Under the pieces are notes generated by a model. The model was given only the letters and a program-made list of their open reading frames with translations, did no database searches and was not told the origin of the DNA. A stretch of DNA of 64,000 nt, taken from a virus. Where the stretch lies: positions 32,001-96,000 of the IMG/VR virus record IMGVR_UViG_3300010883_028422. The stretch is one strand, 5' to 3'. Of this stretch, positions 1-64,000 are shown piece after piece. Both the position numbers and the translations under genes were made by a program. The first letter of the stretch is position 1; every line of letters starts with the position of its first letter.

Positions 1-2
1 GC

Positions 3-2177
3 ATGTGCTATGAGCTTGCGATATCTCATAATATTCCAAACATGGGCAGTGATCTTAAGAGGAGGATTATAACTGTAAAATCTGCAGACTCTCTTGATGG
101 GTTAGCCGTTCTTGGTATGTTTGGGCTAAATGAGGTTGAGCATGTTGGTAGGGCGTCTAATGCGTATCACATAAATGGATACATACATTCAGATTTTGGA
201 AGAATACAGTTCCTCACATCAGATGACTTAACGATGACAACAGGAACTACGAGGCTTGCTTTTGTGTCTGAGGCTGGCGCTCTGGAATACGATGTAAGGG
301 TCGGAGATATTTTAGTTATAGATGGATCTTCTGAATCATCAGATGATGGAACCTATAGAATAAAGACTTTAAATGAATCATCTATATATGTTGATGATAG
401 TTCTGTTGCATTTTCAGGTGAATTAGAGCGTGATACTTCTGTTGTATATATAATACGGTGCACAATTCCCGTTGGAGAAATGACATTTACAGAGGCCGTT
501 CTTCCGGATGGAACAATCCTTTTTGATGGATTTTTGGATGAAGAAAAGAACGTATTTTTCAAAAAGAGAATGGAGGTTGATGGGGACTTGGTCGTAACAG
601 GGTTTGTTGTTGGTGTAGTTGATGTGTCAAGAAACTTTATAAAAGCTGATGAAGAAGCAACGTTAAAAGTTTATCCTGATAGCACCATGGATCTTGAGGG
701 CCCGCTTGGCATGCGCGGGCCAAAGGTATTCGCCGGTAGTAGCGGGGAGTACAAGGTATATTCCGCTGATGGATTGTCATATATAGTTGTTCATGTCCAT
801 ACGACCAGTGCACCTCCTGTCGAAATGACAGTGACTCTTCATGGGTTTGACGAGATCATGGGTGGTGCTCTTTGGCTTTGCAGAGGTATGTTCTCTAATT
901 CCTTGGGGTATGTTATCGGCCATGTTGATGGAGACCAGTGGGTGCCGACCGTTATAGACAAGAGGGCTACGGGCACTGTTGATGACACGATTATAAGTGA
1001 AAATATATTAGAAAGATATATACAGGGGCCAAGAAACGAGCTTCGTGGATCTGGAGTTATAAGGGGCCTTGAGATAACAAATCATACTAGTCATGCAGAT
1101 TTGCTTGATGACGGCGTTACTGTCGATTCATATCAGACTGTTGATATATCTGCTGGAGTTGCAGTTGTTAATGGAATAAGAATTGAGTTTGTTGGTGCAA
1201 ATAGTTATAGGGTAAATTTAACTGATGACTTTTATATCGCGATGGATGCATATGGATGTATAATATATGCACCTCCGACACCACCCGCACCTGTAAAATT
1301 TCCATTTAAAGATGTAAATGTTGCACTTTTAGCGCATGTAGATATTTCTGAATTTTTAGCTACAGACTTAAGATTATTTGTTGACCATATTGATTATAAG
1401 TATCTTGGAGATGTTACTGTTTCAAATGACCAGAGGTTTAGCCACTTTACAAATATACACAAAGCTGTAGATTACGCCAGGATGTTTTCTAAAATATTTC
1501 CAGACATGGGCACCCCAACTATTTTTGTAAAAGAAGGAGAGTACGAGGTAGAGGAGACGATCTTTTTAGATTTTGACTTAACTTTTCGTGGAGCAGGACC
1601 TCAGACTATACTAAAAAGATCTGCTGATTTTGGACTCCTCGGCTCTTCCCCGGAATGGGCTGCAAATGAAGTTATTGTGCTTGGAGCAAAGTATGATAGC
1701 TCCGGATCTCATGCGGCAGATGACATCGCAGGCGGAATAACCCTGCAAGATTTCTCTTATTATGGCCTATCTGGAGAGACTGGAGGAGATTGCACGATAC
1801 AAATTAGGCATGATACGACTGTTAATTCCGATAGTCACTTTTTTGTTATTAAAGGAATTCGATTTATTGCAGCAGATGATTATCTGCTAGACCTAGACCC
1901 ACTGGTAAGCGTTCCAAACGAAATGCCAATTCATATTGGCGCAGATGATTCTGGTAGCTTTGAAAATATTCTAATAGAAGGCTGTTATTTTGATGGTATG
2001 GGCTATATGGAGGGAGTTGTGTATTTGAACTCTGATAATGATTATAGAAATATAAATGTTGTTGGTAATATTTCAAGAAGGACAATCGACCCTGCATTTG
2101 GTATGATTATAACATCAGCTGCAGGCATAACCACATCTGGTGTGCAAGAAGTCTCCAACGTTATTGACTATGTGTAG
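3..2177 (+). CDS. Virion structural protein, 5'-truncated, with a C-terminal pectin-lyase-like beta-helix (tailspike/appendage-like)
   Basis: The frame is open from the window edge, so the listed Met is probably internal. PTIFVKEGEYEVEETIFLDFDLTFRGAGPQTILK followed by Asn/Gly/Ile-rich short strands resembles a right-handed beta-helix entry. GSGVIRGLEI...VDISAGVAVVNG resembles fibre attachment domains. Confidence 0.55.
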   Translation: MCYELAISHNIPNMGSDLKRRIITVKSADSLDGLAVLGMFGLNEVEHVGRASNAYHINGYIHSDFGRIQFLTSDDLTMTTGTTRLAFVSEAGALEYDVRVGDILVIDGSSESSDDGTYRIKTLNESSIYVDDSSVAFSGELERDTSVVYIIRCTIPVGEMTFTEAVLPDGTILFDGFLDEEKNVFFKKRMEVDGDLVVTGFVVGVVDVSRNFIKADEEATLKVYPDSTMDLEGPLGMRGPKVFAGSSGEYKVYSADGLSYIVVHVHTTSAPPVEMTVTLHGFDEIMGGALWLCRGMFSNSLGYVIGHVDGDQWVPTVIDKRATGTVDDTIISENILERYIQGPRNELRGSGVIRGLEITNHTSHADLLDDGVTVDSYQTVDISAGVAVVNGIRIEFVGANSYRVNLTDDFYIAMDAYGCIIYAPPTPPAPVKFPFKDVNVALLAHVDISEFLATDLRLFVDHIDYKYLGDVTVSNDQRFSHFTNIHKAVDYARMFSKIFPDMGTPTIFVKEGEYEVEETIFLDFDLTFRGAGPQTILKRSADFGLLGSSPEWAANEVIVLGAKYDSSGSHAADDIAGGITLQDFSYYGLSGETGGDCTIQIRHDTTVNSDSHFFVIKGIRFIAADDYLLDLDPLVSVPNEMPIHIGADDSGSFENILIEGCYFDGMGYMEGVVYLNSDNDYRNINVVGNISRRTIDPAFGMIITSAAGITTSGVQEVSNVIDYV

Positions 2178-2208
2178 GCTGATATGTCTATAAACAATAG
2201 AGGTTCTA

Positions 2209-2697
2209 ATGTCAGATAATAATAGAGCTGAATCTGCAATTGATATGATTTTTAACTTATCGAGTCAGATTGAGCTTTTAGATAAAAAACTAACGGTTAT
2301 TGACTCAAATTTAAAATTATTAAACAATAAAGTTTCAAAACTATCAAAGCAAGAGCAGGGAAGACCTCTTGCTTTGAATGTAGACAGAGATTTCAAAAAT
2401 AATTCTGATAATGTAATTGTAGATGACGAAGCAGGGCCCAATGGGCTGATTCTCGGAAATGTGTCAGTATTTGGACATATAATAGGTGGAAATAAAAAAC
2501 CAATAAGTGATGTATTTGTAACCCTGTATGATTCAAAAAACAAATTAATAAAAGATATATCAAGCAATAAAGATGGATTTTGGTCAGTAAGACTTCCTTC
2601 GGGAGATTATTCGGTTAAGTATGAGATAGAAGGGTATAAGGATATTAAGCGTAAATTTGAATTAAAAGACAATATGAAAAGGTATGAGGTAAAGTGA
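2209..2697 (+). CDS. Coiled-coil plus carboxypeptidase-regulatory-like (prealbumin/Ig-like) domain protein
   Basis: N-terminal heptads (IELLDKKLTVIDSNLKLLNNKV), then VFGHIIGGNKKPISDVFVTLYD...SNKDGFWSVRLPSGDYSVKYEIEGY, the typical CarboxypepD_reg pattern. Confidence 0.65.
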   Translation: MSDNNRAESAIDMIFNLSSQIELLDKKLTVIDSNLKLLNNKVSKLSKQEQGRPLALNVDRDFKNNSDNVIVDDEAGPNGLILGNVSVFGHIIGGNKKPISDVFVTLYDSKNKLIKDISSNKDGFWSVRLPSGDYSVKYEIEGYKDIKRKFELKDNMKRYEVK

Positions 2698-3041
2698 TGT
2701 TTTCTTTGAAAATTTTTAATAAAATAGATAATAGATCTGGTAACTTTAACGAGACATTAAAAACAATTCTTGGGATTTTAAATTCAAAATTAAAAAAACC
2801 AACAAAAGTTATTTCTGATAAAAATTGTATAGAAGTTACATTTGGCTCCTCTGAGTGGCCCATAAATGATGGGATAGTTACTGAGTTAGTTATTAAAAAA
2901 ACATTATTTATTAATAATGATGATTTAAAAGATAGGCAGAAACTTGATGCTTATATCTCCGAAATAAGAGGCTTTTGTGATGGTGCAACAAGCATAGAGA
3001 ATGTTGAATATCTTCCTTTGCATTTTAGAGAGCAAGCTTAA
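2697..3041 (+). CDS. Hypothetical protein
   Basis: The ATG at 2697 overlaps the upstream TGA (TGATG coupling), making it likelier than the GTG at 2694. No motif recognised. Confidence 0.6.
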   Translation: MFSLKIFNKIDNRSGNFNETLKTILGILNSKLKKPTKVISDKNCIEVTFGSSEWPINDGIVTELVIKKTLFINNDDLKDRQKLDAYISEIRGFCDGATSIENVEYLPLHFREQA

Positions 3042-3056
3042 TATAAGGGGTTAATA

Positions 3057-3863
3057 ATGTCAGATGTTCAAAACTTGCCAGGAACAGGTATCCGTGGCGA
3101 ACACAGAGTTTATTCTGATTTCTTTTCTGATAATAATATTATTCAGCAAACAGCAATCGTTGCGCCAAAAAGCCTTCTCATAGACGGGCTCAGAAGTGTT
3201 TTTAGAAATGATAATATTTTTACATATCGTGCCGATGAATATGGGTATCCACTAACTGTTGACTTGACAGGTGGAGATATAGATTCTGAAGACACCACAA
3301 AAATATTAATATCCGACGCATATAGATATGATGTAAAGTTTTTTCCTGCTATAATTATAAAGTCATCTGGTGGCACATACAAGCCATTATCGTTTAATCA
3401 AAATATGACATATAGATACAGAAGGGAGGCGGTTACGGATGAGTATGGTGCGACAAGGGTTGTTAGCACACCAACTCACAGGGTGTATTCCGGCTTTTGG
3501 GATATGAATTTTGAAGTCGGAATATATTCGGAAAGTTACTCTGAGCTGGAGGAGTTGGTGGACATAGTATCAATAGCTCTTCAGTACACACTTTGGAATG
3601 ATTTAAGAGAAAATGGTTTATTTATAAAAAGATTAAGCATTGGCGCTGAATCTGCCGAGCCATATGCTAATGACTATATATATAGTCAGAATATATCTAT
3701 AAACACTCATAGTGAGTGGAGAGTTGAAATTCCGCTGGATAATGTGATAGAAAAATTGGTGTTTTATTTTGATTCCGTTATGCACCCAATACCGGGTCAA
3801 AAAGATGAGGCGGACATGCTTAGTTTGAATTACAATGACATATTACAATTATCAGAAATATAG
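3057..3863 (+). CDS. Putative tail terminator / tail-completion protein
   Basis: Lies immediately upstream of the sheath. FEVGIYSESYSELEELVDIVSIAL fits the strand-helix pattern of tail-terminator folds. Confidence 0.5.
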   Translation: MSDVQNLPGTGIRGEHRVYSDFFSDNNIIQQTAIVAPKSLLIDGLRSVFRNDNIFTYRADEYGYPLTVDLTGGDIDSEDTTKILISDAYRYDVKFFPAIIIKSSGGTYKPLSFNQNMTYRYRREAVTDEYGATRVVSTPTHRVYSGFWDMNFEVGIYSESYSELEELVDIVSIALQYTLWNDLRENGLFIKRLSIGAESAEPYANDYIYSQNISINTHSEWRVEIPLDNVIEKLVFYFDSVMHPIPGQKDEADMLSLNYNDILQLSEI

Positions 3864-3921
3864 AAAATGATTTTAAAAAACAAACTACTAATAATAATAA
3901 CTCAAATGAGTTATGTATTGA

Positions 3922-3936
3922 ATCGGAGGATGATAG
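3922..3936 (+). promoter_or_regulatory. Shine-Dalgarno site (GGAGG) of the sheath gene
   Basis: cgggaggatgatagATG precedes ATG 3937. Confidence 0.7.
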
Positions 3937-6900
3937 ATGCCTAATATACCAGGAATATCAGGATACACACAGCCCGGTGTTTTTGCTAGGGATCGTGTTG
4001 TATCAAGAGGGGTTTCGATCCCTGGGGGGATACGAATTGCATGCATTATGGGCGAGGGCATTCGCGAGGAACTTGTCGTTGCTAATGCGGCAGGATCCGG
4101 TGCGGATGGGAATGCCACAATAAGCCCAACTGGGAGCGGTGATGGAAGGTATTTCAGCCTTGCCTCATCTCCCGTTATTAGCGGAAGAACAGAGCTTTAT
4201 CTAAACGGGTCTATCCTGTATGGGCAAGAGGCCTCTACTAGGGTTAACGGTGTATGGGACTCGGCTGGCTTCTCTGGAGAGTTTGACTATAGGGTTGACA
4301 TTACAAATGGGGCAATTGAGCTTCAAGGCGCATCTATAGGGGATCAAGACGGAGCTATGTTTTCTGCGTCTTCTTTAAACATAGGTGATACAATAATTTT
4401 ATCTGGTACATGCGGCACAAGTGAGCTCATATCGACCGTTGACTCAAACGCTCCAGAGGAGCGCTGGACGGTTAGGTGCGTTAGTGTCGCTAGGGATTCA
4501 AATGGCGACCCAATTGCCGGAAGAGCGACCTTTACAGTCTCCGGATCATCGTCTGGATTAGTAAGAGATAGGGCCGGCTCGCCGTATTTTTGGGATAGCA
4601 ATGCATATATGTCTGCGGCTGGTGCATTATCCGGGTCTGCAACTCCGGACGAAGGTGTTGTTGTTGCTCAAGGAGATACTACGTCAGCAGACGGCAGCCT
4701 TTCTTCTGCAGATTTTTGGCCAGATGGTACGTTAGTAGTAAGAACCATCGGGGATTTATTAACTGATGAGTTTGATGTGCCAGGAAACCTCTTAGCCGCA
4801 GGGCAGGCTATGGTCGGAGATCATTTGGCGGTTACCGGCGAAGATATTGTTACAATAAGTAATATCGCTTATAATGCCATAACAGATGTTACAACTATAA
4901 CTGTTGAAAGTGTAGTTTTAACAGCAACTGGTGCAGCTACCACCTGGGTCATCTATGCCACAAATATGTTGGTTGATGATAGCACAGAGGTTCACAACCA
5001 TATGGACGGAACTATCGATGGTGGAAGCGCGGGTAGCTTTACAAGCTCTGATGTCGGTAAGGTCGTATTAGTGTGTGCTGGTGAGGCCGAAGGTAGATAT
5101 TATATTTCTGCCGTAAATTCATCCAGAAGAGCGAGGCTTGTTTCGTTTGACGACGACTCTGCAGGCCTCCCATCTGCTGCTAGTGGGGGAGGCGGAACTC
5201 CAGTTAGTGGTGGTTTTATTGCTGGCTTTGGCGCAACTCAGTTTTATTTATTACAAACAAATGGGGTGTTGCTATTTGGACTTCAAGCTCAGACCATTCC
5301 ATCGGAAGTTGGAGATAAATTCTATATTGATATAAAGTCAAAAACACTTAGTCTTGGCGATACTCTTGAGACAAGATATATTTATCAGCTAGATTTAGAA
5401 GATCCAGAATATTTTAGTTCGGCTCAGGATTTAATGAATAAACACGGCACTCCGAGTCTTACAAACACATTATCTCTTGGTGCGCAAATGGCGTTTGAAA
5501 ATGGAGCGCCAGCAGTGCTTGCCCTCCAGTGCAGGCCACCGCTTCCAAGAAGAACTTCTTCTCATATATTGGAAGAGGCTGTAGATGGTGTTGGTGGATT
5601 TAGTGGCGGAAGTGAAATTGATGATTTATACTTCCCATTGACGCGCCCAGTCTTAGGGCTTCTTGATGGCAGGCCAGACACAGATACCCAAGTTAACATA
5701 ATGATTATAAGAAATGGCGCAGAGACACAGACCTTTCCAAATAAAATTGGGTTTTATAACTCTCAGTATGAAAACGCAGTTGGTCAGACTACATTTATAA
5801 CAGGGGCAGATACTGCGTATTCGTACACTATTGTAAATACAGAAAGAGACGTTCTCGGGACAGGTGATTCTGGAGCCATATCATCGGCCAGCAGTGAGTT
5901 TTCTTCTGCAGAGTTTGATTTTGACGGTGAAGATATAAACCCGGGATCCGCAATGATCGTTGTGCAGTCGCTGGTTGACATTACAGACACTGTATTAACC
6001 ACTCAGGCGGATATTGCAACCTATCTTTTTGGTGATGCAACTGAAACTGCCGTATTGGTTGTTTCGAGCATATCTGATGACAATACGGTTGTGGTGCAGT
6101 CAGAGAATGGGGGCTTGGCAATTTTAGCTGGACATGAAGCAACGGATGTTCAATTTTATGTTTATGATGATTCAACAACTGGCGGTGGCGCAGCTCTTAT
6201 GTTAAATGCAGATCTTGTTACAAATCAGATTTTGCAGCAAGGTGATGGGATTAGGGTCTCATATATAGATGAGCGAGATGCAAACTTTTTCGATGTTAAT
6301 TGGTTTAGCGCACTCGAAAGACTTGAGGCTGCTGATGCTCAAATGATTATTCCTCTTCCAACTAAAAATAGGTTTGGAATATTTAGAGCGGCAGTCAATC
6401 ACTGCGAAAATATGAGTACAATTGCTATACAAAAAGAAAGAATGGCTCTGTTCGGTGCACAAAGAGGCATTACAGCAGAGGCGCTTGTCGGGATGGAAGA
6501 ACTCGCTGTCGAGGATATTGGAGTTATAGAGGGAATTCAGGGCGACGATCCAGAAGAGGTCCTTGATGGGAACATCGAAGACTTGGTTAATCTGAAGCTT
6601 AGTGATAATTACACTAGTAATCGTGCAGTTTATTTTTTCCCAGATGAGATAGTTAGAAATGTAAATGGAACAAATACCTTTATTGATGGATTTTATATGG
6701 CAGCATGTGCGGCGGGCTGGCTATCTGCCAGGCAGAATGTTGCTATACCGCTAACATATAAGAAGTTGAGTGGGTTTTCCATATTGCGAGATAAGAATTA
6801 TACGAGGACTATGCAAAATTCAATCGGCTCTGTTGGCGGGACATTAGTTACGCCTGTTACTGGTGGGGGCAAGATTCTTCACGCAAGAACAACTAGTAAC

Positions 6901-7206
6901 TCAGGGTTTGTTGAGGATGAAGAGATCTCTATAATGTTCATTAGAGACCGTGTCAAGGAGATTCTGAGACAGTCCCTTCAGGGCTTTCTCGGAACTGTCG
7001 AGAACCCAAACACTCAGGGTCTCATTACTGCTCGTGTTACAAACATAATGGCAGGGTTAGTTAGCCAAGAGCTTATTACAGCTTTTGAAAATATAAGGGT
7101 AGCGCGGGACAAAGTTGACCCAAGGCAGTGGAATGTGTTTTGCAGATTCCAGCCATCATACCCGATAAACTACATCTTCGTTGATATCGAAGTTGGCGTA
7201 ATTTAA
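3937..7206 (+). CDS. Contractile tail sheath protein, enlarged
   Basis: N-terminal PGVF motif (YTQPGVFARD..IACIMGEG). C-terminal sheath domain (FIRDRVKEILRQSLQGFLG...RDKVDPRQWNVFCRFQPSYPINYIFVDIEV). Directly precedes the tube gene. Confidence 0.9.
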   Translation: MPNIPGISGYTQPGVFARDRVVSRGVSIPGGIRIACIMGEGIREELVVANAAGSGADGNATISPTGSGDGRYFSLASSPVISGRTELYLNGSILYGQEASTRVNGVWDSAGFSGEFDYRVDITNGAIELQGASIGDQDGAMFSASSLNIGDTIILSGTCGTSELISTVDSNAPEERWTVRCVSVARDSNGDPIAGRATFTVSGSSSGLVRDRAGSPYFWDSNAYMSAAGALSGSATPDEGVVVAQGDTTSADGSLSSADFWPDGTLVVRTIGDLLTDEFDVPGNLLAAGQAMVGDHLAVTGEDIVTISNIAYNAITDVTTITVESVVLTATGAATTWVIYATNMLVDDSTEVHNHMDGTIDGGSAGSFTSSDVGKVVLVCAGEAEGRYYISAVNSSRRARLVSFDDDSAGLPSAASGGGGTPVSGGFIAGFGATQFYLLQTNGVLLFGLQAQTIPSEVGDKFYIDIKSKTLSLGDTLETRYIYQLDLEDPEYFSSAQDLMNKHGTPSLTNTLSLGAQMAFENGAPAVLALQCRPPLPRRTSSHILEEAVDGVGGFSGGSEIDDLYFPLTRPVLGLLDGRPDTDTQVNIMIIRNGAETQTFPNKIGFYNSQYENAVGQTTFITGADTAYSYTIVNTERDVLGTGDSGAISSASSEFSSAEFDFDGEDINPGSAMIVVQSLVDITDTVLTTQADIATYLFGDATETAVLVVSSISDDNTVVVQSENGGLAILAGHEATDVQFYVYDDSTTGGGAALMLNADLVTNQILQQGDGIRVSYIDERDANFFDVNWFSALERLEAADAQMIIPLPTKNRFGIFRAAVNHCENMSTIAIQKERMALFGAQRGITAEALVGMEELAVEDIGVIEGIQGDDPEEVLDGNIEDLVNLKLSDNYTSNRAVYFFPDEIVRNVNGTNTFIDGFYMAACAAGWLSARQNVAIPLTYKKLSGFSILRDKNYTRTMQNSIGSVGGTLVTPVTGGGKILHARTTSNSGFVEDEEISIMFIRDRVKEILRQSLQGFLGTVENPNTQGLITARVTNIMAGLVSQELITAFENIRVARDKVDPRQWNVFCRFQPSYPINYIFVDIEVGVI

Positions 7207-7223
7207 TCTAGGAGAAATAAGTA

Positions 7224-7832
7224 ATGGCCGATTATCCAAAAACAGGAAGTGTTTTAGATGAAACAATAAGGACCGCCTTATCAACACAAATTATTATTAT
7301 GGTTAATAATGAGCCTGTTGGGGCGGTACAAAGTTTTCAAGAAACACAAAACAGAACACTTAAGGCAATTACAGAGGTTGGCACTGATGGTATAATTGAA
7401 TTAGTTCCATCAAGTGCAACAAGAACATCATTAACTTTAAGAAGAATTGCTTTTGATGGCCTATCTATAACTGAAGCATTTTCTCGTGGCTTTAGAAATA
7501 TACAGGCCCAAAGAATTCCGTTTGATATCGTAGTTGTAGACCAGTTTACTGGAACAGATAATGATGCTATTATAACAACTTATCATAATTGCTTTTTTGA
7601 AAGAATTGGAAAAACCTATAGTAGCGATGACTATGTTATTGTTGAAGATGCTACAGTTCAGACTGAATATATATCATCACTTCGCGGCGGCGAGGCGGTT
7701 GTGCTTACACAAGGTGTTGGCGGTGGAAGGCAGCTGGCCGGTACTCAGACGGATAATGTCGAGATATTGGCGGATAGCGGGACGCGAAGAGGCTCTTTGG
7801 ACTTCCCGGGGCTTATATCAGCGGCATTCTGA
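7224..7832 (+). CDS. Tail tube protein
   Basis: About 200 aa after the sheath, with an AGGAG RBS. IIIMVNNEPVGAVQSFQETQNR...EVGTDGIIELVP is tube-like. Confidence 0.85.
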   Translation: MADYPKTGSVLDETIRTALSTQIIIMVNNEPVGAVQSFQETQNRTLKAITEVGTDGIIELVPSSATRTSLTLRRIAFDGLSITEAFSRGFRNIQAQRIPFDIVVVDQFTGTDNDAIITTYHNCFFERIGKTYSSDDYVIVEDATVQTEYISSLRGGEAVVLTQGVGGGRQLAGTQTDNVEILADSGTRRGSLDFPGLISAAF

Positions 7833-7877
7833 TTGATATATAATTTAACAACAAATATAATTCATTTTAAGTAAAAT

Positions 7878-7911
7878 AAAACCACCATAGCTCAAGCTAT
7901 GGTGGTTTTTT
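7878..7911 (+). terminator. Rho-independent terminator after the sheath-tube pair
   Basis: Perfect 14-bp inverted repeat AAAACCACCATAGC-tcaa-GCTATGGTGGTTTT ending in a T6 tract. The A-tract on the other side could make it bidirectional. Confidence 0.85.
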
Positions 7912-7937
7912 AATGCATTAAAATAATTGGAGATGGT

Positions 7938-8390
7938 ATGACTAGAAAGAAGGCTACTATAAAGTCTGACGGTGATGAGTTAGAACTTGAAAAAGAAACT
8001 GAATTGCCATTGATATCGGCACCAAACCTAAGGGACTTGATTTTTCTTGGCTCTATCGAAAAGGTTGTTGATATTGGTGGCTTTAGGTTTAAAATAAGAA
8101 CTTTAAGCGGTAGGCAGCAGAAGGCTGCGCTTGCAAAGACTATGCGGCACGATGAGGAGGAAAGACTTTCTGTCCTTAGAACCTCAATACTTGCATCAGC
8201 AATAGTTGATGTAAATGGTGTTCCGCTAGAGAATGCTTATGACGGAGATGATTTAGATACAGATTTGGACAGAAAGATGTTCGTTGTTGAAGGGCTACAA
8301 ACATCTGTTGTTGATAAATTATACTTAGCATATGATGATCTTACAAAGCAATCAAGCGCGGATGTGGAGGAAAATACGCTAAAAAAATAA
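7938..8390 (+). CDS. Tail assembly chaperone (lambda gpG-like position)
   Basis: Acidic 150-aa ORF between the tube and tape measure genes, GGAG RBS, ends in CTA AAA AAA TAA. Confidence 0.75.
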   Translation: MTRKKATIKSDGDELELEKETELPLISAPNLRDLIFLGSIEKVVDIGGFRFKIRTLSGRQQKAALAKTMRHDEEERLSVLRTSILASAIVDVNGVPLENAYDGDDLDTDLDRKMFVVEGLQTSVVDKLYLAYDDLTKQSSADVEENTLKK

Positions 8391-8413
8391 CATCTGACAT
8401 AGAGTCTATGTTG
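8381..8413 (+). other. Predicted -1 programmed ribosomal frameshift site with downstream hairpin
   Basis: A AAA AAA heptamer (8381-8387) in correct phase. The -1 frame reads ITSDIES into ATG 8408 with no stop. Hairpin ugACAUAG-agu-CUAUGUug at 8395-8413. Confidence 0.75.
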
Positions 8414-8830
8414 CGTTGGGAGCTTTGTAAGGTTTGGAAGTGCAAGGTCGATGACGCAATATTTTCTGGCATTAATCAATATCAGTGGTCCTGGTATGCA
8501 AGAATGATACTTTTAGATAGGCAGAGCGAATCTGAAAGAGATATTAGCTATATAGAATATTTAGCATCATTCTCTAATTATGAAGCCGTTAAAGCAGTCC
8601 AAGACGCAAGGTCTCAGGATGAAGAGCACACCTTTGCCTCGGACCAAGAGTTCGATGAGCGGGTTAGGACTGGAGAGTTTAAGGATAACGAATATCTTGA
8701 TGCGGTCAGGATCTCTAAGGAAAATACTAATTTTAATACTAATAGTGACCAGAAAACTTCTTCATCAGACAGATTTAGGGCGCCAAGAAGTCTGGCTTCA
8801 TTAAGAAAGGTTATAGAGGACAATGAGTAA
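8408..8830 (+). CDS. Tail assembly chaperone, second part (gpT-like; probably made as a frameshift fusion)
   Basis: In the -1 frame relative to 7938..8390, no clear SD, and its stop overlaps the tape-measure start (TAATG). Confidence 0.7.
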   Translation: MLRWELCKVWKCKVDDAIFSGINQYQWSWYARMILLDRQSESERDISYIEYLASFSNYEAVKAVQDARSQDEEHTFASDQEFDERVRTGEFKDNEYLDAVRISKENTNFNTNSDQKTSSSDRFRAPRSLASLRKVIEDNE

Positions 8831-10971
8831 TGGCAGCAAATAAAATTAAACAACTTATGACCCTCCTAGACTCTGATGCTGCGGGGTCCCTAGAGAAGGT
8901 TGCGGGATCCTTCGATAAGCTCACCAGAGGTCTTACGGGGTTTTCTGACGCCGCAAATGCAGGTAGTGATAATTATCAAGCATTACTAAATGGTTTAACT
9001 AAAATTGGAGCAGCGTTTGGTGAACTAGATGAGGTCACCAAAACGTTATTTGGAGGGACATCCAAACTTGCTGGTGCATTTGGGGGGCTGCTAAAGCCAC
9101 TTAAGCTTATAAGTCAGTCAGTCGGCGCTTTTGCGCAAATCCAAAGAATATTTGGCGAGATGACCGGAGCTTTAGATTCTTTATCTGCTGGAGTTAGGGA
9201 GAATTATTCTGAATTCCATGTTTTAACAAATTCATTTGGAGGGACATACAACGAGGCCAAGAGGCTTTCTGTTTTATTTACTGAAATTCAACAAAAATCT
9301 GGCTCAAAAGAATTTGGGTTTGTAAACAGGAAGGAGCTTTTGGACACCGCAAAAGCAATGGAGTCTAGCAATCTTCAGATTTCAAGAATGTCAGAAATAA
9401 TACCTTCTGCTGGGCGAAATATGGATTTGCTTACGACATCCGTATTGCAAGCAGACGCAATGAGTATGAGTATAACTGAGCATATGGGTCTTCTATCTAG
9501 TGCTATAATGAAGACAGGCTTAAGCTCAGATGAAGCGTTTAAGCAGCTTGCTGGATTTAAAGACGTTGCGGATAAGACTGGCCTTAGCACATCAACGATA
9601 GCTACAGCTCTTCAGTCTGCTGTATCTAATTTTCAACAACTTGGTTTATCAGCAGATTTTGCAAAGCCATTAATATTGGGATTTGCAGAAAGTCTTGGCG
9701 AGGTTGGGGTCGGTATAGAAAATGCCGTTGGATTGTCACAGGCGTTAGCAAAATCGCTAGGCTCTCTTGGCGAGGATTATGGCATGTCATATCTTGTTTC
9801 GCAATTAGGAGGCCTTGACTACGGGCAGGGTGGTAACGCATTATCTTCCGGAATAGGGATGCAAAAGGCAATGCTTGATGCAGAAACAACTGGTGATTTT
9901 GAATCGCTTGGCGCGGAGCTTGCCGGTGGAATGAAAACCATGCTTGAGGGCTTTGGCGGTGGTGAAATAGTTACCGTTACAGATGCAGCAAACGACCCAA
10001 CAAAAGCTTCTGCTTTTTATACGCAACAACAGCTCTTGTCGAGTCAATTCTCAATGAGTCAGTCTGAAGCAACAAGAACTTTGGAAATGCTTAAGGGTCT
10101 TGATTCTGCCGTAGCCTCTGGGGACACAGAGACTGCCAAGAAGCTAAGGGAGCAGATCGCGGATCAGAAGTCTGGTAGGAATGATACGATTTCTTTGATG
10201 GAAAAGCAGAATATTCATACGGCAGGGATATTTGCTCAAGCCCAAATGCAGACAAGAATGCAGGCGATGATGCTTAGGGATGAGGCCGGGGGCGAGATGC
10301 TCGCACAGATGAATGCAGAAGCTACCGAAATGGCTAATGAATATTTAAAGGCAACCGAGGGGGGATTGAAGCCAGAATATATAAAGAATGCTGCTGATGC
10401 TCTAAATCAGGCATTCCAGAAGAGTGATGCCTTCGCAGGCAAGGGCAAGGGTGCGGATGCAAGAGGTACATTTACTGAGACTGGAATTGAGTTAGTTGGA
10501 AGTGCTGTCGAGGAGGCTGTGCAATATAAGCCCGAAGATGTGAGAAAGGAATTCGAGGGCTTTTTTGATGATCTTAAGAAAGCAATTTGGGGCTCCGCTA
10601 CTTTAGTGGCAGGCTCTAATGTTGGCGCGGTGGTCTCCGGCAGCGGTGTGCCGATTGTTTTAGGCCCAGTTCCGGCGCCCGGCAGCGCCGGAGGAAGTGA
10701 TATACGTTTGAAAGAAGATATAACACATATTGGAGTTTCGGAGTCTGGGTTGAATATTTATACATTTAGATATATTGGAGGCGGCATACTTTATCAAGGA
10801 GTTATGGCTCAAGAGCTGCTTGTGTCAAACCCAGAGGCAGTTCTTGTTGGTGATAATGGATATTACATGGTTGACTATAGCCTTATTGATGTTGATTTCT
10901 TCCCGGTTGAAATAAATAATATTTTACTAGAAAACAATAGTACATTAGGATATACAAATGCAAGGATATAG
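8830..10971 (+). CDS. Tape measure protein with C-terminal Peptidase_S74-like chaperone domain
   Basis: Position after the chaperones. Ala/Gly/Leu/Ser-rich helical body. C-terminal SDIRLKEDI...YTFRY...GVMAQELL...PEAV...GYYMVDY. Confidence 0.75.
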   Translation: MAANKIKQLMTLLDSDAAGSLEKVAGSFDKLTRGLTGFSDAANAGSDNYQALLNGLTKIGAAFGELDEVTKTLFGGTSKLAGAFGGLLKPLKLISQSVGAFAQIQRIFGEMTGALDSLSAGVRENYSEFHVLTNSFGGTYNEAKRLSVLFTEIQQKSGSKEFGFVNRKELLDTAKAMESSNLQISRMSEIIPSAGRNMDLLTTSVLQADAMSMSITEHMGLLSSAIMKTGLSSDEAFKQLAGFKDVADKTGLSTSTIATALQSAVSNFQQLGLSADFAKPLILGFAESLGEVGVGIENAVGLSQALAKSLGSLGEDYGMSYLVSQLGGLDYGQGGNALSSGIGMQKAMLDAETTGDFESLGAELAGGMKTMLEGFGGGEIVTVTDAANDPTKASAFYTQQQLLSSQFSMSQSEATRTLEMLKGLDSAVASGDTETAKKLREQIADQKSGRNDTISLMEKQNIHTAGIFAQAQMQTRMQAMMLRDEAGGEMLAQMNAEATEMANEYLKATEGGLKPEYIKNAADALNQAFQKSDAFAGKGKGADARGTFTETGIELVGSAVEEAVQYKPEDVRKEFEGFFDDLKKAIWGSATLVAGSNVGAVVSGSGVPIVLGPVPAPGSAGGSDIRLKEDITHIGVSESGLNIYTFRYIGGGILYQGVMAQELLVSNPEAVLVGDNGYYMVDYSLIDVDFFPVEINNILLENNSTLGYTNARI

Positions 10972-11914
10972 AAAGACATTAAAGTTTTTAGTTCCAAGGA
11001 ACAAAAATGCTATTGGAAATTTCTCACTAGAAAATAGAGATATTGTTCCTATTTATATAAATCCACAGTCTATTAACATACGTGAAAGAAAGATTATAAA
11101 TAAACAACTAACCAAGGGCGGATATGTGATCCAGTATTGGGGAGAGGAGCTTCCGGTTATGTCTGTAAATGGAACAACTGGCTCCTCGGGTGTTGAGGGT
11201 ATCAACTTATTAAGAGATGTATATAGAAATGAGCAAATTGCAGTTAGAAGACAGCTTTTGGAAAAAATGGAAAATCAAACAGAGTCGATGATTGGCAATT
11301 TAACAGGACTTGCAGAGATTGGATCTAAAGCAACAAGTTTTTGGGGCGGCTTAAGCAGCGCATTTGATAATGGTGGCTTTACAGATTTGATTGGCTCACA
11401 ATGGCTTGCTGGGTCAAAAAGCGTTGTTGATTCCTGGGTTAGTGCGTTTCAAGGCACTGCTGATGATGCTGTCCAAAGAACTGTTTTGAACCCATCTCTT
11501 GGCGCATTTGCAGTAAGTATGGATGTTTATTTTCAAGCCGAAAGGTTTCGTGGATATTTTTCAAATTTTAGCTCAAGTGAAAGAGCGGGCACGCCTGGAT
11601 TATTTGAATATAATTTTGAATTTATAATAACAAAAAGAATGGGCAAGAGAAATAACTTTATGCCATGGCATAGAAGCCCCGTTGACGCAACCGGAGACCC
11701 AATACCAGCGTCAATACCTGCCGGAAAGCAGGTTGGAGGCATCGACCATGGCTTATCATATCCTCCAACATATGATTCTACTGCTATTGTCAGGTTCGAT
11801 CCAAATCCTGATAGCTTAGTGACCGAAGGTGCTTTTGCTGGAGAGTCGATACCTGATGCTGCTGAGGTTGAGGTTGCTATTGATAGACGCAGTAGTATAA
11901 CAGAAGGAGATTAA
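10958..11914 (+). CDS. Putative baseplate/tube-initiator protein
   Basis: Follows the tape measure. YINPQSINIRERK...QYWGEELPVMSVNGTTG resembles tube-initiator-like baseplate proteins. Confidence 0.5.
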   Translation: MQGYRKTLKFLVPRNKNAIGNFSLENRDIVPIYINPQSINIRERKIINKQLTKGGYVIQYWGEELPVMSVNGTTGSSGVEGINLLRDVYRNEQIAVRRQLLEKMENQTESMIGNLTGLAEIGSKATSFWGGLSSAFDNGGFTDLIGSQWLAGSKSVVDSWVSAFQGTADDAVQRTVLNPSLGAFAVSMDVYFQAERFRGYFSNFSSSERAGTPGLFEYNFEFIITKRMGKRNNFMPWHRSPVDATGDPIPASIPAGKQVGGIDHGLSYPPTYDSTAIVRFDPNPDSLVTEGAFAGESIPDAAEVEVAIDRRSSITEGD

Positions 11915-11916
11915 TT

Positions 11917-14900
11917 ATGGCAATATCAGACCCTTCCGCAATGTCAGGCGGGATTGCAGACCGTCTCGCTGCAGGCTTAGAGCAGTATTCCGACTATGTT
12001 ACGTCAAATGAAGGAGAGACTAGCTATGAGGAGGTAGGGCAAGAGGTCCAAAAGATCATAAGTGAGAAGACAAATAGGGTTGATTTGGTTGAAGATGGCG
12101 TATCAACATATTTGAATCAAAATAGATCTGAATCGATTAGACCTAATACTAGAAATATAGTCAGTATGGCTCCAGAAGCTGTAATTTTAATAAAGAAAAA
12201 AGCCTTTTCTGCGTTAAAATCAACAAACGACTTACAATGGATGGATAAAACTGAAAAGTTTTTACTTAGAGCTACCAAGACGCTCTTTGCTTACAAGGTA
12301 ACTCAAATAAGAGCGTACGAGGCTTTGACCAAGCTGGATGACTATTATGAAAAGAATAGGTCTGTAAATTTATTATTATTTTCAGAGTTTCTTTTCAACA
12401 TGAAGATGCTGGCGTTACCCGAAAGTACAAATGACCAGCAGTCTAATTATCTTATTGAACAGTTTACGCTTAGGTACGGGCCATCTGAGGCTTGGAGTGC
12501 TGCTCAGCGTGATGAGTTTCAGAGAGAGATAGGCGCTATAAGTGAGAGTCAGCTTAGCCTTTCTATTGATGGGCGAATAGACCTGCTTGTATCAAATGTA
12601 AGAAGAAATATGGGCGATATAGACTATGGCGCGATGGATGTATCTGAGTTTGCGGCCATAACTAGTATATTAAAAAGAAACGCATTTGGAGCGGACTCTG
12701 GCCTCACAACATGGATTGTTGACCCAAGCAATACCGATAATTTTACTACCGGGCCTGGAACTGGAGTTATTGAGCTAACGCTTTTTAATTCATTTTCTAC
12801 AAACTGCTCAAATACGCCAACTCCAAGCCAAACTTCTTTTACAATAGAAGATCCATACAGAATTACAGACATTATAGAGGATGACATAGAGATAGCTATA
12901 AATGAGGCCCTAAGCGGCTCTATAGGGATACTCAGTGCTATGAGTGGGCAAAGCGGCGTCATGGCTAGTCAAAAGTCAAGCGTGCCCCTTATAGACGGCT
13001 CTATGATTGGCTCATCTATGCTTGAGGTTATGGGGCTCGGAAGTATGGATGACACCCTTGATATAGATTACGTGAGAGATAGGCTTAGAACTTTTTATCT
13101 AGGAAGGCCATTTATAAATGCCGCAGATAGTGTAAATATTTTTATTCGTGGTAATAGAATGACTGATGATTATTCTAATTCTGGTGCAGCGCTAAATTCA
13201 CTATCTGTTATGGATAGTTCAGAGTTTGCAGTTGACGAAGTAATGCTTAAAGCAGAAAAGAAATTATATGCAGGAAATGTGAACGAAGATGTTCTTGATT
13301 TAGATGCATATATAAGAATGAGGGACAAGTCCTCTTTGTCAATGGTGCATGTTTTTGGTGGATTTGTTACAAATACATCTTCTTCATTTAATGGAGGCAA
13401 AAACACTGTTACCGTTAATTGTGTTGACAATATGGAGTGGCTAAAGTGGTCCAGGGTGATAGGTCAGCCAGCATTAAATGATCCGCAGGGTTTGCTCGAA
13501 GATCCCGTCACTCCTTTTGATATAAAAACAGATGCTTCTGGGTCAATGGTTTTTGAAGACGCACCAGAGCTTTTATATGAAAATAAAATTTTAATTGGAA
13601 CTGGGCTTTTGACATATAATTCTGGTATTTTAAATGGGCAATTTGCATCAGAAGGAAATATAGTACAGGGTCAATATAATCTTGGCGGTTCACTTTTTGG
13701 TGCTATGAAAGTGCAGGCTCCAAGTGGATTTGTTTATAGGTGGAAGAGTGGAATAGTCACTGCAACCGCAGGTCTTACATCGAATAATCCTATGTTTAAT
13801 GACTGGAGTAATATCAGTCAATATACCGAGGGGTATGGTGTTTCGATAGGTGATGATGTATTTAATAACTTAGATACTGCAAATATATTGAGCATGTTAA
13901 TTGTTGGTCAGCCATACAATGTTGATTCGTTTATACGTCAAGCATATGAGATACAGGGTATATCTGGAACAAATGCTTCGACTCTTAGTTCTTTAGACCC
14001 GCTTTTTTCTGTTCTTAATGCGACTAGAAAGCAAAATTTAAAATTTGGAAACTTTAAGCCATACCGAGTTATAACATTAAGTGCCAGTTCCGCAGAAAGA
14101 CTTGCTTCAGATAGTGTATTAAAAACTCAAACAAATACTAAGATAGAGCAACTTCAGAAGAGAAAGGCTGAGCTTAGCAGCATGATAAGGCAGCTAAATT
14201 CAAAAAGCACTAGTGGTGCATCTAAAAGCTCCTCGATTACATCATCTTTATTTTCAGAAATAAAGTCCATTGATGCTGGAATACAAGAGCAGCTTGCAAG
14301 AGCAAATATGGATAATAACAGCTTAAATAACGCTGGATTCGATACTAGTTTTAATTTATTTGGTGAAACTCAAGATATGGCAAATTCTGGTAATTACGAA
14401 GCTGATCAGAATATATCTAGAGCAATGACGCAAGTCGGCGCACAAAGAAGGGTTGATGACGTTAGGATGAATAATGATCAAAATCTTTTTATGATATCTG
14501 ATCAATATGATAGCAACACCGAGATAAAGCAGTATATTTTTCAGCTAAAAAAGGGCGGTTGGAATTTATTTAGTGGACAATTCTATACCTCATATGAGAA
14601 GTGTGTAGAGGCATCGGCTATAATTGATTTAGAATTCTTTTGTAATACAGCTGGGCATTTGGAACTCAGACCTCCACAGTGGAATAGAACCCCGCTTAGT
14701 GTGTTAAAAGATTATCTTGAATTATCAAAATCAGAAAATAAAAATATTATTCCTGAGTTTTTACAAAATTTATTTCAAACCAGAATACAATCTTTGAGAA
14801 GAGAGGTTCATGGTTTAAATGTAAAAATTGCGCTAACATCATTGTTGCTGGGCTTTTTCCCAGATAAATCAATAATTCCTGGTGTACCAATTAGTGGTCC

Positions 14901-17193
14901 AGACTCATTAAAGTTTTTTGGAATTTTAGTAGAAGACACGGGCTCCTCCTCTGGCGGCTCTTTTGACGGGGTTAATGCTTCGTTATATACAGAACGTCAG
15001 GGGTTTGGCGATAAGGTTCTTGGTGCATTAACAAAGGGTGCGAATCTTATAGATGCGGGAAATGACAGCGGTACCCTTGGATTTTCTATGGATATTAATG
15101 GTGGAGAGCCAGAGGGCGATATACTTCTTGGTGATACAGAGACTTTAATTGGTGATTTTGATCCAATATCTCAAGAAGTTATGTCTATATCGGGTGGTGG
15201 AAGGAATATAATAGGTGAGTTGTTTCCGACAAAATTAGTAAGCGGGCCACCAGACAATGTGAGCACCGGAGGAATGTTCGGGTCCTCATCTAAGGTGAAC
15301 GTTGTTGCGGTAGCAAGAATATCTGTAGTGGAGGGTATACGAAGATCATTTAAGAAGCTATCTGGAATAGACCCATTGTCGAGTTTTGCGAGCGGAAGAT
15401 CTATTGGGCCGGATGATTTTGCATCTGGAAATACCGCAATACCTGTTGATAGATTGTCTTCTTCAATTACAAATTCTATGAAGGCTCAAAATCAAATGAA
15501 TGAGTCTATACAGGTGACTAAAAAGTTTGAACTACTAAAGGTTCTCGAGAATGCAATTTCTGGCAGAGATAGTAAGGTTTCCACGTTAAAAAGAAATATT
15601 GCAAAACAAGAAGAGCTGGAGGAGGTCGAAAGGGCTCTTTCTAGCGGATACGAGGACCCATTTGACCAGATGCTTGAGCAGGCAGATGACCCAGATGCCC
15701 TTATTACAAACGAAAGTGGATGGCTCAATGTGGCAAAGGGCATATATGATGTAACAAAGCAGTCCATAGATATATTGACGGGTGACGCAACAGAATCAAC
15801 TTTGTGGGATCACTTGATTATAGATGATACGAGGAACTACCTTGGACCGGGGTCTGGGAAGAGATTTGTTATAAAAAATCATAATATTATACGTGCAGAT
15901 TTCAAAGAAAGACCTCCGGATTTTACAAGGATAAACGTTGTTGGTGATGCTCCAATTTATGGTGATGCATACAGAAAGTCGTTTCAGGGTGTTGCATTTT
16001 GGTGCGGAGCAACTGACTTTGATCTATGGCGACAGTACGGATACAAGCAAGGCGGAGATGTTAAGCTTAATTTTGCCAGCAACGCAGAGCTTCAATGTAA
16101 GCCGTATGCTCTTATGCAGCTTCAAATGCAGCGAGCAAAAATAAACTCTGGTTCAATAACTTTGGTTGGAAACGAATATTATCAGCCGGGAGATGTTATT
16201 TATGTTCAATATAAAAACTTACTCTACTATGTTACCCAGGTAAATCACTCCTTTCAGATGGGTGGTTCGTTTACCACAACGCTTGCGCTAACAAATGGCC
16301 ATCCAGTTGGAACATATTTGCCAAGCCCATTTGATATAATAGGACAACAATTTGTTGGGAATCCATTGCATGAAAATATATTAGTTCATAAAAATGTAAC
16401 AGGTGATGATGGCTATATTCCATTGCAGCCAGATTGCGCTATTATATTTCCCAGCAACACGGGGTCGGGAGAGGGCGATAATAAAATAACTGGAGATAAT
16501 TTAAGTACATTGTTAGATTATCAGAATAATCAGCAGAGATATTATAATATGATGTTGGATCTATCATCAAAAAGTGTTATGACGGACGATACGTATGTTG
16601 TGATAAGAGGGTTTGTTAATAATAATACGGCAAAGGCAGAGGTCCAGGATAGAATGAAGATTATGCGGGACTTGTTGGTAGACCCCGTGCAGATAACACA
16701 GGGTCAGTTCTCTTCGATGGGCGGAGATGATACTCTTGATCTTCTTAGGAGTATGGGCGGCGGTGCAAAAAATAGTACAAAAGGTATTGTCACAATGATA
16801 CTTCCAAACGGCTCTTTGGCTCGCTCTGTACCTGAAGATAAAATAATAATGCAGACCGTTAATTTATCAGGAGGAAATAAAACTGTTCAATATGATATAG
16901 AGTGTATGAACAGGGGTATATTCAATAGATATGAAATTGAGCAAGGAAACGTTTCTAGCTCTGCAGTATCAGATATATCGTCTGACTCCAGAGGTATGTT
17001 TTCATCCAGCTCCTTTTGGCTTAGTGAGGATGAAGAGAAGAATATAAAAGAAGCAACTATAAAGGAGTCAAAGAACAAATTTCCAAATGGTGGCCCAAGT
17101 CAAGGTACATGGCTTCATTTTAGGGATGCGCTTGCCGATGGTGATAACGCGGCAGTGCATAGAGTCATAGAGGTTGGAATTATAAACTTATAA
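11917..17193 (+). CDS. Baseplate hub protein (gp27/gpD-like), greatly enlarged
   Basis: SGSITLVGNEYYQPGDVIYV...YYVTQVNHSFQMGGSFTTTLAL is the hallmark C-terminal barrel of hub proteins. VHVFGGFVT...TVTVNCVDNMEWL resembles the N-terminal barrel. Confidence 0.7.
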   Translation: MAISDPSAMSGGIADRLAAGLEQYSDYVTSNEGETSYEEVGQEVQKIISEKTNRVDLVEDGVSTYLNQNRSESIRPNTRNIVSMAPEAVILIKKKAFSALKSTNDLQWMDKTEKFLLRATKTLFAYKVTQIRAYEALTKLDDYYEKNRSVNLLLFSEFLFNMKMLALPESTNDQQSNYLIEQFTLRYGPSEAWSAAQRDEFQREIGAISESQLSLSIDGRIDLLVSNVRRNMGDIDYGAMDVSEFAAITSILKRNAFGADSGLTTWIVDPSNTDNFTTGPGTGVIELTLFNSFSTNCSNTPTPSQTSFTIEDPYRITDIIEDDIEIAINEALSGSIGILSAMSGQSGVMASQKSSVPLIDGSMIGSSMLEVMGLGSMDDTLDIDYVRDRLRTFYLGRPFINAADSVNIFIRGNRMTDDYSNSGAALNSLSVMDSSEFAVDEVMLKAEKKLYAGNVNEDVLDLDAYIRMRDKSSLSMVHVFGGFVTNTSSSFNGGKNTVTVNCVDNMEWLKWSRVIGQPALNDPQGLLEDPVTPFDIKTDASGSMVFEDAPELLYENKILIGTGLLTYNSGILNGQFASEGNIVQGQYNLGGSLFGAMKVQAPSGFVYRWKSGIVTATAGLTSNNPMFNDWSNISQYTEGYGVSIGDDVFNNLDTANILSMLIVGQPYNVDSFIRQAYEIQGISGTNASTLSSLDPLFSVLNATRKQNLKFGNFKPYRVITLSASSAERLASDSVLKTQTNTKIEQLQKRKAELSSMIRQLNSKSTSGASKSSSITSSLFSEIKSIDAGIQEQLARANMDNNSLNNAGFDTSFNLFGETQDMANSGNYEADQNISRAMTQVGAQRRVDDVRMNNDQNLFMISDQYDSNTEIKQYIFQLKKGGWNLFSGQFYTSYEKCVEASAIIDLEFFCNTAGHLELRPPQWNRTPLSVLKDYLELSKSENKNIIPEFLQNLFQTRIQSLRREVHGLNVKIALTSLLLGFFPDKSIIPGVPISGPDSLKFFGILVEDTGSSSGGSFDGVNASLYTERQGFGDKVLGALTKGANLIDAGNDSGTLGFSMDINGGEPEGDILLGDTETLIGDFDPISQEVMSISGGGRNIIGELFPTKLVSGPPDNVSTGGMFGSSSKVNVVAVARISVVEGIRRSFKKLSGIDPLSSFASGRSIGPDDFASGNTAIPVDRLSSSITNSMKAQNQMNESIQVTKKFELLKVLENAISGRDSKVSTLKRNIAKQEELEEVERALSSGYEDPFDQMLEQADDPDALITNESGWLNVAKGIYDVTKQSIDILTGDATESTLWDHLIIDDTRNYLGPGSGKRFVIKNHNIIRADFKERPPDFTRINVVGDAPIYGDAYRKSFQGVAFWCGATDFDLWRQYGYKQGGDVKLNFASNAELQCKPYALMQLQMQRAKINSGSITLVGNEYYQPGDVIYVQYKNLLYYVTQVNHSFQMGGSFTTTLALTNGHPVGTYLPSPFDIIGQQFVGNPLHENILVHKNVTGDDGYIPLQPDCAIIFPSNTGSGEGDNKITGDNLSTLLDYQNNQQRYYNMMLDLSSKSVMTDDTYVVIRGFVNNNTAKAEVQDRMKIMRDLLVDPVQITQGQFSSMGGDDTLDLLRSMGGGAKNSTKGIVTMILPNGSLARSVPEDKIIMQTVNLSGGNKTVQYDIECMNRGIFNRYEIEQGNVSSSAVSDISSDSRGMFSSSSFWLSEDEEKNIKEATIKESKNKFPNGGPSQGTWLHFRDALADGDNAAVHRVIEVGIINL

Positions 17194-17291
17194 TGCTATT
17201 AAATAACTTACTATTTTAATACCTATTTGGTAACATAGTAAGATAGACAATTGTCTTATGAAAATCATTTATTATTTTTATTGGTTTAGGT

Positions 17292-19703
17292 ATGATTGGC
17301 GAATTTTTTGAAGCAAAAATAGTTAAGGTTGGTAAGAGGGGTAGGAAGGCTGGCACCTGCACCTTGGTCTCCATTGTTAATGGAGAGGCTGGCAAGACGA
17401 TTGATGATGTCCCACTTCCACAGCAGTCGGGCAACTCTCACGTTGGAACGTTTGTTGACTATCCAAAGGGAACTAGAGTCCTTGCGTTTTTTGCCCCGTC
17501 TGTAACTAGGCATTCAGTCACAATATTGAATGTATTTTCCGAATCGCATCTTCCTGGAGATGGCACCCTAGATCCGATGGACATGGATGCAAACATTCTT
17601 AGCAATCCAAGAATGGGCGATTCTGTTTCGTCTCCAGACGCCATAATGAGAGGTTCCGCAGGCTCAGATGTTGGAGTTTATAAATCAGGGGATGTAAGGC
17701 TATCTACGAGCAGGGGGAGCGGTCTTTTCCTGAGAAGGCGAAATTGGGGTGATAGCATGTACCTGTCATCTCATATTATGATAGGTCATAGCAACTCTCA
17801 TAGCTCTGTATATGGAAACGTGATAAGGGTTTTTGGAGAAGATAGAGCTGCTCATCAGCCAGGAGAGTTTTATCAAAACGATCTTAAATGTGACTTTAAT
17901 CAAGATAATCCATCGGGAATGCATGAAGTTGGGATGTTCCCATTAAGCAAGTCTTGTGACACAAAAGGTGTTATGGATTATGAGAGAAACCCTAGAAGGG
18001 CCGAATATGTTTTAAAGATAAAAGAGTATGCTGAGCAATCTGTATTTAGGGGCTTTGATAGCGAAGTTAAAATGCAGAGTGGTGATTCGAGCATAGTTGA
18101 TAATGCCCATACTCACTCCAGGGATCTTAGCACCACAAATAGGCTGCATATGCCGGAAAATGAGCTAATAGAAATAATAGCGGGAAATCTTGTTGATATA
18201 AATGGAAATATATTAGATATAAATTATAACAATGTTGTTCTTGGCGATATAAATGGCGCATATCCAAGGGGTGACAACAGGCCACTAGAAGAGATCATAG
18301 GCGTTGATAGCATGTTAAAAAGCAGGCGTGAGATAGGATATCATTTTCAATTATCTACAAATGTTTTATCAACACATTCAAGCACAAATACAACAAATTT
18401 TACATTAGATATAGATAAAGAGGGCGTTTTAAAAATTAACGTTCCAAAGTCATCAAGCACTGGTAATGTTCCGTTTGTCTCTACGGCAGACTACCTGGGT
18501 CCAGGCGATAGCGTTCGGGTAACGTATGATAATCCAAGCAAGAGTGAGCCCGTACCCATAACCCTGTGGAGTGATATTCTTAAGACAAATGATACAGATG
18601 ATGATGGCACAGTAGACAAAGATGTTCAAACTATCGGTGGAGTCTTCAGAAAGCCTCTGCTGCCCAGAGCAAAGACTCTTATTAAAAGAGATACTGGAGT
18701 TGAGTATCAAAATCCTGATGAAAATCAATATTTTCCACCAACAAATAGTGGCGCAACAAAGTCTAGAATTAGGGTTAATACAACAAAATATCATAATATG
18801 TATGCGGCAGCGGAAAGAGCTATAGCCAATAGAATTGCGACAATCGAAATGCATAGAATAGGAAATAAAAGCCTGGTGAAGAGCAGCCCGTATGGGAAGC
18901 AATTTGAGGTGCTTCCTCTAACGAAATTTAACAAGGATGAGCAGCTTGACCCCCCATATCCTTACGATAGAAGCGTTGTAACTGTAAATCCCGGCTTTCC
19001 GGCCATAAACCCGGGAGGCAAAGATTGCGTTGTCGCCGGGAGTGAAGTTACTGAGTGGGAGACGTATTCTAATAGTTATACAACAACTACAGACAAGGAT
19101 GGCCCAAGGCCGGAGCAGGCTGCCAAAGGTGATGGATTTTCTAAAACATTAGATCCTGGTGGTAAAAGTGCAAATATAAACTTTGAAGGCAGCATTGAAA
19201 TGTCTGTTGGAGAAGACAATTATGATGCAAAAAGCATTGTTTTAGATACGGCAGGCTCTCTTATTGCGTGGCTTGGTAAAGATCGCGCGGGAAGGAGCGC
19301 TGTTTTACAGACAGATGGGGAGGTTGTAATTAATATCGGAGGAAGTTACGGAGACCCTGGAAATTCTATGGAATTCACAAAAATAAGTGATAGAAAGCAG
19401 TTTGAAAGTGGGTTTAATCCAGGAAGGCTTGATATAAAAGTTAATGTCGGAGATAAAGGATTTGTCGGAACATCCGGATCTAGTGTTGATGGCTCGAATG
19501 TTTATAGAACTGGAGACTATACTATATCAATAAGCGATAAGGGGCTGGTTATCGCCGGGTGCAACACTGGTGCGCCAATGATTATAAGAAATGATGGAAA
19601 TATAAGTATAGAGGCGACAAACAAGCTTAAGCTTTATGGTGGACACTCAATAGAGCTTATTGATGGAAAGCAGAAGCCAAAGACTCTTAAGGTGGACCAC
19701 TAA
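17292..19703 (+). CDS. Central spike protein (gp5/gpV-like, N-terminal OB fold)
   Basis: Follows the hub. EAKIVKV...DDVPLP...VDYPKGTRVLAFF is OB-fold-like, and the C-terminal part is Gly/Ser/Asp-rich short strands. Confidence 0.6.
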   Translation: MIGEFFEAKIVKVGKRGRKAGTCTLVSIVNGEAGKTIDDVPLPQQSGNSHVGTFVDYPKGTRVLAFFAPSVTRHSVTILNVFSESHLPGDGTLDPMDMDANILSNPRMGDSVSSPDAIMRGSAGSDVGVYKSGDVRLSTSRGSGLFLRRRNWGDSMYLSSHIMIGHSNSHSSVYGNVIRVFGEDRAAHQPGEFYQNDLKCDFNQDNPSGMHEVGMFPLSKSCDTKGVMDYERNPRRAEYVLKIKEYAEQSVFRGFDSEVKMQSGDSSIVDNAHTHSRDLSTTNRLHMPENELIEIIAGNLVDINGNILDINYNNVVLGDINGAYPRGDNRPLEEIIGVDSMLKSRREIGYHFQLSTNVLSTHSSTNTTNFTLDIDKEGVLKINVPKSSSTGNVPFVSTADYLGPGDSVRVTYDNPSKSEPVPITLWSDILKTNDTDDDGTVDKDVQTIGGVFRKPLLPRAKTLIKRDTGVEYQNPDENQYFPPTNSGATKSRIRVNTTKYHNMYAAAERAIANRIATIEMHRIGNKSLVKSSPYGKQFEVLPLTKFNKDEQLDPPYPYDRSVVTVNPGFPAINPGGKDCVVAGSEVTEWETYSNSYTTTTDKDGPRPEQAAKGDGFSKTLDPGGKSANINFEGSIEMSVGEDNYDAKSIVLDTAGSLIAWLGKDRAGRSAVLQTDGEVVINIGGSYGDPGNSMEFTKISDRKQFESGFNPGRLDIKVNVGDKGFVGTSGSSVDGSNVYRTGDYTISISDKGLVIAGCNTGAPMIIRNDGNISIEATNKLKLYGGHSIELIDGKQKPKTLKVDH

Positions 19704-22700
19704 TGAGCGCCCTTACCAGTGGATTTGTCGGGATAAAGTTATCTTACAATGTTGTAGGTGATACCAAGGTAACGGGATGCGGATCCGATTGTGTTGAGGC
19801 AGCAGAGGTTGGCGAAGATCTTGTTATGCTTTACCCAACAAAGCATGATATTAACTGGGGCGTAACCGGCAAGGTTCCCATACCTTTATCTGGCGGGGTT
19901 ATATTAAAAATACCGGGGCCAAAAGATGAGCCGAATCATGCGGCAAATGATGCTGATAGACTAAATGCACTTTTATCAGCAATAAGAGATGATGGGATGC
20001 TAGCAGCGCACCTTGCCGTAGAGGAAGAGGAAGAGGAAGTCGGGGGGAGTGGCGGCAGCTTGCTTAATCGCGGAACAACTCTTGGCTCGAGTGAGGCCGA
20101 GACCGAAGACTACCCCGCGTATTTTCTGGTCAACCAGGCGAAAAAAGAGCTGAATAGGGTTTTGTATAACATTTCAAAGAATGAAGGCCTTACTACTGGA
20201 TACAAAAACTTAGAAGATTTAAAAATTATAATAGGCACAAGCACTATTGAAGACCCGTCAAAAATTGAGACGGGCAATGATTGCGCTATTAGTTCTGATA
20301 TAAAGTCATGCTTTGAGTTAACATATATACCATTAGAAGTTATATGTGGAACAAAAAGTATAGCCCAAATGTTTGGTGAAAGATTCAAGAATGTTTATGG
20401 AGTCTGCGGGAACTCATATGATAGAATCGCAGATTATATGAATTCTGACGAACATTCAGGCCCGGATGATTTTGAAGGAGACAAGGTTCTTACGCAAGAT
20501 GGAGAGATTACTTCGGCTGTTGCAGATTTAATGGGGAAGCTTGGTGGTGGAATTGATATACTTGCGCTTTTGGCAGGATTATTTAATTTAGACTTTTTCC
20601 CATTAGACATTGAGGCAATTATTATGGCTCTTGCGGGGGATCTTGTGGCGGAAATTGCCGGCGCTATAGGTATAGAGTTTGGAGAGATGGAGTTAGCTGA
20701 AAAAAAGAGAATGCTTTTGGCACAGCTATTAGACGTGCTTAAAGAGACGCAAATTAGAGAGCTTTTGCTTGAATTTTTTCCAATACAAAATGTTGAAGAA
20801 GAGCTTGTTAGGGGCACCGGCAAGATCGCCCTAGATCGTCGTGGGTTTTATACGATGCACAAAGGGGAGATTTTTATAAAACTTCCAAACATGTCGTGTA
20901 TGGACGCCGCCGGGTTTGTGCCCGCAGGGGTTTTTTATGATACTGTAGATGGTAAAGCTGTTTTAAATAGAGTCTTCTTTATAGAGCAACACTATCAGAA
21001 AAAGATTACAAGGTGGGGTTTCCTCCCCCTGCCTCCTCCAGCTCCATTGATAGAGAATGGTAATGACATTACGTTTCCAGAGACAAGTGATGTTGAGTTT
21101 TTAGTTGACGGCATAAATCTCCCCGAGGGCCAGGGGAAGCATACATACTTTTTATCGCCAATAGCAGACCCCGTAGGAAAGCTCGATGTCAATCAGTTTC
21201 AATGCAATAAAGAGGGTAGGGAGCTATTTACTGCTCCATTAATTACAAGATTTATATTTGCACCAAGTGAAGCGAAGGCCGGCCCTTATGATGATTACCA
21301 AGCCTCTGTAGGCATAGCTATATTTGACGCTATGATCCGCAAGAGCGTAGGCCGCTATGGCGCTATGGGCGATTTGTTTGAGACATCTACGACTTTTGGC
21401 GAGAACAAGGATGGGGATAAGACGCTAATAATAAAGAAGCAAAATTTGGACGGTGCCGCTGCAGAGTCTGTAAGAAAGCTGGGCGATGCACAGATGTTGG
21501 TTGCGTTTATGCTTTATGAACTAGGAGACCTTGCTGGTGCGGAGAGCACAGTGAACACAGCTCAGGGGTTTTATGACACGGCAGAGTTTATTCTTGGGAA
21601 GGTAGATGAAACAGAAGAAATTAGGATTTTAAATATTGGATTTCCACTGACGGATCCAAGTCAGACCTTTGCCGGGGATGCAAAATATCTAATTGGCGAA
21701 AAAAATAGGGCAGACTTAATTCTTGCTCCGCTTCGAGTTGCGATGTCTGGATCGACAAAGAACAATAGGTTGCATAACAATCCTGGGATAAATGGACTAA
21801 GCAATTTATATTCATCAAATAGACCAAAGTTTTGTTCTCTTCCCAAAGATGGCGATTATGCTAGTTCACACATACCTGAGTTCTTTTGGATACCATGCTC
21901 TGAAGAAGGCAAGGTTGGAGAGAGCATAAAGTTAAAAGTAAAGGCTGATGAATTAAAGCTTAGATTTGTAAAAAGAGAGGTAAAGTTTGCTTTATACGCT
22001 GTAGACATAATGGGTCAAATAGCAAGAGCTCCAAATGGGTTAATATCTTTTGACTCTCCCGCACCATCTATAGAGGAGGTCCTTCCGTCAGGGTGCGCTG
22101 GCGGCGGAAGAATAACCACTGATACATTTTTCACGTTAAGAATTGTTGGCTCTGACCTAGGAAATGTAAAGACGATTGTGTTTGACGGACCAAACCAAAA
22201 GATTACATTTTCTTCTTCTAGTGGTGGTGATTATAATGTAAGTGTTGACGATGAGACAATACAGATAACTTTTGCTGGAAATGCATCTCCGGTAAAGTCA
22301 ACCTTTGGAAGCTGGGGCTTTACGAATGGTGAGTGGGAATGCACCCTGATTGATGGTGATAGAAGGGAGTCTAAGCAAGAGGTGTCATTATATGTTAGTC
22401 TTGCTGATGAAGAGCTTCCGAGTACATGCTCATCTAGCCTTGCATATATACCGCATGATTCATTTTCTGCACCAGGATTTGATGATGAAATTTATGGGGT
22501 TCCATTATATTTGGATGAGAGCAATAATGCAAATATAGAGATAGGGTCTAAATCTAAATTATTTAGTGGCAAATATGACGGTCTTCATGCATATTTAGCC
22601 GTACAGATTGGCGCCGGTGTTGACGAGAGATGCGATACATTTTCATTTGCAGAAGACAGGATCGAGGTATTTATAAATATTGATGGAAGAAACCAGAGGG

Positions 22701-25700
22701 TTATTCTTATAAAGTCTATTGAGTACGAGTTTTCTGCGTCCGCTCTGTCTGGATTTTATAAAAAGCCTACCTTCTGGGGCTGGGGATCTGGGAAAAAGGC
22801 AATTATCGAGTTTCCTGGCAAATATAACAAATTAAACTTTACGCCATTAGTCGATATGTCTAGTGTATTTTTTATAGTTACAAATAGAAAGATAGATGAG
22901 TACGAATATACAGACAACAGCATAATGGATGATGGAACATATTCTTTCGTTAGAGTTGGAGATAATACAAATAAAGACTCGGATGGCAACCTTAATCCGG
23001 GATTTATTGTTTCCCCAAGAATCGCCGGAATAATAGCGCTTGTTCCGGAGAAAGTTAGCGACGGAACCACGACGTATGATGGATACAATACTCTTCCGAT
23101 GGAGATATCTGCAAATTTAGAGAAGTTTATAAAAGACGACTTAGGCTTTGGGGGTTCAAAGCTTGCCCACAGGGCTGTCAAAACTCAAGGCTATTTTCAA
23201 AATTTGGCCATTATATTTACCGGCTCTATGATATCTCCAGATCCAGAAAAGAGTTATTCTTTCTTTTGGGGCAAAACTCCAGATAAAAAGAATAATTTAA
23301 AGAAGAAGCTTAAATCTAAGATAAAGAAAGTTCCCGGAATGCCAGGGTATATGTATGCGGTATTTGAAGACGTTAGTACGACAGAAACTGGTAGTGATAT
23401 CGGGTTGTTTTTAACTCATGCAGATAAGAAGTTTAATCCATTAGGACTTTATTCCTCAGAGACCTTATATTTTAAAGCAACAACTAATGATATAAATTAT
23501 GTAGAGGCAGATATTGATGATGAGGATCTCTCGCTAACTCTACCTGATGATATAAATAAGTTGCTTGAGCCATTGCTTGCGGGGCCCTCCGGCCCCGGCA
23601 ATGATGCATTAACTAAAAGAAGAGACGATGGTATTAATCATTATTTAATTCCAATTAAGGCCAGATCAAATATAGATATGGCTATGCCAGGAGCAGTAGC
23701 TAGTTCGTTAGGCGAGGTCCTTTCTTTGAAAGCTGGAGAGCCAGTTGCAAATGCTACGGGAATAGGCAATACGGTAGCTGTGACAATACCAAAGCAAAGT
23801 GTTGTGCCGCATGGTGATTATTTTACAGGCGAAGTTGGTGGAAAGCCGGTTACAAGAATCATCACCACAATACAAATATCCCCAAATCAGCCTGCATGGG
23901 TTGTCCCAGAAATATATCAGCTTCAAATTGGAGGCCAGATTGAAAATACAGAAGAGGGGATGAAGAAACTTGATTGGGGCAAGCAAGATTCTATAAAAGT
24001 GTGGGCCAGGGGCGCTTCGTTAACAAAAGATTGGGCTATTGTTTTTGATGTAGCTAACGATGGAAGGGGGGCTATACCGCTTATTAATCGCAGTGTTGAA
24101 AAAATAAAGCCTGGTGACTTTATGTTTGATGCAGAGTTGTCGCCCTTGCTTAAGGCGGCATTTGCTACAAAGCCAAAGGGCGATGGAAACACGGTCTCAT
24201 GCATGCCGGGCCTTGGGCTGTCTGACACAAATTTAAAATATGACTCCGCTAAGGCTACGCTTGGCTCTGTGGTGACTTTGGACATGACCACCGTTATGAA
24301 GAATATGATGAATGGTCCGCATAAGAATAAGCGAAGATCTCCGGGGCTATGGAAGCCTGTTCCGAAGCTTACGCTAGGACCGGTAAAGTTGCAGCTTCCC
24401 GTTATCAATCCAGCCTTAATGCAATCGTTTTGTGATTTCTCCTTTCACCTAACCGGAGAGCTAAAGGTTCACTTAGAACAATTTTATATTTTATGTATTC
24501 CGATCCAAGTTTTATTGTGCATTATTGATGTTATATGCGCATTGTTAAATCCGTTCAAACTTGTTTTGGCAATAATAAGATTATTTGAATGCCTATTTGA
24601 TTTGCTGCTTCTTTTGCCACAAATATCTATTCCGGTCATGTTTTTAAACTTAGTGCTTCATCTTCTTGAGATATTAGAGTGCATAATAAGAAAGATACTC
24701 TGGTTGATATTGGCAATTAATGCGCTGGTTATAGCGTTTAAAAATGCTATACCTATAAATCCAGAGACCAATGAGATTGACTACAGGTATATAGATTGGG
24801 AAGCGATACAGACACTCGAAGAGACCATTGGTGAGTACTTATTTGATATGGAGGCGGACTTAGACTTCCTTGGTCCAGTTATGAGCGTTCTGGGGATGTT
24901 CTTGCAGCTTCTGCAGCTATTATTTAGATTCCCATGTCGCATAAATCCAAGCGGTGGTTCATATATCTGCGGTATAGACGGCTCAATGTTGGGCGGCTTA
25001 ATCAGAGGCAAGGCGATGCCCGCTGAAGGTTCAATAGATACAAACTACTTGTTGCCGGTTGCACAGGTTTATTCTAAAGAAGAGGGCGAGATTAAGGGTG
25101 TTGGTAAGACAGATGATGAGAGGACTGTCATCTTGGGTTGTTTTTCCGGCTCTACACATCTGTACTTGCCTCATATGACTTCGGAAATTGGGAAAGTATA
25201 CGCTCAGGAGTCAGATTCTGATGGTACATTGCTAACAAACCTGATAGATGATGGAACATATGATAAAAAATCATATAGGGCCAAAGGTAGTGGAGGCGAT
25301 GTTAGTAGCATTGGTGACCTAACTTTTACAGCCTCTATAACAAAGTCTGTTGCCGGTTTTAATCTTTTTGAGAGTGACCCGAAGCTTACAACCTTTCACT
25401 TTAATAGCTCCTATGAGGGCTGGTGCTTTCCCGTTCCGTGGAAACCAGCCGATGGTGCCGGATCTTGGTCTTATCCAATTAGAAGCTATATAGATCTTCC
25501 CAGGCCGGGAGATTCGCCATTGGTTCTTTTTGATGATAGCGACATTTCTATTCTGAAGACAAAATCTGGTGGGAATTTTGTAAGCCCTCACGACGGATAT
25601 TCATTTTTAAAGGGCATTGAGACCGACTTAGAGAGAAACGTTAAGCCCCTAACGGTTACTTTTGAGTGGTCTGAGTTTACTGTTAATCCAGATACTGGAG

Positions 25701-27163
25701 AGATGGAAGAGGAGATTAAGAGTGTAACAAATACTTATGACGAAATACCTTCTTTGGCCATTATTGATGGAAACGGAGATGTCTATTTTCCAACAAAGTT
25801 TTATTTTGGAGATGATAGTAGCGATAGTGGCGCAGGAAGTGAAAAGAAGGTTATAGCGATTGATGCGAAGGTTATCAATAGAGACACGGCTCAGATGCTT
25901 GCTAAATCAAAAGAAACAAGAAAAGAGATGACGGATGCCACAAAGGCAGAGGTGGATACTTGCAATGCGATGGAGGGCAACGATGCTGATGGCTACCCTC
26001 TCTCAGACGGCTGCTTGGAAAAATTAGAATACGAGTATAATGAGTATAAGACAATTAGTTATCCACAAATTATGTTTTTTGATATGAGGCAGATAGAACA
26101 AGAGCTAGAGGACCTGTGTATGCCTGCTCAAATGAATGCAGAGGTTATACCGGATGAGGAGCCGGACGAGCTTATAGACATAGTTCAGGAGACGAGCGAC
26201 TGTATTCAGAAGTTTATCGACCAAGTTAATGAGCAGAGAACTGCGATACTTGATGCGATGGCAGAAACGCCGCCAGGAGACGGCGAAACATGGCTCACCG
26301 TTCCAGACATACCGCAGTTCGATGTTGAGGTGTTTACGTTAAATGGACAAACCCTTAAGGACTGCCTCAATGATAGTGTAGATAAAATATGCAAATTTGT
26401 TGTAAATCCATTAACGACATCATTTAAGGTTCTTGAGGACACGGACACGGCATCTGTAGGAGACTTATTCCCTGAGCTTGTTCTTAGCGAAACATATTCT
26501 GATGGTGCAGCAACAATGCTTGGTTTGTCACCAGCCCCTCCAATAACTGCAGAAACGCTAATTGATCCAGATCCGACGATAACAGATGAGGAGTTCCTTG
26601 AGGGATCCAAATTTATAGGAGCCAGAGAATATGCCGCTGGCATAGGAGATAACGCGGCTATAAAGATTGGCTCTGAGGCAACAATTCAGATTATACCTAG
26701 AGATATTTATAATGAAGCAATAAATGAAAATGCTGATTTGACTAGCAAAATAGAATTAGAGATCTTATCGGACGGAACAGGAGATGCGGAGTTTGAGCTA
26801 TATGAGCATGAAGATGGTGAAAAATATAATGTACGAAAAATGGGCGAAATATATGAAGGAAAGCTGTCTTCCGGCAAGCCAGGCGTAGTTAAATTAAAAG
26901 TATCCATATGTTTAAAAACTATAAAGGCATTTGCAAATGCCGGCCTGTCGTCAGAAGTGGAGGTTGTAGCTGAAGTTGATTGCATAGATACGGTAGAGAC
27001 AGAAGAAGAGGTTGCCGTAACTGCAATAGGCGGGATAGTGAAGGTTGATAGGATACTAACAATATTGTTTGTGTCGAAGACTGCAGCCTCAATTGGCGAT
27101 GGAGATGATGCAGCTGTCGCGAAACCGGGCCCACAGACGTTCGGCACTAGTTTGGAGAACTAA
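19703..27163 (+). CDS. 2486-aa virion-associated protein with hydrophobic helices, an IPT/TIG-like and a C-terminal Ig-like domain
   Basis: TAATG coupling to the spike gene. PAPSIEEVLPS...FTLRIVGSDL is IPT-like. ATIQIIPRD...YEGKLSSGKPGVVKLKVSI is Big_1/invasin-like. Long Leu/Ile/Cys stretch at about 24480-24740. Confidence 0.55.
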   Translation: MSALTSGFVGIKLSYNVVGDTKVTGCGSDCVEAAEVGEDLVMLYPTKHDINWGVTGKVPIPLSGGVILKIPGPKDEPNHAANDADRLNALLSAIRDDGMLAAHLAVEEEEEEVGGSGGSLLNRGTTLGSSEAETEDYPAYFLVNQAKKELNRVLYNISKNEGLTTGYKNLEDLKIIIGTSTIEDPSKIETGNDCAISSDIKSCFELTYIPLEVICGTKSIAQMFGERFKNVYGVCGNSYDRIADYMNSDEHSGPDDFEGDKVLTQDGEITSAVADLMGKLGGGIDILALLAGLFNLDFFPLDIEAIIMALAGDLVAEIAGAIGIEFGEMELAEKKRMLLAQLLDVLKETQIRELLLEFFPIQNVEEELVRGTGKIALDRRGFYTMHKGEIFIKLPNMSCMDAAGFVPAGVFYDTVDGKAVLNRVFFIEQHYQKKITRWGFLPLPPPAPLIENGNDITFPETSDVEFLVDGINLPEGQGKHTYFLSPIADPVGKLDVNQFQCNKEGRELFTAPLITRFIFAPSEAKAGPYDDYQASVGIAIFDAMIRKSVGRYGAMGDLFETSTTFGENKDGDKTLIIKKQNLDGAAAESVRKLGDAQMLVAFMLYELGDLAGAESTVNTAQGFYDTAEFILGKVDETEEIRILNIGFPLTDPSQTFAGDAKYLIGEKNRADLILAPLRVAMSGSTKNNRLHNNPGINGLSNLYSSNRPKFCSLPKDGDYASSHIPEFFWIPCSEEGKVGESIKLKVKADELKLRFVKREVKFALYAVDIMGQIARAPNGLISFDSPAPSIEEVLPSGCAGGGRITTDTFFTLRIVGSDLGNVKTIVFDGPNQKITFSSSSGGDYNVSVDDETIQITFAGNASPVKSTFGSWGFTNGEWECTLIDGDRRESKQEVSLYVSLADEELPSTCSSSLAYIPHDSFSAPGFDDEIYGVPLYLDESNNANIEIGSKSKLFSGKYDGLHAYLAVQIGAGVDERCDTFSFAEDRIEVFINIDGRNQRVILIKSIEYEFSASALSGFYKKPTFWGWGSGKKAIIEFPGKYNKLNFTPLVDMSSVFFIVTNRKIDEYEYTDNSIMDDGTYSFVRVGDNTNKDSDGNLNPGFIVSPRIAGIIALVPEKVSDGTTTYDGYNTLPMEISANLEKFIKDDLGFGGSKLAHRAVKTQGYFQNLAIIFTGSMISPDPEKSYSFFWGKTPDKKNNLKKKLKSKIKKVPGMPGYMYAVFEDVSTTETGSDIGLFLTHADKKFNPLGLYSSETLYFKATTNDINYVEADIDDEDLSLTLPDDINKLLEPLLAGPSGPGNDALTKRRDDGINHYLIPIKARSNIDMAMPGAVASSLGEVLSLKAGEPVANATGIGNTVAVTIPKQSVVPHGDYFTGEVGGKPVTRIITTIQISPNQPAWVVPEIYQLQIGGQIENTEEGMKKLDWGKQDSIKVWARGASLTKDWAIVFDVANDGRGAIPLINRSVEKIKPGDFMFDAELSPLLKAAFATKPKGDGNTVSCMPGLGLSDTNLKYDSAKATLGSVVTLDMTTVMKNMMNGPHKNKRRSPGLWKPVPKLTLGPVKLQLPVINPALMQSFCDFSFHLTGELKVHLEQFYILCIPIQVLLCIIDVICALLNPFKLVLAIIRLFECLFDLLLLLPQISIPVMFLNLVLHLLEILECIIRKILWLILAINALVIAFKNAIPINPETNEIDYRYIDWEAIQTLEETIGEYLFDMEADLDFLGPVMSVLGMFLQLLQLLFRFPCRINPSGGSYICGIDGSMLGGLIRGKAMPAEGSIDTNYLLPVAQVYSKEEGEIKGVGKTDDERTVILGCFSGSTHLYLPHMTSEIGKVYAQESDSDGTLLTNLIDDGTYDKKSYRAKGSGGDVSSIGDLTFTASITKSVAGFNLFESDPKLTTFHFNSSYEGWCFPVPWKPADGAGSWSYPIRSYIDLPRPGDSPLVLFDDSDISILKTKSGGNFVSPHDGYSFLKGIETDLERNVKPLTVTFEWSEFTVNPDTGEMEEEIKSVTNTYDEIPSLAIIDGNGDVYFPTKFYFGDDSSDSGAGSEKKVIAIDAKVINRDTAQMLAKSKETRKEMTDATKAEVDTCNAMEGNDADGYPLSDGCLEKLEYEYNEYKTISYPQIMFFDMRQIEQELEDLCMPAQMNAEVIPDEEPDELIDIVQETSDCIQKFIDQVNEQRTAILDAMAETPPGDGETWLTVPDIPQFDVEVFTLNGQTLKDCLNDSVDKICKFVVNPLTTSFKVLEDTDTASVGDLFPELVLSETYSDGAATMLGLSPAPPITAETLIDPDPTITDEEFLEGSKFIGAREYAAGIGDNAAIKIGSEATIQIIPRDIYNEAINENADLTSKIELEILSDGTGDAEFELYEHEDGEKYNVRKMGEIYEGKLSSGKPGVVKLKVSICLKTIKAFANAGLSSEVEVVAEVDCIDTVETEEEVAVTAIGGIVKVDRILTILFVSKTAASIGDGDDAAVAKPGPQTFGTSLEN

Positions 27164-27165
27164 TA

Positions 27166-29148
27166 ATGGCAGAAGTTAAACTAACAAATGTATTTGAACA
27201 GGCATTATCTGTTTTAAACAAGGCGTTTGCCGATGTTGCATTTGACGGACAAAAGGTAGAAACTTTAAATTTAAAGCACTTTGTAGAGGAGTATTCTGAC
27301 AGTCAGAAGAATGCGGTAACGTCTATAGCTGAGTACCTATCTTCATCGTCAAAGACTATTACAAAGATGCGCTCTAGTTACTTGCCGCAAGACCTTTTCC
27401 CTTCGCTATATTCGGACACCGAGGCAATGGGTGTTAACGTAGCTGGAGTTTCATTGAGTACGGTACGGGGCATCGATTCCGCTTCTGGTGGTAATTTTAC
27501 TGAGATGGAATCCTATGAGAATGCATTTATGAGAATGCTTGGTATGCCAATGAGCGATGATTCAAGGCTTAAGGGAAAAACAATAAGCTTTCTTGATCCA
27601 AAGTCTAAGAGCTTGATTGGTGACGGCAAATTTGCCCAAACAATTGAAGCTTTAGAAGAAACGGTATTAAATGAACGACAAAAAAATATTTTAACTAGAA
27701 GCAGGATTATAGATGATGCAATATTTAATAAAGATGAATCTGCATTGGCCTATAACCACAAGTGGACAGATGTAGAGGTTGAGGCTATAAAGGCGGCGAT
27801 TGACGGCTGGAAGACCTTTTCTGAGCAGAAGGCCAAAGATAAAACGACCGGCAAAGAGGCACCGACTCTCACAACAGAGAGGGGGAGGTTGATGCAGGTG
27901 ATGGAGAGGACTATAAATAATGATGAAAATATAAAAGAATTATACGGCATTCTTAATTCAACGCCAAAGCTAAGAGATGAGTACCTGTCCACCGTCAAAA
28001 CAGCAACAGAAGGGGGCGGAAATGTAAGTGATGCGATTAATAAGTTTCTTTTAGCAAATAAAAAAAATCTAAGTGTATACACTCTTCATGAAGATTTTTA
28101 TAGCTTTAAATATTTGCTTTTCCCACCAGTTCAAGATGCAAGAATATCAAAATGTTTAAATGAGCCAGAAAAGATAGTCTCTAGGCCGTTTTATGGGGCT
28201 AGCGATCACGTTAATTCAAAAAAAATAAGAATGAGTCTTCTTGAGGCCATAATAAGAATAAGAATGGACCGAGGATCTGGCGCCGGCCCAGAGATTCAGG
28301 ATTTATCGCTAGATAGTAGTGAGCGTCTTAATCCAAATACATTTGGAGTTCTCGAAGCACTTGTTATTGTTAGACTGCAAGCAGCTGTTGAGGCTTATTC
28401 GGTTAATATTCGTGATGATTTAGAGTCTTTATCAAATTATGCTTCAAAACTACATGTAGCGATCTCTGAGCATGAGGCTAGAAATGCGCAAGCAAGCCTT
28501 CTTGACGGAAGGGCACCCATTGTAACATACGAAGATGACTCATTTGATGGTGAGTTTTTGAGGAAAAGTCACTCGAAAACTGTTGAAACTGCAATATTAA
28601 CTTTGTTTGGAAATACAAATAAGGTTCCCGGCCTAAGCTCGGTTGTTCCGGCTACAAATGGAAATGTTTTAGACTCACAGGTTGGCGGCCTAAGGACCTC
28701 GTCTGTTTTAGACGCACATCTTTTGGCCCCAACCCTTGGAATAGTCGGCCTTCCGCTTAAGGCTATAAATGACAGACTTCAAGAGATGCGGGATGGAATC
28801 GAAAGGTCATCTGGGCCTGATATAAAGAAAAGTGTTGCCGGAATAAGAACAATTCTTGGCTCAACAAATGGCGTTGGCGCTATTGATGTTGCTGTTTTTT
28901 CCCTCGCACTGTTTACAATGCGCGAAGATCTGCTTCTCGGCCTAATACCAGTGGAATCTTATGATATGCTTAAAAATTCTAAAGAATTTAAGTATTTGCT
29001 CGGAAACACTGCAAATGACCAGCCAGATTTGATTGACTCATTAGAAAACTTATCTGCTCGGTTAAAGATTGGATACGACTCTTTTGTTAAAAAAATGAAG
29101 AAATTTAGGTACGAAGAAGACGTGTTGGCTAAGAAATCTGCAAAGTAA
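27166..29148 (+). CDS. Hypothetical helical protein in the baseplate module
   Basis: 660-aa ORF starting 2 nt after the upstream stop. No motif recognised. Confidence 0.6.
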   Translation: MAEVKLTNVFEQALSVLNKAFADVAFDGQKVETLNLKHFVEEYSDSQKNAVTSIAEYLSSSSKTITKMRSSYLPQDLFPSLYSDTEAMGVNVAGVSLSTVRGIDSASGGNFTEMESYENAFMRMLGMPMSDDSRLKGKTISFLDPKSKSLIGDGKFAQTIEALEETVLNERQKNILTRSRIIDDAIFNKDESALAYNHKWTDVEVEAIKAAIDGWKTFSEQKAKDKTTGKEAPTLTTERGRLMQVMERTINNDENIKELYGILNSTPKLRDEYLSTVKTATEGGGNVSDAINKFLLANKKNLSVYTLHEDFYSFKYLLFPPVQDARISKCLNEPEKIVSRPFYGASDHVNSKKIRMSLLEAIIRIRMDRGSGAGPEIQDLSLDSSERLNPNTFGVLEALVIVRLQAAVEAYSVNIRDDLESLSNYASKLHVAISEHEARNAQASLLDGRAPIVTYEDDSFDGEFLRKSHSKTVETAILTLFGNTNKVPGLSSVVPATNGNVLDSQVGGLRTSSVLDAHLLAPTLGIVGLPLKAINDRLQEMRDGIERSSGPDIKKSVAGIRTILGSTNGVGAIDVAVFSLALFTMREDLLLGLIPVESYDMLKNSKEFKYLLGNTANDQPDLIDSLENLSARLKIGYDSFVKKMKKFRYEEDVLAKKSAK

Positions 29149-29240
29149 TGATTTTCTTATGAAATATGTTGGTATTTTGACAGACCGCTTTCTATTATTT
29201 TAATACAATTTAACGAATATTTAAATCTAGGTTAATACAC

Positions 29241-29672
29241 ATGTCGTTTGATTTGAGGATACAGAATGGTGATATAAAAATCTCAAGAGATGGGGACCTT
29301 GGTGTTGTTCTTGATAATGAAAAAATTAGACAAGATATAATAAAGATATTGCTTACAAAGTTGGGGGAAAATAAATATCATGCATATTACGGAAGCTCGC
29401 TTGGTGCGCTGGAAATTGGTGGAGTTCCGGATGTAGAAATCGTTGAGGGGGACTTATTAAGAATGACGGAGGAGTCGATGGCTGTATTGATGAGGCTTCA
29501 ATCAAATCAGGCCGGGGCCCAGTATATAACTCCTGGAGAAACAATTGTAGATATTTTAAATGTTGATATAAATAGAGATGTATCAGACCCAAGGGGATAT
29601 AACGTAAGCGTAACAGTTTTAACAAGAAAGCTAACAAAAGTTACAGAATCTGTAACGGTTAGAATTTTATAG
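29241..29672 (+). CDS. Baseplate wedge subunit, gp25/gpW-like
   Basis: FDLRIQNGDI...EKIRQDIIKILLTKLGENKYHAYYGSSL, 143 aa, directly before the J-like gene. Confidence 0.8.
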   Translation: MSFDLRIQNGDIKISRDGDLGVVLDNEKIRQDIIKILLTKLGENKYHAYYGSSLGALEIGGVPDVEIVEGDLLRMTEESMAVLMRLQSNQAGAQYITPGETIVDILNVDINRDVSDPRGYNVSVTVLTRKLTKVTESVTVRIL

Positions 29673-29679
29673 GTGAACC

Positions 29680-32600
29680 GTGATATTTAGATCATTTAAT
29701 GAGATAGTAAATTCAATGCTTTCGAGGCTAAAGCTTGTTCAGCCGAATTTAGATACAAAGCCCGGTACTGTTTCCAGGGATTTGTTTGTTGACGTTCAAG
29801 CGGAGCAGCTTGAAAAGTTGCATCGCGCAATATCCTTGGTATCAAAGAAGCAGTCGCTTGCCTCTGCGACGGGTCAGGACTTAGATAGGCTATCAAGAAA
29901 CTTTTCTTTAACGAGGCGCGGCGGCTCTGTTTCGACAGGAATGGTTGTGTTTACAATATCTGATATATTTACTGATATATCCATACCCGATGGAACCATT
30001 GTTAGTTCCAGAGCCGGCGTAACGTTTAAAACAGTCGGCACTTTTAATATTAGTTCTTCAGAGAAGAATATGTTTGCTGCAAATGCTAATAGAATGAGAT
30101 CTGCGCTTGATTTAGCCGGAATAACTGATTCGTATGCGATAGAAATTCCCGTTCAATCAATGAGGGCTGGGCTGTCTGGAAATATAGGTACTATGCAGAT
30201 AGTGGATACGGCATTGCAGGAGAATATGAAGATAACAAACATTTCTGCATTTAGTGGTGGGTCAAACATTGAGGCAGACTCATCGTTTAGGGCTAGAATT
30301 TTAGCAATATTTAGTGGATCAAACATAGGCACTTCGTCTGGATATAAAAATGCCGCCTTAGATGTTAGCGGAGTTATTGATGTTTTGGTTGTAGAGCCAG
30401 GAAATACGCTGATGCTTAGAGACGGAACAGAGATAATAGAGGTTAACGACGGAACCTCTAGAATATTAAACTCTGGAACCGGCGGGAAAGTTGATATGTA
30501 TATATTGGGAAGACTTTTAAATCAAATAACAGAGTCTTTTATATATTCTGATATATCTGGTAGTGGTAACGCCTATGACGATAGGAATGATTATACGTTA
30601 GGTGTTCAATCACAAGATATAACAATGACATCTGACGAAAGAAGGCTCTATGCTTTTAAAAGTGGCAACATTCCATTCCAGCCTGTTGATTCAATAGTTC
30701 AGGCCTCTGGAACAAAGTCTGGTATATTTGCAGAAAAGTTTGTAGATGCAGATGGTGATGAGAGCGGCAACTATGAGCTTTTAGTAGATGATAATGTTGA
30801 TACCGGAGGCTCGCCGTTCGGCCTGGACCGGTTGCATTGGATCTCTAATACGAAAAATGTTATTGGAGAGATATATACAAAGTCCAATATGAATGAGATA
30901 TCTACGCTAAGCTTTTCTGATATAGATAGCATAGATCAGGTTTATCGAGATGTATCCATATTTGGAGAAAACTCTGCGCTTAGCATATCTGACAAGACGG
31001 TGATACAGATAAGTCATTATCCTGCTGTAAGAATATCTAGAGTTGTGAACAGAACAACTGGAGAAGTTTACTCTGTTGAAAATTCAAATATTGATTCAGA
31101 CCTTGGCCTAAATACAGATGGCCTTATAAGTATATCCGGAAGAACTCTGCCTACCCAGTCTGATATTTTGTCTGTTGATTATACATGGAGACATATATAT
31201 GATCCTTATATAGATTATGATGGGATGGGCTCCATATCAATTTTCAAAGATGAATCTGTTTCGGACTCAATAGATTGGGGCGCTTCATGTGGAATATTTG
31301 AAGAAGAGGCTTTGTTGACAGTATCAGATGATGGATTACAGTTTTTTGCAGAAGTAGACCATGATATAAGCAGAATTGTTTCGGCTTGTTCAAAAGAAAT
31401 ACTAAGTCTTGAGATAGAGGTGGTTGAGCTTGACGAAAAGACACTATATGGCGTAGTAATCGGGGATGACCATGATGCTGTGGATAATATTATATCAATA
31501 ACTAATTCGCATGGTGTTGAGATATACAACACTTCAGAGGCGAATGGAACGTTCTCATCTAGAACAATATATTTGCCATCAGACTGTGTTTCTGGCCCTG
31601 GAGATGAAGTTACCGTTTATTATAATAAGATTGAATTCTTTGACTTGTCGGGTGGTGATGGTGCATTTTTTGACAAAACGATTACGCTTCCATCTGCTGA
31701 CATATTAAGAACAAATGATGCTTATGATTCAGCAAAATATACTAGTGACTATGCTTTAAATGTTTATGTAAAATATGTTGGAGTAGTATCTGATACGGCC
31801 ACATCAAGTGACTTTTCTTTGCTTCCAATATCTGGTTCGGAGACCAGTCGGTCGCTCTTTGACTCAAACCTAAGCCCTATGGACGGAAGCAATCAGCCTA
31901 TATTCTTTGAATATAATTCTGATGGTACAGAAAATTATATAGCCAGATTTGGTCCATCAAGATTGAGTGTAACAACTTCAAATACCTCTAAAAGTGGAAA
32001 AATCCAGGTGTCAGGAACAACTCTGTCGAGGATAGAGGTTGACCTGGTTGTCGGGAATTATATGTCTGGTCTAAAGATTGATCTCTCTGATGCCATAAGG
32101 GATTATTTTGGCGAAGATGATGTTCCATCAAATGTTGGTATAGCAAAAGTGGATCTTGTTAAATATGATGGAAGTATGTACGATTTATTAGGTTATAATA
32201 TTTTAGAAAACAAATACAACATAGGCGTGGCGGGAGTGGATTCTGAGCTTGAAAGATATAAATTTACTCTGCCATCCACTGTAGATAACTTAAGTATGAA
32301 CCCGTCAAGCGGTGATGTTTTGAGAATTAGCTTTCTAGCTTACAAGACTTCTGATTTTGAAGAGCTATATTTTTTAAAAAACGAATCAAGGGTTACAAAA
32401 AATGTTTTTGGGTATATATCTAAAGTGTCAGTATCTTCTGGGTTTAGAAATTCTATAGGTGAGCTTGTTGGTTCTATTTCAGTAAGCCCGATTAGTCAGC
32501 CTGCGCGTGGTGATAGTTATTATGTTGATTATAATTTTTCTGCCCCAAAAGAGGGCGAGAGAATAACGGTTCAGTATAATATAAATAAGCTAGTTGGAGA

Positions 32601-32982
32601 TGCAACAGTCGCTATTGAGTCAGTAAGGCCAATCACAGCAGATGTTCTCGTAAAGGAGGCAGAGGTCCTTCTTGTTGATGTTGCTGGAACATTATTAATA
32701 AATGATGATGCAATAGATAGTGCAGATACTATAGTTCAAGATGTTATAAGTGTTGTTACTAATATGCTAAATACATTAATATTAAGCTCAGTTATTGATT
32801 ATTCCGATATAATATCTGCAGCAGCTGGAGTAACTGGTGTTGACTCTGTTGATATATCATTATTTAATATATCTGGAGAGAGTGGCAGGAAGTCGTTTGT
32901 AAAGAGCCTGGATAATCAAACTATATCACCAGGAAGTGTTCTATTTTCTGCAATAACAAGAGAACAATTTAGAGTATCATAG
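29680..32982 (+). CDS. Baseplate J-like (gp6-type) wedge protein, enlarged
   Basis: GTG start with AGGTG RBS. KPGTVSRDLF, ATGQDLDRL, GGSNIEADSSFRARIL and C-terminal DYSDII...VTGVDSV are BaseplateJ hallmarks. Confidence 0.85.
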   Translation: MIFRSFNEIVNSMLSRLKLVQPNLDTKPGTVSRDLFVDVQAEQLEKLHRAISLVSKKQSLASATGQDLDRLSRNFSLTRRGGSVSTGMVVFTISDIFTDISIPDGTIVSSRAGVTFKTVGTFNISSSEKNMFAANANRMRSALDLAGITDSYAIEIPVQSMRAGLSGNIGTMQIVDTALQENMKITNISAFSGGSNIEADSSFRARILAIFSGSNIGTSSGYKNAALDVSGVIDVLVVEPGNTLMLRDGTEIIEVNDGTSRILNSGTGGKVDMYILGRLLNQITESFIYSDISGSGNAYDDRNDYTLGVQSQDITMTSDERRLYAFKSGNIPFQPVDSIVQASGTKSGIFAEKFVDADGDESGNYELLVDDNVDTGGSPFGLDRLHWISNTKNVIGEIYTKSNMNEISTLSFSDIDSIDQVYRDVSIFGENSALSISDKTVIQISHYPAVRISRVVNRTTGEVYSVENSNIDSDLGLNTDGLISISGRTLPTQSDILSVDYTWRHIYDPYIDYDGMGSISIFKDESVSDSIDWGASCGIFEEEALLTVSDDGLQFFAEVDHDISRIVSACSKEILSLEIEVVELDEKTLYGVVIGDDHDAVDNIISITNSHGVEIYNTSEANGTFSSRTIYLPSDCVSGPGDEVTVYYNKIEFFDLSGGDGAFFDKTITLPSADILRTNDAYDSAKYTSDYALNVYVKYVGVVSDTATSSDFSLLPISGSETSRSLFDSNLSPMDGSNQPIFFEYNSDGTENYIARFGPSRLSVTTSNTSKSGKIQVSGTTLSRIEVDLVVGNYMSGLKIDLSDAIRDYFGEDDVPSNVGIAKVDLVKYDGSMYDLLGYNILENKYNIGVAGVDSELERYKFTLPSTVDNLSMNPSSGDVLRISFLAYKTSDFEELYFLKNESRVTKNVFGYISKVSVSSGFRNSIGELVGSISVSPISQPARGDSYYVDYNFSAPKEGERITVQYNINKLVGDATVAIESVRPITADVLVKEAEVLLVDVAGTLLINDDAIDSADTIVQDVISVVTNMLNTLILSSVIDYSDIISAAAGVTGVDSVDISLFNISGESGRKSFVKSLDNQTISPGSVLFSAITREQFRVS

Positions 32983-32990
32983 GTATAATT

Positions 32991-35900
32991 ATGGCATTTA
33001 GACCAGTATCATTTTCAATACCGTCTACAACAGAGCTTAAAGTAAAATTTTCAGACGAACCATCAGAATCATTAACTGTTGATAATTTTAAGGTAAGCTC
33101 GTTGAGTGGAAACACAGATGATTTAGCTATCATCGGAGTAGAGGTATTTGAAAATCAAGTAGTTATCAAAACAAGGCCTCAGATCCATAGCAACTATTAT
33201 TTGCTTGAGCTTCTTGATACAGAGGGTGTGGTTTTTTCAACAAAAAAGGGCATAAGATTGCTCGATGATGATACGTCGAGAGCTTTATTTTTTGTTGGTA
33301 TAGATAAGCAAAACTCTTTGAGGGACGCCATGTTTAAGCGTGTCCCATCTATTTTCAGTTTAGAAAATACTAAAATAGAAAAGATTTATTCTGCACAAGC
33401 CGATGAGTCATTAAGAGCACTACACTCGATAGGCGAGCTCCTTAGTGATAATTATGTGTCCATTAGCGTTTTTAACGAACTAAGAACCCGTGGAAGTGGC
33501 GCGCATGATAGAATGGCAAATGAGGGCGCATATGAAATATCTAGAGTGTCAAGAGCTATAACGGGAGATGTTCCGCTGAAGGATATCTTAGAATATTCTT
33601 CGGAAAATTCTGAAAACAGAATGGATAAAGCGCCCAATTATCCGGTATCCCTACAGCAGGTGGTGATCCCTGATGAGGAGATAAGCTCATTAACTACTGA
33701 TAATTCATTTAACGGTTATTTGTTAAAATTAAAGAACAGCAGTGTTATTAAGCTTTTATCTGTAAAGCTAATTAGGCCTGGTGACGAAGAAGATTGCTAT
33801 GGTGATATAGGCGTTGATTACGATGTTGAGAGGTATAAGTATGGTATTCTCGAAGATAGGTATGACCCATATTATGCTTTTTCAAGGTATGACTTAAATA
33901 ATAATGAAATATTGTTATCTGAATTTTCTGGTTTTCCAATGCCAGAAGTTGGAGATAAAATAATTGTATCCTATATGCATAGGGATAAAAAGAGGTTTGT
34001 CTTAGAGGATGACACTTCAGTATATAGCGTTGAGAACTCTGCAAATGAGCCAATCCCGTCTAATATATCGAGCTTTTTTCTTTTAAATGCACCAATAGTT
34101 GATTCTTTTCATAATATATATGAAAAGGGCGGTGTTTCTTTTAAAATAAGTGAAAATAATGATTCTACGCCAGATATCTTTTCAAAAGAGCTGGCTTTTA
34201 ACTTCTCAAAACTTCCAGGGTTTCCCGGGGAATTTTCTGTAAATTATAAAACAGGAGAGGTTGTCGTTGTAGGTAGTGACATTGGAGAGGGAACCGGAAG
34301 GAATAATTATTATGCAGATTATACATTTAAAAGAGAATATGAAAGAGACTTAGATTATGTATTACATGATAATGAGTTTGCGTCAAATACATCTAGGCCG
34401 TTAACCGGCAGCGAATGCTTTGTATCCATAAGCTATGATGAAATGTTTGTTGAGGGTGAGCATTATAGGGCATCATCTCATATAGAGGTTATGAATGAAT
34501 ATGTTGAGAATAACCTATCTACATCTTTTTCAATAAAACCCAAGAATACACCGGTTACAAATGTTTTTAGAATTTCAAATCAAACAAGCGGAGAGGTGTA
34601 TAATCCGCTGTATCATACTGATAATGAAATTTTCTTTTCTGGAAATATTTCTCCAAGAATTGATACTATTTATAATGAATTTGCAAATTTTGATAAAATT
34701 TCAAATGAGAAGCTGGCCCCATCTGGTGAATTTATATGTCCTTCGTTTGCAGTTAAGGTAAAATCCAGAGAGTCCAGCAATACTGTATATTTTTCACCGC
34801 CTATACCTGCGGAGCTTGTAGACCAGAATTCTGATGATTACTTTATAAGAGAAGTAGTTAGTGATAGCAATGCGCTTACAGATGAGGATTTGCAGGTAAG
34901 GTTTTGGGGCGACCCAGATGGGGATAATTTAATTAGTTCCGTTAGCGTAAAAACTGGTGTTTCACTTCCATCGGTTGGATCAAAAATATATATTGGAAAT
35001 AGGACATATGTCTTTAGATTAGAGTCCGAAGGATTGCTGAACAATACTGTTGACTCGATAGGGTCATTTTTAAATTCATCGTTAGTATTTGATAGTGATT
35101 TATTTTTAAATGAAAAGTATTACGAACATTATGATTCTTCAATATCTGTAATAACCAGCGAACACTCAAGCCTTTTGATGGCGGTGTCACGGGACAACAA
35201 TGATGCTGGATTTAAAAATCTATCTAGAATGAGGAAGGTTGGTGATTATTTAGTAGATTATAAAAACGGCCTAATATATCTTGCCGTTTCAAAAGACCAA
35301 TCCTATGATAATATCGGAGAGGTTGGTTATTTTTGTTCAAATATTACTACAAAAAATACTAATCTATATCAGGTAACTTCCGCTAAGAAGAAGGCTCTGG
35401 CGTCTAGCGGAGATGAAGATAGTCTTGTAGAATATAATGATATTCATACAAAAATAAACTCAGTAAAGTTATTAGATGTAGAGAACACAATTACAATTTT
35501 TGAGGAAGAGGATTACGCGTTAGATTTAGATGGGAATTATCAACAAACATTAGTGGTTCTTGATGATTATACGTTTGTTACAAAGCATCCAATTAAATCA
35601 ATACATGGGATATGGCAGCTGGGCACTCTTTATGGTGAAAACTTAGACTCTGCAGACCCGAGGATTAGAGTTGAGGATAAATACGGAGAGGAAGCGGTGC
35701 TGAGCGCCGATCTTGGTGGGGGGAACTTATTTTCACAAGATTCGGTTACATTTCAAGAAAATATTGTTGATTTAAAGAAATATGCAACAAAGAGAATGTA
35801 TTTAAATTCTGATGGTGATGCATTACAGTTCAAGGTATTTGATTCAAATATAGCTAGCTTTCGAAGTGCAAAAACTGTAAAAAATGGAAGAATTATATTT

Positions 35901-38900
35901 GATGATGATTTAAATTTTACAAAAGTTAGTGGTGTAAGCATATTGGGAATAAACAGTTATGATGATTCTTCTGCGTCAATAGCGATTTATTCTGCAGATT
36001 TAGCATATGCTAGAATCGATGCCGATGGAGACTTTGTTTTAGACAAATATGGCAATAGGTTTAGGATAACAGATTTTGATGATTTGAGGGCAAATATATC
36101 AATTTTACTTCCAGCGGAAAATAATGCATCATCTGGATTGCCAGATATTGATTTTGACGCATCAGCATCAATAATCGTAAAGGCCGGACTTGAAATTGAT
36201 GGTGATGGTATGACGTTATCTATTCCAAGAGATAGCGGCGTGATGAATGGAGAGGCGATCGAAGTCGAGTACCTTCCGTCATGGGTTCCGGATATAGGTA
36301 CGGCATTATCTATAGATTATAGATATGGAAATATCTATTTAGATTATTTTCATGTATATGATGATATTGTTGTTTACTATGAGTATGGAGATAACTCTCT
36401 TGACTGGTCTATAAGCAATGAGATCGTAGAGGGCGAGAACTACTTTGTTTCATACAAGTTTGGAGCACTTCGTGATGGATTGAGAAAAAACTTTGGAACT
36501 CTTACAAATATAGAGTTTTTTAACAATTTCTCATTAAATACGGATAGGGAGACCTATAGGGATGCGCTTTCGGGCGTTCTTCAGTCATTTCCAAAGGGTC
36601 CGACGATACCATCCTTTGAGCAGCTTGTTAATTCATTTACGCGCATTAATCCAAATATAAAAGAGATGGCGTTTAATAAATGGATTTTAGGAAGAGACTA
36701 TCTAGCGCCCGATGATATTAATTACACCGGAAACTTAGTTTTCTCTGGCGGAAAGTTTGAAGATGGTCTTATTATAGATGGAGATAAGACGGTAGACTTG
36801 CCAGCAATATCTAATTTAAGGCTCGAAGACGGAACTGTTGAGGCGTGGATAAGGCCGGACTGGGCTGGAATAGATAATGATGCTGATTTGACATTTTCTA
36901 TTGATAACATTGGTAAAAAAATATATTATTATATTAAAAATAATGATATATTTAATATTGATAATGGCTTTGATGTATATAATGGTGATTTGTTTGTAGG
37001 CGGAACACAGTCAAGTATATACGGCATCTCAATGCATAATTATGACACAATTTTTAATAGCAGCGGAGAGGAGGAATTCGTGTCTGGAGTTTCTTCGGTA
37101 TCAAAAACCGAGGTTGGCTTTGGCAGAATTAATGCCTCTAGATCTTATGTCGAATTACATGCTGATATGGCAAGCCCCATAATGCATGAATTGCCAATAG
37201 ACCTGTATACCGAACTGGATGTGAATTTAAGCCCGGGGTTCTTTGCAATTTATGATAATAATCGAATCGTATCTGTTAGTTTAAGAATAAATACTATAGA
37301 TTCTTGCGTTTTTGATGTTTATGAGCACAACTTAACATTTGTTGAAATGTCGCCATATGAAACTCCGCATGTAACTAGGAGCTTCGGAAGAAGACAGGGG
37401 CCTGGCCTTGGATATGAAATAGATCCGATGTTGAACTTTAGGCATAATGATGCTCGTGGAACTGAAAATATTATAAAAATATCTTTAGATGCCCCAATAT
37501 ACTTAAACTTTTTAGATGACAACGTAGAGGTTGTATCGGAAGATATTTTTAGCTCAATAGTTCTTGTTGACTCAACATCGCAGATGTTTAGAGTGGTTGA
37601 TTTGCTTGATGACGACGGGGCCTCTCTGAGCGCACCTTTTGGCAAATACATTTATTGTGTTGTGGTGGACAGAATGCCAATAAATGTACCTGAGTTGTCA
37701 CAAATGGGCTCTGACGCTATAAACAATATTGGCCCAATAGGCACGGCGTCTTTGTGTTATCAATCTGTTGTTATAAACACAGAAGATAGCGTTAACTCAG
37801 AGGTTGCGTTTGGATTTAAAAATAGATTATTTTTGACAAATTGGATGTTTGGGCATGCCGGAATCTCTATAAATAGGGACCCGATTAATAATTTAGTTAA
37901 GATAATTATAAATGATGCTGATAAAAACTCAACCGATGAGATGGTGATTTTTTATACAGATTTCCCAAAAATAAATGATTCGGCAAGTGTCTCGCTAGGC
38001 CTTGACTCTATTTTAAGTGCAAATAAAAATATTTCTTTTGGAGCAATAGATAGCACGTGTAAGACGGATCTTTTAATTAGTAAGTTAAATTATGAGTTTG
38101 ATTATAGATATGATGTAGATGATATTTATATTGGAAAAGATTCATTTAATCCAAAAGAGAGTACGTTTACTTTAAATAAGGATGATTATCCGGTGTCCCC
38201 AATGGGGATGCCGAGCAACATTAGTAATGATGAGGGACTATTTATATGGTTTGATGATTTGTGTGAAAATCCACTGTCTGAAGACGCTGGTCAGTGGATA
38301 ATGAGAACCAGGGTTAAGAGGGTGCTGGATGTTCCAAGTGGAGTTATTGCTTATGGAGATGACGATTATGATGTGCTGCATGAACAGTTTACATCTGGAG
38401 ACGGATTCGGGGGCAGAATAACCACGAATGGAGAGTTTTCTTCGGTTGTCAGATCATCTCGTGACGAAGACGATAACGGGTGTTGTACTGATATTTTGTG
38501 CAAGGCGCATTATAGATATTGTGGAGGGGGAACTCTTGAAGATCTTGGGTGGGTTAGAATGCAAGACACTGATTCGCTCGTTATAAATGTTATATTTGAT
38601 GGGCGGGAAACCGGAAGGTCCACCTGGGTAAAATACCCTGATCTTGAAACAACATATTCTGATGGAATATATAGAATGGCTGCTCCTGAGCATGGAACAG
38701 GGGTTGTATATACAGCAATACCATGTTATGGTGGGAATGAAGAATTTGTTGTATCGGCAAAGGTTGTGTCATCATACAGCGCTAGTGATAATTTTGACTT
38801 TTCTGGAGCAATATCAGGATTTTTCTCTGGAATAGCCCCATTAAACATAAATGATTCAAATATAAATTATAAAGTGTCACTTGGCTTTGGAGAGAGGGGC

Positions 38901-41900
38901 GAGCCTCTCGTACTTGTGTTGGATGCAGAAAAGAATTCTATAGAGGACATAATTCTGTTTAACTGGAATGATGGCTCTTTCCATGAGTATAGATTTGTAA
39001 GGCTAAAAGAAGAAGAGTTTGTTGAGCTTTATATAGATCACTCTCTTTATAGCAAGTTATCTGTTAATGACTTTGATACTCCAGATATAGATTCATGCAC
39101 TATATTCAGTGAGCCATATTTGGCGATATATGTTGCAGACTCAATGGATGATGCTGGTAATCTTTCCTTAAACACTTTAGATATTGACTTTATATCATAC
39201 AATGGTGCGGATATACAAGAAAACATAACTCTTGAATCTGATGATATATTCATATCAACCGACCATAAAATAGATTTTTCATTCTCAACTGTTTTGTATG
39301 ACATCGAAGCCACTACAGATGATGAAGCTATTGACGGTTATGACGGTTATGACGGTTATGACGGTTATGACGGTTATGACGGTTATCCTGAGTTGCAAGA
39401 TCTCTATGACGTTGACGAGATTTGCATGAGTTCTGATAAGCTTAGATATATTGTTGACTCTGGACTTGGAGACTCAAGGGGCAGGCTGTCTTTGTTTAAA
39501 GACGGAAAGGGCTTTTTAAACTTTAGAATATTTGATGATTATGAAAAGAATTATGGTGAAACCGGATTTTACAATCTTGCAACAAATATAAAATACTTCA
39601 AACCCGGAGAGCTACATCATGTTGCGGCAAGCTGGAGGTTAAATTCTCTTGAGGAAAAGGACGAGATGCACTTGTTTGTAGACGGAATAGAGGCTCCAAA
39701 CATATTTAAATTTGGTGGTGCAGTTCCGGTTAAAATAAATGATAAATTTTCAGATGTTAGCAAAGAAGTACTGCAAAGTTTTACCGTTGATGATATAGAA
39801 TATTCTGAGTCATATTATGATGGAATTACTTCTGCATCAAGTTCTGTATTTATGTCAGAATCAGCCGGATTCACCTCCGACATGGTAGGCAGAAGTATAA
39901 TAATTGAAAATTCAACTTTGGCGCCAACTTTAATTGGTGGCGAATATATAATAGCATCTGCATCAGGAAGCCAGGCGACATTTGTTCGTGGAGAATCATT
40001 AAGTCCCGTTGTATTTGATGTTTCTACAGCAGATATTCAATTTAAATTTCCACCTACGGCTGGCATATCTAATAATGTTTTAACAGACATAAAGAATGAT
40101 AAGGCTGCAATATTTAAAACAAATTGTGATTTTGAGTCTGAAGAGATTGGTGGAATTTTTTACGAAGTAGTTAATGGTGAAATATCAATAGTTTCTGGCA
40201 GCAATGTTGTCAAGCCAAAGTTTAGAGCAGATGTAGACTCAAGAGTTATTGAGTTTGTAGGAAAAGATGAAAACTGCATGTTTAATAACACTGTTAATTA
40301 CACAGATCTTGATGTTCATATAGAATCGTTTGGATTGATATCCAGAAGAGTAAACTCAATAATAGAGCTATCTTCTTCGTCATATAATTCTCAAACGAGG
40401 CCAGACACAGGTGTTTCGCTATTTGCAGGCGTCTCAAAATCATCTGGGGCGGGTGAAAGTTATATAAAAACAACCGGCCCTCAACCACTATCTCTTGGAG
40501 ACGTAAAAATAAGAAGGATTGTTTTAGAGAAAACCGTAGTGGATATTAGCCCAATACTTGTTGATGGTGAGTTATACAGTCAGTCAAATATTGAATTGGA
40601 TTTTGATGACGGAGAGCATCTTCTTATAACAGAAGAGTTGAATACCTCGAAGACAAATATGGGCAGAAGGTTGTCTGTATTTTTTGATTCAGATAATATC
40701 AGATATTGTGATACGTATGTCGATGAAGCAACAGTGATTCCGTGTGTTGACGGATATGACGGATATGACGGATATGACGGATATGACGGATATTGTGAAG
40801 ATATTGAGGGAATTATATATATTCCAAGAAATATTATAACAGTATATGGAGAAACAATAGGCGGGAATGATAGTGAGGATTTTATTATAGATAAAAATGG
40901 TGAGTTTAATGGAGAAAAATTCTTTACATCAATAAGTAATATTGAAATATCCCTTCTTGTGTCTGATCCTGATTATTTTGAATTAGGCGTAATATCAATA
41001 ATGGAGCTTGATCCTATAACAGTGCAAAATAATAATGGCTCGTATGTATCTATTGATGAATTTTATAATGGAACATTTATGATTTCTGAAGCAGGGTCCG
41101 AGGGGCTATTCCCGTTTGAACTTCCGCCAGGAAAATATCATCTTGATTATGCAGCATATCTGAAGCTGTTTCTCCCCCTAATTGGTGATAGAATTTTTAT
41201 AGGAAGCGATATTCATGGCGAGAACCAATTATGCGGAGTTGTTGATGAATTTAGGATAATTTCAGAAATGTCCGGAGATACTAGGCCGACCGAGATGGCC
41301 ACTAGTTCAACGAGAAGCATAACTAATGATTTTAATAGACCAATACCGTTCTGTCTTGATGAGCAAACGCTATCCCTCATTCATTTTGACAATCCAATTG
41401 AGTGGCAGGCGAGAAGGCTTAGGACTAAAGAGTTTTTAAATACAGATACAAACTTTAAGTTTAAAATACCATTTGATCAGAGAGAGGTCCTTGTTAATTA
41501 TGTAAATGATGAAGAGAGTTTTGTTAAAAAGATGAAATATTTTGAATTTAGCAATGATGATGCAATAAAAACATTTTATGAGGTACATAAAGCAGAAGGC
41601 GGCCCTCTTGTTAATAACGGAACATACTTAGACCAGTATAATGATGTTCCTTTAAGCTCAACAAGCGTAAATGAGTATTTTGGAAAATCTGGAGTATTTG
41701 ATAATGGAAACGCTCTTCTGTACGAGAATGATGGTGGTATATTCAGAAGAGATGAGGGTACGATCGAGTTTTGGATAAGCCCGCTGTTAGATGTGAAGAA
41801 TGATTTGGAGGAAAGGTATTTTGTTGACATATACTCTATTGAGCGGAAAAGAATAAGTTCTGATTCTGCATCAAAGATTGTTCTTCCAGTTGCAGCTAGC

Positions 41901-42878
41901 AAGGTTGTGAGCATTACGCTGCTTAGAAACACGCAAGAATTTTCAGATTTATTTTCAAAATCTGAGATTGACAATATATTATTTGATGAGCTACATATAA
42001 ACAAGGTTACGGGCCGCCTGTCGGGCGGTACGGGCGTTGAAAAGGACTTTGTATACGGAAGCACCCTGTCCCCTGACGGAAGGGAGCTGACGCTGTCTGA
42101 GCCGCTTCCGTCGTTTAACACCGATGTTGTAGTGACGTATGTTCCAAGTGGCTCTAGTGGAGACAGAATATCTGTCTTTAAAGACTCTGAGAATGAATTG
42201 GTATTTAGAATTATTGCAAATGGAGACGAGCATATAGTAAATAGGACTATAGACTGGAGAAGAAATTCTTGGCACAGAGTTACATGCTTGTACAAAACAA
42301 ATTCACCATCAGATACTATGTCAATTATGATTGATGACGAAGAGGGCGGCATGCTTAGATTTGGTGAAGATGGCTCTAAATTTGGAGATGGAATGACTAT
42401 TGGTCAAATTGCGGCAAAAGAAGGCAATGTTGCTGTTAATGATTTTAATATAGATTTATCAGATAATTTTAGGTTAATATCTATTGGCGCGTCTGTTTTG
42501 GGAAATAAATCAGGAAAGTGTAGGATGGATAACGTAAGATTCAGCAGGTTGATTAGATCTCCATATTATGATTCTGCTGGGATGCCAATTGATCCCAATT
42601 ATTCATCAAACTTAAATACTGTATCGCAAGTTGCGTATGATGATGCCACGACAAAAGTTATTAATTTTGATGAGGAGCTTGATATGTCAAATAGGTTTGC
42701 CAGATTAATTGATCCAAAGTATGGCATATTTGACTTTGATTTAGAGGTTGTTGATGACTTAAAGCGTGTTATTGGGGTTAGTGATGGTAGGATTGAAGAT
42801 TTGATAATAGAGCTTGCAAATAGACTTAAACCTGCACATAGCAACGTGCTTGTAAAATTCTTTAATAAACATTGCTAA
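32991..42878 (+). CDS. 3295-aa baseplate wedge protein (gpI/gp7-like) with LamG/concanavalin-like domains
   Basis: Follows the J-like gene. LRKNFG...YRDALSGVLQSFPKGPTIPSFEQLV is wedge-like. LamG strands GTVEAWIRP, HHVAASW, HLFVDG, IFIG..VDEFRI, GTIEFWISP, WHRVTCLY, MDNVRFS. Confidence 0.65.
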   Translation: MAFRPVSFSIPSTTELKVKFSDEPSESLTVDNFKVSSLSGNTDDLAIIGVEVFENQVVIKTRPQIHSNYYLLELLDTEGVVFSTKKGIRLLDDDTSRALFFVGIDKQNSLRDAMFKRVPSIFSLENTKIEKIYSAQADESLRALHSIGELLSDNYVSISVFNELRTRGSGAHDRMANEGAYEISRVSRAITGDVPLKDILEYSSENSENRMDKAPNYPVSLQQVVIPDEEISSLTTDNSFNGYLLKLKNSSVIKLLSVKLIRPGDEEDCYGDIGVDYDVERYKYGILEDRYDPYYAFSRYDLNNNEILLSEFSGFPMPEVGDKIIVSYMHRDKKRFVLEDDTSVYSVENSANEPIPSNISSFFLLNAPIVDSFHNIYEKGGVSFKISENNDSTPDIFSKELAFNFSKLPGFPGEFSVNYKTGEVVVVGSDIGEGTGRNNYYADYTFKREYERDLDYVLHDNEFASNTSRPLTGSECFVSISYDEMFVEGEHYRASSHIEVMNEYVENNLSTSFSIKPKNTPVTNVFRISNQTSGEVYNPLYHTDNEIFFSGNISPRIDTIYNEFANFDKISNEKLAPSGEFICPSFAVKVKSRESSNTVYFSPPIPAELVDQNSDDYFIREVVSDSNALTDEDLQVRFWGDPDGDNLISSVSVKTGVSLPSVGSKIYIGNRTYVFRLESEGLLNNTVDSIGSFLNSSLVFDSDLFLNEKYYEHYDSSISVITSEHSSLLMAVSRDNNDAGFKNLSRMRKVGDYLVDYKNGLIYLAVSKDQSYDNIGEVGYFCSNITTKNTNLYQVTSAKKKALASSGDEDSLVEYNDIHTKINSVKLLDVENTITIFEEEDYALDLDGNYQQTLVVLDDYTFVTKHPIKSIHGIWQLGTLYGENLDSADPRIRVEDKYGEEAVLSADLGGGNLFSQDSVTFQENIVDLKKYATKRMYLNSDGDALQFKVFDSNIASFRSAKTVKNGRIIFDDDLNFTKVSGVSILGINSYDDSSASIAIYSADLAYARIDADGDFVLDKYGNRFRITDFDDLRANISILLPAENNASSGLPDIDFDASASIIVKAGLEIDGDGMTLSIPRDSGVMNGEAIEVEYLPSWVPDIGTALSIDYRYGNIYLDYFHVYDDIVVYYEYGDNSLDWSISNEIVEGENYFVSYKFGALRDGLRKNFGTLTNIEFFNNFSLNTDRETYRDALSGVLQSFPKGPTIPSFEQLVNSFTRINPNIKEMAFNKWILGRDYLAPDDINYTGNLVFSGGKFEDGLIIDGDKTVDLPAISNLRLEDGTVEAWIRPDWAGIDNDADLTFSIDNIGKKIYYYIKNNDIFNIDNGFDVYNGDLFVGGTQSSIYGISMHNYDTIFNSSGEEEFVSGVSSVSKTEVGFGRINASRSYVELHADMASPIMHELPIDLYTELDVNLSPGFFAIYDNNRIVSVSLRINTIDSCVFDVYEHNLTFVEMSPYETPHVTRSFGRRQGPGLGYEIDPMLNFRHNDARGTENIIKISLDAPIYLNFLDDNVEVVSEDIFSSIVLVDSTSQMFRVVDLLDDDGASLSAPFGKYIYCVVVDRMPINVPELSQMGSDAINNIGPIGTASLCYQSVVINTEDSVNSEVAFGFKNRLFLTNWMFGHAGISINRDPINNLVKIIINDADKNSTDEMVIFYTDFPKINDSASVSLGLDSILSANKNISFGAIDSTCKTDLLISKLNYEFDYRYDVDDIYIGKDSFNPKESTFTLNKDDYPVSPMGMPSNISNDEGLFIWFDDLCENPLSEDAGQWIMRTRVKRVLDVPSGVIAYGDDDYDVLHEQFTSGDGFGGRITTNGEFSSVVRSSRDEDDNGCCTDILCKAHYRYCGGGTLEDLGWVRMQDTDSLVINVIFDGRETGRSTWVKYPDLETTYSDGIYRMAAPEHGTGVVYTAIPCYGGNEEFVVSAKVVSSYSASDNFDFSGAISGFFSGIAPLNINDSNINYKVSLGFGERGEPLVLVLDAEKNSIEDIILFNWNDGSFHEYRFVRLKEEEFVELYIDHSLYSKLSVNDFDTPDIDSCTIFSEPYLAIYVADSMDDAGNLSLNTLDIDFISYNGADIQENITLESDDIFISTDHKIDFSFSTVLYDIEATTDDEAIDGYDGYDGYDGYDGYDGYPELQDLYDVDEICMSSDKLRYIVDSGLGDSRGRLSLFKDGKGFLNFRIFDDYEKNYGETGFYNLATNIKYFKPGELHHVAASWRLNSLEEKDEMHLFVDGIEAPNIFKFGGAVPVKINDKFSDVSKEVLQSFTVDDIEYSESYYDGITSASSSVFMSESAGFTSDMVGRSIIIENSTLAPTLIGGEYIIASASGSQATFVRGESLSPVVFDVSTADIQFKFPPTAGISNNVLTDIKNDKAAIFKTNCDFESEEIGGIFYEVVNGEISIVSGSNVVKPKFRADVDSRVIEFVGKDENCMFNNTVNYTDLDVHIESFGLISRRVNSIIELSSSSYNSQTRPDTGVSLFAGVSKSSGAGESYIKTTGPQPLSLGDVKIRRIVLEKTVVDISPILVDGELYSQSNIELDFDDGEHLLITEELNTSKTNMGRRLSVFFDSDNIRYCDTYVDEATVIPCVDGYDGYDGYDGYDGYCEDIEGIIYIPRNIITVYGETIGGNDSEDFIIDKNGEFNGEKFFTSISNIEISLLVSDPDYFELGVISIMELDPITVQNNNGSYVSIDEFYNGTFMISEAGSEGLFPFELPPGKYHLDYAAYLKLFLPLIGDRIFIGSDIHGENQLCGVVDEFRIISEMSGDTRPTEMATSSTRSITNDFNRPIPFCLDEQTLSLIHFDNPIEWQARRLRTKEFLNTDTNFKFKIPFDQREVLVNYVNDEESFVKKMKYFEFSNDDAIKTFYEVHKAEGGPLVNNGTYLDQYNDVPLSSTSVNEYFGKSGVFDNGNALLYENDGGIFRRDEGTIEFWISPLLDVKNDLEERYFVDIYSIERKRISSDSASKIVLPVAASKVVSITLLRNTQEFSDLFSKSEIDNILFDELHINKVTGRLSGGTGVEKDFVYGSTLSPDGRELTLSEPLPSFNTDVVVTYVPSGSSGDRISVFKDSENELVFRIIANGDEHIVNRTIDWRRNSWHRVTCLYKTNSPSDTMSIMIDDEEGGMLRFGEDGSKFGDGMTIGQIAAKEGNVAVNDFNIDLSDNFRLISIGASVLGNKSGKCRMDNVRFSRLIRSPYYDSAGMPIDPNYSSNLNTVSQVAYDDATTKVINFDEELDMSNRFARLIDPKYGIFDFDLEVVDDLKRVIGVSDGRIEDLIIELANRLKPAHSNVLVKFFNKHC
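39333..39386 (+). repeat. Perfect 9-bp tandem repeat (GACGGTTAT)x6 encoding (DGY)6
   Basis: Counted directly in the sequence. Confidence 0.98.
40749..40793 (+). repeat. Perfect 9-bp tandem repeat (GACGGATAT)x5 encoding (DGY)5
   Basis: Counted directly in the sequence. Confidence 0.98.
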
Positions 42879-42932
42879 ATGCTCTATTAATAATGCTAAA
42901 TATTATCGAAGTTGTATGTATTAGGAGAATTG

Positions 42933-45900
42933 ATGGCCAATAATAATTATAGGGGTCTCATACCAAGGGTTAACTTTTTTGATGGCCAAAAGGTTACAGA
43001 GTCAGATATGGATTCTGAGCAGGTCTATAACAGGACTGTTATTTCTGGAATTGTTAATGATTTTCATGGAAGTGGAATAGTATGGGAAGATCGATTTAAA
43101 GAGCGAACTCTGCTAGATACATCTATGCCGGGAAGCTATTCTGATGGAAATGACAATTTATCAAAAATTGTGATTGAATCTGGAAATTATGATGGAATGG
43201 CAATATCCCTTGATCGCGGCCCCATAGATACGGTTATGGGGAGCAGAGTCGAGGTTGAACTGTCTGACTCGGATGTATCTGGAAATAATTATGCAGTTGT
43301 ATTAATAATAGGATTTGCTTTTGATGGTATAGATGAGGGCGGAAGGCTTGTAAGTGAGTTTATTACGTTTAAAGAGAATAGTGTAAGACTGTCCAATCAC
43401 TATTATCTTAGTATAAATTCTGTATTTTTTAATAACTTTTCTGGTGGGCTAGGAAGAACCCATGTAGAGTCAGAGAAGAAGAGCGTCAATAATGGTGGAC
43501 GAATAGTCATCAGAGAAACAACGCCATTCTCAATATATCCGCAGCCAATTGTATCATCTCAATTTGGAATGCCAAATGTATTTTTTAGAGATTTTATTAC
43601 GTCTAGTCCATCAAAAATAATTGAGGACGAAATAAAAGAGGCGTTTGGCTCAACAATAAATTTTAATGAGTTATATTTTGAAATAGAATCAGAGTCTCAG
43701 CTAGAATTTAGGAAAGACGGGTCAAGCTCTGTAGCGTATGGTCAGAAATTTTTATTTGAATCAAATAATTTGCAAAAAATAAGCATATTGTTATCTGTTG
43801 AAAATGATGAAGATGCGGATATTGGAGAGGAATATAATTTTTCCGGAGACATAGTCCTCTCTATATATGAGCTTGCGACGGATACAAACTGCCCAACTGA
43901 TGTAATCCCGGACAACCTTATAGACTTTGATCCTGAGCTAAATTCAATAATGGAATTATCATATAGTATGCATGATCTTGAGGATCTTGGGTATAGGCTA
44001 AATAATGTATCATCAATTGTTGACTTTAATTTTGCCGGAACATTGATTGCGGACCCGGTTATAGAGCCAAGCCTGGAGTCCGGGAAGTATTATGCGTTTA
44101 TGGTGACGAGAAGGGGTGACAATAGGGTCGGAACAGTCATTATGGAGAAGGGGTTTGACCCTGTTGCGAGAAAAAATGATAATAGCCAAACCTTATCAAA
44201 GTTAGAGCAATTTGGAATGCAGAAGACCAGATTTGTAGAATTTGATCCATCTACAAGCAGATATGTTGATGATTATAGAAAGTCACTGTGGTTTGCGATA
44301 CACTCAGACACCGTAGAGGTTACAAGCGGGCTGGCATATTCTGAAGATGGATTCTTAATAGCTCTTCCAAAGACAGAAGAGTATATCGGAAATTCACAAA
44401 TATCAAGATTTGAAAGAAATATACCGCTTGTAGATGTAGCTGAAGGTGCTAAAAATTATATATTACTATCAAATTCAAGTAAATATCTGGACCCAGACGT
44501 TCACCCAAGAACTGGTAACTTTGTTTATACAAGAATTCTTGATTCTGCAGCAATATCGGTGGTATCGGAAGATGACTTGGATGAGCTATTAGATGATATA
44601 GAGCCGATAATCCTGGCCAAAGTTTCTGATAAGAACGTAAGAGAGTTTAGCGATATAAGTGGTACATTCTCTATAGCAGGCCTCTATGATAGAAACAGCA
44701 TTTATATAATAGATCCGGATAATGACCTTCTTGAGTCAAATTTAGTAAATATGATAATTACTCCAGATTTGGACTGTGAGTGTACAAATAAGTATAGGAT
44801 AACAAGGACTGAGTGTTACTATGCAATGTCTGGTGATTTAGATAGTGATGGTGAGCTTACGCTGCAAGATGTATACACTATGCTTGATTATGTTGGAAGC
44901 ACTATAAACTCAGAAACAACAGAAAGAAAGCTTCTCGGTGGCGAGCTTGATATAGTTAGTTTTATAAAAGCAGATTTAAATGATGATGAAACTATTGATG
45001 GGCTTGATATAGAACTGCTTGAGGATGCGATTGATGGGTATGTTAACTTTTCAATAGAAGAAAGATTTAGGGTATTGAAGATAAGTGTAGAAAATATATT
45101 AAGCGAAGATAACTACCCGGTCTTATTTTTAGATGAAGATTTAACATCATATTCTAGTATAGACGAGTCTACTATTGGATTTATTTCTAGTTCGGAAGAA
45201 ATAGCTCTGGCCATAAGGATTGGCGATATAGTTATAGTCCCGCCCGAGAGTGGTGACGCGGGTTCATATATAATTGATGGCAAAACAATAGGGGATGATG
45301 GAATTTCCGTCCTACTATCTGTTACAGATTTAGATGGAAATAGCGTAGTGTTTTCTGGTAGCTTAGGATTTAATATTGAAATAATAAGCGGAACAAGAAC
45401 AAATATGTTGGCTGATAACAGCCGGCTTCTTTCTGTTCCGTATGAAGATAAGAATTTTTCAATATCATTTATAGATGCTGCATTTGAAGGCAGATTTATA
45501 GATATATGCGATTTGCGCAGGTATGTCGAATCTACATTCATAGAGGAATCAGATTACGGATTATGCAAATGTGAGGAGCCAGAGTGTCAGACTCCAGAGA
45601 TATGTAGCCCTCAATATAAAAATCAGTATATCGTGCCAAATGATTTGTATATACCAAATGGTGAGATATATTCTTCTCCCGGAATACCATATCATGGTGA
45701 CTTTGAATATTCAAAAATACGAATTCCAATGCCTCCGGGCACAATAGAAGATTGTCAGATAAATCTTTATGAGACATTTATAAAATCTAAGGATGAGGAG
45801 TGCCTTACTGCCGCTGGATATCCTGCGATGAAGTATTCTGATGGAACATATGTTGGATGCGAAGATGTTGGTAGCGATACAGACATAAGCAAAGGCCGCG

Positions 45901-48233
45901 TAAAGATTTCAGAGGCAATAGCTAGTTTGTACGTAGATTCGTTTATAGACGGCTACGCTGCAGAGGATGGGTATGAAGAGCACCTAGAGTCAACAAGCTT
46001 TTCTCTTCTGGAGATGATAAATGAGTCATTTGAGGATAAAAGTTATGATTCTTTTGAGACATGGCCTTTAAACGTTTTTAGCGATGCATCTGTAGTTACG
46101 GTGTCTGCTCCGACAGGACCGAATGAGCCAGCGGTATTCTCAATATTTACAACACCAGACGTGCCACCAAAATTTGGAAGAATTGATGTTTCATCGTCTC
46201 CGGACATAGACGCGTCCGGTGATTTTGTATTAGACTTTAATGCTTATAGGTCAGTATGGCCAGGCGAATCTTTGTCAAGTGGAGTGTTAAGCTCTTACAT
46301 GCTTGTTGAAATAGATAATGCTGATGGTACAACATCAGAAATTTCATTTGGATGGCGAGAAGAGGCTGGTCTGGGGACTAAGCTCTTTTACTCCGGGAAG
46401 ATGTATGATTCTAGCGGAGCGCTAACGAGTGTTTTTGATTACGAAGTTGACGCAGAAGACGCGCTTGGCGACGAAGTTATGTTTAGGATTAGAAGGATTG
46501 ATGATGTTTGCACTGCAATGTATTTTAATCCATCAAATATAGATTTGGTAAATAATCCGGACGGACAATATATGAGGGTTGGTGAGAATCCAAGCGCTCA
46601 TCCTGGCGGTGGTGATGCGAGAATTTCTTATAGGCTTGAGCAGGATCGATCGCCACCATCAAGTCTGTCTTTCTCTACAAGCTTGGTCAATGTGTATATT
46701 GAGTCAAGTTATTCTTCAGAAATTGCTTCTGACGAGTATGTTGAGATATCTAAAGATTCATTTGATAATGTAAAGCAAACCACTGTGTCATTTCCGCTTA
46801 ATTTGCCCAAAAAGACAAGCGTAGTTGCTGCGTATATAAGGTTAAATTCATATGGCGCTACATCAACAACTGATTTGTTTAACATTATACCAATAACCTC
46901 AATACATGCAGATAATCTTGGTATATTTTATAATTACGCAAAGACTCAAAATGATTCCATCATAGCATCCTTTAGGCCTGGAATTGCTGCAGACTCTGAA
47001 GAAATATTGGTTGATGTAACATCAACAGTAATAGCGAGCTTGGCCGAGCCTGGGCACCTCCCCGGGTATGTAAAGGCATTTATAATAGAGCCGGATGATT
47101 CTGCAACTACGTCATTCTCATTCTATTCAGACAGCATAGAGCTTGTGGTTGAATATTTAGATATGACAACTGGAGTTATATTTAAAGTCGGGGTGAGCCT
47201 CGATCCCACAACTGGCATTGCTTCGTTTAAAACAAAGAATGTTTTATATGATGTTATGATTGAGGAAAATCGCACGGTTATAGAGTTTGGAGTATTCTTG
47301 AAAAAATCAGGATTTATTAATTCTGATATAAGCATAGGACTTCAAGAGCTTAGTAGGATTGGGATTGGAACATGTACTGACGATGATGAGCTTCTTGCAG
47401 ATGATGAATGCTTCTTTATAGCCGGAAATACTGCTACTGGCACATTTGTAGAGGGCCCATTCCCATGCGCATTCCACCTGCCGCAGTATGCATTGTCATC
47501 CGCCGGTCTTGCAGGTCTTGTGCAGATAAGCACGTCTAGTCATGCCCCCACCTCTGGTCATGCCCCAACTTCTACTTCTAGCTCATCTGCGACTACAAGC
47601 GGCAGTAGCTCTCCGCCACCGTCGCACGGCCCGCCACCTGCTCCTAGTTCAGGTGCGCTTCCCGCAGGCGCTGGGCAATATTTGCATGGCAAGTGGAAGG
47701 TTACAGGGCATGATTCAATTGCGGCGGGACTGCCAGCGCCCCCTGGCGCCGCACCTGGTGTTGGTGTAAACTTTATGCTATCTATTGATGAAAACCTTTG
47801 GACATATTTTGAAGAATTTGATGCAGCGGGAGATGGGGCATTCGTACCATGTAATTATGACGGCTCTATATCGGCAGGGCCACTTACTGTGAATTATACT
47901 TCAACTAGTACACCAGTAATTGAAGGTGACTTTTCACACGCAGGAACCCCCGCAACCTCTGTTTATGGACCTGATGGCCCCCCAAGAGATTGTCATGCTG
48001 ATGATTTTGACCCATGGGCTGGAGGGCTGGCGGCTCTGATCGGTGTGAATAACCTGGGGCACACCGCATCGCCATTCTCACCACTAACATTTGAGATTAA
48101 CACGGGTCATACGCCATGGATTCTAATAATAACAACTCAGCCAGTTGGTGGAGATTTTGCAACAGGCGTGTATAACAGAATAACTCTTGAAAGAGAAAGC
48201 GACACCCCTGACGTTATTGTAGCAACGCCCTAA
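42933..48233 (+). CDS. Tail-fibre / baseplate appendage protein with dockerin-like EF-hand pair, Ser/Thr/Pro linker and terminal beta domain
   Basis: ATG 42933 follows an AGGAG RBS and is likelier than TTG 42912. N-terminal PRVNFFDGQKVTESDMDSEQVY resembles fibre-attachment N-termini. GDLDSDGELTLQD and ADLNDDETIDGLD repeats. Last structural gene in the run. Confidence 0.6.
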   Translation: MANNNYRGLIPRVNFFDGQKVTESDMDSEQVYNRTVISGIVNDFHGSGIVWEDRFKERTLLDTSMPGSYSDGNDNLSKIVIESGNYDGMAISLDRGPIDTVMGSRVEVELSDSDVSGNNYAVVLIIGFAFDGIDEGGRLVSEFITFKENSVRLSNHYYLSINSVFFNNFSGGLGRTHVESEKKSVNNGGRIVIRETTPFSIYPQPIVSSQFGMPNVFFRDFITSSPSKIIEDEIKEAFGSTINFNELYFEIESESQLEFRKDGSSSVAYGQKFLFESNNLQKISILLSVENDEDADIGEEYNFSGDIVLSIYELATDTNCPTDVIPDNLIDFDPELNSIMELSYSMHDLEDLGYRLNNVSSIVDFNFAGTLIADPVIEPSLESGKYYAFMVTRRGDNRVGTVIMEKGFDPVARKNDNSQTLSKLEQFGMQKTRFVEFDPSTSRYVDDYRKSLWFAIHSDTVEVTSGLAYSEDGFLIALPKTEEYIGNSQISRFERNIPLVDVAEGAKNYILLSNSSKYLDPDVHPRTGNFVYTRILDSAAISVVSEDDLDELLDDIEPIILAKVSDKNVREFSDISGTFSIAGLYDRNSIYIIDPDNDLLESNLVNMIITPDLDCECTNKYRITRTECYYAMSGDLDSDGELTLQDVYTMLDYVGSTINSETTERKLLGGELDIVSFIKADLNDDETIDGLDIELLEDAIDGYVNFSIEERFRVLKISVENILSEDNYPVLFLDEDLTSYSSIDESTIGFISSSEEIALAIRIGDIVIVPPESGDAGSYIIDGKTIGDDGISVLLSVTDLDGNSVVFSGSLGFNIEIISGTRTNMLADNSRLLSVPYEDKNFSISFIDAAFEGRFIDICDLRRYVESTFIEESDYGLCKCEEPECQTPEICSPQYKNQYIVPNDLYIPNGEIYSSPGIPYHGDFEYSKIRIPMPPGTIEDCQINLYETFIKSKDEECLTAAGYPAMKYSDGTYVGCEDVGSDTDISKGRVKISEAIASLYVDSFIDGYAAEDGYEEHLESTSFSLLEMINESFEDKSYDSFETWPLNVFSDASVVTVSAPTGPNEPAVFSIFTTPDVPPKFGRIDVSSSPDIDASGDFVLDFNAYRSVWPGESLSSGVLSSYMLVEIDNADGTTSEISFGWREEAGLGTKLFYSGKMYDSSGALTSVFDYEVDAEDALGDEVMFRIRRIDDVCTAMYFNPSNIDLVNNPDGQYMRVGENPSAHPGGGDARISYRLEQDRSPPSSLSFSTSLVNVYIESSYSSEIASDEYVEISKDSFDNVKQTTVSFPLNLPKKTSVVAAYIRLNSYGATSTTDLFNIIPITSIHADNLGIFYNYAKTQNDSIIASFRPGIAADSEEILVDVTSTVIASLAEPGHLPGYVKAFIIEPDDSATTSFSFYSDSIELVVEYLDMTTGVIFKVGVSLDPTTGIASFKTKNVLYDVMIEENRTVIEFGVFLKKSGFINSDISIGLQELSRIGIGTCTDDDELLADDECFFIAGNTATGTFVEGPFPCAFHLPQYALSSAGLAGLVQISTSSHAPTSGHAPTSTSSSSATTSGSSSPPPSHGPPPAPSSGALPAGAGQYLHGKWKVTGHDSIAAGLPAPPGAAPGVGVNFMLSIDENLWTYFEEFDAAGDGAFVPCNYDGSISAGPLTVNYTSTSTPVIEGDFSHAGTPATSVYGPDGPPRDCHADDFDPWAGGLAALIGVNNLGHTASPFSPLTFEINTGHTPWILIITTQPVGGDFATGVYNRITLERESDTPDVIVATP

Positions 48234-48298
48234 TCTATATTTCTGTTTATTTTAATGGTAAGCAGATTCGCTATAGCGTAATATTCTTTATATATTGT

Positions 48299-49390
48299 AT
48301 GGAGAATATTTTGTATAACGTAAGAATGCATACTATGCTTGGCACGAATCACAGCTGGGCTGTTGTTATGAGAAATATTGCAAAATCACTTATTTCTCTT
48401 GATAATAATATTTGTATGAAGACAACAAATGGTATGTCAAATATAGATTCATTATTGTATGATTATTTTAATAAATCTAATAAAAATATTGATTTAGACA
48501 TATGCTACACTCTTCCGAGAAATTTTAATAGAAGATTTTTAAAAAATAGTAGGCTAAAGGCGGCTATATATAATTACGAAACAGATGTTATGCCAAAAGA
48601 ATGGGCTGAAAATTCTAAATATATAGACTACGCCTTCCCCTCTAGTTCGTTTTCTAAAGATATATTTTTAAAAAATGGCTGGCCAGAAGAAAAGTGTGTT
48701 GTTATTCCGCATGGAATTAATCTTTGTGATTTTGAAAACAAAGACGCATTTAGCCCCTCAACAAATAAATCATTTAAGTTTTTAAACGTATCAATTCCTC
48801 ATCATAGGAAAAATATAGACTTGCTGATTGACTCATATTATGATGCGTTTACAGATGATGATGACGTATGCCTTATGATAAAAACAAAATTGAAGAAGCC
48901 AAAGTTTTCTTTTGAATCTGATGTTAAAAAAATTATTATTAATGCTCAAAAGAAATTTTTTGGAAAAAATTTACCACAAATAGAGATTTTGACCAAAAGC
49001 TTTGAGAGCATGACTCCTGTTTATAATTGTTCAAATGCATTAGTTAGCGCGTCATCATCAGAGTGCTTCGGCCTGCCGATGCTTGAAGCAATTTCTGCTG
49101 GGAAAATTGTTATTGCTCCAAATGCAACTGGACATTTGGACTTTTTAAATAAAAATAACTCTATATTATATGAGTCGGACCCTATTGCTGCGCCTATATC
49201 ATATCAGTACTGGAGGCCGTCCAAGGGGGCCCTGACATATATGCCGAGAGGGGACGAGCTTTCTCAGTCAATGATTGATGTTTATAAAAATTATGATAAA
49301 TATTTACATAAATTTAAAGATAATATGACAAAAACATCTGAAGATTTTACATGGGAGTCTGCCGTAAAAAAAATATTGGAGCTATTATGA
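48299..49390 (+). CDS. Glycosyltransferase, GT-B fold (GT4-like)
   Basis: VIPHGI, RKNIDLLIDSY, SECFGLPMLEA (E-x7-E motif). Confidence 0.9.
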   Translation: MENILYNVRMHTMLGTNHSWAVVMRNIAKSLISLDNNICMKTTNGMSNIDSLLYDYFNKSNKNIDLDICYTLPRNFNRRFLKNSRLKAAIYNYETDVMPKEWAENSKYIDYAFPSSSFSKDIFLKNGWPEEKCVVIPHGINLCDFENKDAFSPSTNKSFKFLNVSIPHHRKNIDLLIDSYYDAFTDDDDVCLMIKTKLKKPKFSFESDVKKIIINAQKKFFGKNLPQIEILTKSFESMTPVYNCSNALVSASSSECFGLPMLEAISAGKIVIAPNATGHLDFLNKNNSILYESDPIAAPISYQYWRPSKGALTYMPRGDELSQSMIDVYKNYDKYLHKFKDNMTKTSEDFTWESAVKKILELL

Positions 49391-50964
49391 ATATATTTAA
49401 TTCTTCAAATAGCTCAGTATGGTCCGGTAAAGATTTTGAGCTAAAAGATAACGGAGGCTTAGTTTTAAGAAAAAAGGCATTTATAAAGCATAATGTGGGA
49501 AGCTTATCTGGTAGAAATAATTTAAAAATAATTGGTAAAAAAAGAACTGGCCCTGGAGACTTTGTGTTTAATATATTGTCTTCAGGCGGGTTGGTTTTAT
49601 TTTCTAAAAAAATATCTTTTAAAAAAAGAAGTTATTCTGAGATTTCTGTAAATTTTGATATAAATGGAGAATATGATGGTTGCAGCATAATAATTGAAAA
49701 GGACCAGAAATCATTTGGAACTATAGAAGTGTCAAAGATTTCAATTTCAAACATTTCTGGCAAGCCTTTGGGTAGTTCTTCAAAAGATAGCAAGGTTGTT
49801 ATGAAGAATAGCTTAAGGCAAAATATAAAGAAAAAAATGTCATATTTTAATGATATTTCCAAAAGAAAAGTAGCCTTTATAATTCCATATTCCATATATG
49901 GTGGTGCTGAAGTTTATTTAAAAAATATTATCAATAATTTAGATAATAATATTTATAATATAACAATATTATATATGAAAAAAAATATTTTAAGTAACTT
50001 TATAACAAATAAAAATGTAAAGCACGTTGATGCAAAAACACACGATCATTTAAGAAGCCTTCTTATCGCAAATAATTATAATTATTTAATATTTTATAAT
50101 AGTTATAATGTATATAACACAATAAAGCGCGTTGTTGAGCCAGAGCTAGTAGACAGCTTCATATATGAAATATATCATAGTGATTTTGTATGGAGTGATG
50201 CATTATCTGCAAGAAAAAGTCGAGATGGATTTTCTGGGTTAATATCTATATCAGAAAATTTAGGAAATAATATTAAAAATATTAATTCAAGGCATGTTGT
50301 GCCCGTTGGCATTGATTTAGATTTATTTAAAAAATACAATAAAAAGATATTATATAATTCTAAAAAAATAAATGTTGATAGAAGAATTTTGGTTGGAGTG
50401 AAGCCAACAATAGGCGTTGTTTCTAGATTGTCAAAAGAAAAAAATGTTGGGTATATATTAGATTTGGCAAAGATTATGTTAAATTATCAGTTTATAATAG
50501 TTGGCGATGGTCCGGAAAAAAATAATCTTATAAAGAGTTGCGCAGACAGGGGGATTAAAAATGTAATTTTTGCCGGATATGTTAAAAATACACATGATTA
50601 TTATAATATATTTGACGCATTTGTTTTGCCAACAAAATGTTCTGAGGGCACGCCAATTTCCATATTAGAGGCTATGGCGTGCAGTGTTCCTATTTTTACA
50701 ACAAATTATGGAAATATAAAAGACTTTGTTTTTAATAATTCAAATGGATTTATTATATCATTAAATGCAGATGAAGATTCAAGGTTGATAATTGAAAATT
50801 TTAAAAATAAAGATGTTGTTTCTAATGCTAAAAAGTATGTAGTTAAAAATCATGATATAGGCACCACGTGTGAAGAGTTTTCTTCGATACTTTTGTCAAA
50901 CGGAAGTTTCCATAAAAAAGATAGAAATTCGAGTAGTTTGTTGGTAACAGGTTATTATGCGTAA
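49387..50964 (+). CDS. GT4-like glycosyltransferase with an extra N-terminal beta-rich domain
   Basis: ATGA overlap at 49387. GGAEVY, VSRLSKEKN, IVGDGPE, SEGTPISILEAMAC. Confidence 0.9.
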   Translation: MNIFNSSNSSVWSGKDFELKDNGGLVLRKKAFIKHNVGSLSGRNNLKIIGKKRTGPGDFVFNILSSGGLVLFSKKISFKKRSYSEISVNFDINGEYDGCSIIIEKDQKSFGTIEVSKISISNISGKPLGSSSKDSKVVMKNSLRQNIKKKMSYFNDISKRKVAFIIPYSIYGGAEVYLKNIINNLDNNIYNITILYMKKNILSNFITNKNVKHVDAKTHDHLRSLLIANNYNYLIFYNSYNVYNTIKRVVEPELVDSFIYEIYHSDFVWSDALSARKSRDGFSGLISISENLGNNIKNINSRHVVPVGIDLDLFKKYNKKILYNSKKINVDRRILVGVKPTIGVVSRLSKEKNVGYILDLAKIMLNYQFIIVGDGPEKNNLIKSCADRGIKNVIFAGYVKNTHDYYNIFDAFVLPTKCSEGTPISILEAMACSVPIFTTNYGNIKDFVFNNSNGFIISLNADEDSRLIIENFKNKDVVSNAKKYVVKNHDIGTTCEEFSSILLSNGSFHKKDRNSSSLLVTGYYA

Positions 50965-52066
50965 AGTTGTAAATTTTCATGGAATTGGCAGGCCCGGAAG
51001 TGGTTATGGTGACGCGTGTATAAATATAGCAAAGGCATTTAGTTTGACCAATATAGATTTAAATTTTAATTTATCAAAGTTTAAAACTATAGCGGAATCA
51101 GCGAAACTTAAGTCTTGCGATGCTGTTGGTGACATAAATTTTTATGTTGGTCCGCCACCATACAAGAATATGTCTGAAGATAAATACAATATAATACATT
51201 TTTACTGGGAGGCGGATCGGCTGCCACCTTACTGGGGGAGGTTCATACTTAAGGCGGATGAAATCTGGGCCCCATGCAAGCTTGTCGAGTCTGCATGCAG
51301 AAGGGCTGGATTTTCTAAAAAAATTAGAATAATTCCAACTCCATATGATAAGTTTGCGAATAGCAAGGGTTATACTTTGGATATACCATCTGAAATTTCT
51401 GATAAATATTTTGTTGGTGATAATGTATTTAAATTTTATTCTATATTCCAATGGCACCATAGAAAGGGGCCAGATGTATTGCTAAATTCTTACTGGAAGA
51501 CGTTTGGTAGACACGATAATGTTATTTTGATATTGAAAGTTAATGCTTTAAATCTACCTGGATATACTATTGATGATATAAAGAGCGATATATCAAGTAT
51601 AAAAATAAAACTAAATTTAAATTACTATTCTCCAGTTTATGTGATTGATTCAATTTTGCCGAAGAAGTATATTGGAGCCTTACATAATTATTCAGATTGC
51701 TATATATCGCCACATAGAGGAGAGGGCTGGGGCATGCCAATAGGTGATGCTATTTCTTATAAAAATCCAGTAATTATAACAAAATATGGTGGAATATCTG
51801 ATTATTTAAATCAAAGTAATTCTGCTATAATAAAGCATAGACTAACACATGTTAAAAATATGTCTTGGTCTCCAAATATTTATAATAAATCACAAAGATG
51901 GGCTGAGCCGAGCGTGAATTCTGCATCTGAATTAATGCGTGATGTTTATGAAAATTTTGATAAATATAAAATAAAGGCAGGCAGGGCTCACTCTATAATT
52001 AGTGGGTTTTCTATAGATAGTGTTTCAAAAATTATTAGTGAGCATATATGTCAAATAAAATTATAA
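50957..52066 (+). CDS. GT4-like glycosyltransferase
   Basis: SGYG, WHHRKGPDVLL, SPHRGEGWGMPIGDA. Confidence 0.9.
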   Translation: MRKVVNFHGIGRPGSGYGDACINIAKAFSLTNIDLNFNLSKFKTIAESAKLKSCDAVGDINFYVGPPPYKNMSEDKYNIIHFYWEADRLPPYWGRFILKADEIWAPCKLVESACRRAGFSKKIRIIPTPYDKFANSKGYTLDIPSEISDKYFVGDNVFKFYSIFQWHHRKGPDVLLNSYWKTFGRHDNVILILKVNALNLPGYTIDDIKSDISSIKIKLNLNYYSPVYVIDSILPKKYIGALHNYSDCYISPHRGEGWGMPIGDAISYKNPVIITKYGGISDYLNQSNSAIIKHRLTHVKNMSWSPNIYNKSQRWAEPSVNSASELMRDVYENFDKYKIKAGRAHSIISGFSIDSVSKIISEHICQIKL

Positions 52067-53004
52067 TTGCCGATTGGCTTGTGCACGGAGGACATCAGTA
52101 TGAGTTTTTCAAAACTGGTCCTAAATTTTTTTGTACAAAATTAGATTCGAAACCTCCAAAGTCAGGTGACTTTGGAAGACCTGTTTTTTCAAATAAAAAA
52201 GTTAATATGGTTGCGGAATATGAAAAAAATTTATTATCTAAAAATTTTGATATAATAATGGTCAGAGCTGGTGTGACTCCAGGTCGCTACAATGCACTTC
52301 AAGATAAAAAAAGAAGAACGCCGGGTATTGCGGTTATACAAACTGTCTCTAAGCATCCCGATTCGAGCTTTCCAATCCCAAGTTGGGCGAGGGTTGTTGT
52401 TTGGAATTCAAAATATGTAATGGATCAAAATTATAAAAATCTTCCGGGCAAAAAACATTTGTATATTCCACATGGATTTGACCCAAGTGAATTTTGCAAT
52501 ATGAATACTATTCGTAATGAAAGGATTCTATCTGTATCTAGTGTTTTTCAAAAAAGAGGGACGATTCTTGGGTTTGATGACTGGAGATTTGTGTCTAATG
52601 AGACCAGATTGTGTGACTTAATTGGACATGGTGATGAAAGGCTTCGTGAGTCTATAGGCACATTTTCATTGAATAAATTAGTTAAAAAATATAACGAGTA
52701 CAGTGTGTTTTTAAATACAACAAAAAGGAGCGCCATGCCGCGTGCGAGAGCTGAGGCTCTTATGTGTGGTACACCAATTGTTACAACTAATAATTATGAT
52801 ATAGGCAGATATCTCAGAGATGGGAAGGATTGTTTGTTTGCGGATAATAAAGAGGATATGATCAAATGCGTGAGAAAAGTTTTGAGATCTAAAAATCTAC
52901 AGAGAGAGCTTAGCAGTCATGGTCGGGCGAGAGCTATAAAATTCTTTGGGATAAAATCCTATAAGAATCGATGGCAAGAGGCCTTTTATGAGTCAACAAA
53001 ATGA
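52048..53004 (+). CDS. GT-B glycosyltransferase
   Basis: YIPHGFD, KRG, AMPRARAEALMCGTPIVTT. The first Glu of the E-x7-E motif is not conserved. Confidence 0.8.
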   Translation: MSNKIIIADWLVHGGHQYEFFKTGPKFFCTKLDSKPPKSGDFGRPVFSNKKVNMVAEYEKNLLSKNFDIIMVRAGVTPGRYNALQDKKRRTPGIAVIQTVSKHPDSSFPIPSWARVVVWNSKYVMDQNYKNLPGKKHLYIPHGFDPSEFCNMNTIRNERILSVSSVFQKRGTILGFDDWRFVSNETRLCDLIGHGDERLRESIGTFSLNKLVKKYNEYSVFLNTTKRSAMPRARAEALMCGTPIVTTNNYDIGRYLRDGKDCLFADNKEDMIKCVRKVLRSKNLQRELSSHGRARAIKFFGIKSYKNRWQEAFYESTK

Positions 53005-53879
53005 GAGTTTTATGCATTGTTGATTCTTACAGGTGGGCCCTATATAATAGAGCTATTAATTTAAAAAAACATTTTCAAAATTATAATTTTGATATTATTC
53101 ATTTTGAAAAAATTGAATCAGTTAATTTTAATAATTATGATGTAATATATATTTTAAATTGGCCAATTTGGCCATTTGTGAAGCATAAGGTTAGTAGAAG
53201 TCGGAGGTATAGGTTGGTGACAACTGTTTGTAGCCATGTTGGTCGTTCCCACGCAAGAGATATGGGGCGTATATTTAATAACTTTGATAAGATAAGCACA
53301 TCTAATGACTTCTTATATGAAGAATTTAAGCCTGTTTATAAGAGCAAGGTAATAAACGCCCCATTCGGAGTGGATGGTGATTTATTTGTTAAAAAAACTA
53401 TGCCTTCGAATTATAATTATATATTTGGATGGGTAGGCAACCCAGATAGATCTGTAAAAAGGTTTAATGATATAAAAGAGGTGTTTGGCAACCTTGGTGA
53501 TAAGTACAGATTAAAGGTAGCAACTAATAAGAGCAGGTTTGGTAGAGCTAAAATGGTTGATTTTTATAATTCTGTAGGTACAGTTATATGCTTTAGTGAT
53601 AGCGAAGGAACTCCGAACCCCATGCTTGAGGCTGCAGCCTGTGGCCGGGCTATAATATCAACTAGAGTTGGTTGTGTCCCGAGTCTTTGTAAGGGGTTGG
53701 GCGTAAATATATTTGTAAAAAATGCTTCAGATCTTAAAAGTAAAATTATTAGTTATAGCGCAAGTCCAAAGGGAATAAACTTGATTGGAAGCTCTTTGGA
53801 TAAAATAGCGCACGATGAGTGGTCTTGGAGAGATAGGGCTGTTGAATTCGATAAGCTATTTAAAGGTGGTCGGACATGA
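53001..53879 (+). CDS. GT4-like glycosyltransferase
   Basis: PFGVD, GWVGN, SEGTPNPMLEAAACGRAIISTRVG. Confidence 0.88.
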   Translation: MRVLCIVDSYRWALYNRAINLKKHFQNYNFDIIHFEKIESVNFNNYDVIYILNWPIWPFVKHKVSRSRRYRLVTTVCSHVGRSHARDMGRIFNNFDKISTSNDFLYEEFKPVYKSKVINAPFGVDGDLFVKKTMPSNYNYIFGWVGNPDRSVKRFNDIKEVFGNLGDKYRLKVATNKSRFGRAKMVDFYNSVGTVICFSDSEGTPNPMLEAAACGRAIISTRVGCVPSLCKGLGVNIFVKNASDLKSKIISYSASPKGINLIGSSLDKIAHDEWSWRDRAVEFDKLFKGGRT

Positions 53880-55003
53880 AAATAGGCCTATTACGCCCAC
53901 CCGCTGGGATTGGCGGGGCAGAAGCTACAATGATAGAGTTATATCAAACGCTCAAGGAGCATGGAGAGGATGCCTGGATAGCTTTTGATTCGAGCAAGAA
54001 GGGCATATTTGCTGATTTTATAAACAAGGATCTGTTTGAGAAAAAATTTGAAAGATTGTCTGGATTGAATATATCAAAAGAACAGTTTTCTGAAGAATAT
54101 GTTTTAAAAAACATTATAGATTCAGATGCGCTTATTCTTTTGCAATATAGAGCTTTTCCCGAAAGAATTCGCACTAAAGTAAAAAGTTCTAAGGCCGATG
54201 TGTACATATATGTTCCTGGGAAAAATACACCCCATGTGACCGTTCCAATGGAGGATGGGCTAAAAGTTAAGGCTTTTTTGTTTAATTCAAAAGAAACTCT
54301 AAAATATCATTTGAATATAAAGTATTCAAAAGACCCTTATGCGGATGGGTTGATAAAGAAGAAGTTTAGGCATGCCCACCCGCCCTTATTTTTGGGGAAT
54401 TATACAGAGGTTAACAAAGTAGACTACAAGACTTATAGGTTTCAGCATTTTAAAATAAAGAAAAGTGAGTTCTCCATTGGAGTCGTGGGGAGAATCCAGC
54501 CGTCAAAGCGCCCATTTGAAGCTTTAGATATATTTAAAAAATTAGAAAAACATTATAATTATGATGCTTTTCCAAGAAAATTATATTTCTATGGGGGAGG
54601 GGCCAAAGAGTATGTAGCTGAGGTTAAGCAATATGCAAAAAAATTAAAAATAGAGCACAAGGTGGTCTTTTGTGGGTTTTCCCCGGATGTACGATTTCGT
54701 ATAAAATCTATGGATTCTATTTTGCATTGTTGTGTAATGGAATCGTTGTCTAGAGGTATACGAGAGGCCATGGTCTTAAAAACACCCGTGGTGGCGTATG
54801 ATGGGTTTGGCAATAGGAGCTTGCTAGGGGGGCAGTCTGGGCGCCTTCTCTATTCTAACGCTGATCAAGCGTCCATAATCTTGTTGAAAATCGGAACAAG
54901 TGGCAAAGTTAAGAGGCAGTTCTCTACTTCAGTTTATAATGATATTATAAATATAGAAAAAAAACTTGGAAGAAATTACTTGGATCTTTTATATGAAAAA
55001 TAA
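53876..55003 (+). CDS. GT4-like glycosyltransferase
   Basis: GGAE, VGRIQPSKR, MESLSRGIREAMVLKTPVV. Confidence 0.88.
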   Translation: MKIGLLRPPAGIGGAEATMIELYQTLKEHGEDAWIAFDSSKKGIFADFINKDLFEKKFERLSGLNISKEQFSEEYVLKNIIDSDALILLQYRAFPERIRTKVKSSKADVYIYVPGKNTPHVTVPMEDGLKVKAFLFNSKETLKYHLNIKYSKDPYADGLIKKKFRHAHPPLFLGNYTEVNKVDYKTYRFQHFKIKKSEFSIGVVGRIQPSKRPFEALDIFKKLEKHYNYDAFPRKLYFYGGGAKEYVAEVKQYAKKLKIEHKVVFCGFSPDVRFRIKSMDSILHCCVMESLSRGIREAMVLKTPVVAYDGFGNRSLLGGQSGRLLYSNADQASIILLKIGTSGKVKRQFSTSVYNDIINIEKKLGRNYLDLLYEK

Positions 55004-55892
55004 AAAAAGAATATTATTAATCCCTGACGTGAGGGGCTGGGCCTATGACGTTATAGCGCAAAGTATCATGAAGTTTTCAAAAAAATATGATTATGATATA
55101 TTTTATGAAGCAAATATTGGCTCAAAAAAGCTTAGCTTTGAAGGATATGATGCCGTATATTGGTTTTATTGGGGGAATATAGAAAGATATGAAAAGCTAA
55201 TTGCCGGGTTTGATCGTAATAAAATTATAGCTGGAATTCATAGCTATAATTCATGGCAAAAGAGAGGTATGTCATCAGTGGATGTCATTAGACATTGCAA
55301 AAGGTATGCAAAAATCGCAGTTCCTTCATATACTTTGGCAAAAGATTTGAACATTCCGTCCCGCCACGTTGTTCACTCTGGGTATAGATCGAGAATATTT
55401 AAGCCACTTGGAACCAAAGAGGGAGGGCCGTTTATGTGGGTTGGAAATACAAGTTCCGCAAATCATGGAAGAATAAAGGGGTATGACTCTGTAATAAGGC
55501 CTTTATTTGAGAGTCGAAAGGATATTTCACTTATAACTCAAACAAGAGATCGTGCAATCAAAAATTATAAAATGCCAGAATTTTACAAGAGAGGCTCGTA
55601 TTTAATTTGCGCTTCACAAAGTGAGGGTGGCCCACTACCTGTTTTGGAAGCGCTGGCGTGCGGGATCCCAGTTATAACAACAGATGTTGGCTGGTGTAAA
55701 TATTTAATAAAGGACGGAGAGAACGGATATAAGTTTGATGGAACTCCGGCGGATCTTTCGAGAAAAATAGATAAAATTATGAAAAAAAATTACAAAGAAA
55801 TGTCGTTGTCTGCCGCTAAAAGCGTTAGGGGGTATTCGTGGAAAAAGATCATAGGGCAGCACGAAAGAATGTTTGGATTGGTTGCAAAATAA
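54993..55892 (+). CDS. GT4-like glycosyltransferase
   Basis: ATG 54993 is the likelier start. WVGN, KG, SQSEGGPLPVLEALACGIPVITTDVG. Confidence 0.9.
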   Translation: MKNKKRILLIPDVRGWAYDVIAQSIMKFSKKYDYDIFYEANIGSKKLSFEGYDAVYWFYWGNIERYEKLIAGFDRNKIIAGIHSYNSWQKRGMSSVDVIRHCKRYAKIAVPSYTLAKDLNIPSRHVVHSGYRSRIFKPLGTKEGGPFMWVGNTSSANHGRIKGYDSVIRPLFESRKDISLITQTRDRAIKNYKMPEFYKRGSYLICASQSEGGPLPVLEALACGIPVITTDVGWCKYLIKDGENGYKFDGTPADLSRKIDKIMKKNYKEMSLSAAKSVRGYSWKKIIGQHERMFGLVAK

Positions 55893-56008
55893 TGTTTATT
55901 TTTGTATATAGTTATGAAAAATATGGCTCGTTGCGCTCATATATGGGCTTAGGGCGGGTGGCTTATGCGGCCAGAGAGGTTGATGTGATGGTTCGAGATG
56001 GCGAATAA
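55892..56008 (+). CDS. Possible 38-aa ORF (MFIFVYSYEKYGSLRSYMGLGRVAYAAREVDVMVRDGE)
   Basis: Starts in a TAATG overlap with the GT stop and fills the gap to the next gene. No motif. Confidence 0.3.
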   Translation: MFIFVYSYEKYGSLRSYMGLGRVAYAAREVDVMVRDGE

Positions 56009-56684
56009 GCGTGGCAATGATTTTCAAAAATTATGGACAAGGGAGGATGGAATGTTTGAATTTAGAATAGATGATGAATTCAAGCACTTTGCTGATCTTC
56101 AGATAACGCAACTTGTGGATGACCCAGAATTTTACCTCAAAATGAGCAGGTCAGAGTATAAGGCTATTAGGAAGCATATAGGAAAGCCTAAGAAGATTTT
56201 AGATCTCGGTTGCGGGCTCGGCAGGATGTCTGTGTTTTTAAATTATAAATTAAGCCAAGAACATAGGCGCTCTGCGCATTTTATTTTAGCAGATGTGACT
56301 AAAGAAAGTGATAAAATTGAATATGGCTGGGATCCGGATAACTCATATTATAATAATCTTGATCTTACGGCCAAATTCGCACAACTTCATGGCCTCAGTA
56401 ATTTTAGGACATTTAATCTTTTGACTGAAGACTTAAATATACATCATAATATTGACTTAGTCATGTCATATTTGGCGGTAGGATTTCATTACCCCATAGA
56501 GCAATATATGAAGACTCTTCTTAACATAACATCTTATCATTGTGTTATGATCTTTGGAGTAAGAAAGGGGCAATATAATTTGGATGATTATAAAAAGCAT
56601 TTTTCTAGTGTTTTAATAGAAAAAAATACTATAGACACAAGAGAGGAGATCTTAGTTTTAAAAGGAAAAAGAAATTGTAGTTAA
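55998..56684 (+). CDS. Class I SAM-dependent methyltransferase
   Basis: Motif I ILDLGCGLG, later DLVMSYLAVGFH. Confidence 0.85.
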   Translation: MANKRGNDFQKLWTREDGMFEFRIDDEFKHFADLQITQLVDDPEFYLKMSRSEYKAIRKHIGKPKKILDLGCGLGRMSVFLNYKLSQEHRRSAHFILADVTKESDKIEYGWDPDNSYYNNLDLTAKFAQLHGLSNFRTFNLLTEDLNIHHNIDLVMSYLAVGFHYPIEQYMKTLLNITSYHCVMIFGVRKGQYNLDDYKKHFSSVLIEKNTIDTREEILVLKGKRNCS

Positions 56685-56702
56685 TGTTTAAAGTTATAGA
56701 TT

Positions 56703-57671
56703 ATGAGTAAAAAGTCAAAATTATATAAGAAATCAACTTCGCGTAAGAAGCCAATCTCAACTTCGCGTAAGAAGCCAATCTCAATTTCGCGTAAAAAGTC
56801 AACTTCCAGAAGATTAAGGGGAAATCACATAGGTATATTGTGTCCGCCAAGATCTGGGTCAACATTGTTATCTTTGATTTTGGGAGCTCATAGTGATATT
56901 ACAAATTTTGGAGAAAGTCACTGGATTGTTAAAGATGTCATTGGTCGGGATGGATGCATTGATAATGGATGCCGGGTTCATGGGAGAGCTTGTTATGTAA
57001 TAAATAAAATTAAAAAGTCAATGAATTCAAATAATCATTTAAGCTTACTATGTAAACACTCAGATACATCTTTTATATGTACATCAAATAAAAGCTGGAA
57101 GCTTTATGCGGGTATGGATATTGACTTGGTTAATAATAAGTTTATTATCCTGTATAAGCCGCTGGAGGTGTGGGTGGGCTCCTTCATAGGCACAGTGAAA
57201 ATTAAAAAAATGCCAAAAAATAAAATTCGTGCAGTTCAATATTTATTACAAATATATGAGGATTATTATAATGAAATATTTAATTTAATAGAAAGCGGAG
57301 TTATAAAGAATGATCAATATATTGTTGTTAATTACATGTCTTTTGCAAAGTCTCCAAAATTAGTTATGAAGGATATTTGTAATTTTTTAAAAATACCATA
57401 TCAAGGCAATATGTTATTATTTAATGATTATTTTATATCCAAGGATCCGAACCAGCACCCAATAGGTGGTAATTATAACACTTATTGCCCTAAGGCACAG
57501 ATTAATTCTTCGGTTATTACAGATAGATACAAAAAAGATTTTAACAATATATATATGGAGGATAAGCATGTTGGTATCCTTGGAGAGAGTTTGATTAATT
57601 TAATAAAAAAAAATAAAAGATATAAATTTATAATTAATAAATTAATATCATTAAATAGTGTTAGAGGCTAG
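56703..57671 (+). CDS. Sulfotransferase-family protein with a basic repetitive N-terminus
   Basis: GILCPPRSGSTLL matches the 5'-PSB (PAPS-binding) loop. VVNYMSFAKSPKLVMKDICNFLKIPY matches the family C-terminal motif. Confidence 0.75.
   Translation: MSKKSKLYKKSTSRKKPISTSRKKPISISRKKSTSRRLRGNHIGILCPPRSGSTLLSLILGAHSDITNFGESHWIVKDVIGRDGCIDNGCRVHGRACYVINKIKKSMNSNNHLSLLCKHSDTSFICTSNKSWKLYAGMDIDLVNNKFIILYKPLEVWVGSFIGTVKIKKMPKNKIRAVQYLLQIYEDYYNEIFNLIESGVIKNDQYIVVNYMSFAKSPKLVMKDICNFLKIPYQGNMLLFNDYFISKDPNQHPIGGNYNTYCPKAQINSSVITDRYKKDFNNIYMEDKHVGILGESLINLIKKNKRYKFIINKLISLNSVRG
56733..56810 (+). repeat. 24-bp tandem duplication plus degenerate copies encoding STSRKKPI-STSRKKPI-SISRKK-STSR
   Basis: TCAACTTCGCGTAAGAAGCCAATC occurs twice exactly (56733-56780), followed by two partial copies. 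Confidence 0.95.
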
Positions 57672-57673
57672 TT

Positions 57674-58324
57674 ATGAATAAAAAAGACAAAGAAAAAATA
57701 GTAACTTTTTGGAATGTTGGCTCGTTAGAAGAGGCGAAATATGATAGGGTTTCCACAAGAAAGGAAGAGAGAAAGGCTGTTAATGCTTTTGATGCTTCAG
57801 TTGTTAACTCTTTGATTACAGATCATATTTTAAAACATAAAAGAAATATTACAAAGAAAGATAGAGTTTTGGACTTTGGGTGCGGTGTAGGAAGAATCCT
57901 CAAGGGATTTCATAAGTTTGAATCACAAGTTTATGGAACAGATATTTCTGAGAACATGTTATCTTTCTGCAAAGAAGAATTGGGCAGTTTTAAAGTTAAT
58001 TTAAAAAAATGCAATGTTGGAAGTGTTCCCTTTGGGGATGATTTTTTTGATATAATTTATTCATTTCATGTTCTTCAGCATATTGCAACAAAAAAGCTTT
58101 TGATAAATACTTTGCGTGAAATTTACAGAACACAAAAGCCGGGCGGAATAGCTGTTTTGCATTTTATAAGAAAAGTTTCAGAAAGCGATAAAGAATTTGG
58201 TGGATTTGCCGGATTTAGACCAAGCAGGGATACTGCGGTGAAAATTTGTAAGAAAATAGGGTACGAGCTGATAGACATTGACGCAGTAGAGGGTGGGGCC
58301 TTTATATTGCATTTGCGAAAGTAA
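57674..58324 (+). CDS. Class I SAM-dependent methyltransferase (type 11-like)
   Basis: VLDFGCGVGRI, GTDISENML, FDIIYSFHVLQH, KPGG. Confidence 0.92.
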   Translation: MNKKDKEKIVTFWNVGSLEEAKYDRVSTRKEERKAVNAFDASVVNSLITDHILKHKRNITKKDRVLDFGCGVGRILKGFHKFESQVYGTDISENMLSFCKEELGSFKVNLKKCNVGSVPFGDDFFDIIYSFHVLQHIATKKLLINTLREIYRTQKPGGIAVLHFIRKVSESDKEFGGFAGFRPSRDTAVKICKKIGYELIDIDAVEGGAFILHLRK

Positions 58325-58339
58325 AGCTGTGAGGTGGAT

Positions 58340-58417
58340 GTGAAATTAAATTTAGGTAGTGCCAGGCAAAGATTTGAGGGTCTTAAGGGCATAGACCATA
58401 GGAAGATAGTAAAATAA
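58340..58417 (+). pseudogene. 25-codon remnant resembling a methyltransferase N-terminus (MKLNLGSARQRFEGLKGIDHRKIVK)
   Basis: GAGG RBS, GTG start, stop overlapping the next ATG (TAATG). KLNLGS...G..GID is SAM motif I/II-like. Confidence 0.5.
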
Positions 58418-59142
58418 TGAAGCTAATTTTGGTATTTACGACAGGAAGAAGCGGCACTGCCTTTTTATCACAGGCTTTTGGCGGGGCAAGGTTTCAAAAA
58501 AAGAAGATCCATCAGGCAGTAGGTGCTGATGCCCTAGTCACTCATGAGGGTTGGGGCGGAATTCCGGTTTCGAAGCTTAAGGGCCAAAATGATCTCTCAA
58601 GTCATAGCTCTGCCAAGATAGTTGATAAATATTTAAATAACATGATTATTAAGTCAAAGAGTGAATATCCTATGGCAGAAAAATATTTAGTTACTGACCA
58701 TAGAGTTGGGCGATATTGCATACCGTCAATAGAGAGTACCAATATAGATTATCAGGTTATTAGATTATTTAGAGATCATAAAGATGTCGCAAGCTCTTTT
58801 TTGAGGAGGGTGAGGAAAAGGAGGTCCGAATACACTAAGGCTGAATTTTTAAAGTTTTATAACGAAATTTGGAGTCATAGTTTTTATCAACCAAATGATG
58901 AGTTTGTTATTAATAAAATTTCAAATGATATATGGGATAATATAAGCATGTATGATAAATTTTTATGGTATTCTAAAGAGGTTGATGCACAATGGTCTGA
59001 GGTTAAAAAGATACTTCCTAGAAACAAGTATCTAGAGGTAACTTTTGATGAAATTATTAAGCCAGTTGGGCTTAACAAAGTAATGAGATTTATAGAGATT
59101 CCTTGGTCAAAAAAATGGGCTGAAATAAGGGCAAATGGGTGA
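58417..59142 (+). CDS. Sulfotransferase-like (P-loop) protein
   Basis: VFTTGRSGTAFL PSB-like loop, VIRLFRD, YLEVTFDEI. Confidence 0.65.
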   Translation: MKLILVFTTGRSGTAFLSQAFGGARFQKKKIHQAVGADALVTHEGWGGIPVSKLKGQNDLSSHSSAKIVDKYLNNMIIKSKSEYPMAEKYLVTDHRVGRYCIPSIESTNIDYQVIRLFRDHKDVASSFLRRVRKRRSEYTKAEFLKFYNEIWSHSFYQPNDEFVINKISNDIWDNISMYDKFLWYSKEVDAQWSEVKKILPRNKYLEVTFDEIIKPVGLNKVMRFIEIPWSKKWAEIRANG

Positions 59143-59169
59143 TGCAGTGTTTTGGATTTGGTGTTTGAT

Positions 59170-59997
59170 ATGATTATAGCGCAGATGGGCAATGGGTTTG
59201 TTGGTAGTGCATTGCATAAGTCTTTTAAGTTAAATGGCATAACTACAATTATTTATGACAAGTTTCAAAAGATAGGATCGGCAAGCTCCGTTTTAGACTC
59301 TGAAATTCTATTCTTGTGCCTCCCCACTCCATTCATTAAAGACAAAGGCTTTGATCTTTCCGCTATAGAGGAGAATCTATTGTTTTTAAAAGAGAATAGG
59401 TATGGTGGACTTTGTGTGATTAAGTCTACAGTGGAGATCGGAACGACAAAAGCACTTGCAGAGAGGTATTCCTTGAATATTGCTCATAATCCAGAATTTT
59501 TAACAGAAAGAACGGCGTTTGAAGATTTTCATAACCAAGACCATATTGTTTTGGGAAAGTCATCAGATTCTGGGCTTTTTGATTCTTTAATTTTATTTTA
59601 TAAAGATCTTTACCCAAATTCTAGAATTTCTGTATGTTCATCCGATGAATCTGAGGCGATGAAGATTTTTAGAAATTGTTTTTATGCACAAAAAGTCATG
59701 ATATTTAACGAATTTTACTTTTTATGCAATAAGCTTGGAATGAATTATGATAGGGTTAGAGATTTGATGCTTTGTGATTGGCTTGGAGAGATGCATACCA
59801 TAGTGCCTGGTCCGGACGGAGGGGTTGGCTACTCTGGGCATTGCTTTCCAAAGGATACGGAGGCTTTGTTGCTTCAGATGAAGAATAATGACTCGGCACA
59901 TAAGGTTTTAGAGGCGGCTATAAATGAGCGAAATGAGATAAGGCCGGAGATGGTAAATATTATAGAGGAGTCAGCGGGGTTTGCAGATGGGGATTGA
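59170..59997 (+). CDS. ugd: UDP-glucose/GDP-mannose dehydrogenase family, short form
   Basis: GNGFVG Rossmann motif, FLCLPTP, IKSTV, HNPEFL and catalytic GYSGHCFPKD. Only about 275 aa. ATG 59170 is likelier than 59152. Confidence 0.8.
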   Translation: MIIAQMGNGFVGSALHKSFKLNGITTIIYDKFQKIGSASSVLDSEILFLCLPTPFIKDKGFDLSAIEENLLFLKENRYGGLCVIKSTVEIGTTKALAERYSLNIAHNPEFLTERTAFEDFHNQDHIVLGKSSDSGLFDSLILFYKDLYPNSRISVCSSDESEAMKIFRNCFYAQKVMIFNEFYFLCNKLGMNYDRVRDLMLCDWLGEMHTIVPGPDGGVGYSGHCFPKDTEALLLQMKNNDSAHKVLEAAINERNEIRPEMVNIIEESAGFADGD

Positions 59998-60928
59998 TGC
60001 AAAAACAATTTTAGTTACAGGTTCGGCCGGGTTTATAGGGGGCCACTTGACGGATGAGCTTTTAAGGCTTGGGTGTAGGGTTGTTGGTGTTGATAATATG
60101 AGGTCTGGACTTAGCAGCACGATGAACCTGCATATTTTAAATAAAAATTTTATACCAAGGCATATCGACATAAGAGATGAGTCTGTGGAGGGCATTTTTG
60201 AAGAATTTTCTCCAGATTTAGTCTTTCATTTGGCCGCAATACCCGGGGTTACGCCATCGGTTATTGATCCAATTTTGTCAAATGATGTAAATATAAATGG
60301 AACACTGAATATGTTATATCTGTCTCATAACTATAATGTAAAAAGATTTATTTTTTCATCATCATCATCTGTATATGGTGGTTCTGATATTTTGCCAACG
60401 CCAGAAGAGACTCCGCTAGATCCGAAGTCTCCATACGCATTACAAAAGAAGGTTGGTGAAGAGTATTGCAAGCTTTTTTCAGAGATTTATCAGCTTGATA
60501 CGGTTTGCTTGAGATACTTCAATGTTTTTGGCCCAAGGCAGAGGTCGGACTCTGCGTATGCTGCGGTTATTTCTGCATTTTGTAATAGTGTAAAAAACGA
60601 AAAAAATCCAGTAATATATGGCGATGGAGAGCAGTCTAGGGACTTTTGTTTTGTAGATAATGTTGTTTCTGCGAATATTTTGGCGGCGACTTCTGATTTT
60701 GAATTCTCCGGAGATGCATTCAATGTTGGTTGCGGAGGAAGCATCTCTGTAAACTCAATTTGCAGCTCATTAGAGACAAAAGAGCCTGTTTTTAAGGATA
60801 AGCGCCCAGGTGATGTCATGTGCTCTCAGGCAGATATAACAAAAGCTTGTAAAATGTTAAAGTATAAGCCCTTAGTTTCTTATGAAGAAGGACTAAAGGC
60901 TACATTGGATTGGCATCTAAACAGTTAA
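59981..60928 (+). CDS. NAD-dependent nucleotide-sugar epimerase/dehydratase (extended SDR, GalE/WbpP-like)
   Basis: VTGSAGFIG, FSSSSSVYG, SPYALQK (YxxxK), LRYFNVFGPRQ, RDFCFV. Confidence 0.92.
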   Translation: MQMGIDAKTILVTGSAGFIGGHLTDELLRLGCRVVGVDNMRSGLSSTMNLHILNKNFIPRHIDIRDESVEGIFEEFSPDLVFHLAAIPGVTPSVIDPILSNDVNINGTLNMLYLSHNYNVKRFIFSSSSSVYGGSDILPTPEETPLDPKSPYALQKKVGEEYCKLFSEIYQLDTVCLRYFNVFGPRQRSDSAYAAVISAFCNSVKNEKNPVIYGDGEQSRDFCFVDNVVSANILAATSDFEFSGDAFNVGCGGSISVNSICSSLETKEPVFKDKRPGDVMCSQADITKACKMLKYKPLVSYEEGLKATLDWHLNS

Positions 60929-60960
60929 TAATTATAATTAAATATAGAGGGCATTGTGAT

Positions 60961-62790
60961 ATGTGCGGTATATTTGGTTATATAGGTGGCGAAGATTCCC
61001 ATCAGAGGGTTAAGCTGGGCCTTGAGGGGCTTGCCTATAGGGGCTATGACTCGGCCGGAATAGTGTCGGTTGTAAATAATAAATTTGAAGAAAACAAGTG
61101 TGTTGGCCACCCAGAAGAGTTGTTGGATTTAGATATTGAATCTAACCTGTCAATAGGGCATAATAGATGGGCAACGCATGGCGCTCCAAGCGCCTTAAAT
61201 GCTCATCCGCACTTCTCAAATGACGGCAAGATAGCGCTTGTTCACAACGGAATAATAGAAAATTATTATGAGATAAGTGATTTTTTAGAAAAAAATAATT
61301 TTTCTTTTTATTCAGATACTGATACTGAGTTAATCCCCAACCTCATTCAATATTATATGGGTAATTTAAATATTGTTGATGCGACTATAGCCGCAATGAA
61401 TGATATCAGGGGGGCTTATGCGATGGCCTTTATCCACATAAACCACCCAGAGAAGATAATTATAGCGAGATTGGGCTCTCCGGTTTGTGTTGGCAGAGAC
61501 GCGTCTGGTGGCATATACGTATCTTCTGATGCAGGCGCTTTACCGCAGTCTGTAAAGGAGGTTATGGACATAGGTGACGGCAAGCTGGTGGTGGCGGACT
61601 CTTGCGGCAGCGTTGTAGTTAAAAATCTTGAAGGAAATACCTTAGAGCATAAATTTGAAGAGGCTGAGATAAAAGAAAAAAATTATACAATTGGTAGCTT
61701 TAATCATTTTTTAGAAAAAGAGATATTTGAGCAGCCTATTTATCTTAGAAACGCTATTAGCGGCAGGGTAAATATTGATAAAAAAATAATAAAGCTTAGC
61801 GGCATATCAGGCCATATTCAGAGTATATTAGATGCCGAAGAGATAATCTATACTGGATGTGGATCGGCATATTATGCTGCGTGTATTGGCGCACAGTCAA
61901 TGGAGAGTGTTGCGAGAAAGAGAGTTAGGGTTATGCCGGCAGGAGACCTGAAGTATTATAATCCAGTTATAAATGAAAAAACTGTTTTGATAGCGGTATC
62001 TCAATCTGGAGAGACGGCTGATACTATAGGCTGTATAAAGATGGCGAAAAATCATGGCGCAACTACATTGGGAGTTGTAAATGTTGTAAATTCAACTATA
62101 TCAAGAATGGTTGATTCTGGGATATATATTCGCGCAGGAGAAGAGGTTAGCGTTGCATCTACAAAATCTGTTATCAATCAGATGATGGCAATGATATCCT
62201 TGGCGGTGTTGGTTGGATCAAAAAGAGATTTATCAGAATTAGAATATGAGTCTTTGATATCAGAATTGCATTGTTTGCCAAATATGATTGACAAAGTTTT
62301 ATTAGAAAGCGGTATGATTGAAGAGATTGCAAAAAAATATGCAAATTATAGCAATATGCTGTGCATTGGCCGAGGAGCGTTAGAGCATATTGCAAAAGAA
62401 GCTGCTTTAAAGATAAAAGAGATAAGCTATATTCATGCAGAAGGATATTCTGCAGCAGAATTAAAGCACGGACCTCTTGCGCTCATTGATGAGAATATGC
62501 CGACACTAGCAATGGTTGCGAGCGGACCGATGGAGGGGAAGATGCTGAGCAATATAAGGGAGATTAAAAGCAGAGGTGGCGCGGTAATAGGGGTTGTCAG
62601 CTCTGATGTTTCAAAAGAAACCAGGAGGGTTTTAGACGAAATTATAGAGGTCCCTGCATGCTCAAACAAGCTCCTTGAGCCATTATTATTTTTGGTTCCA
62701 TGCCAGCTATTTTCTTATTTTCTAGCAAAAGAAAACGGACGCTGCATAGACCGTCCAAGAAACTTGGCAAAAAGTGTTACGGTTGAGTAA
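60961..62790 (+). CDS. glmS: Glutamine--fructose-6-phosphate aminotransferase
   Basis: True start MCGIFG (catalytic N-terminal Cys) at 60961. YRGYDSAG, GHNRWATHG, HNGIIEN, SQSGETAD, ELKHGPLAL, PRNLAKSVTVE. Confidence 0.97.
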   Translation: MCGIFGYIGGEDSHQRVKLGLEGLAYRGYDSAGIVSVVNNKFEENKCVGHPEELLDLDIESNLSIGHNRWATHGAPSALNAHPHFSNDGKIALVHNGIIENYYEISDFLEKNNFSFYSDTDTELIPNLIQYYMGNLNIVDATIAAMNDIRGAYAMAFIHINHPEKIIIARLGSPVCVGRDASGGIYVSSDAGALPQSVKEVMDIGDGKLVVADSCGSVVVKNLEGNTLEHKFEEAEIKEKNYTIGSFNHFLEKEIFEQPIYLRNAISGRVNIDKKIIKLSGISGHIQSILDAEEIIYTGCGSAYYAACIGAQSMESVARKRVRVMPAGDLKYYNPVINEKTVLIAVSQSGETADTIGCIKMAKNHGATTLGVVNVVNSTISRMVDSGIYIRAGEEVSVASTKSVINQMMAMISLAVLVGSKRDLSELEYESLISELHCLPNMIDKVLLESGMIEEIAKKYANYSNMLCIGRGALEHIAKEAALKIKEISYIHAEGYSAAELKHGPLALIDENMPTLAMVASGPMEGKMLSNIREIKSRGGAVIGVVSSDVSKETRRVLDEIIEVPACSNKLLEPLLFLVPCQLFSYFLAKENGRCIDRPRNLAKSVTVE

Positions 62791-62815
62791 AATACAAACT
62801 TAGTGGAGGCGTTAT

Positions 62816-63811
62816 ATGCTTACGGCAGTTATAACTGGAGTTGCAGGCCAAGATGGTAGTTATTTAGCAGAGTTATTGTTGGATAAAGGCTACAAGGTGG
62901 TTGGAATATCTAGGCGAAAAAGTGTTAATGATGGATTGCAGAATTTAGAACACAATGTGTTGGGTAATGATAATTTTACACTTTTGAATGGAGATATAAA
63001 GGATTCAACTTTTATATATAGGTGCGTTGAGGAATACAGGCCAGATGAGTGGTATAACTTAGCTGCACAATCTAATGTTGGACATTCTTTTAAAGAACCA
63101 GTTGAAACATTCGGAACTAACGCATTAGCTGTAGTTATTCAGCTTGAAGCCATAAGATCCCTGTCTCCATCGACAAAGTTTTATCAAGCATCTACCAGCG
63201 AGCTATGGGGAGGGCTCAGCTGCCCCAAAACAGGATATAGCGAGAGCATGAGGTTTTATCCAAGATCTCCATATGGCGTATCCAAGTTATCAGCGTATTG
63301 GTCAGTGGTCAATCATAGAGATGCGTATGGCTTGTTTGCATGTAGCGGTATACTCCATAATCACAGCAGCCCAAGGAGGGGTTTGGACTTCGCAACAAGA
63401 AAAATAACCAGAGGCGTTGCGGAGATTACTCTTGGGCTGAAGGATAAGATAAGAATGGGTGATTTGAGCGCATTTCGTGATGAGGGACATTCCAAGGACT
63501 ATGTTGAGGCTATGCATCTTATGTTGCAAAATGATAGCCCAAAGGATTATGTTATTTCCACGGGAACCGGAGCAACTATAGAGGATATGTTTAGGCATGT
63601 CGCATCTTTTGCAGGTTTAAAATTTGAAGACCTCTATGAGGTAGATGAAAGATTTATGAGGCCGTCTGAAGTGCCGTTTTTGCTTGGTAATTCATCGTTA
63701 GCAAAGAGCGAGCTTGGATGGAGTCCAAAATATACATGGAAAAACCTATTAGAAGAGATGTTCGAGAGTGATTTGTTGGTAATTTCAAATGAAAGATGGA
63801 AAAATAGTTAA
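62816..63811 (+). CDS. gmd: GDP-mannose 4,6-dehydratase
   Basis: ITGVAGQDGSYL, YNLAAQS, FYQASTSEL, PRSPYGVSK, FATRKIT, RPSEV. GGAGG RBS. Confidence 0.95.
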   Translation: MLTAVITGVAGQDGSYLAELLLDKGYKVVGISRRKSVNDGLQNLEHNVLGNDNFTLLNGDIKDSTFIYRCVEEYRPDEWYNLAAQSNVGHSFKEPVETFGTNALAVVIQLEAIRSLSPSTKFYQASTSELWGGLSCPKTGYSESMRFYPRSPYGVSKLSAYWSVVNHRDAYGLFACSGILHNHSSPRRGLDFATRKITRGVAEITLGLKDKIRMGDLSAFRDEGHSKDYVEAMHLMLQNDSPKDYVISTGTGATIEDMFRHVASFAGLKFEDLYEVDERFMRPSEVPFLLGNSSLAKSELGWSPKYTWKNLLEEMFESDLLVISNERWKNS

Positions 63812-64000
63812 AAAAATAGTAATAATAGCGTTTAATTTTGGATTTGCAGGAAGATATGTTAACGGTCCAGGGATATGTCTTTATAATTTATATAATATCC
63901 TAAAAAAACACACTTCTGTTGACGTTAAGATATTTACAAAAATGCATGCGCATGGGCAATTTAATTCAGACGATATATTTTCGATAGATGATAAAGAATA
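63789..64000 (+). CDS. Partial ORF, probably another GT-B glycosyltransferase (runs off the window)
   Basis: My translation: MKDGKIVKKIVIIAFNFGFAGRYVNGPGICLYNLYNILKK..., a strand followed by a GP/GG-helix typical of GT4 N-termini. Confidence 0.5.
   Translation, partial: MKDGKIVKKIVIIAFNFGFAGRYVNGPGICLYNLYNILKKHTSVDVKIFTKMHAHGQFNSDDIFSIDDKE

Follow-up and report, generated by a model that had tools for sequence, protein, structure and literature searches.

The window analysed here is a stretch of 64,000 nucleotides from a 135-kb contig that carries phage head and contractile-tail genes together with a large block of genes for glycan synthesis, referred to below as the island. The major head protein matches phrog_2522 (E 2.8e-71), Bacillus phage G has a capsid protein 49% identical to the one encoded here, and genes for the tail sheath and the baseplate wedge lie on the same contig. 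The contig is viral rather than cellular. It is a piece of a 300-400 kb phage and its relatives measure 316-420 kb, in agreement with the jumbo tailed phage origin proposed in a preliminary description of this DNA. The island is core to a clade of uncultured marine huge myophages that are distant kin of Bacillus phage G. Its genes, and the two giant tail genes that always precede it, are as follows.

32991..42878, + strand: TAIL3295, giant distal tail/fibre-like protein of 3295 aa, the first of the two tail genes
42912..48233, + strand: TAIL1773, last structural gene, 1773 aa (position and conservation beside TAIL3295)
48299..49390, + strand: GT363, GT4-type glycosyltransferase, hallmark first island gene (Pfam Glycos_transf_1, 33.6 bits)
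49351..50964, + strand: GT537, N-terminal CBM4/9-like beta-sandwich (aa ~14-134) plus GT4 domain (Pfam, 99.3 bits)
50957..52066, + strand: GT369, GT4-type, clade-conserved (Pfam, 28.3 bits)
52048..53004, + strand: GT318, Glyco_trans_1_2 (CgeB-like), clade-conserved (Pfam, 46.1 bits)
53001-53879, + strand: GT292, GT4-type (Pfam; EX7E motif)
53876-55003, + strand: GT375, GT4-type (Pfam)
54966-55892, + strand: GT308, GT4-type (Pfam; EX7E motif)
55998-56684, + strand: MT228, weak class-I methyltransferase (Pfam TehB/Methyltransf_31, weak)
56703-57671, + strand: ST322, sulfotransferase (Pfam Sulfotransfer_3, E 3e-11; PAPS loop PPRSGST)
57674..58324, + strand: MT216, SAM-dependent methyltransferase (Pfam Methyltransf_11, E 9.8e-21)
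58417..59142, + strand: ST241, sulfotransferase-like (protein-atlas feature score 0.96; PAPS-loop-like motif TGRSGT)
59152-59997, + strand: short UDP-sugar 6-dehydrogenase-like protein (Pfam UDPG_MGDP_dh and NCBIfam)
59981-60928, + strand: TviC-like NDP-hexuronate/hexose 4-epimerase (Pfam and NCBIfam)
60910..62790, + strand: GlmS, glutamine-fructose-6-phosphate transaminase (NCBIfam, 621 bits; cut-off 381)
62816..63811, + strand: GDP-mannose 4,6-dehydratase (Pfam GDP_Man_Dehyd, E 7.7e-103)
63789..64751, + strand: GT320, GT4-like, the part within the window ending at 64000 (Pfam on L003)
64752-65471, + strand: GT2 gene (Pfam on L003)
65684-68179, + strand: GT4+TubZ fusion (Pfam on L003), with a UvsW helicase gene next

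Fifteen tightly packed, co-directional ORFs occupy 48299-63811, and a sixteenth begins at 63789 and runs beyond the end of the window. Neighbouring ORFs mostly overlap, by 4-40 nt, and there are just three gaps: 65 nt ahead of the first gene, 105 nt at 55893-55997 and 92 nt at 58325-58416. Between 48299 and 64000 the gene set comprises seven GT-B glycosyltransferases, two methyltransferases, two sulfotransferase-like proteins, a short UDP-sugar dehydrogenase, a TviC-like epimerase, GlmS and a GDP-mannose dehydratase. The preliminary description had listed much the same inventory. All 15 of the co-directional, mostly overlapping genes that it gave as a minimum are present; its 7-8 GT-B transferases correspond to seven Glycos_transf_1-type (GT-B/GT4) proteins in Pfam; its two methyltransferases are one strong (57674-58324) and one weak (55998-56684) Pfam match; its two sulfotransferase-like enzymes are a Sulfotransfer_3 protein (56703-57671) and ST241, the latter by structure and motif; and its nucleotide-sugar enzymes are borne out by UDPG_MGDP_dh, epimerase/dehydratase, GDP-mannose 4,6-dehydratase and GlmS matches. 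The island extends 4 kb beyond the window, with a GT-B gene, a GT2 gene and a fusion of a glycosyltransferase to a TubZ-type tubulin, after which replication genes follow. As a whole it is a block of about twenty soluble enzymes with ten glycosyltransferase domains (nine GT-B and one GT2).

The tail genes deserve attention because of what adjoins them. TAIL3295 is encoded after a gp6-like baseplate wedge gene (phrog_6, E 4.5e-45), carries a lectin domain of the ConA-like type (Laminin_G_3; aa 3049-3119), and has homologues of 29-44% identity at the equivalent position in 14/14 related loci. TAIL1773 has no Pfam, PDB or cultured-phage match, and it is called structural because of its position and conservation next to TAIL3295, not because of a family match. 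Alignments with relatives reach only to about aa 1520-1539, and with the most distant one to 730. An S/T/P-rich tract lies at aa 1533-1583 (47508-47660), with a C-terminal part of ~190 aa beyond it. Between TAIL1773 and GT363 there are 65 nt on the same strand without a terminator-like hairpin; strong hairpins stand 3' of each of the capsid, decoration and tube genes. The corresponding gap in relatives is 27-51 nt, or the genes overlap.

Could this junction be an artefact? The tail genes have a GC of ~0.37-0.43, which drops to 0.31 where the island begins, as might be expected if a cellular polysaccharide locus had been misassembled onto a phage, or if the tail belonged to a cellular contractile-tail element. 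However, low GC is normal in glycan loci. Moreover, in 14/14 related viral contigs, which are independent and come from different samples, this pair of giant tail genes is directly followed by GT363, GT537, GT369 and usually GT318, at protein identities down to 29-37%. The junction is therefore not a chimera at ~48.25 kb, and the survey of relatives extends the tail-glycan synteny, three or four genes deep, to the whole set. The possibility that flanking DNA beyond 64 kb would turn out to be a cellular chromosome has fared no better: more glycosyltransferases are found there, then UvsW/DnaB replication genes, and no wzx, wzy or ABC exporter. An artefact is thus refuted by the recurring junctions, the replication genes after the island and the phage-G-like capsid.

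The conserved glycosyltransferases flank a more variable centre. GT369 follows GT537 wherever a related locus extends that far (11/14), GT318 is 43-64% identical in relatives, and at the other end the order GT320-GT2-(GT-TubZ) is kept in a block that recurs in most related loci. GT292, GT375 and GT308 belong to only part of the clade: all three are in G003 and GT292 is in L029 and L032, with other genes in their place in G001 and G002. Across relatives the island glycosyltransferases are 33-64% identical, against 33-52% for structural genes. This similar divergence fits vertical, core inheritance. The fusion combines a GT4 domain with intact EX7E and a TubZ-type tubulin with intact GTP-binding motifs, and is represented in at least 72 protein clusters; GT4 and TubZ are separate, adjoining and overlapping genes in a sister contig.

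The glycosyltransferase folds say little about the acceptor. The AlphaFold model of GT537 (pLDDT 79), whose true start is likely the conserved Met13, has PimB', HepE, BshA and PglA as best PDB fold matches, and its N-terminal domain superposes on CBM_4_9 models with TM 0.78-0.83. GT363 keeps the EX7E motif (ECFGLPMLE), and its model (pLDDT 82, GT-B fold) resembles a wide range of viral GT1 models, many from giant viruses. The family comprises 339 clusters, and the longest contigs are at most 420 kb in the best 120 of 339. The GT537 matches span lipid, small-molecule, polysaccharide and protein acceptors and the GT363 matches are broad; they are therefore uninformative on the acceptor. One hint of a different kind is a match of GT363 to Pfam 'GT4-conflict', below threshold at 20.1 bits (cut-off 26). 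Phage GT-B enzymes that glycosylate DNA are known (bioRxiv 10.1101/2023.12.21.572611), and these transferases might glycosylate hydroxymethylated phage bases against restriction, as in T4 or TET-associated systems. However, a thymidylate-synthase-type hydroxymethylase (PF00303) is absent from the contig and from a 94%-complete relative, with a positive control. The Tet_JBP profile (PF12851) gave no match, but its control was silent too. Ten glycosyltransferase domains, a supply of uronic acids, deoxyhexoses and amino sugars, methylation and sulfation together also go far beyond any described DNA glycan, and hypermodification of DNA is very improbable.

The remaining enzymes would decorate the glycan and supply its precursors. 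MT228 and ST322 form a two-gene cassette (55998..57671, GC 31.5%) that is absent from G003, the relative closest in content; the G003 homologue of MT216 is 50% identical. ST241 has no Pfam or NCBIfam match, and it aligns over its full length with sulfotransferase clusters at TM-scores of 0.72-0.74. The short dehydrogenase retains the catalytic motifs NPEF and GHCFPKD without the C-terminal domain, a form also seen in relatives (57-73% identity), and the GDP-mannose 4,6-dehydratase is 58-67% identical there. Sulfotransferases recur in relatives, which also carry a DegT aminotransferase, hexapeptide acetyltransferases and PMM/PMI.

Perhaps the sulfotransferases do not act on sugars at all. They might instead modify protein tyrosines, for example in the (DGY)6 and (DGY)5 arrays of the tail protein, and ST322 has a near-full-length match to a protein-tyrosine sulfotransferase (weak and, at E 0.013, not significant). 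However, its match to the CurM sulfotransferase is better, and the DGY arrays are missing in relatives although sulfotransferases recur there. This is one of several ways in which the product could be intracellular or released, for instance as a free or protein-bound glycan, neither on the virion nor in the envelope. Others are modification of non-structural phage or host proteins along GT-TubZ filaments, in line with the intact motifs and wide occurrence of the fusion, a soluble polysaccharide carrying sulfate, or a glycolipid set free by lysis. Such products have no known precedent in phages and we consider them unlikely.

No convincing transmembrane segment was found in the island proteins, nor any transmembrane protein in the four islands examined; the sole multi-pass membrane protein on the contig, of 109 aa with three transmembrane segments, is encoded far from the island. 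Profiles for PF02397 (Bac_transf) and PF00953 (Glycos_transf_4, WecA-type) are negative in G000-G003, and those for the Wzx, Wzy and ABC-2 families (PF01943, PF04932, PF01061) are negative across the whole contig and three relatives, one of them 94% complete, with positive controls in both cases. The preliminary description was thus right that Wzx/Wzy, an ABC exporter, a WbaP/WecA-type transferase and a membrane anchor are missing. These negatives mean that export and carrier genes are absent; use of host machinery is a separate matter.

That matter is at the heart of the main alternative, remodelling of the host envelope. Here the soluble transferases would act at the inner membrane face on host lipid-linked intermediates (Und-PP-sugar made by WecA/WbaP, or lipid A-core), and a host flippase, ligase or exporter would deliver the modified LPS, capsule or EPS to the cell exterior. 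Superinfection, or adsorption of progeny to debris, would then be blocked, perhaps while the phage persists in a carrier or pseudolysogenic form and the neighbouring TubZ partitions its genome. The gene families suit it: GT4, GT2, the UDP-sugar dehydrogenase, the TviC-like epimerase, the GDP-mannose dehydratase and GlmS are what LPS, capsule and EPS loci typically encode, and the additions in relatives fit the same pattern. GT320 has EPS transferases as its best, though weak, NCBIfam matches, and WaaG, WbnH and PglA, LPS-core/O-antigen GT4 enzymes that are themselves soluble, are among the fold matches. Furthermore, the middle gene content differs among relatives as in serotype loci, and accessory genes also tend to gather where the island lies, between the late and the replication modules; G001 has PARP-NUDIX and NifU genes there. 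Published readings of similar jumbo cyanophage clusters favour host-surface modification, and phage tubulin has been linked with pseudolysogeny (PMC7824862, PMC12801897). On the other hand, an initiating transferase, flippase, polymerase, ligase or exporter was not found in four genomes, and host export would need to accept a glycan from about ten foreign glycosyltransferases. In addition, the flanking transferase blocks are invariant and fixed beside tail genes in a deeply diverged clade, whereas host-surface clusters are described as sporadic and polymorphic even among related phages (PMC7824862). Envelope remodelling is a serious contender, doubtful in itself but only a little less probable than the reading that follows.

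The leading reading, tentative as it is, is virion glycosylation, probably of the tail fibre, with a predicted glycan. The island would then be a virus-owned, putative cytoplasmic assembly line. GlmS would supply amino sugars, the dehydrogenase and TviC-like 4-epimerase uronic acids and the GDP-mannose dehydratase 6-deoxyhexoses, boosting the nucleotide-sugar pools of the host. From these the ten transferase domains may build a hetero-oligosaccharide or polysaccharide stepwise, with the invariant flanking blocks responsible for an inner glycan that is conserved and the variable middle genes for an outer portion that differs between lineages. The methyltransferases and sulfotransferases would decorate it with host SAM and PAPS; no APS kinase was found in the phage. 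Assembly would take place in the cytoplasm directly on phage particle proteins, the likeliest acceptors being the two giant distal tail/fibre proteins encoded directly upstream, and the coat might serve in shielding, adhesion or stability. This reading draws on the tail adjacency in 14/14 loci, the lack of a terminator-like hairpin, the intact EX7E, the missing membrane and export genes, and the mucin-like tract in the last tail protein. However, that tract is the only S/T-rich window among the 30 proteins encoded upstream and is absent from relatives, and a search of the capsid, tube and fibre proteins gave no conserved acceptor signal. The step from a soluble island beside tail genes to a glycan on the virion is one that we infer; LPS and capsule GT4 enzymes are also soluble and a phage can borrow a host lipid carrier and exporters.

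The island has parallels elsewhere. The capsid glycans of chloroviruses and the fibril glycans of mimiviruses are made by virus-encoded nucleotide-sugar synthesis, several cytoplasmic glycosyltransferases and methyltransferases, free of host secretory glycosylation. Their clusters resemble the island in lineage-variable content, but they belong to another viral realm with other hosts and share with it only the GT-B fold, and neither sulfotransferases nor a tubulin fusion are known to us from them. In bacterial flagellin glycosylation islands, soluble glycosyltransferases, sugar-modifying enzymes and methyltransferases lie beside the genes of a filament that is decorated in the cytoplasm, with no flippase or polymerase. 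This is analogy only, since the acceptor, flagellin, leaves the cell through the flagellar type III system, and homology is confined to generic folds. Wzx/Wzy- or ABC-dependent O-antigen and capsule loci have the same activation and transfer families, low GC and variable content, whereas the island is without an initiating phosphoglycosyl transferase, flippase, polymerase or ABC-2 permease and sits in a virus.

Closer to home are tailed phages. As summarized in PMC12619734 and PMC12801897, Freeman et al. (2023) showed glycans on the C-termini of mycobacteriophage capsid and tail-tube subunits. On those summaries the systems share phage-encoded soluble glycosyltransferases with no phage-encoded lipid-carrier or export step, and a glycan shield on particle proteins has been proposed. 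In contrast to those demonstrated glycans, the island is known from its genes, and the phage's capsid and tube proteins have neither S/T-rich C-termini nor an S/T-rich extension. The island is also far larger, with ten glycosyltransferase domains, its own nucleotide-sugar supply, sulfotransferases and the tubulin fusion. The 'LPS/capsule modification' clusters of jumbo cyanophages, likewise marine jumbo myophages, share the clustering of many glycosyltransferases with nucleotide-sugar epimerases and dehydratases, and their function is putative (PMC7824862, PMC12801897). However, they are described as sporadic and polymorphic between kin, and some include export or Kdo genes (pgaA, kdsA/B) (PMC7824862, PMC12801897). 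The island has no export gene and a variable middle part, the first transferase block being fixed beside the tail-fibre genes and the last recurring in most related loci. The preliminary description had likewise read the island as building a glycan on the phage's own particle. The viral contig, the sequence beyond 64 kb and the recurring junction leave that part standing as a tentative reading, but its claim that so complete a pathway would be unusual for a tailed phage was overstated, given a published marine cyanophage that encodes 13 glycosyltransferases and was read as modifying the host surface (PMC12801897, PMC7824862), namely S-SCSM2R (PMC12801897).

Glycosyltransferase clusters in jumbo phages and glycosylated mycobacteriophage virions were thus already known; what is distinctive here is the clade-wide conservation, the predicted sulfation and the tubulin fusion. 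If the glycan is indeed placed on the virion, particles of these marine huge myophages may wear a sulfated, methylated glycan coat.

The contig is viral, as the preliminary description had supposed. It is a single sequence of 135,425 bp with no terminal repeat, of which the window covers bases 32001-96000. Genes upstream of the window encode a major head protein (phrog_2522, E 2.8e-71) and a protein of head decoration; those within it include a tail sheath gene, a tube-like gene and genes for gp6-like baseplate wedge proteins. IMG/VR relatives reach 316 kb (CheckV completeness 94%) and contigs with family members reach 395-420 kb, which makes the contig a fragment of a huge phage. It probably belongs to PGC_A, a poorly characterised cluster of marine jumbo phages (PMC9123017). 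The capsid protein shares 49% identity with gp27 of Bacillus phage G. Phage G was dropped as a model because its tail module is not followed by a glycan island and it lacks a homologue of the glycosyltransferase (GT) GT537. Membership of the moraphages, which have four core GT families and heat-shock genes reported in all genomes (PMC12619734), was rejected because searches of the contig and of three relatives found no HSP70. There is no terminase on the fragment, and the 94%-complete relative gives only a weak Terminase_6N-like match. A host search with the island's GlmS against bacterial genomes returned no match, and no tRNA gene turned up in the flanks outside the window. Almost all genes lie on the plus strand. 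The largest minus-strand gene block of the contig is in a flank (L004) and encodes three proteins:

L004:10845-13654, minus strand, a 109-aa protein with three transmembrane segments
L004:10845-13654, minus strand, a 535-aa protein with a lipoprotein-like signal (LISC)
L004:10845-13654, minus strand, a 273-aa protein with an N-terminal membrane segment

Within the window the island consists of 15 ORFs between 48299 and 63811 plus a 16th that begins at 63789 and leaves the window. Neighbouring ORFs mostly overlap, by 4-40 nt; gaps are limited to 65 nt ahead of the first gene and two internal ones of about 100 nt. The gene inventory of the preliminary description was right. Pfam and NCBIfam identify seven Glycos_transf_1-type proteins (GT-B, GT4-like), two SAM methyltransferases (one strong match, one weak), one Sulfotransfer_3 protein, a nucleotide-sugar 6-dehydrogenase, a TviC-like 4-epimerase, a GDP-mannose 4,6-dehydratase (GMD) and an unambiguous GlmS (621 bits). 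The sole island ORF without a family match, 58417-59142, is sulfotransferase-like by protein-atlas features (0.96), structural similarity (TM 0.72-0.74) and a PAPS-loop-like motif. No APS kinase, which would supply PAPS, is encoded by the phage. The nucleotide-sugar 6-dehydrogenase (59152-59997) keeps its NPEF and catalytic Cys motifs and is missing the entire C-terminal nucleotide-binding domain. Relatives have the short form (262-277 aa) as well, so the truncation is not local. At the N-terminus of the sulfotransferase ST322 is a basic tandem peptide repeat (56703-56800; KKSTSRKKPIS-like); together with the methyltransferase MT228, ST322 forms a low-GC two-gene cassette that is missing from the relative closest in content.

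The island continues past the window with a GT4-like gene, a GT2 gene and a fusion gene, bringing the GT domains of the whole island to ten:

L003:3684-6179 (window coordinates 65684-68179), an 831-aa protein joining a GT4 domain to a TubZ-type tubulin (GT-TubZ)

Six or more of the nine GT-B domains have the EX7E catalytic motif, which is conserved among homologues of GT363 and of GT-TubZ, the two families checked. Beyond the fusion lie a UvsW helicase, a DnaB-type helicase and a PrkA/DUF444/SpoVR triad, followed farther downstream by ribonucleotide reductase, PhoH and an endolysin. The triad (DUF444 being YeaH) is complete, lies in the replication region (L003:11561-16102) and shows 61-74% identity in relatives. 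Between the GT2 gene and the fusion is a 77-aa ORF (L003:3458-3691) with one hydrophobic segment, which may be DUF2061-like and for which there is no room in relatives.

What is such an island for? One answer, virion glycosylation, is a serious possibility that we would place a little short of an even chance. Another, remodelling of the host envelope through host carriers, is only slightly less probable. Some other product or acceptor is rather unlikely. DNA glycosylation is unlikely too: the pathway is far too elaborate for it and a ThyA-type hydroxymethylase was not found. DNA modification and artefact are very improbable even when taken together.

One argument for virion glycosylation is gene order. 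Alignment of GT363 homologues retrieved 14 viral loci, and the order of the two giant tail/fibre-like genes and the first GT gene (TAIL3295, TAIL1773, GT363) is the same in all 14. This excludes the assembly chimera at 48.25 kb that the preliminary description had allowed for. GT537 and GT369 come next wherever the locus extends that far, usually with GT318, and one relative keeps the tail-to-GT order at a protein identity of only 29-37%. Adjacency to the tail-fibre genes is thus invariant across a deep clade, and the GT families are core and virus-specific; both points favour virion glycosylation. Island proteins are 33-64% identical to those of relatives and structural proteins 33-52%, a similar divergence that fits vertical inheritance. 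The clade is widespread in ocean metagenomes: the protein clusters of GT363 and GT-TubZ number in the hundreds, and Tara samples are among their sources.

An outer frame is common to three relatives in which the entire region is covered. Its first half comprises the two tail genes and four GTs, followed by a variable middle, and its second half the dehydrogenase, epimerase, GlmS and GMD genes, GT320, GT2, GT-TubZ and UvsW. The content of the middle varies by lineage. Extras in relatives include mannose-6-phosphate isomerase, phosphomannomutase, DegT aminotransferase, hexapeptide acetyltransferases, additional GT2 genes and Sulfotransfer_2 genes. In the 316-kb relative the island also carries unrelated cargo amid the sugar genes, namely NifU/Fe-S assembly and PLP-enzyme genes and a gene for a protein of 1128 aa that combines a PARP catalytic domain with a NUDIX domain (L017:564-3950). 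These features speak for host-envelope remodelling: the middle varies like a serotype locus, the site doubles as an accessory-gene hotspot, and the set of enzymes matches LPS, capsule and EPS loci. Moreover, jumbo-cyanophage clusters have been read as host-surface modification and phage tubulins have been tied to pseudolysogeny (PMC7824862, PMC12801897).

The membrane and export genes that bacterial surface loci carry had not been seen in the preliminary description, and closer searches agree. A hydropathy scan of the proteins of four islands found no convincing membrane segment, apart from three small proteins in one relative. Profile searches of the contig and three relatives, with all controls positive, found no Bac_transf, WecA-type transferase, Wzx, Wzy or ABC-2 permease. 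The absence of export genes counts in favour of virion glycosylation, for which there are also precedents. The negative searches mean only that the phage does not encode membrane or export parts, and many GTs of LPS, capsule and EPS pathways are themselves soluble, a point in favour of host-envelope remodelling.

If the glycan is attached to the particle, there might be an acceptor among the structural proteins. Of 30 proteins whose genes lie upstream of the island, those of capsid and tail included, TAIL1773 alone has an S/T-rich window. Its 3' end (47508-48233) encodes a mucin-like S/T/P tract (aa 1533-1583) and then a C-terminal part of about 190 aa. GC content rises and GC skew falls over the same stretch. 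Homologue alignments stop at about aa 1520-1539, upstream of the tract, in all 14 relatives, and the tract is therefore not a clade-wide acceptor. This lineage-specific end has no match in PDB or cultured phages. C-terminal extensions are reported for glycosylated mycobacteriophages, and the capsid and tube C-termini of this phage have nothing similar. TAIL3295 contains (DGY)6 and (DGY)5 arrays (39333-39386 and 40749-40793; 11 motifs against about one expected), which are specific to this phage and missing from the homologues of three relatives.

GT363 (pLDDT 82) and GT537 (pLDDT 79) have predicted GT-B folds. The N-terminal beta-sandwich of GT537 (49387-49800) is conserved across the clade and resembles CBM4/9 carbohydrate-binding modules (TM 0.78-0.83), suggesting that the protein binds a glycan chain. 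Among solved structures, those closest in fold to GT537 include PimB', HepE, BshA, PglA, WbnH, WaaG, TarM and GtfA, and many GT1 models match GT363 in the viral library, the sole library searched. Since the acceptors of the solved GT537 matches span lipids, small molecules, polymers and proteins, the fold searches do not discriminate and were dropped as a guide to acceptor type.

Another argument for virion glycosylation is the tail-island junction itself. Strong hairpin and T-run terminators stand directly 3' of the major capsid, head-decoration and tail-tube genes:

L001:14917-15016 (flank of the same contig), terminator
L001:18985-19143, terminator
window 7833-7937, terminator

In contrast, there is no terminator 3' of the last tail gene, at the TAIL1773-GT363 junction. 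A scan for terminator and promoter consensus sequences gave the same counts as shuffled sequence. The motif TATTTTAAT occurs nine times on the contig, four times between genes, and three copies lie 45-51 nt upstream of start codons:

window 29196, before a baseplate gene
window 48248, before GT363
L004:6163, before PhoH

No conclusion was drawn about a late promoter, since the sites are too few and one is not at a late gene.

The GT-TubZ fusion favours neither virion glycosylation nor host-envelope remodelling over the other. Full-length fusions occur in many metagenomes and make up at least 72 protein clusters, with both the EX7E and the tubulin GTP-binding motifs conserved, and the tubulin part most resembles the TubZ-like protein RepX (E 1.6e-18). 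In a sister contig (L028:9010-11422) GT and tubulin are encoded by two distinct genes that adjoin and overlap, with the order unchanged, and so the GT-tubulin link is old. By Rosetta-stone reasoning the fusion is a hint of physical coupling. As judged from sequence, it places at least one island transferase in the cytoplasm, on or near a predicted filament.

In literature searches, neither this clade's island, nor phage islands combining sulfotransferases with GTs, nor the GT-TubZ fusion was found described; jumbo-phage GT clusters and phage virion glycosylation are already established ideas. The most elaborate proposal is that the tail fibres of an abundant marine clade of huge phages bear a coat of sulfated and methylated glycan containing uronic acid and deoxyhexose, made wholly in the cytoplasm by about ten viral GTs, one of them fused to the TubZ-type tubulin, so that particle glycosylation would be organised along a viral cytoskeletal filament. 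As a whole this is quite improbable. If the glycan is on the particle, the pathway would surpass in size every other self-contained glycosylation pathway known from tailed phages and would be the first to include sulfation, and such a coat would affect sticking to marine gels and particles, resistance to grazing or enzymes, and recognition. If the host surface is remodelled instead, the island would be a clade-wide, core-genome case of a function so far held to be sporadic accessory cargo. On either reading, the invariant tail-fibre-to-GT order and the GT-tubulin fusion offer testable handles on uncharacterised giant phages (PGC_A, PMC9123017).
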